Positions 1 to 64,000 of a stretch of 64,000 bases of DNA are shown here, piece by piece (within the stretch, counting starts at the first letter, position 1; each line of letters begins with the position of its first letter). The DNA is from Macrostomum lignano (lineage: Eukaryota): contig NIVC01000221.1 in assembly GCA_002269645.1 (NCBI GenBank), forward strand, positions 434,001 through 498,000, written 5' to 3'. The notes below the pieces were generated by a model. The model saw only the letters and a list, made by a program, of their open reading frames with translations, ran no database searches and was not told the DNA's origin. Both the position numbers and the translations under genes were made by a program.

Positions 1-39
1 CGCTTGATAAGTCGATTAATCGATTTGATTCGTTTGAAC

Positions 40-500
40 TGTGGGGTTTTCTGACGCATGTCGAATTCCCACGTGCAGCATCTGCAGTGCGTCATCATCG
101 ATATGAGTGTATTTTGGCTTTTAACGCGACCTCAACAAAATTAATAACTGAATTTAAGATGTGATTTGTATAATTGTAAGCTTAATATTTGGCACCTCAT
201 CCAATACAAGCAAAGTTGTATGTTGAGTGTGAGTAACACTGATTCACACATTGAGACGCAGCTGCCATCGCTCAGCCGCTTCTCTCTGAAAAGCCGCAGA
301 AAGAACTTCAGCATGCAGTCAGGGCTGTCAGGCCTCACTTCAGTTTTTTTAGCAGTCAACAGAAGCTCACGACCCACCTGCGAATCTGCCAGAGACCGGC
401 ATGAGCTCTGCCAGAGACCGGCCGCAACGAGGATCGGGCTGTACGTGGCAGTGGTGCTGCTCGCTGACGTCTGGACTCTGAGTCAGAAGGCATGGCTGAA
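40..500. repeat. Unclassified dispersed repeat 'A' (about 450 bp), copy 1
   Basis: Blocks gcagctgccatcgctcagcc...gaaaagccg...cagcatgcagtcagg and acccacctgcgaatctgccagagaccggcatgagctctg recur at 11.65 kb (3' half), 22.2/23.8 kb (split), 26.6-27.2 kb, 27.9-28.4 kb (inverted) and 32.9-33.4 kb. No convincingly conserved ORF. Confidence 0.8.
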
Positions 501-1348
501 TTGAGTCTTCTGTCTTAGTCTGTCTTTCATTTACAGTGTTGCATTTAGTAGTGCTTATCAAAGCAGCACACACACTCAGAAGGAGAGGATCCATTCCTAC
601 AAAATTAGGACTGTGGAGTTCCCGAGTTCTCGTTTATTTTGAGCGGGTGTTTTCCGCTATGTCCGGATCTGAAGGTGGGTTAAAAATAGATTTTTCTCTC
701 GGAATTCCAGTCCTTATTCAACTGCCCTGCCCAAACCTCGCAAGAGAATGTGACTGTACTTGGGTAGGTGTACAAAGAATTCGATGTCTAAGTCTCTGCA
801 AAGCCCGAAAAGCCCAACCCCGACACCTGAGGGGCGCATTGTCATGATAGAGCGAAACCAAGTCGAAAAGCACAAAAACACAACGCTTTTCTGGTATTCG
901 GAGGCACCCAGGCCTTTGTTGGCATTCCGTTCTAATAGAGTTTAATAAAATAGATTAGTAACGAATAACTGAATATGCTTTGTGAAGATCAATTTAAATT
1001 GGTCGTGAAGCCGCTGATGGTCTCTCATTTTATAAAAGAAAATTTATTCAACATGACAGCGCAACACAGGCTGGTTGGGTGCAGAGAAACAAAAGCGTTA
1101 GAAGACTCGTTTCTGACTGGCTCACAGCTTCCTTAGCAACGGCATGGCAACCTGAAAAATTCAGCTAAGCTACGCGCAGTTTGGTTATACTGAGTGGGAA
1201 TTGGCCAATAGCAAAAGACAATTTTTAAGACGGCAAGTCTGCCTTTTCAAAGCAAAGATAAAAACTGCACAATGGACTCTTTCCCGGGCTCAGTCTCCGA
1301 CTGTTTCCCCCAACATCCACGCTTTCACTCTGAATAATCCAGACAGAA

Positions 1349-1523
1349 ATGTTTTCACAAAGCTTTGCTGTCATTTACTTGCTGATGTGGGCGGTGTTCG
1401 GAAGCTGCTTGACTTCGGTGCCGCCTCATCCGATGGCATTCCGCTACATCGGTTGCTTCGTGGATAAAAGGGACCCCGACATGACTGGCATGATTGGAGT
1501 CTCTGCATTCGGCCCATATTCAA
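1349..1523 (+). pseudogene. WSC-PAN family unit 1: 5' fragment of signal peptide + WSC exon, truncated by deletion
   Basis: MFSQSFAVIYLLMWAVFGSCLTSVPPHPMAFRYIGCFVDKRDPDMTGMIGVSAFGPYS aligns with the intact exon at 60640-61066. Homology stops at 1523, where the sequence joins the equivalent of position 36569. Confidence 0.85.
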
Positions 1524-1900
1524 ACTGGATGAGTCTTGGGATGCTGTTTGGCTGGCGGACCTCGATAATGGAGAGTTCAGCCTGAGGTAGCGTAGCCGGT
1601 CCCTGATAAAGAAAACGGCATTTGACAGACAAAGTGCTGAACATATTCGTTGTCCGTAGGTCCTATTATATGGCCCTATGGGGCAGGAAACGAATGCCGG
1701 CGTCAATTAGACGGCGGGAAATCTTGGAAGCTTTCCTGTGGACAAAGATCGTTTCCAGCAGGGGAATGTTGAGGAAGGCATTGAGACCATCATAAGGAGC
1801 AGACGGGGGGCGCTAATGATCATGCGGCATGCGCGCCCTTGCGTTCTCCTGAGAGTCTCTAGACAGGTCTTATCTGCAGGGCGCTAGCTCAGATCCACCA
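1524..1900 (-). mobile_element. Degenerate 3' fragment of a non-LTR retrotransposon (CR1/L2-like, post-RT region)
   Basis: Minus-strand translation LETLRRTQGRACRMIIS, continued in the 36.4-36.9 kb copy as ...PYDGLNAFLNIPLLET. This resembles the LERVQxRAxRII...Y...LNLPTLE stretch after the RT domain in CR1/L2-type LINEs. Recognised by eye only. Confidence 0.45.
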
Positions 1901-2879
1901 TTATCCTAAATAATTTAAAGTAATTCTTCAATAATTGTCGTTACAATTACCTTTACAGAACAACTGCAATATTTTTCAGTTGAAGGTGGACCCATTTGTC
2001 ATAATAAACAACCACCTGAGCCCGTTACCTTCAGTTTGCTCCCCACGACGCCTATAAATGTTGCTGAAAAATATGTGCTTTTACATTGCATCGAGGGATA
2101 ACGACGTTATACAACGGCTAAATGTCTGTGTAATATAAAATTTTGTCCTCACTGCTGATTTGTTGGTATGACAATTCTAGTTGCGTGATTACACTATGGT
2201 TTCTAAATCATTCTTTGTCGCTTTGTACATCTTTCATGTGAAACAATACTCGATTGTTAGTATTGTGAATGATATCATCGTGTGCAGTATCGTAACACCA
2301 TTTTAAATCTCATTTAAGCAATGTTTGACCGCCTAGTGACTAGCAGTAATGTCACACAGGGACTAATAAATACTGAGTAACCCTTAGGTAAAGTAAACCG
2401 GCTTAATGAAGAGGTACTTTTTCGCACCCACCCCCTATAGCTAGCATCAAACTTCTATCGCCCCCTAGTAATTTTGAATTTTGAATTTGAGTCAATGCGC
2501 ACATGCTTACGAGAGACGAAAATTTCAAGGATATTTTGATATGAACAGATGTTTTTGTTTTGTATAGCTCAGTTGCGTGTTTGGCTTGAGAGATACACTG
2601 GTAATAAACAATCGGATCGCATTTGCGCTTAAACTACTCTTTGTGTGAAGGTAGGGAATAGTAGTATATATGTCCCAAAAAGAAACTTACGATTAAGCTA
2701 AAATTGAGCTAAACCAAATTCTACTAGATAGCGGTCGAAAAAGTTAATTCCAGTGTCAGTCCGATGTATTCCGTCTTAACAAACCATCGAGAGAGGATGT
2801 GTTCAGAATGTTTCCAATATTTCTTGACTTGATTTTCTAATAAAAAAACAAGCAACAATCGTTTATTATATCTAAATAT

Positions 2880-3045
2880 ACTAAATCTTCCATATACTAT
2901 TATAAAACTATTCTGTCGGTATCTAGGTATGCGATCGATTTTAGCAAAAACGGCTCAACCGATTTTGTTCGAACTTGCACTGTTCGATCAGAAATTTTTC
3001 CGTGACGGTACGTGCAACGTGGCTAAGAAATTGCTCGATGCTATT
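2880..3045 (+). mobile_element. Possible non-autonomous Helitron-like fragment (also at about 37820-37980)
   Basis: catatactattataaaac...aaaacggctcaaccgatttt resembles the 5' motif of small invertebrate Helitrons. No clear 3' hairpin-CTAG end found. Confidence 0.3.
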
Positions 3046-3972
3046 TTAATCTAATAAAACAAATACTTTAGATTTTATCTGCTTAACTAGCTGCTGGCTA
3101 CTCAGCAATTTAGTTCTGCATCAGATCCCTTTATTAATCAGGCGTTGAGCATTCCGTGGATTTTCTGTGCTACCAAGAACACACGCATTCTTCACCGGCT
3201 AAGATTTCTAGGAAAATCAAGTGTAGCTTTCATGGACTTCAGCTGTCCATGGAAGTAAAAGCGCCCAGTTGCCAAAGCAGCTCCAAGGTTTTCCTCTATT
3301 TTTAACTCTAAAAAAGAGAAGTTTTTTAGCTTTTCTTCTTTTAACATCGCTTCTTCATCGATTTTAAAAGCAAACAACGGCTTGCATCTGCGGATGCATT
3401 TCTTCTTTGTTTCTCGAATTTCTGCAGCAAACTTTTTCGGCACAAGTCTGACTGAGAGACGCATTCACAGGTTCTGAACGCTGCATCAGTTACCAACCGG
3501 AAAAGCTCCTGCAGACAATGCATTGGGTTTGCTTTCTCATGACAGAGTCAGAATCGCACAACCAAACTTGGGATGGACAGATAGACAGCACCTGAATAGA
3601 AGGCTTCCTTCAACTTTTCTGTTTTTTAAAGGGAACTCACAGCTTATGCATCCCACATTCTTCTACATCCAGAGATAGGTAATATTTATGTATCCAATTG
3701 TGCATGCGTATTTGCCATAAATACATGAATATCTGCAAAATATAAGAATTAAGAGGGAATAAACCTAAATTGTTATCGATAGCCAGAAAGCATTAAAAAA
3801 GATTTGTATTTTTTTGTTTTTTTATAGCTACTTAGATATTAGATTTTTTCTCACAACTCAAAAAACATTGCAGGGTTAACATGAAACTTCATTTAGGACA
3901 GAGAAGGGGAACTCGATTTCAGGGTCAGCAGCAATGTTCTTGGGGGGTTTCAATGTATCGATTTTAATAACG

Positions 3973-3978
3973 TTTATT
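3973..3978 (-). terminator. Polyadenylation signal AATAAA of unit 2
   Basis: Plus-strand tttatt about 140 nt past the unit-2 stop and beyond the 28-bp array. The same arrangement occurs for unit 8 (59769-59774). Confidence 0.55.
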
Positions 3979-4028
3979 GTAATTTGCCTCCGTAATCAGC
4001 ACTTCAGTCTCTTGCGCCTTCACCCAGC

Positions 4029-4144
4029 TCAGCCTCAAAGCTTCATCCAGACCTACTCAGCCTCACAGCTTCATCCAGACTCTCTCAGCCTCACAGCTTC
4101 ATCCAGACCCACTCAGCCTCACAGCTTCATCCAGACCCCCTCAG
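4029..4144 (-). repeat. 28-bp stop-codon minisatellite of unit 2 (4 copies)
   Basis: Unit ctcagcctcacagcttcatccagaccca; on the coding strand this is GAG TGG GTC TGG ATG AAG CTG TGA (EWVWMKL*) plus 4 nt. The gene's stop at 4119-4121 lies in the copy next to the CDS. Confidence 0.95.
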
Positions 4145-4992
4145 TCTCGCTGGCCACCTCAGCGGGCACAGCGGCGAATCTCAGCAGGCGGCACATGCGG
4201 CTCGAAGGCACGAAGGCGCAGCCCTGACAGTCCGAGCTGCCGTAGCAGATGGTGGCGCATTCAACTGCACTGCTGGCTGCGATGTTGCGGTGAGTGATGG
4301 AGCTCGCGGAGGCTGTGATGTTCGGCAGAGACGTCAGGGGCAGTTTCGGCATCACCGGATTGACTGCAGAAGGGTTGGTTGAAAATATGGAATGCCAATA
4401 TAATATTTTATCAGTCAAATTAATTCGAATATTGATGGTTAAATCTTCCAATGAGAAGTAAATTTAATGAAAAAAGAGTTCAGTGTTTTTAAGTCGTCCT
4501 TCACTAACTTTACATAACCTGTGTTTACACTTGTGCGAGCTGCGTTAATCCGGAACACTTACTTTGTGGGTAAGTCAGTTCGTAGATGGAGTTTCTTGAG
4601 CCTCCACCGCAAATCTGAACCGAGTTTCCAGTGCAAGCTCTGCTGCAGTCGCCAGCCTGTGCGATGCCGTGCGATCCGTAGGCCGAGCCGCAGCAGCAGA
4701 AGCCCGCAGACTGAACTCCAAAGTAGCGAAATCGGCCGTAAGAGCACATCTGGCTGCACAGTTGCAGTGTCATCTTGGAGCCATCGTGACCGAATGCTGG
4801 GTTAGAAGGGTGAGTCTCAAACTGTCCGAACTTTTTGACTCCCTCCAGTCCTACGAGATCTCGGTTGCCATTACCGCCATCCACGTAGCAGCCGAGGTGG
4901 CGAAACTCCAACGGTTGAGGCGGCACCGCAGCAGCGGCGCAGCGTCCGGGACCAGCTGCCCAGCAGAGCAGCAAAGCGCAGAGTTTCAGCAT
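4119..4992 (-). CDS. WSC-PAN family unit 2: secreted WSC + PAN/Apple-like protein, 224 aa, two exons (4563-4992, 4119-4363)
   Basis: ATG at 4992 (MLKLCALLLCWAAG, hydrophobic leader). WSC motifs FRHLGCYVD...MTLQLCSQMC..GRFRYFGVQ..FCCCG...CS.AC.GN..QICGG..RNSIY. Donor CAA A|gtaagt and acceptor ccttctgcag|TC, both phase 1. 430+245 nt = 225 codons. Exon 2 has the PAN pattern C-x3-C-x5-C-x2-CAF-x6-CRLL. Confidence 0.9.
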
Positions 4993-5067
4993 TGGGAAAA
5001 AATCCCAGTGAGTGGCCGAACCGCAGTTTCTGAGACGCTTCTTCGGATTCTGGTAAGAAATTTGGGT

Positions 5068-5093
5068 AATATATTTGCTGGAAGAAGCCAATG
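5068..5093 (-). promoter_or_regulatory. Conserved upstream block (inverted CCAAT + AAATATATT), candidate promoter of units 2, 4 and 5
   Basis: aatatat(t/a)tgctg..agaagccaatga occurs about 75-100 nt upstream of the ATG at 5068, 40639 and 53971. The conservation may simply reflect recent duplication. Confidence 0.35.
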
Positions 5094-5224
5094 AAGAATT
5101 GACCACCTATGCTGTGCAAGGATTGGCTGAGGCTCCACCCTAATAGGAAAAAGGGATCGACCCCTAATGAGTAGCAAGACAGGAATATATCTGATATCTC
5201 TGATACTGTGTTCAAAAAGTTCAA

Positions 5225-5253
5225 AAGATAGATAGATAGATAGATGATAGATA
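5225..5253 (+). repeat. Short (GATA)n microsatellite upstream of unit 2
   Basis: agatagatagatagatagatgatagataa; positional counterpart of the approximately 800-bp array at 40838. Confidence 0.9.
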
Positions 5254-5949
5254 AGGCGAAATGAAACCACGCACACAGTTGAAGCAAATTCACAATTTCT
5301 TTAATTCTAAGAAGAAAAACTAATTTTCGACCCGAACCGAGTCTTTGTCAGGGTATATTGCAAATAAAAATCAGTGAAAACGGGCGAATTAAAACAGAGT
5401 TGGGTATTTATAGTGAGTATAAAAAACCACGTGTAAAATAAAATGATCAATATGGTTGGGGTGGGAACGATTGCAACGCGTGTGTACACCTGTTCATCTA
5501 GTTCTCATCTGAAAAGAGGTTTGAGTTTTGGGACCGAGCACTAGTTACGGCGGGCAGTTTGGATGGACATAGAATGTCCTTTAACAGTATAACTACCAAG
5601 AGGGGGAGAAAAATTCCCCCCCCCCTGACAATTTTTTTTGCTGCGCCGGTACGGAGCAACGCAGGCACACGAAATTCAAGAACACGGGCTAACTTTTTGT
5701 TGTGCACCTTCTCAAACAAGAATCAAGTCGCCAGCCTTCCGGACCGTCGAGATATTCGACGATTCTGCCAGAAGGTCTGATTTTTCCCATAAGCGTTAGT
5801 GGATTCAGTACACCCCTGTGCGCCAATTAGCACTGCGCCTCAGTGCAGCCTTGCCAAGTCTCCAAATTTCATTAGCACGTCGACCACATGTGTCTGCATC
5901 AGCTCTGACTTCGTTGGTCAATAGCCTTCCCCCAGGCGGAGCTTCTGGA

Positions 5950-6870
5950 CCTTCAACAGCTGTGGCACCAGGTGACCATGGACACCCTGTTGCAAATATG
6001 TCAGGTTTTTCTTATCAAGCTTCAATAATGGGCAAACCTCAACTGCCGGACATTCTCAGCTAGTCTCTCGAGCCTTTAGCCATCACCCCGACGCCGTTGG
6101 CACCTTCAACAGATTACACCAGGTGACTATGGACATCCTGTTGCAAATATGTCAGGTCTTTCTTATCAAGCTTCAATAATGGGCAAACCTCAACTGCCGG
6201 ACATTCTCAGCTAGTCTCTCGAGCCTTTAGTTATCACCCCGACGCCGTCGGCACCTTCAACAGATTACACCAGGTGACTATGGACATCCTGTTGCAAATA
6301 TGTCAGGTTTTTCTTATCAAGCTTCAATAATGGGCAAACCTCAACTGCCGGACATTCTCAGCTAGTCTCTCGAGCCTTTAGTCATCACCCCGACGCCGTC
6401 GGCACCTTCAACAGATTACACCAGGTGACTATGGACATCCTGTTGCAAATATGTCAGGTTTTTCTTATCAAGCTTCAATAATGGGCAAACCTCAACTGCC
6501 GGACATTCTCAGCTAGTCTCTCGAGCCTTTAGTTATCACCCCGACGCCGTCGGCACCTTCAACAGATTACACCAGGTGACTATGGACATCCTGTTGCAAA
6601 TATGTCAGGTTTTTCTTATCAAGCTTCAATAATGGGCAAACCTCAACTGCCGGACATTCTCAGCTAGTCTCTCGAGCCTTTAGTCATCACCCCGACGCCG
6701 TCGGCACCTTTAACAGATTACACCAGGTGACTATGGACATCCTGTTGCAAATATGTCAGGTTTTTCTTATCAAGCTTCAATAATGGGCAAACCTCAACTG
6801 CCGGACATTCTCAGCTAGTCTCTCGAGCCTTTAGTCATCACCCCGACGCCGTCGGCACCTTCAACAGGTG
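5950..6870 (+). repeat. 151-bp tandem satellite, about 6 near-identical copies
   Basis: The a of aggtgac recurs at 5970, 6121, 6272, 6423, 6574 and 6725, an exact period of 151. Confidence 0.95.
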
Positions 6871-7414
6871 GCAACAGGTGAGTAAGGACACCTGAGCGTG
6901 ATTTTTCATCATTCTCTTAACATTTCTGAAGCTCTCAAAATTTTTTAAGCACGGACATTGCTATAGTTAAGCTTGAACTCATGTTGCTGTATATTTATAT
7001 TATTATTACACATACTTTTATACATACGAACTACATACATTTTTTATTAGACAAGCTGTTTAGTTTATTCAACTATAATATTGAACCCAATTTTTATGCA
7101 GAAAGGGTTATGCTTTTAAAAAATGAAAAAACCTAAATTTTTTTTGCGTGCCGGTAAATTCAATCGGTTTATTCGGTACACTGTACAAAACCAGAAATAT
7201 GCGACAGAGGATATGTCAGACGATATGATTTTTGAACTTTATGGAAGTTACTAATAATTATAAATTAGTAGGAACTCGGTTAGTGAACAATAATTTACAG
7301 TATATTAATAACAGAAATTTAAAAAATGAAGCTAATGAGTTGCTTCAATTTTGACACTGAGCAAGTTTTACGCAAGCAAGTGCTCACAAATATGGGATTG
7401 GTGAGGGGATTAAA

Positions 7415-9680
7415 CCATGAGAAACTGGGGGAATCCATGAGAAACTGAGGAATTCACGAGAAACTAGGGAATTCATGAGAAACTGGGGAATTCATGAGAA
7501 ACTGGGGAATTCATGAGAAACTGGGGGAATTCATGAGAAACATAGAGAATTCATTAGAAACTGGGGAGTTCATGAGAAACTGGGAAATTCATGAGAAACT
7601 GGGGGAATTCATGAGAAACATAGAGAATTCATTAGAAACTGGGGAATTCATGAGAAACTGGGGAATTCATGAGAAACTGGGGGAATTCATGAGAAACATA
7701 GAAAATTCATTAGAAACTGGGGAGTTCATGAGAAACTGGGAAATTCATGAGAAACTGGGGGAATTCATGAGAAACATAGAGAATTCATTAGAAACTGGGG
7801 AGTTCATGAGAAACTGTGAAATTCATGAGAAACTGGGGGAATTCATGAGAAACATAGAGAATTCATTAGAAACTGGGGAATTCATGAGAAACTGGGAAAT
7901 TCATGAGAAACTGGGGAATTCATGGGAAACTGGGGAATTCATGAGAAACATAGAGAATTCATTAGAAACTGGGGAGTTCATGAGAAACTGAGAAATTCAT
8001 GAGAAACTGGGGGAATTCATGAGAAACATAGAGAATTCATCAGAAACTGGGGAATTCATGAGAAACTGGGGAAATTTATGAGAAACTGGGGAATTCATGA
8101 AAAACTGGGGAATTCATGAGAAACTGGGGAATTTATGAGAAACTGGAGAATTCATGAGAAACATAGGGAATTCATTAGAAACTGGGGAATTCATGAGAAA
8201 CTGGGGACTTCATGAAAAACTGGGGGAATTCATGAGAAACTGGGAAATTCATGAGAAACTGGGGGAAATTATGAGAAACTGGGGAATTCATGAGAAACTG
8301 GGGAGTTCATGAGAAACTGGGGAATTCATGAGAAACTGGGGAATTTATGAGAAACTGGGGAATTCATGAGAAACTGGGGGAATTCATGAGAAACTGGGAA
8401 ATTCATGAGAAACTGGGGAATTCATGAGAAACTGGGGAATTCATGGGAAACTGGGGAATTCATGAGAAACATAGGGAATTTATGAGAAACTGGGGACTTC
8501 ATGAGAAACTGGGGAGTTCATGAGAAACTGGAAAATTCATGAGAAACTGGGGGAATTCATGAGAAACATAGGGAATTCATGAGAAACTGGGGAATTCACG
8601 AGAAACTGGAGAATTCATGAGAAACTGGAGAATTCATGAAAAACATTGGGGAATTCATGAGAAACATGGAGGGATTCATGAGAAACTGGGGAATTCATGG
8701 GAAACTGGGGAATTCATGAGAAACATAGAGAATTCATGAGAAACTGGGGAATTTATGAGAAACTGGAGAATTCATGAGAAACTGGGGAATTCATGAGAAA
8801 CTGGGAAATTCATGAGAAACTGGGGAATTTATGAGAAACTGGGGAATTCATGAGAAACTGGAGAATTCATGAGAAACTGGGGAATTCATGAGAAACTGGG
8901 GAATTCATGAGAAACTGGGGAATTCATGAGAAACTGGGGAATTCATGAGAAACTGGGGAATTCACGAGAAACTGGAGAATTCATGAGAAACTGGAGAATT
9001 CATGAAAAACATTGGGGGAATTCATGAGAAACATGGGGGGATTCATGAGAAACTGGGGAATTCATTAGAAACTGTGGAATTCATGAGAAACTGGGGAATT
9101 CATGAGAAACTGGGGAATTCATGAGAAACTGGGAAATTCATGAGAAACTGGGGAGCTCATGAGAAACTGGGGAATTCATGAGAAACTGGGGAGTTCATGA
9201 GAAACTGGGGAATTCATGAGAAACTGGAGAATTCATGAAAAACATTGGGGGAATTCATGAGAAACATGGGGGGATTCATGAGAAACTGGGGAATTCATGA
9301 GAAACTGGGGAATTCATGAGAAACTGGGGAATTCACGAGAAACTGGAGAATTCATGAGAAACTGGAGAATTCATGAAAAACATTGGGGGAATTCATGAGA
9401 AACATGGGGGGATTCATTAGAAACTGGGGGAAATTATGAGAAACTGGGGAATTCATGAGAAACTGGGGAGTTCATGAGAAACTGGGGAATTAATGAGAAA
9501 CTGGGGAATTCATGAGAAACTGGGGAATTCATGAGAAACTGGGGAATTCACGAGAAACTGGAGAATTCATGAGAAACTGGAGAATTCATGAAAAACATTG
9601 GGGGAATTCATGAGAAACATGGGGGAATTAATGAGAAACTGGGGAATTTATGAGAAACAGGGGGAAATTCATGAGAAACA
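7415..9680 (+). repeat. 20-bp minisatellite GAATTCATGAGAAACTGGGG with about 81-bp higher-order repeats
   Basis: About 110 units. The 4-mer higher-order repeat shows up as the 27-aa periodicity of ORF 7494-7991. Confidence 0.97.
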
Positions 9681-9867
9681 GGGATTGATAAAGTGCAACA
9701 ATATGCATGGTTGGCTTAAGGTATGAGAACTGGCAGTATAATTTTAACACGTAAATCTAATTAAAGCTGGGATTCGAACTCGCGACCTGTCTCACTCGGC
9801 AGTGGCAGCAGATTCGCCACTGGCAACAGTGGCATCAGTTTTCTCAGCTCCGTCACCAGAAGCGGGG

Positions 9868-9930
9868 GCGGCAGCGGAGTCGGCAGCCGCCTTCGACAAT
9901 TTCTACTGCGATGCCTGCCTGCTAAGCTGA
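9868..9930 (+). pseudogene. Remnant of the C-terminal end of the PHD-finger exon at 25544
   Basis: gccgccttcgacaatttctactgcgatgcctgcctgctaagctga ([14 protein letters not shown]) is nearly identical to the sequence around 25697-25741. Confidence 0.7.
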
Positions 9931-10219
9931 AAATTCCATTAACATAAAGCTCTAGCTTCTGCAACACTTTATTTCACGAGCAGGTAGAATGAGCACAAAA
10001 CAAATGCACAGGTTAATCATTGACAGCTTTCATATGGATTCCAGCAGCAAATCACTGTATAAAACATGTGCAACCAATGAATTCTTAATTAGGTCAATAT
10101 CATTTTCATATCTTATATTTTTGCAGCGTAGGTAAGCGGAGTATTCGAGAATTGCCCCTCAGTCATTACTCTTGTAGCCTGGACAGTCTCGAATTCTCGA
10201 ACTCGAGAATTTCTTATAG

Positions 10220-11480
10220 GAGTGCCACAGCTACCCAGAGTGATAGACAGAGTGACACACAAAGTGACACACAAAGTGACACACAAAGTGCCACAGCTAC
10301 CCAGAGTGACACACAGAGTGACACACAAAGTGACACACAAAGTGACACACAAAGTGCCGCAGCTACCCACAGTGACACACAGAGTGCAGCAGCTACCCAG
10401 AGTGACACACAAAGTGACACACAAAGTGACACACAAAGTGCCGCAGCTACCCACAGTGACACACAGAGTGCAGCAGCTACCCAGAGTGACACACAGAGTG
10501 CCACAGCTACCCAGAGTGACACACATAGTGCCGCAGCTACCCATAGTGACACACACAGTGCCACAGCTACCCAGAGTGACACACAGAGTGCAGCAGCTAC
10601 CCGGAGTGACACACAGAGTGCCACAGCTACCCAGAGTGACACAGAGTGCCACAGCTACCCAGAGTGACACACAGAGTGCAGCAGCTACCCAGAGTGACAC
10701 ACAGAGTGACACACAAAGTGACACACAAAGTGACACACAAAGTGACACAAAAAGTGACACACAAAGTGACACACAAAGTGCCGCAGCTACCCAGAGTGAC
10801 ACACAGAGTGCAGCAGCTACCCAGAGTGACAGACAGAGTGCCACACAAAGTGACACACAAAGTGACACACAAAGTGCCGCAGCTACCCAGAGTGACACAA
10901 AGTGACACACAGAGTGACACACAGAGTGCCACAGCTACCCAGAGTGACACACAGAGTGCCACAGCTACCCAGAGTGACACACAGAGTGCAGCAGCTACCC
11001 ATAGTGACACACAAAGTGCCACAGCTACCCAGAGTGACACACAGAGTACCACAGCTACCCAGAGTGACACACAAAGTGCCGCAGCTACCCAGAGTGACAC
11101 ACAAAGTGCCGCAGCTACCCAGAGTGACACACAAAGTGCCGCAGCTACCCAGAGTGACACACAAAGTGCCACAGCTACCCAGAGTGACACACAGAGTGCC
11201 GCAGCTACCCAGAGTGACACACAGAGTGCAGCAGCTACCCAGAGTGACACAAAGTGACACACAGAGTGAAACACAGAGTGCCACAGCTACCCAGAGTGAC
11301 ACACATAGTGCCACAGCTACCCAGAGTGACACACAGAGTGCCACAGCTACCCAGAGTGACACACAGAGTGCCACAGCTACCCAGAGTGACAGACAGAGTG
11401 CCACAGCTACCCAGAGGGACACAGAGTGACACACAGAGTGACACACAGAGTGACACACAGAGTGACACACAGAGTGACAC
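10220..11480 (+). repeat. Compound minisatellite: 30-bp GTGCCACAGCTACCCAGAGTGACACACAGA plus 12-bp GTGACACACA(A/G)A sub-units
   Basis: Directly visible. A short array of the same family at 25385-25510 ends in the same accacagcaccaacca flank. Confidence 0.95.
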
Positions 11481-11629
11481 CACAGCACCAACCATTTATG
11501 TTTAAAACCGAAGTCTATCTAGGGTAAAAGAATACTATTTTTCACTTTATTTTGGCATGACAAATAGGAAAAAACAGTTTAGCCAAAAGACAAATATAGT
11601 GTTACACGGTGAATCATTACTATTACTAC

Positions 11630-11830
11630 GGTAATGTTTAAGCAATCACGGAAGCTCAAAACCCACCTGAGAATCTGCCAGAGATCGGGATGAGCTCTGC
11701 GTCCCAGGCCGCAACGATGGGGCTGTACGTGACAGTCGGGCTGCTGCTGACATTGTCTGCTGCCGGCCCCGCTGAGGTTCTGGAGTCGGAGTCTGTGGAG
11801 TCAGTTGGCTGATTCGAGATGTGCCAAGAG
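11630..11830. repeat. Dispersed repeat A, 3' half
   Basis: tttaagcaatcacggaagctcaaaacccacctgagaatctgccagag...atggggctgtacgtgacagtcgggctgctgctg. Confidence 0.75.
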
Positions 11831-11984
11831 ATCGAGCTGAATGCCGCGTGAGCCATTATAGAATAATATAGAATACATAACTAGCTAGCCATCGCCACTT
11901 ATATGGACCATCTGCGACGAGTCGAGTGCTATTCATGGCACTGTCCTATTGTATGGACAGAGGCGCTGCCATCTCAACTGCCAC

Positions 11985-14900
11985 TCGTTGGGATAAGAAT
12001 TCTGGGATATCTGAGATTCTGGGGAAAGAATCGTGAGATTCTGGGGGTAAGAATCATGAGATTCTGGGGGTAAGAATCGTGAGATTCCGGAAGTTAGAAT
12101 CGTGAGATTCTGGGGATAAGAATCGTGAGATTCTGGGATAAGAATCGTCAGATTCTGGGATAAGAATCGTGAGATTGTGGGATAAGAATCGTGAGATTCT
12201 GGGATAAGAATCGTGAGATTCTGGGATAAGAATCGTGAGATTCTGTGGGTAAGAATCGTGAGATTCTGGGGATAAGAATCGTGAGATTCTGGGATAAGAA
12301 TCGTGAGATTCTGGGGGTAAGAATCGTGAGATTGTGGGATAAGAATCGTGAGATTGTGGGATAAGAATCGTGAGATTGTGGGATAAGAATCGTGAGATTC
12401 TGGGATAAGAATCGTAAGATTCTGGGGATAAGAATCGTGAGATTCTGGGATAAGAATCGTGAGATTCTGGGATAAGAATCGTGAGATTGTGGGATAAGAA
12501 TCGTGAGATTCTGGGATAAGAATCGTGAGATTCTGTGGGTAAGAATCGTGAGATTGTGGGATAAGAATCGTGAGATTCTGGGATAAGAATCGTGAGATTC
12601 TGTGGGTAAGAATCGTGAGATTCTGGGGATAAGAATCGTGAGATTCTGGGATAAGAATCGTGAGATTATGGGATAAGAATCGTAAGATTGTGGCTTGAGA
12701 TTGTTCACAGCTTGAGATTGTGGGATAAGAATCGTGAGATTCTGGGGGTAAGAATCGTGAGATTCTGGGGATAAGAATCGTGAGATTGTGGGATAAGAAT
12801 CGTGAGATTCTGTGGGTAAGAATCGTGAGATTCTGGGGATAAGAATCGTGAGATTCTGGGATAAGAATCGTGAGATTCTGGGGGTAAGAATCGTGAGATT
12901 GTGGGATAAGAATCGTGAGATTGTGGGATAAGAATCGTGAGATTCTGGGATAAGAATCGTGAGATTGTGGGATAAGAACCGTGAGATTCTGGGATAAGAA
13001 TCGTGAGATTCTGGGGATAAGAATCGTGAGATTCTGGGATAAGAATCGTGAGATTCTGGGATAAGAATCGTGAGATTGTGGGATAAGAATCGTGAGATTC
13101 TGGGATAAGAATCGTGAGATTCTGTGGGTAAGAATCGTGAGATTCTGGGGATAAGAATCGTGAGATTCTGGGATAAGAATCTTGAGATTCTGTGGGTAAG
13201 AATCGTGAGATTCTGGGGATAAGAATCGTGAGATTCTGGGATAAGAATCGTGAGATTATGGGATAAGAATCGTAAGATTGTGGCTTGAGATTGTTCACAG
13301 CTTGAGATTGTGGGATAAGAATCGTGAGATTCTGGGGGTAAGAATCGTGAGATTCTGGGATAAGAATCATGAGATTCTGAGGGTAAGAATCGTGAGATTC
13401 AGGGATAAGAATCGTGAGATTCTGTGGGTAAGAATCGTGAGATTCTGGGGATAAGAATCGTGAGATTCTGGGGGTAAGAATCGTGAGATTGTGGGATAAG
13501 AATCGTGAGATTCTGGGGGTAAGAATCGTGAGATTCTGGGGGTAAGAATCGTGAGATTCTGGGGGTAAGAATCGTGAGATTCTGGGATAAGAATCGTGAG
13601 ATTCTGGGATAAGAATCGTGAGATTCTGGGATAAGAATCGTGAGATTGTGGGATAAGAATCGTGAGATTCTGGGGATAAGAATCGTGAGATTGTGGGATA
13701 AGAATCGTGAGATTGTGGGATAAGAATCGTGAGATTGTGGGATAAGAATCGTGAGATTGTGGGATAAGAATCGTGAGATTGTGGGATAAGAATCGTGAGA
13801 TTGTGGGATAAGAATCGTGAGATTCTGGGGTAAGAATCGTGAGATTGTGGGGTAAGAATCGTGAGATTGTGGGATAAGAATCGTGAGATTCTGGGATAAG
13901 AATCGTGAGATTATGGGATAAGAATCGTGAGATTGTGGCTTGAGATTGTTCACGGCTTGAGATTGTGGGATAAGAATCGTGAGATTGTGGGATAAGAATC
14001 GTGAGATTCTGGGATAAGAATCGTGAGATTCCGGGGGTAAGAATCTTGAGATTGTGGGGATAAGAATCGTGAGATTATGGGATAAGAATCGTGAGATTGT
14101 GGCTTGAGATTGTTCACGGCTTGAGATTGTGTGATAAGAATCGTGAGATTGTGGGATAAGAATCCTGAGATTCTGGGATAAGAATCGTGAGATTCCGGGG
14201 GTAAGAATCTTGAGATTGTGGGGGTAAGAATCGTGAGATTCTGGGATAAGAATCGTGAGATTCTGGGGGTAAGAATCGTGAGATTCTGGGGGTAAGAATC
14301 GTGAGATTCTGGGATAAGAATCGTGAGATTCTGGGATAAGAATCGTGAGATTCTGGGGTAAGAATCGTGAGATTGTGGGATAAGAATCGTGAGATTCTGG
14401 GATAAGAATCGTGAGATTCTGGGATAAGAATCGTGAGATTCTGGGGGTAAGAATCGTGAGATTGTGGGATAAGAATCGTGAGATTGTGGGATAAGAATCG
14501 TGAGATTGTGGGATAAGAATCGTGAGATTATGGGATAAGAATCGTGAGATTCTGGGATAAGAATCGTGAGATTCTGGGGGTAAGAATCGTGAGATTCTGG
14601 GGGTAAGAATCGTGAGATTCTGGGATAAGAATCGTGAGATTGTGGGATAAGAATCGTGAGATTGTGGGATAAGAATCGTGAGATTGTGGGATAAGAATCG
14701 TGAGATTGTGGGATAAGAATCGTGAGATTCTGGGGGTAAGAATCATGAGATTCTGGGATAAGAATCGTGAGATTGTGGGATAAGAATCGTGAGATTGTGG
14801 GATAAGAATCGTGAGATTGTGGGATAATAATCGTGAGATTGTGGGATAAGAATCGTGAGATTGTGGGATAAGAATCGTGAGATTGTGGGATAAGAATCGT

Positions 14901-17900
14901 GAGATTCTGGGATAAGAATCGTGAGATTCTGGGGTAAGAATCGTGAGATTGTGGGATAAGAATCGTGAGATTATGGGATAAGAATCGTGAGATTGTGGCT
15001 TGAGATTGTTCACAGCTTGAGATTGTGGGATAAGAATCGTGAGATTGTGGGATAAGAATCGTTAGATTCTGGGATAAGAATCGTGAGATTCTGGGGGTAA
15101 GAATCGTGAGATTGTGGGATAAGAATCGTGAGATTCTGGGATAAGAATCGTGAGATTCTGTGGGTAAGAATCGTGAGATTCTGGGGATAAGAATCGTGAG
15201 ATTTTGGGATAAGAATCGTGAGATTCTGGGATAAGAATCGTGAGATTGTGGGATAAGAATCGTGAGATTGTGGGATAAGAATCGTGTGATTGTGGGATAA
15301 GAATCGTGAGATTGTGGGATAAGAATCGTGAGATTGTGGGGTAAGAATCGTGAGATTCTGGGGGTAAGAATCATGAGATTCTGGGATAAGAATCGTGAGC
15401 TTGTGGGATAAGAATCGTGAGATTGTGGGATAAGAATCGTGAGATTGTGGGATAAGAATCGTGAGATTGTGGGATAAGAATCGTGAGATTGTGGGATAAG
15501 AATCGTGAGATTCTGGGATAAGAATCGTGAGATTCTTGGGTAAGAATCGTGAGATTGTGGGATAAGAATCGTGAGATTGTGGGATAAGAATCGTGAGATT
15601 GTGGGATAAGAATCGTGAGATTTTGGGATAAGAATCGTGAGATTCTGGGGTAAGAATCGTGAGATTGTGGGATAAGAATCGTGAGATTCTGGGGTAAGAA
15701 TCGTGAGATTGTGGGATAAGAATCGTGAGATTGTGGGATAAGAATCGTGAGATTGTGGGATAAGAATCGTGAGATTCTGGGATAAGAATCGTGAGATTCT
15801 GGGATAAGAATCGTGAGATTCTGGGGGTAAGAATCGTGAGATTGTGGATAAGAATCGTGAGATTCTGGGGTAAGAATCGTGAGATTGTGGGATAAGAATC
15901 GTGAGATTGTGGGATAAGAATCGTGAGATTGTGGGATAAGAATCGTGAGATTGTGGGATAAGAATCGTGAGATTGTGGGATAAGAATCGTGAGATTGTGG
16001 GATAAGAATCGTGAGATTCTGGGATAAGAATCGTGAGATTCTGGGATAAGAATCGTGAGATTCTGGGGGTAAGAATCGTGAGATTGTGGGATAAGAATCG
16101 TGAGATTCTGGGATAAGAATCGTGAGATTGTGGGATAAGAATCGTGAGATTCTGGGATAAGAATCGTGAGATTCTGGGGGTAAGAATCGTGAGATTCTGG
16201 GGGTAAGAATCGTGAGATTCTGGGATAAGAATCGTGAGATTCTGGGATAAGAATCGTGAGATTCTGGGGGTAAGAATCGTGAGATTGTGGGATAAGAATC
16301 GTGAGATTCTGGGATAAGAATCGTGAGATTGTGGGATAAGAATCGTGAGATTGTGGGATAAGAATCCTGAGATTGTGGGATAAGAATCGTGAGATTGTGG
16401 GATAAGAATCGTGAGATTCTGTGGGTAAGAATCGTGAGATTCTGGGGATAAGAATCGTGAGATTTTGGGATAAGAATCGTGAGATTCTGGGATAAGAATC
16501 GTGAGATTGTGGGATAAGAATCGTGAGATTGTGGGATAAGAATCGTGAGATTGTGGGATAAGAATCGTGAGATTGTGGGATAAGAATCGTGAGATTGTGG
16601 GGTAAGAATCGTGAGATTCTGGGGGTAAGAATCATGAGATTCTGGGATAAGAATCGTGAGCTTGTGGGATAAGAATCGTGAGATTGTGGGATAAGAATCG
16701 TGAGATTGTGGGATAAGAATCGTGAGATTGTGGGATAAGAATCGTGAGATTGTGGGATAAGAATCGTGAGATTCTGGGATAAGAATCGTGAGATTCTTGG
16801 GGTAAGAATCGTGAGATTGTGGGATAAGAATCGTGAGATTGTGGGATAAGAATCGTGAGATTGTGGGATAAGAATCGTGAGATTTTGGGATAAGAATCGT
16901 GAGATTCTGGGGGTAAGAATCGTGAGATTGTGGGATAAGAATCGTGAGATTCTGGGGGTAAGAATCGTGAGATTGTGGGATAAGAATCGTGAGATTGTGG
17001 GATAAGAATCGTGAGATTGTGGGATAAGAATCGTGAGATTCTGGGATAAGAATCGTGAGATTCTGGGATAAGAATCGTGAGATTCTGGGGGTAAGAATCG
17101 TGAGATTGTGGGATAAGAATCGTGAGATTCTGGGGGTAAGAATCGTGAGATTGTGGGATAAGAATCGTGAGATTGTGGGATAAGAATCGTGAGATTGTGG
17201 GATAAGAATCGTGAGATTGTGGGATAAGAATCGTGAGATTGTGGGATAAGAATCGTGAGATTGTGGGATAAGAATCGTGAGATTCTGGGATAAGAATCGT
17301 GAGATTCTGGGATAAGAATCGTGAGATTCTGGGGGTAAGAATCGTGAGATTGTGGGATAAGAATCGTGAGATTCTGGGATAAGAATCGTGAGATTGTGGG
17401 ATAAGAATCGTGAGATTCTGGGATAAGAATCGTGAGATTCTGGGGGTAAGAATCGTGAGATTCTGGGGGTAAGAATCGTGAGATTCTGGGATAAGAATCG
17501 TGAGATTCTGGGATAAGAATCGTGAGATTCTGTGGGTAAGAATCGTGAGATTCTGGGGATAAGAATCGTGAGATTCTGGGATAAGAATCGTGAGATTGTG
17601 GGATAAGAATCGTGAGATTCTGGGGTAAGAATCGTGAGATTGTGGGATAAGAATCGTGAGATTGTGGGATAAGAATCGTGAGATTGTGGGATAAGAATCG
17701 TGAGATTCTGGGATAAGAATCGTGAGATTCTGGGATAAGAATCGTGAGATTCTGGGGGTAAGAATCGTGAGATTCTGGGGGTAAGAATCGTGAGATTCTG
17801 GGATAAGAATCGTGAGATTGTGGGATAAGAATCGTGAGATTGTGGGATAAGAATCGTGAGATTGTGGGATAAGAATCGTGAGATTGTGGGATAAGAATTG

Positions 17901-20900
17901 TGAGATTCTGGGGGTAAGAATCATGAGATTCTGGGATAAGAATCGTGAGCTTGTGGGATAAGAATCGTGAGATTGTGGGATAAGAATCGTGAGATTGTGG
18001 GATAATAATCGTGAGATTGTGGGATAAGAATCATGAGATTGTGGGATAAGAATCGTGAGATTGTGGGATAAGAATCGTGAGATTCTGGGATAAGAATCGT
18101 GAGATTCTGGGGGTAAGAATCGTGAGATTGTGGGATAAGAATCGTGAGATTATGGGATAAGAATCGTGAGATTGTGGCTTGAGATTGTTCACAGCTTGAG
18201 ATTGTGGGATAAGAATCGTGAGATTGTGGGATAAGAATCGTGAGATTCTGGGATAAGAATCGTGAGATTCTGGGGGTAAGAATCGTGAGATTGTGGGGGT
18301 AAGAATCGTGAGATTCTGGGATAAGAATCGTGAGATTCTGTGGGTAAGAATCGTGAGATTCTGGGGATAAGAATCGTGAGATTTTGGGATAAGAATCGTG
18401 AGATTGTGGGATAAGAATCGTGAGATTGTGGGATAAGAATCGTGAGATTGTGGGATAAGAATCGTGAGATTGTGGGATAAGAATCGTGAGATTGTGGGAT
18501 AAGAATCGTGAGATTCTGGGGGTAAGAATCATGAGATTCTGGGATAAGAATCGTGAGCTTGTGGGATAAGAATCGTGAGATTGTGGGATAAGAATCGTGA
18601 GATTGTGGGATAAGAATCGTGAGATTGTGGGATAAGAATCGTGAGATTATGGGATAAGAATCGTGAGATTGTGGGATAAGAATCGTGAGATTCTGGGATA
18701 AGAATCGTGAGATTCTGGGGGTAAGAATCGTGAGATTGTGGGATAAGAATCGTGAGATTGTGGGATAAGAATCGTGAGATTGTGGGATAAGAATCGTGAG
18801 ATTTTGGGATAAGAATCGTGAGATTCTGGGGGTAAGAATCGTGAGATTGTGGGATAAGAATCGTGAGATTCTGGGGTAAGAATCGTGAGATTGTGGGATA
18901 AGAATCGTGAGATTCTGGGATAAGAATCGTGAGATTGTGGGATAAGAATCGTGAGATTCTGTGGGTAAGAATCGTGAGATTCTGGGGATAAGAATCGTGA
19001 GATTCTGGGGGTAAGAATCGTGAGATTGTGGGATAAGAATCGTGAGATTCTGGGATAATAATCGTGAGATTGTGGGATAAGAATCGTGAGATTGTGGGAT
19101 AAGAATCGTGAGATTGTGGGATGAGAATCGTGAGATTGTGGGATAAGAATCGTGAGATTGTGGGATAAGAATCGTGAGATTCTGGGGGTAAGAATCGTGA
19201 GATTGTGGGATAAGAATCGTGAGATTGTGGGATAAGAATCGTGAGATTGTGGGATAAGAATCGTGAGATTCTGGGATAAGAATCGTGAGATTCTGGGATA
19301 AGAATCGTGAGATTCTGGGGGTAAGAATCGTGAGATTGTGGGATAAGAATCGTGAGATTCTGTGGGTAAGAATCGTGAGATTGTGGGATAAGAATCGTGA
19401 GATTCTGGGGGTAAGAATCGTGAGATTGTGGGATAAGAATCGTGAGATTCTGGGGATAAGAATCGTGAGATTCTGGGATAAGAATCGTGAGATTGTGGGA
19501 TAAGAATCGTGAGATTCTGGGATAAGAATCGTGAGATTGTGGGATAAGAATCGTGAGATTGTGGGATAAGAATCGTGAGATTCTGGGATAAGAATCGTGA
19601 GATTCTGGGATAAGAATCGTGAGATTCTGGGATAAGAATCGTGAGATTCTGGGGGTAAGAATCGTGAGATTGTGGGATAAGAATCGTGAGATTGTGGGAT
19701 AAGAATCGTGAGATTGTGGGATAAGAATCGTGAGATTCTGGGGGTAAGAATCGTGAGATTGTGGGATAAGAATCGTGAGACTCTGGGGGTAAGAATCGTG
19801 AGATTGTGGGATAAGAATCGTGAGATTCTGGGATAAGAATCGTGAGATTGTGGGATAAGAATCGTGAGATTCTGGGGTAAGAATCGTGAGATTGTGGGAT
19901 AAGAATCGTGAGATTCTGGGGTAAGAATCGTGAGATTGTGGGATAAGAATCGTGAGATTCTGGGGTAAGAATCGTGAGATTGTGGGATAAGAATCGTGAG
20001 ATTCTGGGATAAGAATCGTGAGATTGTGGGATAAGAATCGTGAGATTGTGGGATAAGAATCGTGAGATTGTGGGATAAGAATCGTGAAATTTTGGGATAA
20101 GAATCGTGAGATTCTGGGATAAGAATCGTGAGATTCTGGGATAAGAATCGTGAGATTCTGGGGGTAAGAATCGTGAGATTGTGGGATAAGAATCGTGAGA
20201 TTCTGGGATAAGAATCGTGAGATTGTGGGATAAGAATCGTGAGATTCTGGGGGTAAGAATCGTGAGATTCTGGGATAAGAATCGTGAGATTCTGGGATAA
20301 GAATCGTGAGATTCTGGGATAAGAATCGTGAGATTCTGGGATAAGAATCGTGAGATTGTGGGATAAGAATCGTGAGATTCTGGGATAAGAATCGTGAGAT
20401 TCTGGGATAATAATCGTGAGATTGTGGGATAAGAATCGTGAGATTGTGGGATAAGAATCGTGAGATTGTGGGATAAGAATCGTGAGATTCTGGGATAAGA
20501 ATCGTGAGATTCTGGGATAAGAATCGTGAGATTCTGGGGGTAAGAATCGTGAGATTGTGGGATAAGAATCGTGAGATTCTGGGGGTAAGAATCGTGAGAT
20601 TGTGGGGGTAAGAATCGTGAGATTGTGGGATAAGAATCGTGAGATTCTGGGATAAGAATCGTGAGATTCTGGGGATAAGAATCGTGAGATTCTGGGATAA
20701 GAATCATGAGATTCTGGGGGTAAGAATCGTGAGATTCAGGGATAAGAATCGTGAGATTCTGTGGGTAAGAATCGTGAGATTCTGGGGATAAGAATCGTGA
20801 GATTGTGGGATAAGAATCGTGAGATTCTGGGGGTAAGAATCGTGAGATTCTGGGGGTAAGAATCATGAGATTCTGGGGGTAAGAATCGTGAGATTGTGGG

Positions 20901-21478
20901 ATAAGAATCGTGAGATTCTGGGGGTAAGAATCGTGAGATTCTGGGGGTAAGAATCATGAGATTCTGGGGGTAAGAATCGTGAGATTCTGGGATAAGAATC
21001 GTGAGATTCTGGGATAAGAATCGTGAGATTCTGGGGGTAAGAATCGTGAGATTGTGGGATAAGAATCGTGAGATTCTGGGGATAAGAATCGTGAGATTCT
21101 GGGATAAGAATCGTGAGATTCTGGGATAAGAATCGTGAGATTCTGGGATAAGAATCGTGAGATTGTGGGATAAGAATCGTGAGATTGTGGGATAAGAATC
21201 GTGAGATTGTGGGATAAGAATCGTGAGATTCTGGGGGTAAGAATCGTGAGATTGTGGGGGTAAGAATCGTGAGATTGTGGGATAAGAATCGTGAGATTCT
21301 GGGATAAGAATCGTGAGATTATGGGATAAGAATCGTGAGATTGTGGCTTGAGATTGTTCACGGCTTGAGATTGTGGGATAAGAATCGTGAGATTGTGGGA
21401 TAAGAATCGTGAGATTCTGGGATAAGAATCGTGAGAATCCGGGGGTAAGAATCTTGAGATTGTGGGGGTAAGAATCGC
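11985..21478 (+). repeat. 9.5-kb minisatellite of 22/23-bp units GTGAGATT(G/C)TGGG(A/GG)TAAGAATC
   Basis: About 420 units. It starts directly after a mariner 3' scrap (gcgctgccatctcaactgccactcgttg, 11963-11990). The landmark variant ttgtggcttgagattgttcac(a/g)gcttgag occurs 7 times. Confidence 0.98.
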
Positions 21479-22467
21479 AGCTCTTGAATTGTACGCTGGT
21501 ACGTTGTACGCAGATATTTTCTGTGGCTATTTTTAGCTACCGTGTACGTATATGCACGAGCGAACGTAGCTCCCCCGGGGTTCTCTGAATTCCTTTCTTC
21601 CCAGAATTTAAACAAGACAAATTCTCGAGTTACTACTGTTCAGGCTACCAGAAGATTAATATTCACAAATGGAGATTCTATTCCTCATTAGCCGTTTGTA
21701 TTTGTTTTTTAGTTATAATATTGAATAATTAGTTTGCCACAGATAATATTATAAAATATGAAAATCAGCACTTATCGGCCTGCGCATTAATTATTAATAA
21801 ATAGGCCGAAGCAGAGAAGCAAACAGAAGGGAGAAGCCTAAATCGCTCTGACGCATGCAGTCAACAGTCGCATGTCCTGAAACAACATTTGAAGCAACAG
21901 AAATCGATATGAAGGCTGCCAATCAGTGACGTCACTTGTGCTCATTCTATAATTCTATCTGAGCTCAATCAAGCCTGATAAACTGTAGCAGTACCTGGGC
22001 TTTTCATGTTAATTAAGATGAAAATGTGCATGTGATGTGTGCCAGTGTATCACAGCTGTCCTGTAGCAGCTCATGTGTTTATCACATTTTTCAAAACCAA
22101 TAAGTTGCTTATTGAACTTTGTTTACCTGTGCCCAAGTAGATTAACTGATTCGATTCGGTTGAGCCGTGGGGTTTTCGGGCGGTGGGAGTCGAGTTCACT
22201 GCTGCAGTATTATGGATTTTAACGCAACATCAACGGAATAAATAACTGAATATAATATGTATGAAAAGTCAATATTTGAAGCAAATCACTGACATCTCAT
22301 CTCATTTCATCTGTACCAACGTGTCAGTGTGAGTCACATTGATTTACACACTGAGATGCAGCTGCCATCGCTCAGCCATCAGGTTGCGAAGGCGTCTCTG
22401 AAAAGCCGGAGAAACAATTTCAGCATGCAGTCAGGGCTGTCAGGCCTCAGTACTAATGTTTAAGCAA

Positions 22468-23755
22468 CAGTGTTTCCACCCCGGCGAATTTTAATCGCTG
22501 GGCGATTTTAAATTGCTGAGCGATTTTTTGACATATGCAGCAATTTTCAGCGATGTTATATTCTTTTGAGGTAGAATCCCCCCTCCAGAATTACCTAGAG
22601 ACGTGACATTCTGGGTGTAGGAATCATGAGATTCTAGTTTAAGAATCATGAGATTCTGAGGGTAAGAATCGTGAGATTCTAAGGGTAAGAATCGTGAGAT
22701 TCTGAGGGTAAGAATCGTGAGATTCTAAGGGTAAGAATCGTGAGATTCTGAGGGTAAGAATCGTGAGATTCTGGGGGTAAAAATGGTGAGATTCTGAGGG
22801 TAAGAATCGTTAGTTCTGGGTGTAGGAATCGTGAGATTCTGGGGGTAAGAATCATGAGATTCTGAGGGTAAGAATCGTGTGATTCTGGGGGTAAGAATCG
22901 TGTGATTCTGGGGGTAAGAATCGTGTGATTCTGAGGGTAAGAATCATGAGATTCTGGGGGTAAGAATCATGAGATTCTGAGGGTAAGAATCGTGTGATTC
23001 TGGGGGTGAGAATCGTGTGATTCTGGGGGTGAGAATCGTGTGATTCTGGGGGTGAGAATCGTGTGATTCTGGGGGTAAGAATCGTGTGATTCTGGGGGTG
23101 AGAATCGTGTGATTCTGGGGGTGAGAATCGTGTGATTCTGGGGTAAGAATCGTGTGATTCTGGGGGTGAGAATCGTGTGATTCTGGGGGTGAGAATCGTG
23201 TGATTCTGGGGGTGAGAATCGTGTGATTCTGGGGGTGAGAATCGTGTGATTCTGGGGGTAAGAATCGTGTGATTCTGGGGGTAAGAATCGTGTGATTCTG
23301 GGGGTGAGAATCGTTAGATTCTGGGTGTAGGAATCGTGAGATTCTGGGGGTAAGAATCGTGTGATTCTGAGGGTAAGAATCGTGTGATTCTGGGGGTAAG
23401 AATCGTGAGATTCTGGGGGTAAGAATCGTGTGATTCTGGGGTAAGAATCGTGTGATTCTGGGGGTAAGAATCGTGTGATTCTGGGGGTAAGAATCGTGTG
23501 ATTCTGAGGGTAAGAATCGTTAGATTCTGGGTGTAGGAATCGTGAGATTCTGGGGGTAAGAATCGTGTGATTCTGGGGGTAAGAATCGTGTGATTCTGGG
23601 GGTAAGAATCGTGAGTTGCTGGGATAAGAATTGTGAGATTCTTGGGGTAAGAATCGTGAAATTCTGCGATAAGAATTGTGCTCAAAACAATGCTTTTTAT
23701 TTCAAAGTTGCAGCGATTTTTGCGAGCCAAGTGTCGGTGCCAACAAAAAAATGTG
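22468..23755. mobile_element. 1288-bp satellite-carrying insertion flanked by an 8-bp direct repeat TTAAGCAA
   Basis: TTAAGCAA at 22460-22467 and 23756-23763. The left end cagtgtttccacc is hAT-like, but the right end is not its inverse. Contains the 23-bp array. Confidence 0.55.
22610..23680 (+). repeat. 23-bp minisatellite GTG(T/A)GATTCTGGGGGT(A/G)AGAATC, a variant of the 12-21.5 kb array
   Basis: About 46 units, directly visible. Confidence 0.95.
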
Positions 23756-24249
23756 TTAAGCAATCACGAAGGCTCAAAACCCACCTGCGAATCTGCCAGA
23801 GACCGGCATGAGCTCTGCGTCCCACGCCGTAACGATGGGGCTGCACGTGACTGTGGGGCTGCTGCTGAGCTGCTCGCTGATATCGTCCGCTGCTGGCATT
23901 GCTGGGCTTCTGGACTCGGAGTCTGAGGGATTTGAGATGTTCCAAGAGATCGATATGAATCTTATATGTCTAGTGTAATAGTGTAATATTAGATAAGAAC
24001 TACCAACTTGCATTTATAGCGATGCTCTGCCTGCCTCACTGCCCGGTCAGTTGCACCTGAAAAAAAAACAACAACTAGACATTGTCTTTCTAGGAAATGC
24101 AAATTTAGAGGGAGCTATTTTTAGAATTTCTCGTGGCGGTCGTTTGTTCGGTCTTCTGGACAAACTGTTGTGTTCTATAGAACTCATTCAACTGCCAAAA
24201 CCGACTTCACAGCTGATGAGAATCACTTTAAAACTCGAGAATTTGCACA

Positions 24250-24425
24250 CAAAGTACAGAGCTGTCCGGTGAAAAATCGGACAGGTGCCGTAACTCAGGA
24301 AACAAAGAAGCAACCAGAACAAACAGCACAGTCATTTTTAAACATAGTCGCCACCCTTCTCACTGCTGCGTTGCCACCTCACCTGCCACTTTTTGAAGGC
24401 CTCAGCGTACAGGTTTGCGGCCAAC
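24250..24425 (-). mobile_element. Mariner 3'-end remnant
   Basis: The minus strand matches the transposase C-terminus at 29181-29257 and ends EKGGDYV*. The flank tgtccggtgaaaaatcggacaggtgc is shared with the 27.55 kb remnant (candidate TIR). Confidence 0.7.
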
Positions 24426-24509
24426 TGAAGTGGAATTCAAGTAGAAGTCAACTCAAAATTGCGGCCTGCGATGATGATTTTGACATTTTTGAGACGTAAT
24501 TAAAAAAGT

Positions 24510-25250
24510 GATGAGTGAGAGTGCTGTGAGTGATGAGAGTGACATCTGAAGTGCCTGTGAGTGGTGTGACATCTGGAGTGTCTATGAGTGATGAGAGTGA
24601 CATCTGGAGTGCCTTGAGAGGTGAGAATGACATCTGGAGTGCCTATGAGTGATGAGAGTGACATCTGGAGTGCCTTGAGAGGTGAGAGTGACATCTGGAG
24701 TGCCTGTGAGTGGTGAGAGTGACATCTGGATTGCCTGTGAGTGGTGAGAGTGACATCTGGAGTGCCTGTGAATGGTGAGAGTGACATCTGGAGTGCCTGT
24801 GAGTTGTGAGAGTGACATCTGGAGTGCCTGTGAGTGACGAGAGTGACATCTGGAGTGCCTGTGAGTTGTGAGAGTGACATCTGGAGTGCCTGTGAGTTGT
24901 GAGAGTGACATCTGGAGTGCCTGTGAGTGGTGAGAGTGACATCTGGAGTGCCTATGAGTGGTGAGAGTTACATGGAGTGCCTGTGAGTGGTGAGAGTGAC
25001 AACTGGAGTGCCTGTGAGTGGTGAGAAGGACATCTGGAGTGCCTGTGAGTTGTGAGAGTGACATCTGGAGTGCCTATAAGTGACGAGAGTGACATTTGGA
25101 GTGCCTGTGAGTGGTGAGAGTGACATCTGGAGTGCCTGTGAGTGGTTAGAGTGACAACTGGAGTGCCTGTGAGTGGTGAGAAGGACATCTGGAGTTCCTG
25201 TGAGTGATAAGAGTGACACCTGAAGTGCATATTAGTAATGAGAGTGATAT
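24510..25250 (+). repeat. 31-bp minisatellite GAGAGTGACATCTGGAGTGCCTGTGAGTGGT
   Basis: About 23 units, directly visible. Confidence 0.95.
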
Positions 25251-25384
25251 CTACGTTCACATTATGTGACACTCAAAGCAACTGAGATTTACACCCTAAA
25301 TGCTAGAAAGAAACAGCGAGACTCTCTGTGACACTCAGTCACACCCGGAGTGACTTACTTCCCTTAAGTGTCACTTAAGTGATA

Positions 25385-25510
25385 AGAGTGCCACAGCTAC
25401 CCAGAGTGACACACAGAGTGACACACAAAGTGACACACAAAGTGCCGCAGCTACCCAGAGTGACACACAGAGTGACACCCAGAGTGACCCCCAGAGTGAC
25501 ACCACAGCAC
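25385..25510 (+). repeat. Short array of the 30/12-bp minisatellite
   Basis: Same units as 10220-11480. Confidence 0.9.
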
Positions 25511-25543
25511 CAACCAACCGCAGTCGTCGCCCCCCCCCCACAG

Positions 25544-25754
<211 letters not shown>

Positions 25755-26599
25755 TCACTCAGGCTGCAATTCGCACTGCATGCTGGGCCTTTTCGATACA
25801 TATCGGCCCGGACTCAAAGCCTGATTGCGTCTATTCTAATAGGCGAATGCGATTGCAATGTTAAATGTGCCATTTCTATCAATAATAATAATAATATCCT
25901 TTGCATACTACTGTCAGGTATTCAGGCTGCATTTGCGATCTGCTTCATTCTCAGTTGAATGCTCTGTCGAAATGTTTCAATTGTTTTAAATAAACTGAAG
26001 GTGCTCCGTTTGAGTCTTGAAAATCGACAAGGAAACAGCATTTGGTGGCGTTGGCTGCATTTTGTTAATTGAAACTGGTGAAATGCGGTGACAGCTTTGT
26101 ATGAATACGATTACCTGCAGTGAGTTTATAAAAGCTTATAAAATGCATGGCCTGACTGCATTTAGAACTCTGTGGCAGACCGGAAAAGCCGTGGATTTGC
26201 CGCACACAGGAATCTATTTTTAGCCGAGACCGACCGAGGGACTTTTTTGTTTGGTACAAAAAAAGCTCGAGACGCGGGCTCTCGAATTCTCGGCTTCCCT
26301 GCGAAATCTTCGTTTAGCTCTGGTTACGGGGGGAATTATTTCATTTTCATTCCTCATTAACCTTTTATTTTTTCCTATCGGTCTAGTAATGAGTTTGCCA
26401 CAATAATATAAAATATGAAGATCATATTGTCCTGAGGCAAATAAAGAATTATTTGGTTGCACATGCCTTACGTGATTGCTGCTGGAATATGATGTGTGCC
26501 AGTGTATCACAGCTGTCCTGTAGCAGCTCATGTGTTTATCACATTTTTCAAAACCAATAAGTTGCTTATTGAACTTTGTTTACCTGTGCCCAAGTAGAT

Positions 26600-27185
26600 T
26601 AATTGATTCGATTCGTTTGAGCCCTGGGGTTTTCAGGCGGTGGGAGTCGAGTTCACTGCTGCAGTATTATGGATTTTAACGCAACATCAACAGAATAAAT
26701 ATAAAATATAATATGAATAAAATATGTATGAATATAATATGTATGACAAGTCAATATTCAAAGCAAATCACTGACATCTCATCTCATTTCATCTGTACAA
26801 ATGTGTCAGTGTGAGTCACATTGATTTACACACTGAGATGCAGCTGCCATCGCTCAGCCGCCATCAGGTTGCGAAAAGCCGGTCTCGCAACCGGCCGGAA
26901 AAGCCGGAAATGCCGAAAAAGGCGGAAAAACTGTCTCTGAAAAGCCGGAGAAAGAATTTCAGCATGCAGTCAGGCCTCACTACGGCATTGTTTAAGCAAT
27001 CGCAGAAGCTCGATCACAACCCACCTGCGAATCTGCCAGAGACCCGGCATGAGCTCTGCGTCCCAGGCCGCAACGATGGGGCTGCACGTGACTGTCGGGC
27101 TGCTGCTGCCAAACATGCGATGCTCGTCCGCTGCTGGCACCGCTGGGGTTCCGGAGTCGGAAGGCATTGCTGATTTGAGTCAAGA
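26600..27185. repeat. Dispersed repeat A, full copy (its 5' flank from about 26485 is also shared with 22035-22470)
   Basis: atgtgtgccagtgtatcacagctgtcctgtagcagctcatgtg... is near-identical at 22035 and 26490; both halves of A are contiguous here. Confidence 0.8.
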
Positions 27186-27549
27186 GAAAATCTCCAGATC
27201 TCCAGAAAATCTCCAGAAAATCTAATAAGATATGATGACACAGATATCCCGAACTGGAGCAGCTGAGACCCGCACTGGAGCAGCAGGGTCTTTTATTTAT
27301 ACATATTTCTGGATGGAGTGCTTATGTAGCCTTTTTATCACAGTCAGGCACATTCAGTCATTATATTGTCTTCTTGTCTTCAGCCACGGCGCAGCGGTTG
27401 GCCAGGCCGCAACTTTTCTAGCGGTGCTAAAAATAGAAAACTCTTTTTTTACCAGCTATTTCAAATCTTTTACATTGTACTGCTTGCAGTAATTCACTTA
27501 TTCTGAAATAATATAATATAATAAAATATCTAATATATCTAATTCTGAG

Positions 27550-27740
27550 TCCGGTGTTGTCCGGTGAAAAATCGGACAGGTGCTGTAATCAGGAATCAAA
27601 TAACCAATTACAGAAGCAGAACAAACGGCACTTTTCAACATTAGTCGCCACTCTTCTCAATGCAGCGCTGCCATCTCAACTGCCGCTTGTTGAAGGCCTC
27701 AGCTTACAGGTTTGCGGCCATGGAGTTGGTGACCCCAACG
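27550..27740 (-). mobile_element. Mariner 3'-end remnant
   Basis: Minus strand GVTNSMAANL*AEAFNKRQLRWQRCIEKSGD* matches the C-terminus of the element at 29.2-30.6 kb. Confidence 0.75.
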
Positions 27741-27939
27741 CGATGCGTACTTTCGTAAACAACAGCAACAACAACACACACACAGTGTTGCAGCGTTACT
27801 CACAATTACCCCAGCCAATGCTGGAAATCGTGAATCGTTTCCAGCTGGGTGAAGTGAAGCAATGGTGTTGCTATAGGACAAAAAGAGATAAGCTTGTATT
27901 ACAGCTGTGTATCAGGAATAATTTCAGGACAAACGATTT

Positions 27940-28370
27940 TAAATCAGCCATGCCGTCAGACTCCAAGTCCGCAGCAATACCATCGAGAAGCTCAGCACCA
28001 GCTCGACAGTTACGTGCAGCCACTGGGACAAAGGTCAACTTTGACATGCCGGTCGCTGGCCGGTTGGCAGGTGGGTTGTGAGCTTCTGTGATTGCTTAAA
28101 ATTACCGAAGTGAGGCCTGCATGCTGCCTGCATGTTCTTTCTCCGGCTTTTCAGAGAGAAGCGGCTGAGCGATGGCTCCTGCATCTCAATGTGTGAATCA
28201 GTGTTACTCAACAAATATTGTGCTTACATTTACACAATCACTTCAATTCATTTTTTAATTCTGTTAATGTCGCGTTAAAATCCAAAATACACATATCGAT
28301 GATGACGCTTCTGCACGTGGGAATTCGATATGCGTCTTAAAACACCACCGTTCCAATGAATCGAATCAAA
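27940..28370. repeat. Dispersed repeat A, inverted and diverged copy
   Basis: ggcttttcagagagaagcggctgagcgatgg...ctcaatgtgtgaatcagtgttactca is the reverse complement of about 230-300. Confidence 0.8.
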
Positions 28371-28439
28371 AATTTTGGGAAAATTAAACAGAAGTTCAGA
28401 GCAGAGAAGTTCTTGGTTTTGATCTCTTTGATCTCTTCC

Positions 28440-28630
28440 AGGGCTGTAATTTAGTGATTAGAGCATCGGAGTCACGACTTGAAGGTTGGGTGTTCGATTT
28501 CTTATCCCTTGGAACAATATGTGTCCTTGAGCGAGACACTGTAAATTCAGCATTCCTTCACTTCATCCAGCTGTAGCCAGCTAAATGGGTGCCAGCATTA
28601 GCTTGAAGGTGTGTGTGGCGACCCGAAAGC
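28440..28630 (+). mobile_element. tRNA-headed SINE family 2 (CORE/MIR-like body), degenerate copy
   Basis: A/B-box-like head gggctgtaatttagtgattagagc...gttcgattt, followed by tgtgtccttgagcgagacac. Better copies at 45066 and 61315. Confidence 0.65.
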
Positions 28631-29180
28631 AACATCGCTGCTCACGATGTCTGGAGAGGCGATTGAACTGCTGGCAGGGTGGCTGCTTGGCTGGGTTGAG
28701 GTGCTGCGCGTGAGCTATTTAGGCCTTCGTCTGCAAGTTTGTTTCGTGCCAGCACTGTCTTGCCTGTCTCCTTTCCCCGCAGTGAAATCTGCAGCACTTT
28801 TTCTGCAGAAGCAGCCAATTGTGGATGCCCGCCGTTGCAACCGCAGCGACCCCCGCCTCCTCCACGTGCCAATGAAGTGGATGCCCAATTGGCCCAAGCC
28901 TTTGCCAAGCCTATCTGGAAATGGAAAAGTCTACCCCTCTAAACGGGTTCTCGTTGACTATAAAATGCACTGCTTTGAATAGTATTCTGTACCTGAGGGT
29001 TTGGAAGTCTTTCTGTCAAGTAAGCCAAAGATTGCAGGAAACGTGCAAGATCAAGTTTTGTGTGAGACATCAAAGAATTTAGCAAAACGTTTTTTCAGCT
29101 AACTGAGCGTATCAGAAGAAGAAGAAGAAAGACAAGAATAAAAAATGGACAGCTGCTGTAACTAAGGTATCACTTTTCAA

Positions 29181-30578
29181 CTAGTTGCCATCATTCTCAA
29201 TGCAGCGTTGCCATCTCAACTGCCACTTGTTGAAGGCCTCAGCGTACAGGTTTGCGGTGGGGGCCGTAGCCCAGCGGTAGCGCAGCTGCTCTGGTGTGCC
29301 AGCGACCCAGGCTCGATTCCAAGTGCAGTCACATTAATTTGGGGCTGAATTGGAATCTCGGCTTGGCTCTGCTCGTGCAACAAACGGCCTTGAGAGCCAA
29401 CCCCCCAAGGCGCAGTGAAGTGTACATGCCTAACGATAATTTAAAGTTAGGGCCGCTGTACACCCCTGTGTGTGAGTGTGTGCCTGCGTACGTATCCGCG
29501 CGCTTGTATGCCTGCTCAGGGGAGTCGGCGGAATGGGCAGTAATGCCTCTCGCCGGTTGTGTGCCTATGTCGCTTAAAGTGCGCCAGGGTGCACACAACC
29601 CCCTGCCTCTAATAAAAAAACAGGTTTGCGGCCATGGAGGCGGTGACCCCCTCCCATGCATTCCTCACCTCCTGAAAGGTGTCAAACCTGCGTCCAGCAA
29701 AGTTGTTTCTGATATGCGGGAACAACCAGAAGTCCGCAGGTGCCAAATCAGGCGAATTTGGCGGGTGCGGAACCACCCGGATGCCTCTACTGGCCAGGAA
29801 TTCCCTGGTGTGGCCCGACGCGTGAGGGGGCATTGTCATGATGGAGGAACCACCCAGCCTGCACCAGGTTGGGCCTCTTTTGTCGAATTTGCTCAATCAA
29901 GGTGTCCAGCACGGAGCAGTAGTAGACACTGTTGACAGTCTGGGCTTGCGGGACGTGATGGGCGTGCACCAAGCCGTGCGAGTCGAAAAACACAACAGTC
30001 ATTGTTTTTCTGGTGCTCAGAGATACCTGGGACTTTGTTAGTGCCTTGGCATCCCGTTCGGCCCTCTGCCTGGACTGGTTCTCGGTCTCTGGTGTCACGT
30101 AGTGCAGCCAGGTTTCATCAGCCGTGATGATTCGCCGGAGGAAGCCAGGCTCCTGCCTCATCATCTGGAGGAACTCCTGAGCACAGCGGACCCGCTCCGC
30201 CCGGTTCTCAGCAGTGAGCAGGTGAGGGACCCACCTGGCAGACACATGCTTGAGATGGAGATCTTGCACTAGAATGTCATGGACAGTGGTCTTAGGGATC
30301 CCTGATTCATCTGCCAGCTCCCTGACGGTAAGGCGCCTGTCCTGCTGGATCAGCGCGGCCACAGTCTGGATGTTCGCGGAAGTCCGTACGGTTGGCTCCC
30401 GGTTCTTGCCGCGATCATCAGAGCCATAGTGACCAGATCGCAGTTGGCCGAAAATATGGTAAACTTGACTCCGCGACATGGCTTCGTGCTGGTGGATGTC
30501 CTGCAGGTGCCGCATGCATTCTGCTGCAGACTTGCCAGCCTTGAAGAAGTCAACAACGATGTCTCGCTGGTTCGGCAT
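29181..30578 (-). mobile_element. Mariner (Tc1/mariner, DD34D-type) transposase, frameshifted and interrupted by a SINE
   Basis: WVPHLL, ITADETW, HDNAP and NSPDLAPADFWLF motifs. Frameshift at HDNAP (about 29825). The C-terminal AANLYAEAFNKWQLRWQRCIENDGN* resumes beyond the SINE at 29181-29257. Confidence 0.93.
29258..29619 (+). mobile_element. tRNA-derived SINE family 1 (about 360 bp), full length with target-site duplication
   Basis: A box TAGCCCAGCGG, B box-like GGCTCGATTCC, tail ctctaataaaaaaa. TSD acaggtttgcgg at 29246-29257 and 29620-29631. Confidence 0.92.
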
Positions 30579-30807
30579 TCTCTTGGCTATCGAAAATTTC
30601 GTAGCCCTGGCTTAACGCAGGTTGAATGAGAATTTTTCACTGCACGGCTTTCATTCAAGCTACAAAGCTGAAGCCTGTGCCATGAACTGATTGCAAGTTC
30701 CTTGAAGCGTTGACAACAAAGAATAGAAAATTAATTGCCTAATAGACATTACTCTGAGTTTAAGTATTCTAAAGGAATACTTCTAAAGCAATTCGTGAAA
30801 TTTTCCC

Positions 30808-31708
30808 CCCAGCACTCCAGTTTCTCATGAACTCCCCAACACGTCTGTTTCTCATGAACTCCCCAGCACTCCAGTTTCTCATGAATTCACCCAGCACTCC
30901 AGCTTTTCATGAATTCACCCAGCACTCCAGTTTCTCATGAATTCCCCAGAACTCCAGTTTCTCATGAATTCACCCAGCACTCCAGTTTCTCATGAATTCC
31001 CCAGCACTCCAGTTTCTCATGAATTCACCCAGCACTCCAGTTTCTCATGAATTCACCCAGCACTCCAGTTTCTCATGAATTCACCCAGCACTCCAGTTTC
31101 TCATGAACTCCCCAACACGTCAGTTTCTCATGAATTCACCCAGCACTCCAGTTTCTCATGAATTCACCCAGCACTCCAGTTTCTCATGAACTCCCCAACA
31201 CGTCAGTTTCTCATGAATTCACCCAGCACTCCAGTTTCTCATGAATTCACCCAGCACTCCAGTTTCTCATGAATTCACCCAGCACTCCAGTTTCTCATGA
31301 ATTCACCCAGCACTCCAGTTTCTCATGAACTCCCCAACACGTCAGTTTCTCATGAATTCACCCAGCACTCCAGTTTCTCATGAATTCACCCAGCACTCCA
31401 GCTTTTCATGAATTCACCCAGCACTCCAGTTTCTCATGAATTCACCCAGCACTCCAGCTTTTCATGAATTCACCCAGCACTCCAGTTTCTCATGAATTCA
31501 CCCAGCACTCCAGCTTTTCATGAATTCACCCAGCACTCCAGTTTCTCATGAATTCACCCAGCACTCCAGTTTCTCATGAACTCCCCAGCACTCCAGCTTC
31601 TCATGAATTCACCCAGCACTCCAGTTTCTCATGAACTCCCCAGCACTCCAGCTTCTCATGAATTACCCAGCACTCTAGTTTCTCATGAATTCCCCATTTC
31701 TCATGAAG
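30808..31708 (-). repeat. 28-bp minisatellite CCAGCACTCCAGTTTCTCATGAATTCAC
   Basis: About 32 units. The reverse complement contains GAATTCATGAGAAACTGG, the core of the 20-bp array. Confidence 0.95.
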
Positions 31709-34223
31709 TTGTCCTAAGTGTACATTGTGTTTCTTTGCACAGACTATTTTTAAATCGATTGAAGAATATCGTAGCTTTCTCAAGGTCATTTTGTTTTAGA
31801 TTTTTTTAATTTGACCGCATCAAACAGCTTGAGCTTCTAAATGTGCTTCTGAAAGGTTAAAAGACTCCTGCCGAGCATGCAATTCAGTGTGCCGCAGTTG
31901 CAGAGGCTTGAAACGGACCTGTCAACCCTCAACAGTTTCGCTCAGCTTCAGAACTCAGCGCCTCTGAAAACTCGATTAACATGTACAGCAGAATCCCACT
32001 TGACAGGCAAAGTACACTGTTGGGGTGAATCTCTTTCTTGGCGACTAGAAATGTATGACTAAATGCTCGCATTCTCTACTGTCAGTAAACACGGCTGATT
32101 ACTGAATTAGCTGATGCAGGCTCTCTTCAAAGTTTTTTGACAGTAAAACTCAGTAAAGCAGCTTACTAAAAAGTAAATAAAAATCGAATTCATCTAGCCT
32201 CTCTAAGATGCTTCATCGTCTAGATCTATCCGATTGAGTACATTTAGAGTGAGTAACAAGTTACGATCAATATAAACAGCAATGCATAAGAATTTCTGCT
32301 TTTGCTTATTTGGTCAAGCGAACAAGGTTCACCCACTGTAAAAGGCGAACTGGCTCGCCAAAAGCGGCTCTCTGTGAATCGGGTATCCGACTGGAGGAGA
32401 CTCTGAACTGACCCGTTAACCATGTCTTTTAGCTGTCAGTCTTGAAGTCATAGCCGATACTGCTGGGACTTCGGCAGGGGGTTTCATGCAGCCCTTGAGT
32501 ATCAGCATCCAGATTTCATAGTGATCAGTAAATGAAGCAATTCAAGATTTAGCTTCAAACTTGGCTTTTTTACTTTATAAACTCTCAAAGGAACTCTCAA
32601 AGTGTCACTCTTAAGTGTCGTCACTCCCAACCCTAAGGGCCTGATTTCGAGCCCCTTATCAGTGACTCTTCGTATTACTCAGAACTCGGGACTCAGAGTT
32701 TCACAACTTTCAGCGGCACTCCAACTTTCATCACACATGAACTGCCGCTATGACGCTCAGCTCCATGGAAAATGTCAGCCCAGTCCCCACCGACCCCCAT
32801 TCTGCAGAATTCTGCAGGATGTGTCAGTGATACAATAGTGACACAGGAGTAGTGTCCTGTAACAGTTTATTAAATTATTATTTAAATCAAGAAGCTGCTC
32901 AGAACTTTTGTTTAATTTTGCTGTGGGGTTTTCAGACGCATGCCGAAGTCCCAGCATCTGCAGTGCCTCATCATCGATATGAGTGTATTTTGGCTTTTAA
33001 CGCGACAGTCAACAGAATAAATAACTGAAGTTAAGTGATTCGTATAAATTTAAGCTCAATATTTAGCACCTCATCTAATACAAGCAAAGTTTTATGTTGA
33101 GCGTGAGTAACACTGATTCACACATTGAGACGCAGCTGCCATCGCTCAGCCGCTTCTCTCTAAAAAGCCGGAGAACTTCAGCATGCAGTCAGGGCTGTCA
33201 GCCCTCACTTCAGTTTTTTTAGCAATCAACAGAAGCTCTCGACCCACCTGCGAATCTGCCAGAGACCGGCATGAGCTCTGCCAGAGACCGGCCGCAACGA
33301 GGATCGGGCTGTACGTGGCTGTTGAGCTGCTCGCTGACGTCTGGACACTGAGTCAGAAGGCATGGCTGAATTGAGTCTTCTGTCTTAGTCTGTCTTTCAT
33401 TTACAGTGTTGCATTTAGTAGTGCTTATCAAAGCAGCACACACACATACAGAAGGAGAGGATCCATTCCTACAAAATTAGGACTGCGGAGTTCCCGAGTT
33501 CTCGTTTAATTTGAGCGGGTGTTTTCCGCTATGTCCGGATCTAAAGGTGGGTTAAAAATAGATTTTTCTCTCGGTATTCCAGTCCTTATTCAACTGCCCT
33601 GCCCAAACCTCGCAAGAGAATGTGACTGTACTTGGGTAAGTGTACAAAGAATTCGATATCTAAGTCTCTGCAAAGCCCGAAAAGCCCAACCCCCGACACC
33701 TGAGGGGCGCATTGTCATGATAGAGCGAAACCAAGTCGAAAAACACAAAAACACAACGCTTTTCTGGTATTCGGAGGAACCCAGGCCTTTGTTGGCATTC
33801 CGTTCTAATAGAGTTTAATAAAATTAGATTAGTAACGAATAACTGAATATGCTTTGTGAAGATCAATTTAAATTGGTCGTGAAGCTGCTGATGGTCTCTC
33901 GTTTTATAAAAGAAAATTTATTCAACATGACAGCGCAGCACAGGCTGGTTGGGTGCAGAGAAACAAAAGCGTTAGAAGACTCACTTTTGACTGGCTCACA
34001 GCTTTCTTAGCAACGGCATGGCAACCTGAAAAATTCAGCTAAGCTACGCGCAGTTTGGTTATACTGAGTGGGAATTGGCAAATAGCAAAAGACAATTTTT
34101 AAGACGGCAATTCTGTCTTTGCAAAGCAAAGATAAAAGCTGCACAATGGAGTCTTTTCCGGGCTCAGTCTCCGACTCTCTCTCTCTAAAATCCACGCTTC
34201 CACTCTGAACAAGCCAGACAGAA

Positions 34224-34960
34224 ATGTTTTCACAAAGCTTTGCTGTCAGCTACTTGCTGATGTGGGTGGTGTTCGGAAGCTGCTTGACTTCGGTGCCGCC
34301 TCATCCGACGGCATTCCGCTACATCGGTTGCTTTGTGGATAAAAGGGACCCGACATGACAGGTCTCGTTGGAGTCGCTACATTCGGTCCGTATTCAACAT
34401 ATCCCGGATGGCCATCGCTCGTACGAAACACTTCAATGACGCTGCAGCTGTGCAGCCAGATCTGCGCTTCAGTACTTCGGTGCGAGGTACGGTGAATACT
34501 GCTGCTGTGGCAACAGCTACGGCTCTTTCGGTCCAGCCCCGGCTAGCGACTGCTCGTATAGATGCCAAGGAAACTTTACTCAAGTGTGTGGCGCAGACAT
34601 GAGGAACTCATGAAACGAAAATGTCTACAAAAATGTCTACTCAAAAGGTAGGCACATCCTGTTCTGACATTTTCTTAACCCTGGTTCAAAGCGATTCAAT
34701 CACAAACTTTGCAGTCGGCCGGGCGATGACCAAGCTGGCGGTTTCTGCCATGCCGAGCATCTCAGCTTCACTGAGCTCCATCACCCACAGCAGCGTCTCT
34801 GCCAACAGCGCCATCCAGTGCGCTGCCGCCTGCCAGCGAAGCCCGGACTGTCAGGGCTGCGCCTTCGTGCCTTCGAGCCGCATGTGCCGCCTGTTAAGAT
34901 TCACCGCTGTGCCCACTGAGGTGGCCAGCGAGGCTGAGTGGTTCTGGATGAAGCACTTAA
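34224..34960 (+). pseudogene. WSC-PAN family unit 3 (pseudogene)
   Basis: A 1-bp deletion near 34350 gives TGA at 34356. There is an 11-bp deletion near 34468 and a TGA at 34611. The intron 34648-34714 (gtaggc...tttgcag, phase 1) is retained. The PAN exon is recognisable but its stop is lost (WMKHLSL...). Confidence 0.88.
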
Positions 34961-36419
34961 GTTTGATGGTGGTAATGCAAACTGTCTTGCAGAGTACTCT
35001 ATATCGCTTGAGTTGGATTGAAAAAAAACATTCTTTTATGAATAAAATAAATCAAAAGTTTGCAACATCAAACACGTTTTGTTAGATGAGCTTTTTGAGT
35101 TATTCGTAGATTCAATGATTAGTTAAAGAAGTTGGTCAAAAATGGAGAGTTGATTTGGTTTCTCATTCCTGAGCTTTAATTCAATCAATTTCACTAATAT
35201 AGGCGTTGTGTGACGAAAAACTGCAGTGTTAGGCATGGATAGAGCTAGCAGGCAGATAGACAGACAGAGAGACAGCCCTTGGGCCCTATTTAACATCTTT
35301 TCTAAGATAAAAAAGGTAATATTTGCAGGAGGCCTGTGGGCACACTGGAACAACGCCTTTGGCGATATCGCACTTCGGCGACATTACTGACGACAACTCT
35401 GTCTGATTCTTGAGCACATAAATGCATGTTTAATCGCTGTGCCTTGGGGGCTGGCCGAAAGCTGGCCGAAAGCTGGCCGAAAGCTGGCAAAACTTCCTAC
35501 CAAAAATTGTCTCATGTCACGCATGACTTCATCTTCGAGTCGGTTCAACCCTTCAGAAGCTCTCTCCTAGTCCTTGCAGAGAAAAACAACTGTTCATGGA
35601 AAGAATTGTCGAAATTGCTGAATAGTTGCGCCTCCATTTGAGTCTCGTTAATTATTTAACAGCCTGACTTCATTATTTCAACTGCAAAAGTGTTCTTTTA
35701 GCATTCGTTGTCGAAATACAAGGAGCTAGTCAAATAATAGAAGACAAAAGCGAAATTTTTGTTTCTGTAAGAGAGGCTGAAGCAAGAAGGTACGAGTAGG
35801 CTCACTTACAATTGACTGACAAGCGCTTGCATTCGTTAGCAGTGCACACAGTTTTAAAGTTTTGGTTTCAACTAACCTCACGAAGCTGGCTGCATCGTCT
35901 GTGCGTCGCGTGAGCTATCAGCTACTGAAAGTAGAACTGCAGCAATTTAAATCACAGCATGGAAGTCTCTCACGTAATGTACCTACAAGGACAAATTAAG
36001 TAGAAGGAGGCAACACTCGAAATCTATGGTAAATATTTTGAAGGCAACTTTTCGCCGAAAAATACACTGCAGAGATAGAAGGTTTTCATTTTTTTCAGCA
36101 CAAAATTGTTATTGCTTTTGATAGGAGGCAGATCGAGTGTTTATATTTTGTTAAATTTAATTTCAATTGTGTATTCAACTTAATACAGGTATATTTATTC
36201 AACTGTTTATTAAAAATTTCAATTTCATTACTGCCCTGACGATAACCTACAGGGATAGAAATGCATTGGCAATTAAATTAAAGTAAATAAAAACAAGTTA
36301 ATGTTTGTTTCTTCATTCATTTTATTCCTATTTATTAAGCAAGCTACTCTTCCAGAATTCGACATACAATCTTAAGACGCACAATGTTTATCTAAAAACA
36401 ATGCATTAAAATAACAGAT

Positions 36420-36960
36420 TACTCCAGCCTCAATTGGGCCAGACGTGCAAACGACAGCTCAGCCGAAGCTTTTGTGCGGCTCATCTGGAGATGAAGATGA
36501 AGACGGTCCACCAGTCCGTCCTGTAGCGTGATCTTCCGTAAAGAAAGTAACTCAGCTCTCCCAGAGAAACTGGATGAGTCTTGGGATGCTGTCGGGCTGG
36601 CGGACCTTGATAATGGAGAGTTCAGCCTGAGGTAGCGTAGCCGGTCCCTGATAATGAAAACGGCATTTGACAGACAAAGTGCTGAACCTATTCGGTGTCC
36701 GTAGGTCCTATTATACGAGCGTATGGCCCTATGGGGCAGGAAACGAATGCCGGCGTCAATTAGACGGCGGGAAATCTTGGAAGCTTTCCTGTGGACAAAG
36801 ATCGTTTCCAGCAGGGGAATGTTGAGGAAGGCGTTGAGACCATCATAAGGAGCAGACGGGGGGCCGCTAATGATCATGCGGCATGCGCGCCCTTCGTTCT
36901 CCTGAGAGTCTCTAGACAGGTCTTATCTGCAGGGCGCTAGCTCAGATCCACCATTATCCT
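36420..36960 (-). mobile_element. Non-LTR retrotransposon 3' fragment, longer copy of 1524-1900
   Basis: RACRMIISGPPSAPYDGLNAFLNIPLLET; extends about 150 bp beyond copy 1. Confidence 0.45.
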
Positions 36961-38007
36961 AAATAATTTAAAGTAATTCTTCAATAATTGTCATTACATA
37001 TGTACACATTTACATAACAACTGCAATATTTTTCAGTTGTTAAATAAGTCGCTGAAAAATATGTGCTTTTACATTGTATCGAGGGATGACGACGTTATAC
37101 AACGGCTAAATGTCTGTGTAACATAAAATTTTGTCCTCACTGCTAATTTGATGGTATGACAATTCTAGTTGCGTGATTGCACTATGGTTTCTAAATCATT
37201 CTTTGTCGCTTTGTACATCTTTCATGTGAAACAATACTTAATTGTTAGTATTGTGAATGATATCATCGTGTGCAGTATCGTAACACCATTTTAAATCTCA
37301 TTTAAGCAATGTTTGACCGCCTAGTCACTAGCAGTAATGTCACGGGGACTACTAAATACTGAGTAATTCTTGGGTAATGTAAACCGGCTTAATAAAAAGG
37401 TACTTTTTCGCACCCGCCCCCAGCCCACTGGTAATTTTGAAGTCTGAGTCAATGCGCACATGCTAACGAGGGACCCGAAATTTCAAGGTTATGTTGATAT
37501 GGACAGATGTTTTTGTTTTGTATAGCTTTGTTTTGTAATAAACAATCGGATCGCATTTGCGCTTAAACTACTCTTTGTGTGAAGGTAGGGAATAGTAGTA
37601 TATATGTCCCAAAAAGAAACTTACGATTAAGCTAAAATTGAGCTAAACCAAATTCTACTAGATTGCGGTCGAAAAAGTTAATTCCAGTGTCAGTCCGATG
37701 TATTCCGTCTTAACAAACCATCGAGAGAGGATGTGTTCAGAATGTTTCCAATATTTCTTGACTTGATTTTCTAATAAAAAAACAAGCAACAATCGTTTAT
37801 TATATCTAAATATACTAAATCTTCCATATACTATTATAAAACTATTCTGTCGGTATCTAGGTATGCGATCGATTTTAGCAAAAACGGCTCAACCGATTTT
37901 GTTCGAACTTGCACTGTTCGATCAGAAATTTTTCCGTGACGGTACATGCAACGTGGCTAAGAAATTGCTCGATGCTATTTTAATCTAATAAAACAAGTAC
38001 TTTAGAT

Positions 38008-38616
38008 GCAGAAAGGCCGTATGCAGAAAGCTTAGTCCAGACTAGCTAGTATAGCTTTTGTCATGCTATCTCAGCCTAGGGACATCCAAACTCAGCCAGC
38101 CCCATTCCGCAATGCGTTTTTTGGCTCGAGCTAGTCGAGTTTTACCATAGACATGCTTCTTAAGGCCATGCTATCTCAGCCTGGGACATGCAATCTCAGC
38201 CAATATAGATTTCAATTGCAAACAGATCTCAATGCTATCATTTCTGTAACGTGACATGAAATGGCAACAAACAGCAGTGAATGAACGCAGCAAGAAAAGT
38301 CAGTAAGAATCTGAAAAGTGGCTGAGATTGCATGTCCCAGGCTGAGATAGCATGGCCTTAAGAAGCATGTCTATGGTAAAACTTGACTGGCTTACGTAAA
38401 AAATCGCTCTGTTGAGATGGGCTGGCTGAGTTTGGATGTCTCTAGGCTGAGATAGCATGACAAATACTATAGTCTGGACTTGGATTTGGTATGCAGAAAG
38501 ACAAAGTTAGACCCGTCTACTATAGACAGAACTAGGGTAGCTAGACCATAGACTATAGACTGAACTACCCAAGTCCGGAGTAAGCTAGTCTGGACTAAGC
38601 TTTCTGCATACGGCCC
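38008..38616. mobile_element. Foldback MITE (609 bp), absent from the paralogous site near 3077
   Basis: Perfect 33-bp TIR ggccgtatgcagaaagcttagtccagactagct (38015) and its inverse (38583-38615). Internal arms at about 38140-38200 and 38320-38385 are also inverted. The empty site reads tactttagat|tttatc. Confidence 0.9.
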
Positions 38617-39568
38617 TTTATCTGCTTAACTAGCTGCTGGCTACTTAGCACTTTAGTTCTGCATCAGATCCCTTTATTAATCAGGCGTTGAGCATTCTGT
38701 GGATTTTCTGTGCTACCAAGAACACACACATTCTTCACCGGCCAAGATTTCTAGGAAAATCAAGTGTAGCTTTCATGGACTTCAGCTGTCCATGGAAGTA
38801 AAAGCGCCCAGTTGCCAAAGCAGCTCCAAGGTTTTCCTCTATTTTTAACTCTAAAAAAGAGAAGTTTTTTAGTTTTTCTTCTTTTAACATCGCTTCTTCA
38901 TCGATTTTAAAAGCAAACAACGGCTTGCATCTGCGGATGCATTTCTTCTTTGTTTCTCGAATTTCTGCAGCTAACTTTTTCTGCACAAGTCTGACTAAAA
39001 GACTCATTCACAGGTGCTGAACGCTGCATCAGTTACCAACCGGAAAAGCTCCTGCAGACAATGCATTGGGTTTGCTTTCTCATGACAGAGTCAGAATCGC
39101 ACAAGCAAACTTGGGATGGACAGATAGACAGCACCTGAATAGAAGGCTTCCTTCAACTTTTCTGTTTTTTAAAGGGAACTCACAGCTTATGCATCCCACA
39201 TTCTTCTACATCCAGAGATAGGTAATATTTATGTATCCAATTGTGCAAGCCTATTTGCTATAAATACATGCATATCTGCAAAATATAAGAATTAAGAGTG
39301 AATCAGCCTAAATTGTTATCGATAGCCAGAAAGCATTAAAAAATATTTGTATTTTTTGTTTTTCTATAGCTACTCAGATATTAGATTTTTTCTCACAACT
39401 AAAAAAACATTGCAGGGTTAACATGAAACTTCATTTAGGACAGAGAAGGGGAACTCGATTTCAGGGTCAGCAGCAATGTTCTTGGGGGGTTCAATGTATC
39501 GATTTTAATAACGCTTATTGTAAATTGCCTCCGTATTCAGCACTTCAGTCTCTTGCGCCTTCACCCAG

Positions 39569-39713
39569 CTCAGCCTCAAAGCTTCATCCAGACCTACTCA
39601 GCCTCACAGCTTCATCCAGACCCACTCAGCCTCACAGCTTCATCCAGACCCACTCAGCCTCACAGCTTCATCCAGACCCACTCAGCCTCAAAGCTTCATC
39701 CAGACCCACTCAG
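39569..39713 (-). repeat. 28-bp stop-codon minisatellite of unit 4 (5 copies)
   Basis: Units start at 39569, 39597, 39625, 39653 and 39681. Confidence 0.95.
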
Positions 39714-40564
39714 CCTCGCTGGCCACCTCAGTGGGCACAGCGGCGAATTTCAGCAGGCGGCACATGGGGCTCGAAGGCACGAAGGCGCAGCCCTGACAGT
39801 CCGAGCTGCCGTAGCAGATGGTGGCGCATTCAACTGCGCTGCTGGCTGCGATGCTGCGGTGAGTGATGGAGCTCGCGGAGGCTGTGATGTTCGGCAGAGA
39901 CGTCAGGGGCAGTTTCGGCATCACCGGATCGACTGCGGAAGAGTTGGTTGGAAATATGGAATGCCGATATTACTTTTTATATTTTTACTGGTCAGATTAA
40001 TTCAAATATTGATGCTTAAATCTTCCAATGCGAACTGCATTTAAGGAAAACAGAGTGCTTTTAAGTCGTCCATCGCTAAATTAACATAACCCGTGTTCAT
40101 GCATGTACGAGCTGCGTTAATCCGGAACGCTTACTTGGTGAGTAAGTCAGTTCATAGATAGAATTTCTTGAAGCTCCACCGCAAATCTGAGCCGAGTTTC
40201 CGCTGCAAGCTGAGCTGCAGTCGCTAGCCGGTGCGATGCCGTGCGATCCATAGGTTGAGCCACAGCAGCAGAAGCTGTTGAGCTGAACTCCAAAGTAGCG
40301 AAATCGGCCGTAAGAGCACATCTGGCTGCACAGTTGCAGTGTCATCTTGGCGTCATCGTGACCGAATGCTGGGGCACCAGCGTGAGTCTCAAACTGTCCG
40401 AACTTTTTGACCCCCTGCAGTCCTACAAGATCTCGGTTGCCAACAGTGCCATCTACGTAGCAGCCGATGTGGCGAAACTCCAACGGTTGATGCGGCACCG
40501 CAGCAGCGGCGCAGCGTCCGGGACCGGCTGCCCAGCAGAGCAGCAGAGCGCAAATTTTCAGCAT
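39688..40564 (-). CDS. WSC-PAN family unit 4: secreted WSC + PAN/Apple-like protein, 224 aa (exons 40135-40564, 39688-39932)
   Basis: ATG at 40564 (MLKICALLLCW). Donor CCA A|gtaagc and acceptor ttccgcag|TC, phase 1. 430+245 nt, no internal stops. Confidence 0.9.
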
Positions 40565-40837
40565 TGGGGAAAATCCCAGAGAGTGGCCGAACGGCAGTTT
40601 CTGAGACGCTTCTTCTGATTCAGGTAAGAAGTTCAAGCAATATATTTGCTGCAAGAAGCCAATGAGGAATCACCCACCAATTCTGTGCCTGATTGTCTGA
40701 GGTTTTGCCCTAGTAGGAAAAAGAGATCGACCACTAGTGAGTAGCAAGACAAGAAGATTTAAGGCAAATCTCTGATACTTACTCGGATATATTATATTAA
40801 TCTATATATTAATACTCTGATCTCTGATGTGTTAATA

Positions 40838-41640
<803 letters not shown>

Positions 41641-43244
41641 ATCTTAAAAACGACCGACGGCAACATGTCGCCTATAGTGTGAGTCAGAATTACTTTTTAA
41701 TGAGCCCCCCACCAAACGGCGCCACATGGATTAAAGAAGGTCATGAGCTAGCAAAGCTTCCTACGAAACTCTGTCGCGTTTCGCATGCCTGAACCCCCAC
41801 ACAGTTCGCTAACTCCTTCGGAAATAGATAGATCTAATAATCTACCATTGTGCCTGACAAGGTTGGTTGGAATCGCCTGTTCTGCTTCTATGTGAGTCTT
41901 ATTAGGGCGGAGTGAGGAGTCATAGTGTCTTCGTCTATAGTGACTCTAGCGCCGCTGGGGCAACTCATTTTACTTTGTAACGACTCAGTTACGTCTAATG
42001 TGACGGAGAAGCGACTGTTGCATCAACAACGAGTCACGAGTTGTTCTTAGAGTTACTCTTAGATCGTAAGAGTCGAGAAAAAGTCGTCCAAGAACGTGCT
42101 GGCGCTTAACGTTGTGTTGGCGCTGTTTTGGCGCTTAACTTTCTACTAACTCAGTAGGCCAGGTAGGGTGCAATTAGAGTTCAATAAGATATACACTGGG
42201 TGTAGATTGCGTTCTACCGTAAAAAGCCATTTTTCTCATTTTTGCAGCTATTCAGTGGCGGAGTTTGTCTTATCTGTCTCTAGTTCAAGGCTGACTGATA
42301 GATAGATAGATAGATCAATTTAATCGAACGGCTGCGTTCAGTGACCAAAAATTGACTACTACGAGTAGTTTCTTTCGAAATATGTAGTCAGTCCAGTAAG
42401 CAGTTATAGTAATTGTCACTGTTGTGATTTAACATGAAATGCGTTTCAAGGTCCCTGTATACTATAGATGAATATGCATAACAGTGAAAAGTATAGTAAG
42501 TCTTTGATTAGGCATAAACAGGTTTAACTCCAACTTCTCTGCATGCCTAGACTGTTCGCTCTTGGATTTTAAAAAGACTTTTTATTCCTACAAAAATGAA
42601 ATGCAAAACGCTAGACAGGAGCTGTTTGCTTGAAATGTTTTTCTACCTACAGTTAGTTCGAATTAATTCCGGCTGCCTGCTGTGCCTACACTGATTCCTC
42701 AGCCCCATTGAATATGGTTGATAAATAATGGTCGGGTAGTGCCTCAATGGTATTCGCAGATATGTACTATTGTGCATAGCTGCTTTTGTGCAGCTGTAGG
42801 TACCTATGGATTAGCAGCAGGATGAAGAGAATGACGCGATGGAGGACGACTCACCTGAGATCCTGATGCCTACTTGGCAGACCCACGGAGGATCATGGGG
42901 AGCAACAGCCACTTTTGAGCTTGCTGCCACAGAATCTGCGCAACCCAGACCGCCAAAGGCAGCGACAAGCTGCAGCACAAGAATAGGAAGAAGATGATGA
43001 TGAACTGGGCGAAGATTATTTGATTTTTTAGACTGCCCCTGCTCCCGCACCGTTGCAATCCCTCACCATCTCAGTCCCCTTCTCACCCTCCTGTGCGCAC
43101 ACCTGAGACATCGATTATTGCACTAGCTGAGACTTGAATTACTGCAATTGATGAGAAAAGGATTATTGCGCTGGATAAGTAAATTATTATTCCACTGGCT
43201 GAAAAAAGATCAATTGTACTAGCTGAGACATGGTATTTGTGGGT

Positions 43245-43460
43245 GGGGCGTTGCTTGCTATCGGAGGGGGGTGCTTGCTATCGCGGGGATGCTTGCTATA
43301 AGGGGGAAGCTTGCTATTTGAGGGAGCTTGCTATTGTATTTGAGGGGCTTGCTATTGTATATTGGGGGTGCTTGCTATTTTATTTGGGGGGGATGCTTGA
43401 TATCTGGGGGGATGCTTGTTGTCTTGGGGATGTTTTCTACTAGGGGGAATGCCTGTTATC
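43245..43460 (+). repeat. Degenerate minisatellite of about 19-21 bp with core GGGxGCTTGCTAT
   Basis: About 10 progressively decaying units. Confidence 0.8.
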
Positions 43461-45065
43461 TTTGTGAATGCTTTATTTCGTTGTCGTTTTGTTACTTTTA
43501 GAGAAAAAAAGATTCATAGCAAACATCTTCGTCTGTGACAATTTTACTTGAATTACGTGGTTTATTAAACTGAAGAAGGAACTGCTTCTTAAGAAAACTA
43601 CCCTTTAATGGATTTTACAAATAATTTTTGCTCCTTGCTTATTGGGCTCCCGAAGGGGGGGCACTAGATTGCTAGTGTACTTCTGAAACTATTGTAAACA
43701 TCATCAGATAGACAAGTAAAAGTACAACATATGTCGGACGCCACGTTATTGCAGTGTTCGTACCAAGGACCACTAGAAGGTACCAATAAAAGAATGTAGA
43801 TTTGACAGGTTAAAGTCTTAACAAATTATGCATGCATAAATTTTAAAGCTTTTGCAGCACAAAACTTTAAAACAGTCGAATAAAATGCTGTTTTGAAGCA
43901 ACCATCGCTAAATACACGTGAACCAGCAAGCCTTTGTTTACGGGTGTTACATCCTGTTACAATGCGGTAACTTCCATTGGGTACTTGGTTCCCACTTTAA
44001 GTTATGTCTAGCCTGTGGAAAAACTTGGGGAATTTCGCAACATATAAAATGTTTTACATGCAAAGGGTGATATGAGTACGCAAGTATACGCACGAAGCCA
44101 CATTTCTTTCTTTAAAGCAGGTGTATTTATTGATTCTCGTGTATCTTTGTCTTAAGTTTTTGTACCTTTTATTGTACCAATAGATTGGTTGTATAATCAC
44201 AGGCAATTTAAAGTAGAAATTCATTTATTTTACACGTAATTCGTCAAAAATTACTTGCACTAAAATATCTGCAGTGCCATAATGGCTGACAGAACGGTTG
44301 CGTCAAGGTGACGCTCTTCGACGACCAAAGCGACGAGAGCTTCTCGCTTGGGTACAACTGGACGCCCAAAATGAGGCAGCTGCTGTCGCCATTGAAGAAG
44401 ACTGTGCTACTGCACCGATAATCGATATTGAGGTAGAGCAGACAGACTCCCCGGATGCTAGAGGAGGCTGGATGGATGGATGAGGATGAAAGAGAGGAAA
44501 ACAAAGACCACCGGAATGACAGGATCAGTCCATTGAGTCAAGAAAAACGTCAGTGTCGAGCAGGGTGCATCCTTCTCCAATTGCTTCATTAGCAGCAGCA
44601 GCAGCAGCATCAGTAGTTCCGATGAAGAAGTCCATCTGTAATTGCACGAGACTGTGTGCAAAAGAAGTAGACACACATACGGTATGTCCATACGGTAGTT
44701 TCGCCGTTGCTAGGCAGAAAATCGTCACCAGGCACGGCTTAAATGGCAGTGCCGTCCGTGCTATCCTGCCTGCTGGTGGGTGACGGTGGGTGCGGCTACT
44801 GGTGCGGTAGACAGAAGCTGAATTCTGCAGCGGATCTCCCACTAGTAGTGCACCAGCTGAATAGGCACTTGAGGCACTTAAATAAGCACTTGAATAAGCA
44901 CTTCAATAAGCTGAGTCTAGACGGAGTTAAACGCAGAAGAGGATGGATGTGGCCATGATGCGACTCAGGACGACGTTATCAGATTTCATCCATTGAGGAA
45001 ATTGGTGTCAAGCGCTTCAACGCTGACAAATGTTACATCCACACTGCTCCCCGTTGTTCCCCGGC

Positions 45066-45326
45066 GGGGGCTGTAGTCTAGTGGTTAGAGCGTCGGACTC
45101 ACGACTGAGGTTGGGGGTTCGATTCTCGACCCACTCGGAATAATTTGTGTCCTAGAGCAAGACACTTAACTCGACATTGCTTCAGTTCACACAACTGTAA
45201 GACGGGTGCTAGCTAGGGGTAATCGAGGGTATGTGTGTGACGACCCCCCCCCCCTCCAGTTCTTGGACTGAACAGTCGAACGCAGCCTTCAGATGCGCCT
45301 TGCGATTGCTGCTGCTGAGCTGTCGG
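45066..45326 (+). mobile_element. tRNA-headed SINE family 2 (CORE/MIR-like body)
   Basis: TAGTCTAGTGG A box and GGTTCGATTC B box, then tgtgtcctagagcaagacacttaactc...cttcagtt...ctgtaa. No TSD seen. Confidence 0.75.
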
Positions 45327-46397
45327 TTGCACATCTGGTCCAATTGGGGCAGGTGTAATCATTTATTATTATTATCAATTTCCTGTTACTGGAAGACAGG
45401 CGTGGGTGATTCTGCCCGCCGGACGTGGCAGCAGCTGATGTCGCCCTAGCTTCATCAGGCTAGGGTGCCTCAGGTGCAGCGTCTGCGTGACACTATACAC
45501 TTTGCGCGAGGGTTCGACTACATTGAAGGTAACGAATAAGTTCTCAGCTTAATGTCCAATCTTCCTTAGCTTCAATTTGATATTTTGCTAAATGTTAGAG
45601 ACGACTGAACATTCTGTGGTTTCTTTATCGGCCTCCAGCTCATTTCTAAAAAATGAGCGTTCATGAACTGCAGCTCCAAAGATTTCGTTTATTCCTAAAT
45701 CGAAAAAAAGTGAGAATTTTCCAAAACTTTTCCTTTACCATGACTTGGCATTGTATGAAGAAGACGGTGCGTTTATCGATTTGTAAAGCAAACATCGGTT
45801 CGCTGCTGCGGAAAGTTTAACTTCTTTGTTTCTAGAATTTCCGCAGCTTCTCTGCACGAGTCTTTGACTGGGAAGTTTGGGGGGGGGGAAGTTGCGTCAG
45901 CTACCTACCGGAAAAGCTCCGATACAATGGATCTATAGTCTGCCTTTTCATGACCGAATTAGTATCACCCAACCTAACTTGGGAAAGCCAGGGAATTATT
46001 CCTTCAACTTTTCTGCTGCTTTTCTGAAAGGAATTGACAGCTTATTCATCCCAGATACTGGTACGTCTGCATCCAAAGATACGAGCTAATATTAGATAAG
46101 TTAATCCGTATTTTCACGCATATTTGCTGTAAGGGTATGGCTGTCAAAAAGAAAAATCAAGGGCAAATTCGCTAAAATTATGATCGATAGCAAAAAAACA
46201 TTAAAAAAAGATTTCTATTTTCTTCTTACTACTCCAAAGAACATTTCGGGGTTAACATCAAACTTTATAAAGACAGGTAAAAAACTAATTGAGGGTTAGC
46301 AGCAATGTTCTTAAGAGGTTCAATATATCGTTTTCAGTAACACTCGTTCTATTCATAGTTTTCTCACGTACATAACATTTAAGTCTCTAGCTCAGTC

Positions 46398-46745
46398 ACC
46401 CACAGCCTCACAGCTTCATCCAAACCCACTCAGCCTCAAAGCTTCATCCAGACCCACTCGGCCTCACAGCTTCATCCAGACCCACTTAGCCTCACAGCTT
46501 CATCCAGACCCATTCAGCCTCACAGCTTCATCAAAACCCACTAAGCCTCACAGCTTCATCCAGACCCACTCGGCCTCACAGCTTCATCCAGACCCACTCG
46601 GCCTCACAGCTTCATCCATACCCACTCAGCCTCACAGCTTCATCCAATCCAAACCCACTCAGCCTCACAGCTTCATCCAGACCCACTCGGCCTCACAGCT
46701 TCATCCATACCCACTCAGCCTCACAGCTTCATCCAGACCCACTCA
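46398..46745 (-). repeat. 28-bp stop-codon minisatellite of unit 5 (about 12 copies)
   Basis: Same unit, directly downstream of the PAN exon. Confidence 0.95.
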
Positions 46746-49700
46746 GCCTCGCTGGCCACCTCAGCGGGCACAGCGGCGAATCTCAGCAGGCGGCACATGC
46801 GGCTCGAAGGCACGAAGGCGCAGCCCTGACAGTCCGGGCTGCCGTAGCAGATGGTGGCGCATTCAACTGCGCTGCTGGCTACGATGCTGCGGTGAGTGAC
46901 GGAGCTCGCGGAGGCTGTGATGTTCGGCAGAGACGTCGCGGGCAGTTTCGGCATCACCGGATCGACTGTAGAAGGGTTGGTTGAAAATATTAATATAGTA
47001 TTCTTAACAGCCAGCCTTTTTTCCAATTTCTAAAATTTCGAATATCACGGGGGACTTAAAAACGACATTTTAAAGTCGTTTTTTGGCTAAATTAAAGAAC
47101 CCTGTTTTTACGCATGAAAGAGCTGCGTCAATCCAAAATGCTTACTTGGTGAGTAAGTCAATTCATAGATGGAATTTCTGTAAGTTTCACCGCAAATCTG
47201 AGACGAGTTTCCGCTGCAAGCCAAGCTGCAGTGGCCAGCCGATGCGATGCCGTGCGCCGCGACCGACAATGAGAGAAGAATCATCGAAAACCGCATCTCT
47301 CTATCATTTGGGCTCCCTGAATGGGATAAATGGGGAAAAATGGGGATTTCATGTGAACTTAAGGCTCTGAAATGGAAGCGCTGGCCGATTGAGCCGGTTT
47401 CTCTATCGGATCTCTCTACTGGACCGACAATGAGACAAGAATCGTCGAAAACCGCATCTCTCTATCATTTGGTCTCCCTGAATGGAATAAATGGGGAAAA
47501 ATGGGGATTTCATGTGAACTTATGGCTCAAAGAATCCAGTCTGAGGATCGTCCCGTTCACTGACTGCTATTGAGTCAAATACCAGTAGGCTGGCTACGCT
47601 CTCCCGCTTTTCTGTTGAGTGCGCGTTCGCCGCAATCAAGCAGAACAGGTGTATTCATGAGCGGCATGAGCCATACCAGTGGCAGCAGCCAGCTGAATTC
47701 AGTACATCTAGTCGGCTGGATGTCATTATCGACAACTGTATTGCCAAATACAACCGCTCGCACATTGGATTCCCACTGAATAAAACGCTGCCAAAGTCAT
47801 GGAATGACAGCTCACTTTTTTAGTTTGGTCAGAATTTTACCAGGCGCATGTTTCTCAGCAACGAATTCGATCCGATTGAAGGTGAGAACTACCTGTGTGA
47901 CGCGACCCGAACTCCTATCGAAGGGTCGAGGCGCTGGTCACCAGTTGATGTGCTAGATCCTGAGTCCACAGGCTTTCCTCGAATTGAGATAGAAAACCTT
48001 CAGGAAGTAAGTGTGGGACCATTTCATGTACAGCAGTCTGAAAGCTATATCCAAAACATCCAGGTGCAACGCACGCTTGAGAATTTCGCCGGTGATACGT
48101 TGTTAGAGCTTGAAGACCTTGCATCGCAGCTGCCTCAATCGATGCGCTGCTGGAAATTCCGGCAAGAACAGCAGGCAAGGAACTGGAAAAAAGAAATTCG
48201 GCAACGGGCAACCGTCGTGGATATTTATATCCGTTGTGTTTTCGAGGCACACATCTCGAACATATCGAGTCCTTCTTCGCCTCAACGATTTACCGAATGG
48301 AAACCCTTTTGGATTCCACGATGCCGGTCTAAGGAGGCTACATGCCTACTACTCCTCGTCCAAAGTGGGTAGCCGAACAGCTGGCTGTGACTGCCATGTA
48401 ATGGCAGTTCTTTTGCTCCTAGGTCATTATGCCTACGACCCAGATTCCTTTCGCCAACGATATCCTGAGCGCCGCTTCGTTGATACACAGCTTCCTAAAA
48501 GCCTCAACGCTAATCCTTACTCCTTTCTACCTGCTGAGGAAAATGTTAGAACAGAGCCTCGTCAAGAGCATCGTTCAAAGGAAAGGATGCCAAACAAACA
48601 TCATCAAGAAGTTCAGAGCCGCAGCCTCTCTGTGGACTAAGAAATAGCGGAGCAGACTGCTATGCCAATTCTGCCATTCAGCTTCTTTACTGGATGGAGC
48701 AGAAGGGCCCATTAATGAGACGGGACATAGCTAGCGACTTGCAAAGATCTGTAGAGCTACTTTTTCATCAAATGCTAGCTCTAAAAAATACTTCCGCCGC
48801 AGAAGTACAAGGAATTATCAGGCGCATCTTCCCGGCAGATTTGCTGCTGGTGAACAGCACTGCTTTCTGGAGTTCTTGGAAGCCCTGCTTTCGACTCTCT
48901 CGGTTGCTAATGGCGCCCTTGCAGATGTTACTGCGCTCCGTAATTGTCGACGTTGTGGCTACAGCGCAGCCTCGATTCCAACAGGAACAATCAGTGAACA
49001 AATTCTTTGCGTTCCTCTCTCAGAGTACAGCAGGGCTCCGATTAGCCTTTACGATCTTTTGGAAGAACGACTGCGACCACGCATTTCGCAGTGCGGCCAA
49101 TTAGGATGCGAAGGCTTGATTGAAAGCAGATTATTCCATCAGCGGCCAAGTTTGCAATTATTTACTTCAGCAGGACTCCAGAAAACTATAATACCGAAAA
49201 AATCAACACCCAAATACGGTACTCACCAAGAGCTGAGAGTAATTCCGACTTCGGCAGTCCTGTGATAGTGATATGCCACTATGGCAGATCTCTCCATCGC
49301 GGGCACTACACTACCAGTGTTTGGCATGACAATGTTGGTGGTTGATTGGCGATTCCAGAATTGAGCCCAACTGCAATCCGTTTCTCCGGGATGCACAAAA
49401 TATCGCTGCTGTAGTTGTGCAAAAGAAAGACTAATCGTGCTTTCACTAGATCGTAGACCCGAGCTAGACAAGTTTTAGTTTTTCCTTGCGATGCACTCCA
49501 ACATTCGAAAGACTTATACCTACCTATGAACTTTTGCTTGCCACTACTTGCTCTGTTCCATGTACTTTTGCTTGTTACTATTTGCTCATGCACTTTTGGT
49601 TCCCATTATTTGCAAATGCACTGTATTCATACAGTACTAAAATCGTGCATTTTAATATTTCATTAAACCTGTTCAAAAAAGTCTAATACAGATACTAAAA

Positions 49701-52700
49701 AGATATTTTAACGTTAAATATAGTTACAGAAATCATTAAAACATTCTTTAACATAAAGACTCAAGGCAGCTTTGCCGGCCTGCTTCATCGGTCAGATTCT
49801 CATTGTCGGTCCAGTAGAGAGATCCGATAGAGAAACCGGCTCAATCGGCCAACGCTTCCATTTCAGAGCCTTAAGTTCACATGAAATCCCCATTTTCCCC
49901 ATTTATCCCATTCAGGGAGCCCAAATGATAGAGAGATGCGGTTTTCGACGATTCTTCTCTCATTGTCGGTCCAGTAGAGAGATCCGATAGAGAAACCGGC
50001 TTAATCGGCCACCGCTTCCATTTCAGAGCCTTAAGTTCACATGAAATCCCAATTTTTCCCCATTTGTCCTATGCGGAAGCGGCCGGGGTGGAAGAAAGAT
50101 CAATTACGCTTTTCTTGTCTATTTTGGGTCTGAATAGTGAGAATTTTGCAGCGGTTTGGTTGCTGGACTCACGGCTTCCAAATCGCGCTTAAGTTCAAAT
50201 CCTCTTTCGAATATCACGGGGACTTAAAAACGACATTTTAAAGTCGTATTTTGGCTAAATTAAAGAACCCTGTTTTTACGCATGAAAGAGCTGCGTCAAT
50301 CCAAAATGCTTACTTGGTGAGTAAGTCAATTCATAGATGGAATTTCTGTAAGTTTCACCGCAAATCTGAGACGAGTTTCCGCTGCAAGCCAAGCTGCAGT
50401 GGCCAGCCGATGCGATGCCGTGCGCCGCGACCGACAATGAGAGAAGAATCATCGAAAACCGCATCTCTCTATCATTTGGGCTCCCTGAATGGGATAAATG
50501 GGGAAAAATGGGGATTTCATGTGAACTTAAGGCTCTGAAATGGAAGCGCTGGCCGATTGAGCCGGTTTCTCTATCGGATCTCTCTACTGGACCGACAATG
50601 AGACAAGAATCGTCGAAAACCGCATCTCTCTATCATTTGGTCTCCCTGAATGGAATAAATGGGGAAAAATGGGGATTTCATGTGAACTTATGGCTCAAAG
50701 AATCCAGTCTGAGGATCGTCCCGTTCACTGACTGCTATTGAGTCAAATACCAGTAGGCTGGCTACGCTCTCCCGCTTTTCTGTTGAGTGCGCGTTCGCCG
50801 CAATCAAGCAGAACAGGTGTATTCATGAGCGGCATGAGCCATACCAGTGGCAGCAGCCAGCTGAATTCAGTACATCTAGTCGGCTGGATGTCATTATCGA
50901 CAACTGTATTGCCAAATACAACCGCTCGCACATTGGATTCCCACTGAATAAAACGCTGCCAAAGTCATGGAATGACAGCTCACTTTTTTAGTTTGGTCAG
51001 AATTTTACCAGGCGCATGTTTCTCAGCAACGAATTCGATCCGATTGAAGGTGAGAACTACCTGTGTGACGCGACCCGAACTCCTATCGAAGGGTCGAGGC
51101 GCTGGTCACCAGTTGATGTGCTAGATCCTGAGTCCACAGGCTTTCCTCGAATTGAGATAGAAAACCTTCAGGAAGTAAGTGTGGGACCATTTCATGTACA
51201 GCAGTCTGAAAGCTATATCCAAAACATCCAGGTGCAACGCACGCTTGAGAATTTCGCCGGTGATACGTTGTTAGAGCTTGAAGACCTTGCATCGCAGCTG
51301 CCTCAATCGATGCGCTGCTGGAAATTCCGGCAAGAACAGCAGGCAAGGAACTGGAAAAAAGAAATTCGGCAACGGGCAACCGTCGTGGATATTTATATCC
51401 GTTGTGTTTTCGAGGCACACATCTCGAACATATCGAGTCCTTCTTCGCCTCAACGATTTACCGAATGGAAACCCTTTTGGATTCCACGATGCCGGTCTAA
51501 GGAGGCTACATGCCTACTACTCCTCGTCCAAAGTGGGTAGCCGAACAGCTGGCTGTGACTGCCATGTAATGGCAGTTCTTTTGCTCCTAGGTCATTATGC
51601 CTACGACCCAGATTCCTTTCGCCAACGATATCCTGAGCGCCGCTTCGTTGATACACAGCTTCCTAAAAGCCTCAACGCTAATCCTTACTCCTTTCTACCT
51701 GCTGAGGAAAATGTTAGAACAGAGCCTCGTCAAGAGCATCGTTCAAAGGAAAGGATGCCAAACAAACATCATCAAGAAGTTCAGAGCCGCAGCCTCTCTG
51801 TGGACTAAGAAATAGCGGAGCAGACTGCTATGCCAATTCTGCCATTCAGCTTCTTTACTGGATGGAGCAGAAGGGCCCATTAATGAGACGGGACATAGCT
51901 AGCGACTTGCAAAGATCTGTAGAGCTACTTTTTCATCAAATGCTAGCTCTAAAAAATACTTCCGCCGCAGAAGTACAAGGAATTATCAGGCGCATCTTCC
52001 CGGCAGATTTGCTGCTGGTGAACAGCACTGCTTTCTGGAGTTCTTGGAAGCCCTGCTTTCGACTCTCTCGGTTGCTAATGGCGCCCTTGCAGATGTTACT
52101 GCGCTCCGTAATTGTCGACGTTGTGGCTACAGCGCAGCCTCGATTCCAACAGGAACAATCAGTGAACAAATTCTTTGCGTTCCTCTCTCAGAGTACAGCA
52201 GGGCTCCGATTAGCCTTTACGATCTTTTGGAAGAACGACTGCGACCACGCATTTCGCAGTGCGGCCAATTAGGATGCGAAGGCTTGATTGAAAGCAGATT
52301 ATTCCATCAGCGGCCAAGTTTGCAATTATTTACTTCAGCAGGACTCCAGAAAACTATAATACCGAAAAAATCAACACCCAAATACGGTACTCACCAAGAG
52401 CTGAGAGTAATTCCGACTTCGGCAGTCCTGTGATAGTGATATGCCACTATGGCAGATCTCTCCATCGCGGGCACTACACTACCAGTGTTTGGCATGACAA
52501 TGTTTGGTGGTTGATTGGCGATTCCAGAATTGAGCCCAACTGCAATCCGTTTCTCCGGGATGCACAAAATATCGCTGCTGTAGTTGTGCAAAAGAAAGAC
52601 TAATCGTGCTTTCACTAGATCGTAGACCCGAGCTAGACAAGTTTTAGTTTTTCCTTGCGATGCACTCCAACATTCGAAAGACTTATACCTACCTATGAAC

Positions 52701-53894
52701 TTTTGCTTGCCACTACTTGCTCTGTTCCATGTACTTTTGCTTGTTACTATTTGCTCATGCACTTTTGGTTCCCATTATTTGCAAATGCACTGTATTCATA
52801 CAGTACTAAAATCGTGCATTTTAATATTTCATTAAACCTGTTCAAAAAAGTCTAATACAGATACTAAAAAGATATTTTAACGTTAAATATAGTTACAGAA
52901 ATCATTAAAACATTCTTTAACATAAAGACTCAAGGCAGCTTTGCCGGCCTGCTTCATCGGTCAGATTCTCATTGTCGGTCCAGTAGAGAGATCCGATAGA
53001 GAAACCGGCTCAATCGGCCAACGCTTCCATTTCAGAGCCTTAAGTTCACATGAAATCCCCATTTTCCCCATTTATCCCATTCAGGGAGCCCAAATGATAG
53101 AGAGATGCGGTTTTCGACGATTCTTCTCTCATTGTCGGTCCAGTAGAGAGATCCGATAGAGAAACCGGCTTAATCGGCCACCGCTTCCATTTCAGAGCCT
53201 TAAGTTCACATGAAATCCCAATTTTTCCCCATTTGTCCTATGCGGAAGCGGCCGGGGTGGAAGAAAGATCAATTACGCTTTTCTTGTCTATTTTGGGTCT
53301 GAATAGTGAGAATTTTGCAGCGGTTTGGTTGCTGGACTCACGGCTTCCAAATCGCGCTTAAGTTCAAATCCTCTTTCGAATATCACGGGGACTTAAAAAC
53401 GACATTTTAAAGTCGTATTTTGGCTAAATTAAAGAACCCTGTTTTTACGCATGAAAGAGCTGCGTCAATCCAAAATGCTTACTTGGTGAGTAAGTCAATT
53501 CATAGATGGAATTGCTGTAAGCCCCACCGCAAATCTGAGACGAGTTTCCGCTGCAAGCCAAGCTGCAGTGGCCAGCCGATGCGATGCCTTGCGATCCATA
53601 GGCCGAGCCGCAGCAGCAGAAGGCCGCAGACTGAACTCCAAAGTAGCGAAATCGGCCGTAAGAGCACATCTGGCTGCACAGTTGCAGTGTCATCTTGGCG
53701 TCATCGAAACCGAACGCTGGGGCGAGAGGGTGAGTCTCAAACTGTCCGAACTTTTTCACCCCCTCCAGTCCTACAAGATCTCGGTTGCCAACAGCGCCAT
53801 CCACGTAGCAGCCGAGGTGGCGAAACTCCAACGGTTGAGGCGGCACCGCAGCAGCGGCTGCCCAGCAGAGCAGCAGAGCGCAGAGTTTCAGCAT
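46721..53894 (-). CDS. WSC-PAN family unit 5: 218 aa if exon 53483-53894 is spliced to 46721-46965 across a 6.5-kb intron
   Basis: Intact leader + WSC exon (412 nt, donor A|gtaagc) and intact PAN exon (245 nt, cttctacag|TC), phase-compatible. The intron holds two element copies and two decoy exon ends, so this splicing is inferred. Confidence 0.6.
47146..47256 (-). pseudogene. Duplicated 3' end of the WSC exon with intact donor (copy 1; copy 2 at 50314-50424)
   Basis: HGIASAGHCSLACSGNSSQICGETYRNSIYELTYSP|gtaagc. Part of a direct repeat of about 220 bp at 47036, 50205 and 53374. Confidence 0.9.
47257..50204 (+). mobile_element. Defective element X, copy 1: inverted arms of tandem 161-bp units around a decayed transposase-like interior
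   Basis: 161-bp unit at 47261 and 47422, and inverted at about 49797-50068. The interior peptides FPRIEIENLQEVSVGPFHVQQSESYI and SRHTSRTYRV...AYYSSSKVGSRTAGCDCHVMAVLLLLG resemble the C-terminal SWIM-like region of Harbinger/ISL2EU-related transposases (by eye). The frames are broken. Confidence 0.65.
50425..53373 (+). mobile_element. Defective element X, copy 2 (tandem, near-identical)
   Basis: Offset 3168-3169 nt. The ORF track repeats identically except around a 1-bp indel near 52503. Confidence 0.7.
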
Positions 53895-54443
53895 TGGGAA
53901 AAAATCCCAGACAGTGACCGAACCGAAGTTTTTAAAGACGCTTCTTCTGATTCAGCCAAGAAACCAAAGCAATATATATGCTGGCAGAAGCCAATGAAAA
54001 ATCGCCTGCACTAATGCTGCATATGGATTGGTCGAGGTTTCACCAAAAAGCTTTTTTTGCACTTGGAGCTACACAGGGCCTTGAAGGAATTCTTTAGATA
54101 GATGTGGGCATCTAATGTTTCCCTATTTTTCCTAAGGAAGATTTCAATTACTTGCCTGCAGTACAAGTCAGATATTAGGCTAAAAATTAAAACAAATGAA
54201 AATACATCTATGATTTTTTATTTGTAGTTGACATTTGAAAAAGTCTTATAAATATTGAGACATGGCTCTAAAGTACAACTGTGTATTTTTATAAGTGCGC
54301 CATGATTATTATGTTTCTTTCCAGAATTCTTCTCGGTTATTGTCGTTGTTATTGTTATTATTGTTTATTATTATTATTACTATGTTATTATTATGTGATT
54401 AATATTAATAATATTATTGTTATTGTCATTAGATCGATCAGCC

Positions 54444-56511
54444 TCACAGCTTCATCCAGACCCACTCAGTCTCGCTGGCCACCTCAGCGGGCCCAGCGGC
54501 GAATCTCAGCAGGCGGCACATGCGGCTCGAAGGCACGAAGGCGCAGCCCTGACAGACCGGGCTTCGCTGGCAGGTGGCGGCGCATTGGATGGCGCTCTTC
54601 GCCGTGGAGTTGCGATAGGCAGAAGCGCTCGCCAAGACTGAGATGCTTGGCATGTCGGTCACTGGTAGCTTGGTCATGATTTTTTCAGCTGTGGGAGAAT
54701 TGCAAGGTTTACTCAAAATTATAGGAATCAATCAGTCAACCAAACGTAGGTTTTGTAGTTTTCAAATGATGAATGTCCCATTAAGGCATAAAGAATCTTA
54801 TGGTTGACTGAAAGAATCCATTAAGGCATATCCCAGATCCTGTCGATTTCAGGGGTCCTTAGACTAGTACTCTACTAGCGGCGCTCTGATGTGCCAGCGG
54901 CCCAGGCTCGATTCCAAGTGCGGTCAAATTAATTTGGTGCTAAATTGGAATCTCGGCTTGGCTCTGCTCGTGTAATTAGCGGCCTTGAAGGCCTATCACC
55001 CAGGCGCAGTGAAGTGTAAATTCCTAACCATTTTATAAAAGGTTGTTTTTCAAAAAATCGACAATCAACAAAAAGGAACACCAACACCAACTTGCACCGT
55101 GAAAAGGGTTTCTTCACGGTAAGAGGGTCAAATCCAAAGTTAGAACCCCACAGAATAAAGATAGTTTGGGCCATAGACAGCCCAAGACTGAGAGACAGGC
55201 AAACCTTTAAGTGGACATCCAAACTGGCAATTTACAGCCATAGAGATCGATGTGCCTTTCTGTTAGATTCTACACAGTTGTCAGAGCTTGCCTTCACATT
55301 AGCATTACGGATTGTTATTGTATGGTTATTCCCCCAGTTCTATTTAAGTTTTTAAAACACAATCACACTTAGGTGTTAATCAACTTATTTATAAATGTAA
55401 ATTGCAAGTTTAGACGTCCACTCCCGCGCGCCTAAAAATTTGATTGCCTCTTCCTAGTTAAATCTTCCGTCTTCCGACTTACCTGACTGGCTGAGGCTAA
55501 CTTGGAAGAAGTGGGTGATTTAACTAGGAAGACGGAAGAATCGTTTAATTTATTGAGCGTCGCGGAAATTTAGGACCTATACCTGAATTTTACTACTGCG
55601 GTTAGTAGTTGAATAAAATTTAGTAAGATGATTAATTATTTTAGTTATGAAAAGCCCTAGAAGTAGTAGGAATAACAATTGAAGTACAGCTTTGTTTAAG
55701 TGCTTTTAATTCAAACGGTCAGTTTAACTAGGGCTCGATCTTTAATTTCACTCATTCTTAGTTTAACCCTGAATATTCACAGCTAAACTAGAAATTCAAC
55801 TAGGAATAGGCTTAATTTTTTTAAGCGGCCTTCCAGGTTTGCCTGTCTCTCAGTCAGGCTTCTCAGTGCTGTCTATGGCCCCATCTATATCTTTATTCTA
55901 TGAGATTTTTAGTCGGACAAAAGCAGTATCAGTATAATTCGCTTTATTTCAGGCCTCCGGTAGCATTTCTTGTTTCATACCCATACTTGTTTCAGATAAA
56001 ATTAGGAAGCTCAACATTCAAGCTTCAGTGAAACTGACATGTTTTGTGAGTTTAGCCAACTTTCAATGCATGCAAGCGATTACCTACTAGGCTTATAGAC
56101 GATTTCAAAGATGGAATTGGTCCAGCTGGCACCGCACACCTGCGACGCGTTCCCACTGCAAAGAGCAGCGCATTTTCTCTCCTCGACCGCGCCAAGCGAC
56201 CCGTAAGCAGATCCGCAGCAGCAAAAAAAAGCTGCTTGCACACCAAAATAGCGGAACCGACCGTATGAGCAGATCCGGCTGCACTTCTGCAGTGTCATTT
56301 TCCTGCTCTTGACGAAGGCGCTGTACTTGCGGTCAACTGTGTACCGGTCTAACGCAATGACGCCTTCCAGTCCTTGCAGGTCTCGATCGCTGTTACTTCT
56401 GCTGTCAGCGAAGCATCCGATGTAGCGAACTTCTCGAAACTGGGGCGGCTCAGAAGCCAGCAACGGCACCCATGCAGACAGGAAGGCAACTAAAATTATA
56501 GGCGCTTGCAT
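54444..56511 (-). CDS. WSC-PAN family unit 6: divergent secreted WSC + PAN protein, 222 aa (exons 56088-56511, 54444-54688)
   Basis: MQAPIILVAFLSAWVPLLAS leader and VRYIGCFAD...CCCG...CGASWTNSIF. Donor CCT A|gtaggt and acceptor ctcccacag|CT, phase 1. 424+245 nt; 1399-nt intron. Confidence 0.87.
54888..55020 (+). mobile_element. Truncated SINE family 1 copy in the unit-6 intron
   Basis: gtgccagcggcccaggctcgattccaagtgc...ggaatctcggcttggctctgctcgtg...aggcgcagtgaagtgta matches about 29295-29425. Confidence 0.8.
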
Positions 56512-56974
56512 TGCTCCAGGTGTGTTTCCATTTCTTCATAGCAATCAGCCGTCAAAGTCTTTATACTGACAGCCAGACAATTATCATGGCAGCTTTTCAA
56601 AAGAGGATTTTCGATGCTTCAATTCTAGACAGGGAAAATGTAGGATTTTTGTTCGTGAGAGCGAAAGAAGTTGAATATGCGGGAACTACCAGCTGTGGTG
56701 AAGTAGACAGCTTATTATTGCCTTTTAGCACCTGGCATCTGTAAAGTTGAATTGTTGAATCTAAAGATATCTTCTTTCGGTTGGAAATATTCAGTTGTTT
56801 AGTCTTCAATTCCAATACCTCAGCTTCAAGACTTACTAGTTGCAAATGAAGTAAAGATGTGTCCTGTTCAAGTCGCAACCACAAGTTTATCAAGATATTT
56901 TCCATGAAATGCAGCAGCTGTATTCACTGTTGTCCCATGATTTTGCGGACCGGAATCCTGTCCGACCACCCACC

Positions 56975-57090
56975 AGATCGATAATCACCATCTACCAGAT
57001 CGATATTCATCATCTCTCAGATTGATATTCAACATCTGTCAGATCGATAATCATCACCTACCAGATCGATAATCACCATCTACCAGATCT
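56975..57090 (+). repeat. 22-bp minisatellite ACCAGATCGATAATCACCATCT, about 5 copies
   Basis: Directly visible. Confidence 0.85.
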
Positions 57091-57299
57091 GAAGAAAGAT
57101 CCTATCAAAAAATTACATTTGCAGTTGTTATACCAACAAGCTTTATAAATAATAAAAGATAAACCACATAAAATACACGAGATTCAGATTTGGCCAAGTC
57201 CGCCATGATTAGGTATTACTCAGAACTCTTGTCACTGTTTATCATTAGATAGATCGAAATCATCAGGACTCACGCAGCCTCACAGTGCAGTGATAGTTT

Positions 57300-57598
57300 T
57301 ATCCAGACCCACTCAGCCTCACAGCTTCATCCAGACCCACTCAGCCTCACAGCTTCATCCAGACCCACTCAGCCTCACAGCTTCATCCAGACCCACTCAG
57401 CCTCACAGCTTCATCCAGACCCACTCAGCCTCACAGCTTCATCCAGACCCACTCAGCCTCACAGCTTCATCCAGACCCACTCAGCCTCACAGCTTCATCC
57501 AGACCCACTCAGCCTCACAGCTTCATCCAGACCCACTCAGCCTCACAGCTTCATCCAGACCCACTCAGCCTCACAACATCATCCAGACCCGCTCAGTC
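57300..57598 (-). repeat. 28-bp stop-codon minisatellite of unit 7 (about 10 near-perfect copies)
   Basis: Same unit. Confidence 0.95.
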
Positions 57599-58762
57599 TC
57601 GCTAGCCACCTCAGCGGTGAATCTAAGCAGGCGGCACATGCGGCTCGAAGGCACAAAGGCGCAGCCCTGACAGTCCGGGCTTCGCTGGCAGAAGGAGGCG
57701 CACTGGAAGACACTGCTGACTTCTGTGCTAAGGGCGGTGACGGATTTCAGCTTCTTGTAGCTTGAAACGGTTGGCATTTTTACAACTTGCAGTCTTGTCA
57801 GCAGAGAGCGATCTGAGTGTGGTGGTACATGTGTTAGGATAGGAATATTGTCAATTGCTAAGATTAATTACTGTCAAATTTACGTTTTTACCCAGCATTC
57901 AAACTCGGACTTACCCACATGATAAGTTACTTCATGCATAAATAGAGTTGCTCACTTCCCCACCGCATATCTGAGATACATTGCCGCTGCATTTGGATTG
58001 GCAGTTGCTCTCAAAATCCTTTCCATTTGATCCGTACATCCTGCCGCAGTAGCAAAACGAATCGAATTGACAACCAAAGTAGCGGAACCGCCCATATGAG
58101 CAGCTCGGGCTGCACAGCTCCACAGTGAGCGAATTACTTTCAAAAAACCGCCGACAGCATTTAAATGGCCCAGCGAGACCAAAGCCCTGGGCTAACGCCC
58201 CCGACTACCGGCAATCCCGTGCGGTTGTCCCCTGTCCTTCCCCCGCCTTGCGCTGGGCCCTGCTTGGACTCTACTGCAGGGACATCAGGGCGGTGAACAT
58301 GGCCGTCATGGCTGTTTTGCCAGGCATCGTCACCTCCATGGAAAAATCCGCAGTGAGGAATGCCCCTTCTGCCTCTCCGGTGTCGAGAATGCGGAGCACT
58401 TTATCTGTGAATGCCCCGCCTTTACTAGGCTCACCTACCTCGGCCCAAACCCGGATCTCTCCGATGTTTTCTGGCCCGAGAATCTCTGCCAGCTCGTCCG
58501 CTACCCAAGGGCTACCGGGTGGACGACAAACCACCTCCTGGACTCTCTGGAGGGGGACTGCGCTGCGGACACCGGCACCACTGGAACTCCCTGCGCGACA
58601 CCGCAGCAAGAGACCAGAGCCCAAAATTCCTCTCAGATCTTTGTAACTTTCCGCATAGCAACCGACGTAGCGAATGCGTTGCGATTGCGGTGGTACGGAA
58701 GTGGTGCACAGCCTACCAAGAGCTGCACAGAACAGCAGGAGATTAATTGGTAGTATTTTTAT
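57571..58762 (-). pseudogene. WSC-PAN family unit 7 (pseudogene)
   Basis: Reconstructed (I)[50 protein letters not shown]|[34 protein letters not shown]... The presumed start reads ATA. A 422-bp insertion interrupts exon 1, and a 4-bp frameshift (TAT GCA TGA) precedes the donor at 57914. Acceptor cacactcag|AT at 57813; the PAN exon is open. Confidence 0.85.
58188..58609 (-). mobile_element. 422-bp GC-rich insertion with a 13-bp target-site duplication
   Basis: gagacca(a/g)agccc at 58175-58187 and 58610-58622. Removing the insert and one repeat restores the WSC frame. Confidence 0.8.
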
Positions 58763-59794
58763 CTTTGCATAGCTAATTCAGATAATAAATACGCTCGTAT
58801 GAGGATAATAAATCTGTGTCGGCAGTCCATGAGTTCGATTTCTCGCATTCATCGATTTACTCAGATATGTGAATTTCTTGCTTTCTTGAGTTATGCGTAT
58901 ATTCACAGGTCCTGTCAAAGTTTACCCAACCCCCTTTCCTTACTCCCGCTTCGGTGGCCAGGGATCGATTTGGGAGAAAAAAAGAGAATGAATGCTGATG
59001 GAAGAAGATCCATTCGATTTCTCCTGACTTGCAGAGTCGCATTCTTCACTTCCGACGCGGGTGAGGAGTGACAGCTCTGCCTTGGTTGATTCACAGGCAT
59101 CAGTAAGGAAGACTTGGGATCTGTTTTCTCACGGTTGGATGCAGGGAAACTTTTCCAGCTTCCTGGATAAAGGAAGTGGACCAAGCGAGCTGATGAAGAT
59201 TGTAACTAAAGTGACGCTTTTGTTCAGGACAGCAAAAGCAGTCCAACTGTTGCTGTCACAGAGGCACCTCTGCTACTTTGGATGCTCAGTTTTCAGTTTC
59301 CATTGAATATTTTATTTTTTATTTCATAATTCGTCCTACCGTTTTGCAGTGAAGTTGAGCTCCTGTAAAGATTGCTCAAATAGATTTGTGCCGTCATAGC
59401 GTAACCCTTTTCTATCTTTAGTTTCTCACGAAAAAGCATGATGCAAAAGAAGCAACATTAAGATCGTGTTAGTTCACGGTTCTTTAGGTTGAAATTCATT
59501 TATACTGCCACGCGTTTGGCAATTCCGTCAATAAGTGTGACTTAAAGGTAGTTTATTAGTTTCCTAGTTATAATTCGGTATCGTTGATGAAGCGTATCAA
59601 CCCAACGAGATAAACTTTCAACATTTTATCTTAAATGGAAAATAAAGAATCTCTTAAAACCTTATTACAGAACATTATGCACGTACCAGCTTGTTACAAT
59701 GGCAGCAAGATATGTACTGATAGAACATAAAATACTTTTGACGCCTAGAAGGACTACTGTTTGAGTTTTTTATTGTAGAAACAGTGATAGTTTA

Positions 59795-60145
59795 CCCAGA
59801 CCCGCTCAGCCTCACAGCTCCATCCATACCCACTCAGTCTCACAGTTTCATCCAGACCCTCTCATTCTCACAGCCTCATCCAGACCCGCTCAGTCTCACA
59901 GCTCCATTCATACCCACTCAGTCTCACAGTTTCATCCAGACCCTCTCATTCTCAAAGCCTCATCCAGACCCACTCAGCCTCACAGCTTCATCCAGACCCT
60001 CTCATTCTCACAGCCTCATCCAGACCCGCTTAACCTCACAGCTTCATCCAGACCCACTCAGTCTCACAGTTTCATCCAGACCCACTCAGCCTCATAGCTT
60101 CATCCAGACCTACTCAGCCTCACAGCTTCATCCAGACCCATTCAG
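59795..60145 (-). repeat. 28-bp stop-codon minisatellite of unit 8 (about 12 diverged copies, with an 84-bp higher-order duplication)
   Basis: Lies between the stop (60120) and AATAAA (59769-59774). Confidence 0.92.
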
Positions 60146-61066
60146 CCTCGCTGGCCACCTCAGCGGGCACAGCGGTGAATCTCAGCAGGCGGCACATGCG
60201 GCTCAAAGGCGCGAAGGCGCAGCCCTGACAGTCCGGGCTTCGCTGGCAGGCGGCAGCGCACTGGATGGCGCTCTTGGCATAGACGCTGCTGTGAGTGATG
60301 GAGCTCAGTGAAGCTGAGATGCTCGGCATGGCAGAAGCTGGCAGCTTGGTCACTGCTTGGCCAGCTACAAAAGTTGTATTAGAACAGAATTTAGAAATTT
60401 TTACTCAAAAACTAGAAATAATAAATCTGTTTACGAGTGTATGGAAATATCTGGGATTTATTCAACGAACACCGATTGCCCTGACTTTTCCAGTTAGAAT
60501 TTGCAGTTTGGTTTTAAAAAGAATACTTTCAGTATGAAATCATAAAAAATCCTGCTTTGTGTTACGGTTTTTGATGTTTTAATGAGGTTGCCGTCCTGAC
60601 AGGCAAAACAAAATTTGCATGATAAAAAGTCCCTCTCACCGTGATTGTAAATATTTTCGTAGACGGAGTTCCTCATGTCTCCACCACAAATTTGAGATGA
60701 GTTTCCCTTGCATTTATACGAGCAGTCACTAGCCGAGGCTGTACCGAACGAGCCGTAGGTGTTGCCGCAGCAGCAGTATCCACCGTACCTCGCTCCGAAG
60801 TACCGAAATCTCCCATAAGCGCAGATCTGGCTGCACAGCTGCAGCGTCATCGAAGCGCCTTGCGCAATTGATGGCCATCCTGACAAGATCGAATACGGAC
60901 CGAATGTAGCGACTCCAACGAGGCCCGTCATGTCGGGGTGGTCCGTAGTGTCCACGAAGCAGCCGATGTAGCGGAATGTCGTCGGATGAGGCGGCACGGA
61001 AGTCAAGCAGCTTCCGAACGCTGCCCACATCAGCAAGTAGCCTACAGAAAAGCTTTTTGAAAACAT
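60120..61066 (-). CDS. WSC-PAN family unit 8: secreted WSC + PAN protein, 223 aa (exons 60640-61066, 60120-60364)
   Basis: MFSKSFSVGYLLMWAAFGSCLTS leader and FRYIGCFVD...YCCCG...ICGGDMRNSVY. Donor CAC G|gtgaga and acceptor cttttgtag|CT, phase 1. 427+245 nt. Confidence 0.9.
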
Positions 61067-61314
61067 TTGATCCTCTGCTGGTCTTTATGGTCAGTGTTTG
61101 GAGTTTTGGGGTTTCCGAATGTGCCTGCTCTGTGCTGTGAACCGGTTCCTACGCTTATGTTTTGATCGTAACCGCTTCTGATGTTTTCCCGACTCGGGAA
61201 TGGCTGTCTGGTTGCTAGGGGCCTGAGCCAGTGAGAAAGCAGCTGCATTTTCAAGCTCGTGCTGCGCTCATGAGCCACTAAAATAAAGTTAAGGACGCTG
61301 CACTCGCCAATCGC

Positions 61315-61566
61315 GGGTTGTAGCCTAGTGGTTAGATCGTCGGACTCACGACTTGAAGGCCGGGGGTTCGATTCCCTATCCACTCAGAAAAATTTGTGTC
61401 ATTGAGCAAGACACTTGACTCTGCATTGCTTCAGTTCACACAGCTGTAAAATCGGTGCCAGCATTAGCTGGGGTAATTGAGGGTGTGTGGCGACTCCCAG
61501 TCCCTGGACTTAACAGCCGTACGCAGCCTTCAGCTGCTCCGCGCAATTGCTGCGGCTGAGCTGTCG
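61315..61566 (+). mobile_element. tRNA-headed SINE family 2 (CORE/MIR-like body)
   Basis: TAGCCTAGTGG and GGTTCGATTCC boxes; ttgagcaagacacttgactct...cttcagtt...ctgtaaaat. Shares the 3' end gctgagctgtcg with the 45066 copy. Confidence 0.78.
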
Positions 61567-62059
61567 TTCCATTAAGCTTTGCGTTTCATTTCGATCTGTT
61601 TCGGAAATACAACTGTGTTTTGAGCGCTGTCGTTCTGTAATAATACATTTTTCAATCTATTCACTTGAATAATTTCGTTTCACATTGTATTGGGCAGTCC
61701 AGATATTGAGATGCGCGAGTTTAGTGTTAAAAACTGAACTTAGTTGCGTATATCATGTCAGGTTCAGAATGTATTTACAACTATATTAAATCCAAAAGTT
61801 TAAATTGAGCTAGTAAATTTAATTTTGAATGTAACAATCCTTTATTAGTAATTTTAGTAGAACCATACGTTTTCCCTCGACACTTGCATTCCATTCACAA
61901 TAAAGGCATTGCATTTTCAGTAGTTATTCTTGATAGCGTTGCAAATAATAAGGCATAAAGAATAGTCAAAGCCTGAGTCATGTCTATTTTTAATAAGTGC
62001 GCTATAATTCTTGCCCAGAATCCTTTTAACAGTTTTTCATTAGAGATGAATCAGCGTGG

Positions 62060-62510
62060 CAGTTTCATCCAGACCCACTCAGCATCACAGCTTCATCCAG
62101 ACCCACTCAGCTTCACAGCTTCATCCAGATCCGCTCAGCCTCACAGCTTTAATTAGACCCACTCAGCTTCACAGCTTTATCCAGATCCACTCAGCTTCAC
62201 AGCTTCATTCAGACCCACTCAGTTTCACAGTTTCATCCAGATCTGCTCAGTCTCACAGCTTTAATTAGACCCACTCAGCTTCACAGCTTTATCCAGATCC
62301 ACTCAGCTTCACAGCTTCATTCAGACCCACTCAGTTTCACAGTTTCATCCAGATCTGCTCAGTCTCACAGCTTCATCCAGACCCATTCAGCCTCACAGCT
62401 TCATCCAAATCCGCTCAGCCTCACAGCTTCATCCAGACCCATTCAGCCTCACAGCTTCATCCAGATCCGCTCAGCCTCACAGCTTCATCCAGACCCACTG
62501 AACCTCACAG
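62060..62510 (-). repeat. 28-bp stop-codon minisatellite of unit 9 (about 16 copies, with a 112-bp higher-order duplication)
   Basis: Same unit, diverged. Confidence 0.92.
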
Positions 62511-62922
62511 ACTCAAGGTGCAGCCCAGACAGTCCGGGCTTCTCTGGCAGGTGGCAGCTCACTCGATGACTTCGCTGACTTCTGCGCTAAGGTCAGTTAC
62601 GGATCTCAGCTTCATAAAGCTTGAAATGCTCGGCATTTTTCGCCCCTTGCAGCCATGTCAGCAGAGAGCGATCTGAGTGTGATACACGCGTTAGGATAGG
62701 ACATTCGATCAATTTTTAAGACCAATTATTGTCAAAGATATGCTTTTCTTACTGAGCAGTCAAATAGACGCCCCCCCCCCTACTTACCCACAGGGTAAAT
62801 TACTTCATAAGCAGAGTCGCTCAGTTCAAGGCCGCACATCTGAGACACATTTTCGCTGCATTCGGATTGACAGTTGCTCTCCAATTCCTTCCAGTTGGAT
62901 CCGCTAGTCCGGCCGCAGGAGC
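62504..62922 (-). pseudogene. WSC-PAN family unit 9 (pseudogene, closest to unit 7)
   Basis: WSC 3' half SCGRTSGSNWKELESNCQSECSENVSQMCGLELSDSAYEVIYPV G|gtaagt (donor at 62787); the 5' half is missing. The PAN exon has a +1 frameshift, TGA in place of the first Cys, and a deletion running into the array. Confidence 0.85.
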
Positions 62923-63252
62923 GTGAAGAGTTTTAACAGTGGCGATCAGTCACTCGAAAACTCCCACTTCTATAGACACTGGGGGACACTTGCTGAACTG
63001 TAGTAGTGATAATTGGCTTCTGTGAACTGTTGTCTCCTGGAGTCCTTAACTTTATCTGTTGATCGGGCAAAAACAAGAGCGAATCAGAAGTCCTGACGGT
63101 CCTCGAGCTCGAAATTAAAAATTGAATTCTCTGAGTTTCTGTAGTAGGTCCTCATGAAGGGCGTCTTCTTCGTTACGTCCGAAACGTGACGGATATTTCA
63201 AATTAATAAAATACATCCTCTGGGAATATATATCCTAAGAAACAAGGAGGTC

Positions 63253-63612
63253 GAGGGGGCCGTAGCCCAGCGGTAGCGCAGCTGCTCTGGTGTGCCGCGA
63301 CCCAGGCTCGATTCCAAGTGCAGCCACATTAATTTGGGGCTGGATTGGAATCTTGGCTTGGCTCGCTTGTGCAATTAACGGCCTTGAGAGCCAACCCCCC
63401 CAAGGCGCAGTGAAGTGTACATGCCTAACAATTGATAAAGTTAGGGCCGCTGTACACTCCTGTATGAGTGTGTGCCTGCGTAACGTATCCGCGCGCTTGT
63501 ATGCCTGCTCAGGGGAGTCGGCGGAATGGGCATTAATGCCTTTCGCCGGTTGTGTGCCAATGACGCTTAAATTGCGCCAGGGTGCACACAACCCCCCTGC
63601 CTCTAATAAAAA
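63253..63612 (+). mobile_element. tRNA-derived SINE family 1, full length with target-site duplication
   Basis: Same head, body and A-tail as the 29258 copy. TSD aaacaaggaggtc at 63240-63252 and 63613-63625. Confidence 0.93.
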
Positions 63613-64000
63613 AAACAAGGAGGTCTTTCTTAAATGGGCCGGCAAAAAGGCTCTCGTAAGCAACTATAATAAACTTATTAATTAACGCTAGCAACAAAGA
63701 ACTAAATTTGGTAAGCGCTTACCAATTGGACAAGTATCGTCCCTCAGAGATTGGTCTTCTTTTCTTTGTCTTCAAAGTCTTCTTTGAGACCGCTCCGGGT
63801 CTGAATTTTTTACTCGGATTTTCACTTATATTTATAGCAAAATTTTCGGGAAAAACCGGTTTGAGATCAGATATTTACTTAGGTCATACATGTTTGAATA
63901 AGCAGTAATGAATGTCTGAGCATTACCACGTACTGAGTTGAGCAAACACAGCTGCTAAAATCCGGTCCTTGGATCAAATAAACGTTGGTCCTACGTAGGG

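Follow-up and report, generated by a model that had tools for sequence, protein, structure and literature searches.

A flatworm-restricted cluster of WSC-PAN genes in Macrostomum lignano with intact and broken copies and a shared 3' end

Nine units of a two-exon gene

A tblastn search of the window (the whole 64,000-nt stretch of DNA analyzed here) with two spliced products as queries located nine units of one two-exon gene, u1 to u9, at the positions given in a first-pass annotation of the same DNA (Table 1). A 100%-identical match to a UniProt entry of Macrostomum lignano identifies the source. In the shared layout, a first exon encoding a probable signal peptide and a WSC domain is followed by a phase-1 GT-AG intron and a 245-nt second exon encoding a PAN/Apple domain. 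Open reading frames for products of 218-224 aa are found in five of the nine units and the other four (u1, u3, u7, and u9) are pseudogenes, the same division that the first-pass annotation had made. Four of its splice junctions, 4563/4363, 40135/39932, 56088/54688, and 60640/60364, proved exact (GT...AG, phase 1, exon 2 of 245 nt) and give products of 224, 224, 222, and 223 aa, respectively, and the 245-nt PAN exon ascribed to all five intact copies is indeed there in each, u5 included. Sequence comparison also recovered the proposed sub-lineages, i.e., u2/u4/u5, u1/u3/u8, and u7/u9, with u6 as a divergent unit.

Table 1. Units of the WSC-PAN gene and associated repeats, with positions counted along the window
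Feature	Position	Strand	Description	Support
Segmental duplicate	39..5207	.	91-95% identical to 32921-40779	self-megablast
u1	1349..1555	+	truncated exon-1 pseudogene fragment (signal peptide and WSC start), u3/u8 lineage	tblastn
u2, whole	4992->4119	-		tblastn
u2 exon 1	4563..4992	-	430 nt, probable signal peptide and WSC	ATG 4992, donor GTAAGT 4562, Pfam WSC 40.4 bits
u2 intron	4364-4562	-	199 nt, phase 1	
u2 exon 2	4119..4363	-	245 nt, PAN/Apple and stop	acceptor CAG 4364, 224-aa product, PAN_1 21.5 bits
u2 minisatellite	4022..4148	-	28 bp, 4.5 units, reaching back over stop and last ~9 codons	TRF, direct reading
u3	34224..34954	+	pseudogene, both exons, ~70-nt intron, nearest u8	tblastn
u4, whole	40564->39688	-		tblastn
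u4 exon 1	40135..40564	-	430 nt	tblastn, Pfam WSC 45.7 bits
u4 intron	39933-40134	-	202 nt, phase 1	
u4 exon 2	39688..39932	-	245 nt, product 224 aa	spliced translation
u4 3' minisatellite	39563..39717	-	28 bp, 5.5 units	TRF
u5 exon 1	53483..53894	-	412 nt	tblastn, spliced translation
Tandem repeat	47036..53593	.	period 3169 bp, 2.07 copies, 99.8% identical	self-megablast, tblastn fragments
u5 exon 2	46721..46965	-	245 nt	joined to exon 1 only via 6517-nt intron
u5 3' minisatellite	46403..46750	-	28 bp, 12 units	TRF
u6 exon 1	56088..56511	-	424 nt, divergent copy	tblastn, Pfam WSC 45.2 bits
u6 intron	54689-56087	-	1399 nt, phase 1	
u6 exon 2	54444..54688	-	245 nt, without minisatellite	spliced translation
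u7	57571..58756	-	pseudogene	tblastn
u7 3' minisatellite	57301..57600	-	28 bp, 10.7 units	TRF
u8 exon 1	60640..61066	-	427 nt	Pfam WSC 49.1 bits
u8 intron	60365-60639	-	275 nt, phase 1	
u8 exon 2	60120..60364	-	245 nt	PAN_1 28.1 bits, AlphaFold model pLDDT 84.6
u8 3' minisatellite	59796..60149	-	28 bp, 12.6 units	TRF
u9	62421..62922	-	5'-truncated pseudogene, u7 lineage, stop in PAN exon	tblastn
u9 3' minisatellite	62060..62510	-	28 bp, 16 units	TRF

This pattern is not due to chance, because the GC content is 0.57-0.60 in the exons versus 0.32-0.39 in the four short introns (0.46 in the 6.5-kb intron of u5), alignment between distant paralogs is restricted to the exons, all 13 conserved cysteines are invariant, and two public gene models made independently of the present calls, UniProt A0A1I8J167 for u2 and A0A1I8J1U2 for u5, have the identical junction. 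The former agrees with u2 exon 1 and the latter differs by one residue from the spliced product of u5. Each intact unit has its own ATG and hydrophobic leader and ends in TGA, after which come a minisatellite with a stop in the next frame (except in u6, which has no minisatellite) and a poly(A)-like hexamer. The locus is a real cluster of a flatworm-restricted M. lignano WSC-PAN gene family and does not amount to a new type of system. Around it lie satellites and mariner remnants totalling about 18 kb.

The block holding u1 and u2 duplicates the one holding u3 and u4, with the two genes convergent within each, but lacks the stretch matching 34397-36567. What is left of u1 is a ~190-nt fragment of exon 1, 85% identical to u8 over 1349-1521, where the homology stops. 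Pseudogene u3, whose exons 1 and 2 are 82% and 91% identical to those of u8, has 4-nt and 11-nt deletions and an in-frame stop and has lost its stop codon. In u7 the ATG is absent, exon 1 has an insertion of ~480 nt (58619-58141) and a frameshift near its end, and the PAN exon has a 9-nt deletion. The signal peptide of u5 carries an 18-nt in-frame deletion relative to u2/u4, and its product reaches 218 aa only if a 6517-nt intron is spliced. The 3169-bp tandem repeat covers the end of this gene's exon 1 together with most of the intron, and both full copies of the repeat contain a decoy, donor included, of the final ~105 nt of exon 1 (47257-47153 and 50425-50321), so that splicing of u5 must bypass two decoy donor sites. 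The tandem repeat may have arisen by duplication very recently or may be an artefact of assembly.

Domain content of the products

That exon 1 encodes a WSC domain is certain, being borne out by Pfam HMM, cysteine spacing, and fold. The four window proteins score 40.4-49.1 bits with Pfam WSC (PF01822) against a cut-off of 27.8, and the HMM matches 21 of 21 family members. The WSC cysteines of u8 (36, 78, 82, 98, 100, 115, 119, and 127) are invariant in family alignments, and the last seven have exactly the spacing of those of yeast Wsc1 (49, 53, 69, 71, 86, 90, and 98; PMC9024836), with a gap after the first cysteine (C36) that is 20 residues longer than in Wsc1. The CGG motif is present as ICGG, with CGA instead in u6. 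For the AlphaFold model of u8, the best Foldseek matches were the WSC domain of Kremen1 (5fws, E 7.7e-6) and Wsc1 (7pz2, E 1e-5, target TM-score 0.73).

The reading of exon 2 as PAN/Apple is supported by HMM matches, most of them close to the threshold, by profile search of the PDB, and by a confident AlphaFold model, with the second domain being a minimal four-cysteine PAN core. PAN_1 (PF00024) scores are 21.5, 21.3, 20.6, and 28.1 bits against a cut-off of 21.4, three of them at or within 1 bit of the cut-off, and in the wider family 19 of 21 members are matched at E < 0.1, the best at 3e-7. A profile of the C-terminal domain of the family retrieved from the PDB SML-2 (E 6.4e-5), TgMIC4 (E 3.7e-4), and the HGF N domain (E 4.7e-4). 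Four cysteines (178, 182, 188, and 200 in u8), spaced C-x3-C-x5-C-x11-C, are invariant in 21 sequences, as are one Leu and one Phe; the module lacks the outer apple-type disulfide. The model of u8 (pLDDT 84.6, pTM 0.77) has a strand-helix-hairpin core in the PAN region, for which Foldseek retrieved factor XI (E 2e-3), prekallikrein, and, with probabilities of 0.8-0.97, HGF, SML-2, and Eimeria PAN. WSC itself adopts the PAN/Apple fold (PMC9024836), and each product therefore amounts to a tandem pair of PAN-fold modules.

The products had been taken for small, secreted, soluble proteins. They are small, the N-termini are hydrophobic (10-residue Kyte-Doolittle mean 1.75-2.55), and no second hydrophobic segment was found in the products by hydropathy. 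The putative signal peptide, judged by hydropathy, has its hydrophobic core between residues 4 and 17, with small residues ahead of a plausible cleavage site, and residues 1-23 are unstructured in the model of u8. The products are thus probably soluble, with a cleavable signal peptide, and secretion is likewise probable.

Evolution of the cluster

Birth and death of copies, as first proposed, agrees with the five intact and four dead copies and with the segmental and tandem duplications; however, it does not operate in pure form, as the 3' end of the gene evolves in concert. The last 45 codons show a synonymous divergence (dS) of 0.03-0.14, whereas the WSC part shows 0.9-4.3 or saturation. Identity rises to at least 0.9 from the DCQGCAF codons through the stop codon, and the step recurs in u3 and u7, both pseudogenes, and in an unlinked paralog, which delimits a homogenised tract of the last ~111 nt of coding sequence (~37 codons). 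The last 143 nt of u6 exon 2 are 90-94% identical to u2/u4/u5, whereas its first 102 nt are unalignable. In six of the eight PAN exons, a 28-bp minisatellite, itself homogenised across paralogs, starts inside the last codons.

The cluster has grown by segmental duplication (u1+u2 from the u3+u4 block) and by tandem duplication, and has lost copies via truncation, insertions, and indels. Divergence is fast in the WSC domain and in the first half of the PAN exon, and the last ~37 codons and the adjoining 3' minisatellite stay near-identical among paralogs, most likely by gene conversion, to judge from the sequence. In an extension of this proposal that we consider rather unlikely, recurrent gene conversion seeded by the minisatellite, which begins inside the last nine codons, would keep the C-terminal half of PAN and the 3' UTR array near-constant even between unlinked loci, leaving WSC and the first half of PAN free to diversify. 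Such a variable head on a constant tail might give seminal-fluid lectins under sexual conflict a docking or oligomerisation surface or an mRNA-level control element. The constant tail holds an extra unpaired cysteine.

The wider family

Besides this cluster, further loci in M. lignano carry members of the same, larger family. We found at least ~15 divergent clusters of the WSC-PAN architecture (~210-230 aa), from several loci, and all family matches come from M. lignano. The unlinked paralog BOX15_Mlig013640g1 has the same gene layout, as does BOX15_Mlig005479g1, which is only 33% identical and has an exon 2 of 230 nt. The first-pass annotation had not recognized this architecture as a named family and had left its newness unsure. 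No member has been characterized; however, UniProt already holds family members under the automatic label "WSC/Apple domain-containing protein," so the architecture is uncharacterized rather than unseen. In the literature searched, no mention of the locus IDs of family members was found.

Possible function

Our favored explanation, which we hold to be probable, is a tandem cluster of flatworm-restricted proteins of ~220 aa that are likely a soluble, bivalent, lectin-like gland product, with the prostate as the leading candidate source, and that evolve by duplication, loss, and a concerted 3' end. The soluble product, secreted from a gland, would act as a bridge or in the manner of a lectin. 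If that gland is the prostate, the products would belong to the seminal fluid and bind glycoconjugates either on sperm or within the female tract of the partner. Both ligand type and tissue are putative here, glycan or protein binding being judged from other WSC and PAN domains. Seminal fluid ranks first among the candidates, since WSC proteins make up about a third of the transcripts known to be prostate-limited in M. lignano; it is in the prostate that small secreted WSC proteins of this species have been documented (PMC5977470). The M. lignano literature favors reproduction over immune or adhesive roles, with the present genes unlinked to any studied transcript: the 36 primers of 18 RNAi-tested seminal-fluid candidates (among Mlig-pro1-76) had no match in the window at up to three mismatches.

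The absence of all 18 of these studied candidates from the window would also suit a less probable reading, in which proteins of the same architecture are non-reproductive, i.e., secreted pattern-recognition, mucus, or digestive lectins, whose ligands could be, for instance, chitin, beta-glucans, or polysaccharides of algae, taken from microbes or from the diatom diet. The structural and PDB-profile searches matched WSC- or PAN-bearing fungal copper-radical oxidases (9n3u, 6ryv, and 6stx) and galactose-binding apicomplexan apple lectins (2yil, 2yip, and 4a5v). In fungal oxidases, the WSC domains are binders of xylan, chitin, and beta-1,3-glucan, and immune lectin families, too, typically show lineage-specific tandem expansion along with pseudogenes. 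Were the genes non-reproductive, the turnover in copy number would be driven by host-microbe or dietary pressure. Against this stands the prostate as the documented site of such proteins in M. lignano.

It is improbable that the cluster is mostly decaying, with the intact copies being young duplicates, weakly transcribed or silent, that have no disabling mutations yet in a region rich in satellites and transposons. Four of nine units are dead, the surroundings are as described above, u5 is split by a 6.3-kb duplicated insert, and among the young copies u2, u4, and u5 pN/pS is ~0.77, indistinguishable from neutral (Fisher p ~0.47). Database searches found no public protein for u6 or u8, so these two may be unexpressed. 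However, u6 and u8 are old (dS saturated versus the other copies) and yet keep open frames, the 13 cysteines, and exact exon lengths, with dN/dS of 0.10-0.43 in the WSC part between old paralogs. The coding sequence of u2/u4 is free of indels although the introns have them, and public gene models exist for u2-type and u5-type copies.

Finally, M. lignano models with 3-6 alternating WSC-PAN units (P0012, P0014, and P0173) and public entries such as two of 1074 and 2673 aa, in which 5-6 PAN-like stretches occur, raise the thought that u5-u9, all on the minus strand, are exons of one long alternating protein, which is very improbable given the start, leader, and terminal signals of each intact unit, the broken state of the intervening u7 and u9, and the existence of NCBI single-unit models, which are transcript-derived.

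Comparison with known WSC and PAN proteins

The proteins of the favored explanation, putative lectin-like gland products, can be set beside the prostate-limited WSC candidates of the same species (Mlig-pro4, 5, 11, 28, 38, 46, 49, 63, and others; Weber et al. 2018, 2019). Like the probably secreted window products, these are small secreted WSC proteins from multi-copy loci; each of their transcripts maps to several Mlig_3_7 genes, and many are without close homologues outside the genus. They differ in that 18 of the candidates have no primer match in the window and that several are described with two WSC domains (PMC4490696) and not WSC plus PAN. Among mollusc multi-WSC proteins, Octopus bimaculoides LOC106869731 likewise combines PAN-like and WSC regions in a secreted lophotrochozoan protein; however, its 517 aa begin with two weak N-terminal PAN-like stretches, after which come about five WSC domains, instead of one of each, and the similarity is clear in the WSC part only.

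With yeast Wsc1, Kremen1, and fungal copper-radical oxidases, the window proteins share the eight cysteines, the last seven at Wsc1 spacing, the CGG motif, and the fold. Unlike these, they are probably soluble products of ~200 aa with a single PAN partner, they carry no catalytic, kringle, or CUB domain and neither a Ser/Thr-rich stalk nor a transmembrane segment, and their WSC subfamily has a ~20-residue insertion after the first cysteine and an extra cysteine (CCC). The PAN module is linked by profile and fold matches to HGF, factor XI, prekallikrein, TgMIC4, Sarcocystis SML-2, and Eimeria MIC5, and shares with the HGF N domain a C-x3-C helix that pairs with two downstream cysteines. In contrast to true apple domains, it is a minimal four-cysteine core in which the outer N-to-C disulfide is missing, and it departs from other PF00024 systems in its near-threshold HMM scores, in its compact form of ~80 residues in a single exon, and in the fifth cysteine of its subfamily (CQGC).

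Gene units and predicted structure

A tblastn search of the window with two spliced products recovered nine units (u1 to u9) at exactly the positions where the first-pass annotation had placed a cluster of two-exon genes, each joining a WSC exon to a PAN/Apple exon, and rebuilding the genes from sequence, with splicing predicted, returned its four junction coordinates exactly: 4563/4363, 40135/39932, 56088/54688 and 60640/60364; the u5 junction falls at 53483/46965. The observation of a nine-unit, two-exon cluster is confirmed: the cluster is real, had been read correctly and is of moderate interest. All five predicted introns are GT-AG and in phase 1, exon 2 has the same length in all five intact copies, and the five intact ORFs, as reconstructed, encode products of 218-224 aa. 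GC content is 0.57-0.60 in the coding sequences, while the four short introns have 0.32-0.39 and the 6.5-kb intron of u5 has 0.46. Alignment with distant paralogs is confined to the exons, and the junction is identical in public gene models of u2-type and u5-type copies. The window comes from the genome of Macrostomum lignano, a free-living flatworm, and the spliced u2 product is 100% identical to UniProt A0A1I8J167 over the aligned region, with one residue different across the 211-aa entry.

The four units called as pseudogenes do carry disabling lesions, and re-comparison recovered the sub-lineages 2/4/5, 1/3/8 and 7/9 with u6 solitary.

Predicted structure of the nine units
Unit	State	Exon 1 (nt)	Intron (nt)	Exon 2 (nt)	Product (aa)	Lesions
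u1	pseudogene	~190 (fragment)
u2	intact	430	199	245	224
u3	pseudogene					4-nt and 11-nt deletions, internal stop, stop codon lost
u4	intact	430	202	245	224
u5	intact	412	6517	245	218
u6	intact	424	1399	245	222
u7	pseudogene					no ATG, ~480-nt insertion, frameshift, 9-nt deletion
u8	intact	427	275	245	223
u9	pseudogene					5' end truncated, stop within PAN exon

Two other readings of these ORFs were considered. One, in which the PAN ORFs arise by chance or belong to a repeat, is rejected on account of their fold, their invariant cysteines, the conservation of phase and length, and the identical structure in distant paralogs; the other, in which units 5-9 make up a single long gene, is rejected since a start codon, a leader and a stop codon are present in each unit. 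Scans of the window for tRNAs and Rfam families gave no matches.

Protein domains and fold

The WSC domain scores 40-49 bits against a Pfam cut-off of 27.8 and contains a CGG motif. Cysteines 78, 82, 98, 100, 115, 119 and 127 of u8 are spaced as are cysteines 49, 53, 69, 71, 86, 90 and 98 of yeast Wsc1 (PMC9024836), and a ~20-residue insertion lies after the first cysteine of the domain, ahead of these seven. The assignment of exon 2 to PAN holds on a check that combines borderline Pfam scores for the individual proteins (20.6-28.1 bits against 21.4) with family-profile and Foldseek matches to PAN structures. PAN_1 is matched by 19 of the 21 members of the wider family, whose alignment shows four invariant cysteines (C-x3-C-x5-C-x11-C) with an invariant Leu and Phe, and a profile of the C-terminal domain matches the apple-domain lectins SML-2 (E 6e-5) and TgMIC4 and the HGF N domain in the PDB.

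With 21 sequences, AlphaFold predicted a structure with a pLDDT of 84.6 and a pTM of 0.77 (pLDDT was 41 from only 9 sequences), in which the second domain has a strand-helix-hairpin core. Foldseek searches of the PDB returned only WSC structures (Kremen1, Wsc1 and a glyoxal oxidase) and PAN/Apple structures (factor XI, prekallikrein, HGF, SML-2 and Eimeria PAN). Because the WSC domain itself adopts the PAN/Apple fold and shares two of the four disulfides it contains with PAN cores (PMC9024836), the protein is best described as a tandem of two PAN-fold modules, one of the eight-cysteine WSC type and one a minimal four-cysteine core. The N-termini are hydrophobic leaders by hydropathy and are disordered in the AlphaFold model; judged from hydropathy, the proteins are likely to be secreted.

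In the family protein alignment (A4), u2, u4, u5, u6 and u8 each carry two cysteines in addition to the canonical sets: in the WSC domain the central residue of 'CCC', and in the PAN domain the latter C of 'CQGC'. In u8 these are C99 and C191. The subfamilies P0007, P0008 and P0009, which are related, retain only the PAN extra cysteine, and the resulting odd number of cysteines hints at intermolecular disulfides.

A homogenised 3' end linked to a minisatellite

The most unusual element of the locus, absent from the first-pass annotation, is a homogenised 3' end linked to a minisatellite. The last ~111 nt of coding sequence, from the 'DCQGCAF' codons to the stop codon, show 90-100% identity across every paralog, with the unlinked paralog BOX15_Mlig013640g1 (Mlig013640g1) and pseudogenes u3 and u7 included, whereas the whole of exon 1 and the first ~100 nt of exon 2 are only 40-77% identical. 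Over the last 45 codons, dS is 0.03-0.14 within the cluster and 0.26-0.32 in comparisons with the unlinked paralog; values for the WSC part are 0.9-4.3 or saturated. Constraint on the protein cannot give rise to such a pattern, which requires either gene conversion or selection on the nucleotide sequence itself. Given this step in identity and dS, the birth-and-death evolution proposed for the array stands in the 5' two-thirds of each gene and gives way to concerted evolution at the 3' end.

In six of the eight PAN exons of the window, the last nine codons (…AEWVWMKL-stop) double as the first unit of a 28-bp minisatellite, GGCTGAGTGGGTCTGGATGAAGCTGTGA, whose arrays of 4.5-16 units extend downstream of the coding end; the second unit lies in another frame and leads to a stop almost immediately. 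The unlinked paralog carries the minisatellite too (at about 10720-10900 of its locus record, L001). The array has no other occurrence in the window and is absent from u3, u6 and the distant member Mlig005479g1. Poly(A)-like hexamers lie close behind the arrays in u2, u4 and u8, with no such motif in the ~700 nt that follow the u5 array, and these hexamers suggest that the arrays are probably 3' UTR.

Duplication, selection and surrounding repeats

Positions 39-5207 of the window match 32921-40779 at 91-95% identity, which makes the convergently oriented u1 and u2 a duplicate of u3 and u4; u1 has lost the stretch matching 34397-36567. The minus strand carries u5-u9 in head-to-tail order. A tandem repeat starts within the final part of u5 exon 1 and occupies most of the u5 intron; each full copy of it holds a decoy of the last ~105 nt of u5 exon 1 with its donor site. 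The repeat is of very recent origin or else an assembly artefact, which leaves the working state of the putative gene u5 uncertain. The repeat's ~2.95-kb non-genic part, possibly an unknown mobile element or an assembly artefact, contains overlapping plus-strand ORFs, and Pfam searches of the ORFs of this 3-kb element gave no match; nor did those of the ORFs of the insertion that splits u7 exon 1.

Between old paralogs, dN/dS in the WSC part is 0.10-0.43 with dS saturated, values that indicate purifying selection. For u2, u4 and u5, the young trio, pN/pS is about 0.77, not different from 1, and the coding sequences have zero frameshifting indels, with indels present in the introns.

About 18 kb of satellite arrays lie between the two segmental duplicates. 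The (ATAG)n microsatellite upstream of u4 is absent from the duplicated copy upstream of u2.

Repeats, mobile DNA and insertions in the window
Feature	Window position	Strand	Remarks
28-bp minisatellite arrays	4022-4148, 39563-39717, 46403-46750, 57301-57600, 59796-60149, 62060-62510
151-bp repeat	5949-6894
Satellite region, whole	7416-25252
19-mer satellite	7416-9683
30/60-mer satellite	10341-11480
22-mer satellite	12012-21477		9.5 kb, strong GC skew
23-mer satellite	22608-23680
31-mer satellite	24519-25252
Related transposon DNA	29259-29620
Mariner/Tc1-type transposase ORF	29787-30578	-	Pfam Transposase_1, E 1e-13; Mos1-type HTH
28-mer, different from the gene-end minisatellite	30808-31696
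(ATAG)n microsatellite	40835-41639		~200 units, starts about 270 bp upstream of u4 start codon
Tandem repeat at u5	47036-53593		period 3169 bp, 2.07 copies, 99.8% identical
ORFs in non-genic part of u5 repeat	47848-49265	+	overlapping
ORF at u7 insertion	58125-58646	+
u7 insertion	58141-58619		~480 nt
ORF at u7 insertion	58271-58624	-
Related transposon DNA	63255-63614		second fragment of element, near window end

The family beyond the window

All homologues from a search of 5.8 billion proteins are from M. lignano. A profile search of 1.84 billion representative proteins gave thousands of WSC matches, about 15 clusters at 50% identity having both modules within one stretch of ~180-230 aa; the two-module clusters looked up are all from M. 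lignano, at several loci. Family loci in this species are BOX15_Mlig013640, 021789, 023418, 025784, 003588, 005479, 027391 and 015848. Long models with 3-6 alternating WSC-PAN units also occur and look like other tandem arrays fused by gene predictors. A second protein search, with u8, brought up only proteins recovered by the earlier one and held nothing identical or close to u8 or u6.

The unlinked paralog shares with the window genes the two exons, the intron phase and the 245-nt exon 2, and the 33% identical Mlig005479g1 also has two exons, with a phase-1 intron at the equivalent position and an exon 2 of 230 nt. Since the intron is shared this widely, the module boundary coincides with a phase-1 intron that is old.

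P0141, a 160-aa protein from an ENA metagenome contig of 655 bp, is closely related to exon 1 (leader and WSC), and its reading frame runs on into apparent intron sequence. The source of P0141 is possibly another macrostomid in the sample.

Possible function

Glycans or proteins are the ligands of WSC and PAN domains elsewhere (PMC9024836), and PAN domains that bind galactose or heparin are among the PDB matches; by analogy, a soluble protein holding both modules could link two ligands. The leading candidate, at somewhat less than an even chance, is that these would be prostate or seminal-fluid products. By our own count, about 27 of the 76 transcripts confined to the prostate have WSC-type BLAST matches (PMC5977470 Table S1), such transcripts map to multi-copy loci, and PMC7336406 reports fast evolution of reproduction-related genes in the genus. 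Among the candidate transcripts of the RNA815 assembly, RNA815_17071.1 and RNA815_32421 match an oyster protein called 'Plasminogen'. Against a direct link, the 36 primers available for 18 of these 76 candidates, those studied by RNAi, gave no match in the window. The WSC matches in the supplements of Arbore et al. 2015 belong to other transcripts. A non-reproductive secreted lectin, with which the lectin-like PAN matches would also agree, is rather unlikely; adhesive, cement or shell secretions of other glands seem distinctly improbable, and a largely non-functional cluster equally so.

Significance and comparison with known families

Sexual conflict and seminal-fluid biology in hermaphrodites are studied in M. 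lignano as a model organism, and its prostate candidate list is dominated by WSC proteins. A compact family with one WSC and one PAN domain is a tractable entry point, offering small expressible proteins, a confident structural model and a clear paralog series for binding and RNAi work. The sharp boundary between the diversifying part and the homogenised 3' end with its minisatellite also provides a clean natural case in which to study the effects of gene conversion and duplication on secreted recognition proteins. If the genes prove unexpressed or non-reproductive, this would be an ordinary lineage-specific lectin-like expansion.

A literature search found no description of the family or of a WSC-plus-PAN architecture in M. 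lignano, and a full-text search with six family locus IDs found no mention in papers; UniProt already labels family proteins automatically as WSC or Apple domain-containing. Both are classical domains, and secreted binding proteins commonly undergo lineage-specific expansion in tandem. The one-plus-one secreted architecture was seen in M. lignano only, in a protein set that probably lacks other macrostomids. In contrast to the single WSC and single PAN domain of the window proteins, an octopus protein has five WSC domains together with weak PAN-like stretches.

Follow-up and report, generated by a model that had tools for sequence, protein, structure and literature searches.

A 28-bp minisatellite running across the stop codon, probably inherited by one clade of secreted WSC+PAN protein genes in Macrostomum lignano

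The 3'-UTR of the human SLC6A3/DAT1 gene holds a 40-bp VNTR. At two other human minisatellites, MS32 and CEB1, polar gene conversion reaches the flanking DNA from one end, and the events take place between alleles in the germline. In the BEX/WEX/GASP genes, the UTRs are reported to be under partial-gene concerted evolution, brought about by gene conversion between paralogs (PMC1274310). In Macrostomum lignano itself, prostate-limited transcripts with a WSC domain are candidates for seminal-fluid proteins (PMC5977470 Table S1, PMC6953679, PMC4490696). Simple and tandem repeats make up 15% of the genome of this species, and the genome paper describes repetitive 3' regions across which transcripts had to be joined (PMC5730564).

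The window, a stretch of 64,000 nucleotides of M. lignano DNA that was analysed as a whole, contains a cluster of two-exon genes for secreted WSC+PAN proteins; some are intact, and three (units 3, 7, and 9) are pseudogenes (Table 1). Their assignment to the secreted WSC and PAN/Apple proteins is based on the presence of both Pfam domains, namely WSC (E = 3.5e-10; 40.4 bits, cut-off 27.8) and PAN_1, which is borderline (21.5 bits against a cut-off of 21.4), together with an N-terminal hydrophobic leader read by eye. The spliced protein of unit 2 aligns over 94% of its length, at 100% identity, with UniRef A0A1I8J167 of M. lignano, and a direct reading finds one residue that differs, the window having S where the UniRef entry has P. 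The exons of unit 5 lie about 6.5 kb apart, with a 3.39-kb tandem duplication in between, and its spliced product matches UniRef A0A1I8J1U2. Tandem arrays occupy 31% of the window; arrays such as these would cause the 3' transcript-joining problem and invite chimeric gene models, of which P0205 is an example.

The 28-bp unit, GCTGAGTGGGTCTGGATGAAGCTGTGAG, reads AEWVWMKL* plus one base, that is, the last eight codons and the stop codon (asterisk) of these genes. With up to three mismatches allowed, it has 49 matches in the window against 0.00 expected from shuffles, and all 49 belong to the minus strand, where they form seven blocks immediately at the ends of PAN-domain exons. In every array, the first copy closes the PAN exon in frame (...EVASE[A/T]EWVWMKL*), and across the window and the fetched loci the unit was found only at the ends of WSC+PAN genes. 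The arrangement is that of a minisatellite or VNTR, with units of 10-100 bp set head to tail: the period is 28 bp, with 4-16 copies at six loci of the window and about 18 at a further locus, L001. The original prediction had derived the unit from the terminal codons and the stop, which these matches and in-frame first units bear out. It had also singled out unit 3, which is inverted relative to the others, as lacking an array and having lost its stop, and the end of this pseudogene indeed reads AEWFWMKHL... in a single diverged unit.

Table 1. Genes, 28-bp arrays, and associated features in the window (in-register unit counts include the coding unit)
Feature	Position	Strand	Units in register	TRF array (copies)	Details
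Unit 2 AATAAA	3973-3978	-			55 nt beyond the last full unit of the array
Unit 2 array	4022-4145	-	4	4022-4148 (4.5)	Coding unit 4118-4145 (ETEGVWMKL*), 3 full units, decayed partial unit
Unit 2 gene, intact	4122-4992	-			WSC exon 4564-4992, GT-AG intron, PAN exon about 4122-4362
Unit 2 island	4122-4229	-			Same tract as in unit 6; NG86 divergence
Unit 3 inverted pseudogene	34248-34960	+			In-frame stops in WSC exon; one diverged unit 34933-34960; no stop codon, no array
Unit 4 array	39563-39714	-	5	39563-39717 (5.5)	5 units plus one partial; final unit and 3' flank as in unit 2
Unit 4 gene, intact	39691-40564	-			WSC exon 40142-40564, PAN exon 39691-39933
Unit 5 array	46403-46747	-	12	46403-46750 (12.2)	12 units, one a 33-bp variant; private variants T3C, C12A; locally duplicated pattern
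Unit 5 gene	46724-53900	-			WSC exon about 53490-53900, PAN exon 46724-46966
Unit 6 repeat	54443-54470	-	1		Lone copy outside the TRF arrays (ETEWVWMKL*), then GCTGA and AT-rich flank; AATAAA 73 nt downstream
Unit 6 gene, intact	54447-56514	-			WSC exon about 56092-56514, 1.4-kb intron, PAN exon 54447-54689
Unit 6 island	54447-54554	-			Last 108 nt of coding sequence; NG86 divergence
Unit 7 array	57290-57597	-	11	57301-57600 (10.7)	Diverged coding unit 57570-57597 (ETERVWMML*), nine family-consensus units 57318-57569, one decayed unit
Unit 7 pseudogene	57574-58756	-			No ATG; foreign insertion of about 480 bp in WSC exon; frameshift 5' of splice donor
Unit 8 AATAAA	about 59769-59774	-			36 nt beyond the array
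Unit 8 array	59796-60146	-	12	59796-60149 (12.6)	12 units; distal 84-bp higher-order repeat
Unit 8 gene, intact	60123-61060	-			WSC exon about 60647-61060, PAN exon 60123-60365
Unit 8 island	60123-60230	-			Same tract as in unit 6; NG86 divergence
Unit 9 array	62056-62510	-	16	62060-62510 (16.1)	16 units; perfect 112-bp higher-order repeat 62140-62370
Unit 9 pseudogene	62511-62917	-			WSC exon reduced to its 3' part (62792-62917); PAN exon broken

Each paralog had been thought to have made its array from its own last codons. The findings do not support this. At locus L001, an unlinked paralog on a different scaffold, the protein P0007 (recorded on its genomic contig only) has 55% identity, and about 18 copies of the unit stand directly at its stop codon; when the 40 C-terminal residues are left out of the tree, L001 branches as the sister of the window cluster. 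Moreover, edge units are shared between loci: a decayed last unit (...AAACT[A/G][T/C]CAC) is common to units 7, 8, and 9, and the last unit with its flank is common to units 2 and 4. In every array of at least two units, the consensus is that of the family or is one base off. The coding unit of unit 7 departs at 4 of its 28 positions from the nine identical units downstream of it, which have the family consensus, and that of unit 2 differs at two positions from its own array units and has a W-to-G change at a nearly invariant Trp. Since these two diverged coding units stand unrepaired, the related proposal that the array regenerates the C-terminus is not supported either. Outside the clade, the outgroup L002 (...GKFATRV*) has a plain 3'-UTR without the array, and P0013, a frameshifted model, has unique sequence and no array after its homologous AQWVWVKP end.

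On balance, we think it probable that the array is a minisatellite inherited by one clade of M. lignano genes for WSC+PAN secreted proteins, with local turnover and with exchange near the arrays. Gene duplication, as the shared edges and register show, then spread the array among the paralogs. Parsimony favours a single origin, but the single copy of unit 6 could be the unexpanded ancestral state rather than a collapsed array. In the ancestor of the clade, a 28-bp segment (the eight last codons, TGA, and one base) would have been duplicated in tandem, and the short GCTGA repeats that bracket this segment probably permitted replication slippage. The argument from GCTGA microhomology is partly circular: the terminal partial unit of any array also reads GCTGA.

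The present arrays bear the marks of repeated events at each locus. Self-identity is 100% at lag 112 in unit 9 (62140-62370) and 92% at lag 84 in unit 8 (59796-60010), and higher-order repeats of 56, 84, and 112 bp are found across the arrays. Private variants include T3C in unit 5, G10A and G28A in unit 9, and G4T, mostly in L001; nine consecutive units of unit 7 are identical, and the interior units of units 8 and 9 have a mean pairwise difference of 4.1-4.7 of 28 positions. Turnover of the VNTR type is thus seen between paralogs, with 1 to 18 copies, private variants, and higher-order repeats. The copy numbers given by the original prediction, its 84-bp and 112-bp periods, and its view of repeated turnover, locus by locus, all stand on the in-register counts, the lag self-identities, the private variants, and the identical units of unit 7. 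After its spread, each array evidently grew, shrank, and was homogenised separately, whether the gene was intact or a pseudogene, probably by slippage and unequal sister-chromatid exchange. The PAN exon of unit 9 is broken and has lost internal sequence, which leaves the array abutting ...CTGTGAG/GTTCAG.

The 28-bp unit contains TGA in all three frames, so that only the first unit is coding and the later ones are untranslated. The stop codon lies inside the first unit, and AATAAA or ATTAAA follows 36-90 nt past the array (or the lone unit) at seven of nine loci, which gives the order stop, array, and poly(A) signal; at units 5 and 7, a canonical signal was not found within 200 nt. In units 2 and 8, the array had been placed between the stop and AATAAA, and it does lie there. 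Since they are upstream of the poly(A) signal, the later units are most likely 3'-UTR, judging from these signals.

On the 5' side of the array lies an island of low divergence. The NG86 proportion of synonymous differences in the last 36 codons (about 108 nt) is 0-0.08 among members of the cluster and 0.19-0.24 when they are compared with L001; the WSC exon and the 5' half of the PAN exon give 0.44-0.78 (Fisher tests, p from 1.9e-11 to 9.5e-4). Divergence drops stepwise about 108 nt before the stop, and a low local synonymous divergence with a sharp boundary is what concerted evolution leaves. Between units 6 and 8, blastn finds only 162 bp shared (54438-54599 and 60114-60275, 93.8% identity), and the homology of units 3 and 8 breaks off within the first unit, where 34954 aligns with 60125. 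The neighbouring 108 nt or so of coding sequence and the array thus evidently evolve in concert across paralogs. This island beside the array is a new result, and it suggests gene conversion between paralogs, most likely with the arrays or their close vicinity as the starting point. The earlier idea that the arrays offer homology for exchange between paralogs becomes probable with the near absence of synonymous differences in the adjoining 108 nt and with the break between units 3 and 8. However, selection at the nucleotide level, for example on an element acting in the RNA or on an antisense feature that overlaps, could lie behind the drop in synonymous differences instead.

Other accounts of the array's origin must be weighed against inheritance from a single source. 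Each paralog might have duplicated its own terminal 28 bp at a slippage-prone GCTGAG...GCTGA, so that the arrays would not be homologous by descent. Most interior variants are indeed private to one array, unit 6 is a single unit bracketed by GCTGA, and minisatellites form very readily in this genome, but such recurrent origins are unlikely given the decayed terminal units common to 7/8/9 and to 2/4, an array in unit 7 that follows the family rather than its own coding unit, and the same unit and repeat register at the unlinked L001. The direction could also be reversed, with a minisatellite present first and a reading frame that ran into it, the AEWVWMKL* tail being borrowed from the repeat. 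Since the unit has stops in all three frames, any frame entering the array would terminate within one unit, and the 18 upstream nucleotides (GCTGAGGTGGCCAGCGAG) look like a decayed unit. However, outgroup subfamilies retain a homologous tail (…EVASEAQWVWVKP*), at least one outgroup (P0013) has the tail without the array, and the unit is confined to these gene ends in the window and the fetched loci, which leaves this order of events very improbable.

Beyond an inherited array lies the question of whether it does anything. The repeated unit might offer multiple binding sites to an RNA-binding protein or small RNA, the copy number setting stability or translation and selection fixing the unit and the adjacent coding sequence. 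For this speak a unit consensus that is identical at loci otherwise saturated at synonymous sites, the almost frozen synonymous sites of the last 108 nt, and the location of the array upstream of the poly(A) signal. Against it, intact genes range from 1 to 18 units, pseudogenes 7 and 9 retain long arrays of 11 and 16 units (that of unit 7 very uniform), and many substitutions have accumulated inside the arrays of units 8 and 9. A constraint on copy number in functional genes, relaxed in pseudogenes, was looked for among the window genes and L001 and was not found. Moreover, RNA folding gave no excess structure over shuffled controls (z = +0.27 for the 281-nt 3' end of unit 4 and -1.78 for a pure array), and Rfam had no match at the gathering threshold, so neither a structured element nor a known family was detected. 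A functional module of this kind is therefore doubtful, the predicted tuning of the mRNA by copy number has nothing in its favour, and copy number itself probably has little or no function. The frozen synonymous sites might also reflect constraint on two strands, if an overlapping antisense gene existed: the antisense of the array is open in three frames and runs into that of the PAN exon, long plus-strand ORFs cover arrays and PAN exons (e.g., 3996-4379, 57253-57762, and 59742-60308), and the automated model P0205 contains such sequence. However, P0205 is clearly chimeric, antisense stops are often missing from GC-rich coding sequence, and, the unit being 28 bp, the antisense frame moves against that of the PAN-exon part whenever the copy number alters; such a gene is scarcely credible. 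A further, tentative proposal, to which we give little weight, is that the array is a homogenising anchor, whether as a conversion hotspot or as a shared regulatory platform, which would hold the C-terminal half of PAN, the AEWVWMKL tail, and the 3'-UTR alike across the family and be maintained because it links the paralogs. The N-terminal parts of the secreted proteins, possibly seminal-fluid proteins, diverge freely.

If inheritance of a single minisatellite is the true reading, the cluster is a natural example of a minisatellite that arose across a stop codon and was passed on by gene duplication, and the minisatellite would mark, and perhaps drive, an island of concerted evolution in otherwise saturated paralogs. 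This reading opens no new mechanism; the array has the appearance of an ordinary minisatellite, passed on by descent in a genome rich in repeats.

The comparison with the known systems is one of partial likeness. Like the products of the prostate-limited transcripts of the same species, those of the window genes are small secreted WSC-domain proteins, and the 0.7-1.4 kb or so of those transcripts fits the genes with their arrays; the likeness is one of description and size and is a lead only. With the BEX/WEX/GASP UTRs, the cluster shares a short, near-identical tract with sharp boundaries in otherwise diverged paralogs, but here the tract is about 108 nt of coding sequence, with a minisatellite at its 3' side. 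As in 3'-UTR VNTRs of the DAT1 type, units of some tens of bases follow one another head to tail in the interval from the stop codon to the poly(A) signal, and the copy number is variable, with higher-order repeats, decayed edges, and a uniform interior. Unlike the DAT1 VNTR, which belongs to one gene, the M. lignano array starts in coding sequence (its first unit being eight codons and the stop) and is common to a clade of paralogs, the variation being seen between paralogs, with one assembly per locus. Finally, as at MS32 and CEB1, a minisatellite would be a site of recombination or conversion that affects its flank from one end, although in M. lignano the exchange would be between paralogs rather than between alleles; one-ended polar conversion would explain why the island lies only 5' of the array.

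The 28-mer GCTGAGTGGGTCTGGATGAAGCTGTGAG, searched with up to three mismatches, has 49 matches in the window, where shuffles predict 0; they form seven blocks, all on the minus strand. Each block is opened, on that strand, by an in-frame exon end, ...CAFVPSSRMCRLLRFAAVPAEVASE(A/T)EWVWMKL*, with TGA as the stop. Counted in register, the arrays of units 2, 4, 5, 6, 7, 8, and 9 (the numbered WSC+PAN gene copies and pseudogenes) contain 4, 5, 12, 1, 11, 12, and 16 copies, respectively, in agreement with the original prediction. Its higher-order periods of 84 and 112 bp were also borne out: self-identity is 92% at lag 84 over 59796-60010 (unit 8 array) and 100% at lag 112 over 62140-62370 (unit 9 array). 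Unit 3, as had been noticed from the sequence, has no array and has lost its stop codon; it is a pseudogene with stops in the WSC exon. A direct reading of the 28-bp unit (27 + 1) finds a TGA in each sense frame (positions 3, 17, and 25), so that nothing beyond the first unit is translatable in any frame; the antisense strand is stop-free in every frame.

WSC+PAN gene copies (units 1 to 9, mapped by tblastn and frame inspection), 28-bp arrays, and other satellites of the window
Feature	Position	Strand	Remarks
Unit 1	about 927-1523	+	fragment
Unit 2	4122-4992	-	intact
Unit 3	34248-34953	+	pseudogene: WSC-exon stops, stop codon lost, no array
Unit 4	39691-40564	-	intact
Unit 5	46724 to about 53900	-	two intact exons; 6.5-kb intron with duplicated insertion
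Unit 6	54447-56514	-	intact; one 28-bp unit
Unit 7	57574-58756	-	pseudogene: no ATG, foreign insertion, frameshift
Unit 8	60123-61060	-	intact
Unit 9	62511-62917	-	pseudogene: WSC exon truncated, PAN exon broken
28-bp array	4022-4148	-	TRF; unit 2
28-bp array	39563-39717	-	TRF; unit 4
28-bp array	46403-46750	-	TRF; unit 5
Lone 28-bp copy	54443-54470	-	unit 6
28-bp array	57301-57600	-	TRF; unit 7
28-bp array	59796-60149	-	TRF; unit 8
28-bp array	62060-62510	-	TRF; unit 9
Satellite, 151 bp x6.3	5949-6894		
Satellite, 19 bp x117	7416-9683		
30-bp arrays	10341-11480		
22-bp satellite, 9.4 kb	12012-21477		
23-bp array	22608-23680		related to 22-bp satellite
31 bp x24	24519-25252		
Satellite, 28 bp x32	30808-31696		reverse-complement relative of 19-bp array

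The arrays could have been inherited or made separately at each locus. P0007 (the gene at locus L001, on a separate scaffold in the NCBI assembly), an unlinked paralog with 55% protein identity, has about 18 copies of the 28-bp unit, the first of which is its own last eight codons; its array has a 56-bp higher-order repeat and is followed, 85 nt past its end, by AATAAA. When the C-terminal 40 residues are omitted from the tree, P0007 falls as sister to the window cluster, with the AQWVWVKP subfamily as the outgroup. The outgroup gene at locus L002 (ending ...GKFATRV*) has no array, its 3'-UTR being plain and about 140 nt long, and the frameshifted model P0013 continues for 25 unique residues after the homologous terminal motif, so no 28-bp units with stops in three frames follow there. 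These array-less genes indicate that the tail peptide predates the array, for which the most likely history is a single origin at the base of the AEWVWMKL clade. Back-translated, the P0013 tail fits a GNCTGA flank in the outgroup; it is too ambiguous for use. A profile search of the whole library turned up numerous WSC proteins and additional WSC+PAN subfamilies of Macrostomum-like type, with no new AEWVWMKL tail. The L001 (12071-14482) and L002 (13307-14452) paralogs are single, unclustered genes; their neighbours are a cytochrome P450 gene and a metallophosphoesterase gene, respectively.

Descent is also supported by the edge units that arrays have in common: units 2 and 4 share a last unit (…TAGG…CTTTGAG) and a flank; units 7, 8, and 9 have a decayed final unit in common, which terminates in AAACT[A/G][T/C]CAC; and units 6, 7, and 9 share the flank past the decayed final unit. 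The original prediction, that each array was made from its own last codons, fails in unit 7, where the coding unit, ACTGAGCGGGTCTGGATGATGTTGTGAG, has 4 mismatches to the nine units downstream of it, which are identical to the family consensus; this array was therefore not copied from the present last codons.

The arrays have also changed locally. The consensus of every array with at least two units is the family consensus or one base off, and interior variants are mostly private to single arrays: T3C is confined to unit 5, G10A and G28A to unit 9, and C2A and A19G/A20G to unit 8; G4T is found mostly in L001. Within arrays, the mean pairwise difference ranges from 1.0 (unit 4) to 4.7 (unit 9) of 28 positions. 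Together with the three higher-order periods and the nine identical units of unit 7, the private variants show repeated local expansion and homogenisation, as had been proposed for each locus. A permutation test of within- versus between-array distance was weak (106 of 2000 shuffles reached the observed value), its power being low because all arrays centre on one consensus; the case for local turnover thus rests on the private variants and the higher-order repeats.

A further finding is an island of concerted evolution in the coding sequence next to the arrays. The proportion of synonymous differences (NG86) between the subfamilies (units 2/4/5, unit 6, unit 8, and L001) is near saturation in the WSC exon (0.54-0.78) and in the 5' half of the PAN exon (0.44-0.63). 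Across the last 36 codons, the figure falls to 0-0.08 inside the window cluster; comparisons with the unlinked L001 give 0.19-0.24. Units 2 and 6, for example, have 0/25 synonymous differences in this island versus 88/128 elsewhere (Fisher p = 1.9e-11), and the test is significant for all six pairs. Some 108 nt before the stop, per-site pairwise divergence, about 0.4-0.55 upstream, drops to about 0.03-0.1. The sole blastn match between units 6 and 8, 162 bp at 93.8% identity, consists of the first unit and the 134 nt upstream; since the flanks of different subfamilies fail to align, the array is the 3' limit of the island.

Frozen synonymous sites are beyond what selection on the protein can account for. 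Selection acting at the nucleotide level would freeze them and remains as an alternative. The explanation favoured here is gene conversion between paralogs, commoner among linked copies and initiated in the arrays or close to them, because the effect is stronger in linked copies than in L001 and because it rises towards the array: in the comparison with L001, the synonymous differences are found in the island's 5' third, and the 72 nt closest to the array differ at a single codon. Moreover, units 3 and 8 cease to be homologous within the first unit, where 34954 aligns with 60125; this break identifies the array as a rearrangement site and again favours conversion.

A canonical poly(A) signal lies 36-90 nt beyond the array or lone unit in units 2, 3, 6, and 8 and L001 (AATAAA) and in units 4 and 9 (ATTAAA); units 5 and 7 have none within 200 nt past the array. 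From these signals, the array is very probably transcribed as 3'-UTR. In the M. lignano genome paper, ORF-bearing transcripts were merged across repetitive stretches with downstream poly(A)-bearing pieces (PMC5730564); the 28-bp arrays are the kind of repeat that would produce such transcript breaks. Two functions originally suggested for the arrays found no backing. Tuning by copy number sits badly with pseudogenes 7 and 9 having 11 and 16 units and intact genes anything from 1 to 18. Regeneration of the C-terminus does not fit the diverged coding units of units 2 and 7, which are still unrepaired. In unit 2 (4118-4145), GGG replaces TGG (ETEGVWMKL), with loss of a Trp nearly invariant in the family; this change also occurs in UniRef A0A1I8J167 and is hence not an error of this assembly. 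Also against a copy-number role, RNA folding gave no structure signal, with z = +0.27 for the unit 4 3' end (no gain over shuffled sequence) and z = -1.78 for a pure array, and Rfam had no match.

The spliced unit 2 product (GT-AG intron, phase 1) is 100% identical, over the aligned 94%, to a M. lignano UniRef WSC-domain protein, and its close relatives all belong to this species. Pfam recognises WSC (E = 3.5e-10) and, barely over the cut-off, PAN_1. The WSC domain is common among prostate-limited candidate seminal-fluid transcripts of M. lignano (PMC5977470 Table S1; PMC6953679; PMC4490696), which offers a lead to a candidate seminal-fluid function. The unit 1 fragment (927-1523, +) has 93.5% identity to the 5' region of unit 3 (33800-34397, +), both on the strand opposite to the other units; this likeness suggests an inverted segmental duplication whose breakpoint falls inside unit 3's first repeat unit. 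P0205, a 1115-aa automated gene model (window about 34300-34960 plus the antisense of a unit 2-like gene), is a chimera of the unit 3 PAN exon (stop lost), antisense ORFs of a WSC+PAN gene, and satellite-derived peptides; it illustrates how gene prediction is misled by these arrays and by GC-rich exons.

The window holds further repeats and insertions. A block of about 25 kb (5949-31696) is mostly satellites, and related arrays in opposite orientation on both sides hint at an inverted arrangement about the 22-bp satellite. The unit 5 intron contains a 3.39-kb tandem duplication (47036-53593; 47036-50424 versus 50205-53593, 99.8% identity) that includes a second copy of the 3' part of the WSC exon, inverted repeats of ~270 bp (47261-47528 and 49798-50072), and frame-broken ubiquitin C-terminal hydrolase-like ORFs (51718-52600; Pfam UCH under the cut-off); the duplicated segment may represent a transposon bounded by terminal inverted repeats, or else a duplication made in assembly. 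Immediately upstream of the unit 4 gene lies an (ATAG)n microsatellite with about 201 copies (40835-41639). The ~480-bp insertion splitting the unit 7 WSC exon (about 58142-58618) has a plus-strand ORF (58196-58750) with a Cys/His-rich motif that recalls a retrotransposon 3' end; a LINE was suspected, Pfam gave no match, and it is therefore named only a foreign insertion. A dispersed element of about 155 bp (54883-55039 and 63284-63439, 84% identity between the two; also 61045-61383) may be a SINE; its translations look tRNA-like, and ARAGORN found no tRNA gene for a tRNA-derived origin.

Tandem arrays make up 31% of the window, the M. lignano genome as a whole is 15% simple and tandem repeats (PMC5730564), and L001 has more than 10 further minisatellites, so a 3'-UTR minisatellite is to be expected in this species. 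A full-text literature search with a 20-nt core of the 28-bp unit gave no match, and one for stop-codon-spanning minisatellites in paralogs gave no direct precedent and no published account of this case. As a kind of feature, it is a 3'-UTR minisatellite with partial concerted evolution, both already known; what is unusual is that the array begins in coding DNA, with the last eight codons, that it has been handed down through a gene clade otherwise saturated with changes, and that it adjoins a conversion-like island.

What the first reader, a model, noticed from the sequence alone, without database searches (positions are those of the whole stretch)
47036..53590. D-X-D-X-D arrangement: inverted-repeat element tandemly amplified with a piece of the host gene
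Seen: a segment D of about 220 bp (half the intron plus the 3' end of the WSC exon) occurs at 47036, 50205 and 53374, with the 2.95-kb element X between copies. Only the third D continues into a complete exon. This is far longer than a normal target-site duplication. Inference: it fits recombinational integration and amplification of a circular D+X molecule, or transposition-associated re-replication. The result may be a chimeric gene joining the 53.5-kb WSC exon to the 46.7-kb PAN exon.
Basis: partly seen in the sequence, partly recalled or inferred. Interest (0 to 1): 0.7.

Follow-up and report, generated by a model that had tools for sequence, protein, structure and literature searches.

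The report
Transposon doubled inside a flatworm gene
A dead DNA transposon sits in a Macrostomum lignano secreted-protein gene, flanked by a 221-bp copy of the gene, and recombination between those copies doubled it; the gene stays intact, so this is an instructive but fairly ordinary rearrangement.

Summary
47036-50424 and 50205-53593 align at 99.8% over 3390 columns, giving D1-X'-D2-X'-D3 (D = 220-221 bp, X' = 2948-2949 bp).

The genome is Macrostomum lignano. The host is an ordinary two-exon WSC+PAN gene on the minus strand, one of eight in the window. Its product matches an annotated protein at all but one residue, so it is not chimeric. Its intron has grown from about 170 bp to 6.5 kb.

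X' is a non-autonomous DNA transposon. It has long inverted arms made of 160-bp subrepeats. It also carries a frameshifted remnant of a PIF/Harbinger-Spy-type transposase with a C-terminal ubiquitin-protease (USP) domain.

- The right end abuts the only AAA|TTT site in the gene, the Spy-group target.
- The left arm is truncated and joined to the exon through a 4-bp filler.
- No short target-site duplication exists.

My reading is that D-X'-D arose from a transposition-linked break-repair event. This step is inferred.

D2 is a mosaic: D3-like on the left, D1-like on the right. The two X' copies differ by one base. This fits a recent unequal crossover between D copies, and reintegration of a D+X' circle would give the same product.

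An assembly miscount cannot be excluded with these tools.

The parts
46724..46965 (-). Host gene exon 2 (PAN/Apple-like part, ends ...WVWMKL; stop codon at 46721-46723). The AG acceptor lies at 46966-46967 on the minus strand.
   Evidence: product equals P0001 except one residue
46966..47035 (-). L: the part of the original intron outside D. It ends in ...CTAAAA.
   Evidence: runs on into D1 without a break, as in the paralogue at 4022-4673
47033..47038 (.). AAATTT, the only copy in the 834-bp reconstructed empty gene. Its centre (47035|47036) is exactly the L|D1 boundary. It is the inferred transposase target.
   Evidence: Spy-group target AAA|TTT without duplication, PMC4122938
47036..47256 (-). 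D1 (D_L): 109 bp of intron plus the last 112 bp of a WSC-exon copy with its GT donor. It keeps the paralogues' bases at 3 of the 5 sites where it differs from D3 and the paralogues can be aligned.
47257..47260 (.). CCGC: 4-bp filler between the end of D and the left arm. It is repeated at 50425-50428.
   Evidence: does not match the subrepeat sequence expected at that phase
47261..47528 (+). Left inverted arm of X' copy 1 (1.67 units of a 161-bp subrepeat). It starts mid-array and has no counterpart of the outermost 74 bp or more of the right arm.
47545..49400 (+). Core of X' copy 1: a frameshifted remnant of the transposase C-terminal part (catalytic-E motif, a conserved Cys/His motif) followed by a USP/UCH peptidase domain from about 48620. 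The roughly 350 N-terminal codons are missing.
   Evidence: Pfam UCH E = 1.8e-11; 76% identity to P0015 350-439
49798..50204 (+). Right inverted arm of X' copy 1 (about 2.5 subrepeat units). The outer 132 bp (S, 50073-50204) is a diverged third unit in register. The arm ends ...CTTAAGTTCAAATCCTC directly against TTT of D2.
   Evidence: (z = 6.7-7.8, 0 of 500 shuffles)
50205..50424 (-). D2: mosaic copy. It matches D3 at D positions 14 and 45, and matches D1 at positions 142, 150-152 and 217.
50425..53373 (+). X' copy 2, identical to copy 1 except one extra T at 52503, which keeps the USP reading frame (WWLIGDSRIEP). Left arm 50429-50696, right arm 52967-53373.
53374..53593 (-). D3 (D_R): the functional copy. 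Intron part 53374-53482, exon part 53483-53593.
53483..53894 (-). Host gene exon 1 (signal peptide plus WSC domain). ATG at 53894, donor GT at 53482-53481 on the minus strand.

Best explanation
A non-autonomous DNA transposon (X') entered a Macrostomum lignano WSC+PAN gene through a faulty, transposition-linked break-repair event. The element belongs to a PIF/Harbinger-ISL2EU-Spy-type (PHIS-like) family whose transposase carries a C-terminal USP protease domain.

Step 1 (inferred). The right end of X' was joined by transposase chemistry at the gene's only AAA|TTT site, in the intron. The left end was truncated and was joined by host end-joining, with a 4-bp CCGC filler, 221 bp away in exon 1. 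Two routes give this result. One is an integration with the two strand breaks 221 nt apart. The other is misrepair of an excision break in which the two ends copied different templates. Either way, filling the gaps duplicated the 221 bp in between and produced L-D-X'-D-R.

Because the right-hand D restores a complete exon 1 with its splice donor, the whole insert became intronic and the gene survived.

Step 2 (supported by sequence). Later, an unequal homologous exchange between the left and right D copies added a second X' and the mosaic D2. The D copies were by then about 3% diverged, and the crossover fell between D positions 45 and 142.
For: Layout and identities.

Host gene and empty site:
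- The window's two exons give a 218-aa protein equal to P0001 (M. lignano A0A1I8J1U2) except one residue.
- A paralogue is contiguous across both the L|D and the D|R boundaries.
- The window holds eight family genes, and five of the seven other genes have introns of roughly 130-300 bp.

X' is a transposon:
- It has inverted arms of 268 and 407 bp made of 160-bp subrepeats.
- Its core is 76% identical to P0015 across the catalytic-E motif. It matches the C-terminal 280 aa of 1016-1075-aa proteins. Some of those proteins hit DDE_Tnp_4, HTH_Tnp_4 and zf-C2H2.
- A frame-corrected composite hits Pfam UCH at 1.8e-11.

Canonical right junction: AAATTT occurs once in the 834-bp empty gene, exactly at L|D. 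Its window frequency is 5.9e-4 per position. Spy elements insert at AAA|TTT without a duplication (PMC4122938).

Non-canonical left junction: the left arm lacks at least 74 bp relative to the right arm, there is a CCGC filler, and there is no short target-site duplication.

Two ages: D1 and D3 differ at 6 bases plus 1 indel in 221 bp. X'1 and X'2 show 0 substitutions in 2948 bp.

Mosaic D2.
Against: - Step 1 is inferred from a single locus. No other copy of X' is in the window, and none was retrievable from the collections I could reach. The true termini and target preference of this family are therefore unknown.
- The family is not a classic Spy. The closest relative has an apparent D(93)D(80)E spacing (by eye) against Spy's D(79-80)D(44-62)E. 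The right end, read inward, is GAGGATTTG, a near miss to Spy's GGANNNNG.
- The Pfam DDE_Tnp_4 hits are partial and reach the curated cut-off in only one relative (P0030).
- The AAA|TTT match was noticed after the fact.
- The mosaic pattern of D2 rests on five variable positions, one of them a homopolymer length. A pattern with at most one switch has a chance probability of about 0.3 if sites were assigned at random.
- An in-silico mis-join of reads could in principle give the same mosaic.
Confidence: 0.55

Rival explanations
1. A circular D+X' molecule. Recombination between D_L and D_R within one chromatid releases a circle carrying X' and a hybrid D. The circle then reintegrates by homologous recombination, or is rolled out and reintegrated, giving D-X'-D-X'-D.
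For: The circle's D would be D3-left plus D1-right, exactly the observed D2. The product is identical to that of unequal crossover.
Against: It needs two events where one crossover suffices. It presupposes an existing D-X'-D, so it cannot explain the origin. Nothing in the sequence is specific to a circle.
Confidence: 0.12
2. Alternative transposition of the hybrid-element-insertion or reversed-ends type, possibly with re-replication, after a normal intronic insertion at AAA|TTT. The right end on one sister chromatid and the left end on the other insert together 221 bp away, giving a tandem duplication with the element at its junction.
For: This route is known to give segment-transposon-segment structures in maize Ac/Ds and Drosophila P (PMC3744419). 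It predicts an intact AAATTT at L|D1 and the original right junction at X'|D2, and both are seen.
Against: The new left junction should carry an intact terminus at a canonical target. Here the arm is truncated, there is a 4-bp filler, and the target GTGCG|ATCC is not AAATTT. X' itself encodes no working transposase.
Confidence: 0.13
3. Replication template switching (FoSTeS/MMBIR) with no transposase involved. A fork left the gene at the end of D, copied 2.9 kb of a transposon copy elsewhere, and returned 221 bp upstream.
For: A tandem duplication with a templated insert at its junction is a classic outcome. Both X' ends look like arbitrary cut points in an array of subrepeats, and no short target-site duplication exists.
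Against: It does not explain why the return point is the only AAA|TTT in the gene. No microhomology is visible at either junction.
Confidence: 0.1
4. Assembly artefact. The true locus has one X' (D_L-X'-D_R) or another copy number, and the second unit was created by a mis-join or by polishing.
For: X'1 and X'2 are identical except for a homopolymer length, which is typical of long-read consensus error. The genome is a repeat-rich neopolyploid that is hard to assemble (PMC10733133, listed). A mis-join across D would also yield a mosaic D2.
Against: A 221-bp overlap at 97% identity with non-matching flanks is too short for long-read overlappers. A 3.2-kb unit is easily spanned by single reads. 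There are no N or gap marks. Even so, the D-X'-D core would remain.
Confidence: 0.1

Closest known systems
[quoted passage not shown]
   Same: Relatives of the X' protein carry DDE_Tnp_4 and HTH_Tnp_4 signatures. X' has long inverted arms, and Spy terminal inverted repeats range from 9 to 1474 bp. The right end sits exactly at AAA|TTT with no duplication of a few bases.
   Different: The apparent catalytic spacing is D(93)D(80)E rather than Spy's. The arms are built of 160-bp subrepeats, whereas Spy long repeats were reported to have no subrepeats. The family has N-terminal C2H2 fingers, a conserved C-terminal Cys/His motif and, in some members, a USP domain. Only one of the two junctions is canonical here.
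Tandem direct duplications made by alternative transposition (maize Ac/fAc reversed-ends transposition; Drosophila P hybrid element insertion) (PMC3744419)
   Same: A transposon sits at the junction of two direct copies of flanking host DNA. One junction is old and one is new.
   Different: Those cases have intact termini and a normal target-site duplication at the new junction, and usually span kilobases to megabases. Here the duplication is 221 bp and the new junction looks repair-made.
Non-allelic homologous recombination (unequal crossing-over) between flanking direct repeats
   Same: Copy number rises from D-X-D to D-X-D-X-D. The middle repeat is a mosaic with a single switch point. The amplified units are near-identical while the outer repeats are older.
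   Different: Nothing essential differs. The repeats are short (221 bp, 97% identical).
Pack-MULE-type gene-fragment capture (transduplication)
   Same: A host exon fragment lies next to a non-autonomous element with long inverted arms.
   Different: D lies outside the arms and runs on into the host gene at both outer borders. It is therefore flanking DNA and not cargo.

Membership tests
Ordinary target-site duplication of a cut-and-paste transposon | Short direct repeat of fixed length (0-11 bp) immediately outside matched termini | tested here: not met
   Scan of all boundaries 47230-47275 x 50055-50215 for repeats of 5-12 bp. It found only four chance-level hits, none with inverted termini. 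The flanking repeat is 221 bp.
PHIS superfamily transposon | Transposase with an IS5/Harbinger-type DDE domain (Pfam DDE_Tnp_4) and an HTH | tested here: inconclusive
   X' keeps only the region from the catalytic-E motif onward. Among 13 relatives, 3 hit DDE_Tnp_4 (best 8.6e-8; only P0030 is above the cut-off) and 2 hit HTH_Tnp_4 below the cut-off.
PHIS superfamily transposon | Terminal inverted repeats | tested here: inconclusive
   The arms 47261-47528 and 50130-49866 align, with 95-98% identity in the inner part. The outermost ends do not match each other.
Spy group | Insertion between AAA and TTT with no target-site duplication | tested here: inconclusive
   The right junction is ...CCTC|TTTCG, and the uninterrupted AAA|TTT is at L|D1. 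This is the only AAATTT in the gene. The left junction is GTGCG|CCGC and is not canonical.
Spy group | Terminal 5'-GGANNNNG-3' motif | tested here: not met
   The right end read inward is GAGGATTTGAAC, which is GGA plus three bases plus G, offset by 2. The left end is CCGCGACC.
Spy group | D(79-80)D(44-62)E spacing | tested here: not met
   P0015 gives D197, D291, E372, i.e. D(93)D(80)E. The residues were picked by motif, not by a structure.
Alternative-transposition tandem duplication | Transposon at the junction of two direct copies of flanking DNA | tested here: met
Alternative-transposition tandem duplication | Intact terminus and a normal target-site signature at the new junction, plus a reciprocal deletion product | tested here: not met
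   Truncated left arm plus a 4-bp filler. The reciprocal product cannot be tested.
Unequal crossover (NAHR) amplification | Middle repeat is a single-switch mosaic of the outer repeats, and the amplified units are younger than the repeats | tested here: met
Helitron | 5'-TC, 3'-CTRR with a hairpin, insertion between A and T, Rep/helicase | tested here: not met
   On the plus strand X' starts CCGCGACC and ends ...AAATCCTC; on the minus strand it starts GAGGATTT and ends ...GTCGCGG. The coding remnant is a DDE-type transposase plus USP.
Gene-fragment capture (Pack-type) | Host fragment lies between the element's inverted repeats | tested here: not met
   D lies outside both arms and runs on into the host gene.
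eccDNA reintegration | Circular X'+D molecules exist | not testable with these tools
   Needs wet-lab or read-level data.

The most novel reading that the evidence does not exclude
X' belongs to an undescribed group of PHIS-like transposons. The group would be marked by C2H2 fingers, a DDE_Tnp_4-like core, a conserved C-terminal Cys/His motif, a USP deubiquitinase domain and arms of 100-160-bp subrepeats. It is seen here in a flatworm and on marine metagenome contigs, and it may share Spy's AAA|TTT no-duplication target. On this reading, the 221-bp flanking duplication is the footprint of an uncoupled, one-end-canonical integration. That outcome has seldom, if ever, been documented in nature for eukaryotic DDE transposons, and here it rescued the gene it hit.
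Probability: 0.25. Interest if true: 0.6.

Novelty: new member of a known kind. Interest (0 to 1): 0.4.

Why it matters
This locus preserves three things side by side in readable form:
- an apparently transposase-made junction;
- a repair-made junction;
- a later recombinational doubling.

It is therefore a compact natural example of how a transposon hit in an exon can be neutralised. The flanking duplication rebuilds the exon and turns the insert into an intron.

It also shows how short flanking duplications seed further copy-number growth.

As a by-product, it points to a transposase family fused to a ubiquitin protease that I could not find described in the searchable literature.

For genome annotation of M. 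lignano, it warns that two decoy exon fragments with live splice donors sit inside a 6.5-kb intron.

Tried and rejected
- Short target-site duplications at any plausible boundary: none found.
- Other X' copies in the window, by sensitive BLAST: none found.
- tRNA or SINE origin of the 132-bp S segment, and any Rfam family in 46-55 kb: none found.
- S as ancestral intron sequence: not significantly similar to paralogue introns. It is instead a diverged arm subrepeat.
- Word-indexed protein search with the X' composite: nothing. The full HMMER scan was needed.
- SWIM zinc finger in the Cys/His motif: no Pfam support.
- An independent assembly of the locus via the annotated protein: P0001 is not on record with a contig. 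The only family protein with an NCBI contig (P0007) is not encoded in this window.
- Termini and target site of the family from relatives' contigs L001-L007. The Tara contigs L001-L004 stop or part ways within their subterminal repeats, and none of the contigs shows a recognisable terminus, so no terminus could be read.
- Metagenome scans for close relatives or for the arm motif: nothing.
- Literature on a Harbinger-type transposase with a USP/UCH domain: nothing found.
- Helitron and Pack-type capture readings: rejected on anatomy.
Full report
**1. Observation**

The repeat finder and a self-BLAST of 44-57 kb show that 47036-50424 aligns with 50205-53593 at 99.76% over 3390 columns. They also show that 47036-47256 aligns with 53374-53593 at 96.8%.

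A base-by-base comparison gives three results:
- The two X' copies differ only by TT versus TTT at 49335/52503.
- D1 differs from D2 only at D positions 14 (G-run length) and 45 (T/A).
- D2 differs from D3 only at positions 142 (T/G), 150-152 (TTT/CCC) and 217 (G/T).

The window contains no N.

**2. Host gene and organism**

Exon 1 lies on the minus strand (53894 to 53483) and encodes a signal peptide and a WSC domain (Pfam E = 3e-13). It ends at a GT donor. Exon 2 starts at 46965 after an AG acceptor and encodes a PAN/Apple-like module.

The spliced product of 218 aa hits Macrostomum lignano proteins. UniRef A0A1I8J1U2 (P0001) is identical except for one residue (S/F) over its 205 aa. Eleven further M. 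lignano WSC- or Apple-domain proteins were retrieved, and the full-length ones inspected have the same WSC+PAN layout.

tblastn finds eight family genes in the window. In five of the seven other genes the intron between the two exons is roughly 130-300 bp; in the plus-strand gene at 34.2-35.0 kb it is about 90 bp, and in the gene at 54.4-56.5 kb about 1.4 kb. Here it is 6.5 kb.

The paralogue at 4022-5099 gives single alignments that run straight across the L|D1 boundary and across the D3|R boundary. The paralogue at 39563-40665 matches D, the exon beyond it and exon 2, and has no X' either. D is therefore host DNA, made of 109 bp of intron plus the last 111 bp of exon 1, and X' is the insert. 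The junction of the 53.5-kb exon to the 46.7-kb exon is the normal gene, not a chimera.

**3. What X' is**

X' has inverted arms. The left arm is 47261-47528, 1.67 units of a 161-bp subrepeat. The right arm starts at 49798.

The 132 bp between 50072 and D2 (S) is a diverged third subrepeat in register with the array (global z = 6.7, local z = 7.8, 0 of 500 shuffles). The right arm therefore runs to 50204, and the whole of X' is element DNA apart from a 4-bp CCGC at its left edge.

The best arm-to-arm alignment pairs 47261 with 50130. The left arm thus has no counterpart of at least the outermost 74 bp of the right arm, and it begins in mid-array.

The core has no long open frame, but stop-free stretches on the plus strand are informative:
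- A frame-corrected composite hits Pfam UCH (PF00443) at 1.8e-11.
- A full HMMER scan of 1.84 billion representatives found 37 relatives.
- 47545-47820 is 76% identical to P0015 residues 350-439, which include an R..VE..F..IKQ motif.
- The core aligns with residues 735-1010 of the 1016-aa P0067.
- Proteins of 1044-1075 aa share the region around a conserved Cys/His motif. P0019 and P0061 add a C-terminal UCH domain.
- Among 13 relatives, 3 hit DDE_Tnp_4, 2 hit HTH_Tnp_4 and 5 hit C2H2 fingers.
- A JGI contig (L006) is 68% identical to X' in DNA over 941 bp. It shows that X' lacks the first ~350 codons.

X' is therefore a deleted, frameshifted, non-autonomous member of a PIF/Harbinger-ISL2EU-Spy-like family with a USP domain. 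All the relatives whose source was looked up come from metagenome or sequencing-run assemblies, several of them marine Tara Oceans samples. Their contigs also show arrays of 90-200-bp subterminal repeats, but none includes a recognisable terminus.

**4. The two kinds of junction**

No direct repeat of 5-12 bp flanks any plausible pair of X boundaries.

The right end, ...CTTAAGTTCAAATCCTC, is a diverged copy of a motif present in every subrepeat. It abuts TTT, the first bases of D. On the other side, L ends in AAA(A).

AAATTT occurs once in the 834-bp gene rebuilt from the two flanks, and its centre is exactly the L|D boundary. In the window the hexamer occurs 38 times in 64,000 positions.

Spy elements, one branch of the superfamily suggested by the DDE_Tnp_4 hits, insert between AAA and TTT without duplicating anything (PMC4122938). 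The other groups use 2-3-bp targets (PMC4482050).

I take this as evidence that the right-end junction was made by the family's transposase at its preferred site. Three caveats apply:
- The match was noticed afterwards.
- The terminal GGANNNNG motif is only approximated.
- The apparent D(93)D(80)E spacing of P0015 is not Spy's.

The left junction, GTGCG|CCGC|GACCGAC, lies in GC-rich exon sequence. It involves a truncated arm and has a 4-bp filler, which is the signature of host end-joining.

**5. How D-X'-D arose (inferred)**

Suppose the 3'-OH of the right end is joined to the top strand at AAA|TTT, and the left end is joined to the bottom strand at the D|R point 221 nt away. Each strand then carries D once as a single-stranded gap. 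Filling both gaps gives L-D-X'-D-R with exactly the observed polarity: the end of D lies against the left end of X', and the right end of X' lies against the start of D. This is the logic of a target-site duplication with a 221-nt stagger.

Two related routes give the same product:
- Repair of an excision break at a normal intronic insertion, in which the left end copied D from an empty allele and the right end copied X' from the sister chromatid before end-joining.
- Hybrid-element or reversed-ends alternative transposition, which is known to place a transposon between two direct copies of flanking DNA (PMC3744419).

I cannot separate these routes with one locus. All share one canonical and one repair-made junction.

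Pure template switching without transposase remains possible but does not explain the AAA|TTT coincidence.

Because D3 rebuilds a full exon 1 with its donor, everything from S to D1 is now intronic. This probably explains why the allele survived.

**6. How it was doubled (supported)**

D1 and D3 differ at 6 bases plus one indel in 221 bp. X'1 and X'2 have no substitution in 2948 bp. The doubling is therefore much younger than D-X'-D.

At the five differing bases where the paralogues can be aligned, D3 carries changes away from the paralogues' base at three (positions 142, 151, 217). The annotated protein P0001 shows the same D3-type residues there. D1 keeps the paralogues' base at those three and has two changes of its own (positions 150, 152).

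D2 equals D3 at the two left sites and equals D1 at the right sites. This is what a single unequal exchange between D_R of one chromatid and D_L of the other predicts, with the crossover between D positions 45 and 142.

A circle excised by D_L x D_R recombination and reintegrated would give the same sequence. With only five informative positions, the mosaic is consistent with this model rather than proof of it.

**7. Artefact**

A false extra unit cannot be excluded without reads. The single X'1/X'2 difference and one D difference are homopolymer lengths, as expected from long-read consensus error, and the genome is a difficult neopolyploid. However, a 221-bp overlap at 97% identity is an unlikely basis for a mis-join, and the D-X'-D core would stand in any case.

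**8. Verdict**

What is there is a known kind of event. A transposon-associated flanking duplication was followed by unequal crossover, in a new and unusually legible instance. It involves a transposon family, a DDE_Tnp_4-like transposase with a USP domain, for which I found no description in the searchable literature.

Noticed in passing
window 47545-49400 and 50713-52570; loci L001-L007: The transposase family behind X' has C2H2 fingers, weak HTH_Tnp_4/DDE_Tnp_4 signatures and a conserved C-terminal Cys/His motif (GCCSHVA..LLG). Some members also have a USP/UCH deubiquitinase domain. Full-length intronless ORFs of 1016-1075 aa occur on metagenome contigs, several of them from marine Tara Oceans samples. 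I found no paper describing such a fusion.
   Followed up: partly
window 47108-47296 (-), and the same at 50276-50464: An ATG inside the X' left arm (antisense) opens a reading frame, MRFSMILLSLSVAAHGIAS..., that runs in frame into the D1/D2 exon fragment and its live splice donor. Its N-terminus looks like a signal peptide. If a transcript started there, it could encode a short WSC-tail plus PAN protein.
   Followed up: no
window 4022-4148, 39563-39717, 46403-46750, 57301-57600, 59796-60149, 62060-62510: A 28-bp minisatellite (4.5 to 16 copies) starts at the stop codon of six of the eight WSC+PAN genes. The last codons ...WVWMKL and the stop lie in its first unit. Copy number differs between paralogues.
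   Followed up: partly
window 4122-4992, 34248-34953 (+), 39691-40564, 46724-53894, 54447-56493, 57574-58144, 60123-61042, 62424-62917: This is a cluster of eight WSC+PAN secreted-protein genes, seven on the minus strand, with 37-88% protein identity to the gene studied. The functional exon copy (D3) carries three amino-acid changes (H to Q, R to S, T to A) relative to the paralogue residues kept in the dead copies D1 and D2.
   Followed up: partly
window 7416-9683, 12012-21477, 22608-23680: There are large satellite arrays: a 19-bp unit x 117, a 22-bp unit x about 430 (9.5 kb, GC skew about +0.68) and a 23-bp unit x 47. The 22- and 23-bp units are related (both contain ATTCTGGG...TAAGAATCGTG).
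   Followed up: no
window 49335 vs 52503: The only X'1/X'2 difference (TT vs TTT) decides whether the USP frame runs on through WWLIGDSRIEP (copy 2) or stops (copy 1). It could be a real mutation or a homopolymer consensus error.
   Followed up: partly
window 5949-6894, 10341-11480, 24519-25252, 30808-31696, 40835-41639: Further tandem arrays are present: 151-bp x 6, 30-bp x about 38, 31-bp x 24, 28-bp x 32 and (ATAG) x 200. The window is very repeat-rich.
   Followed up: no
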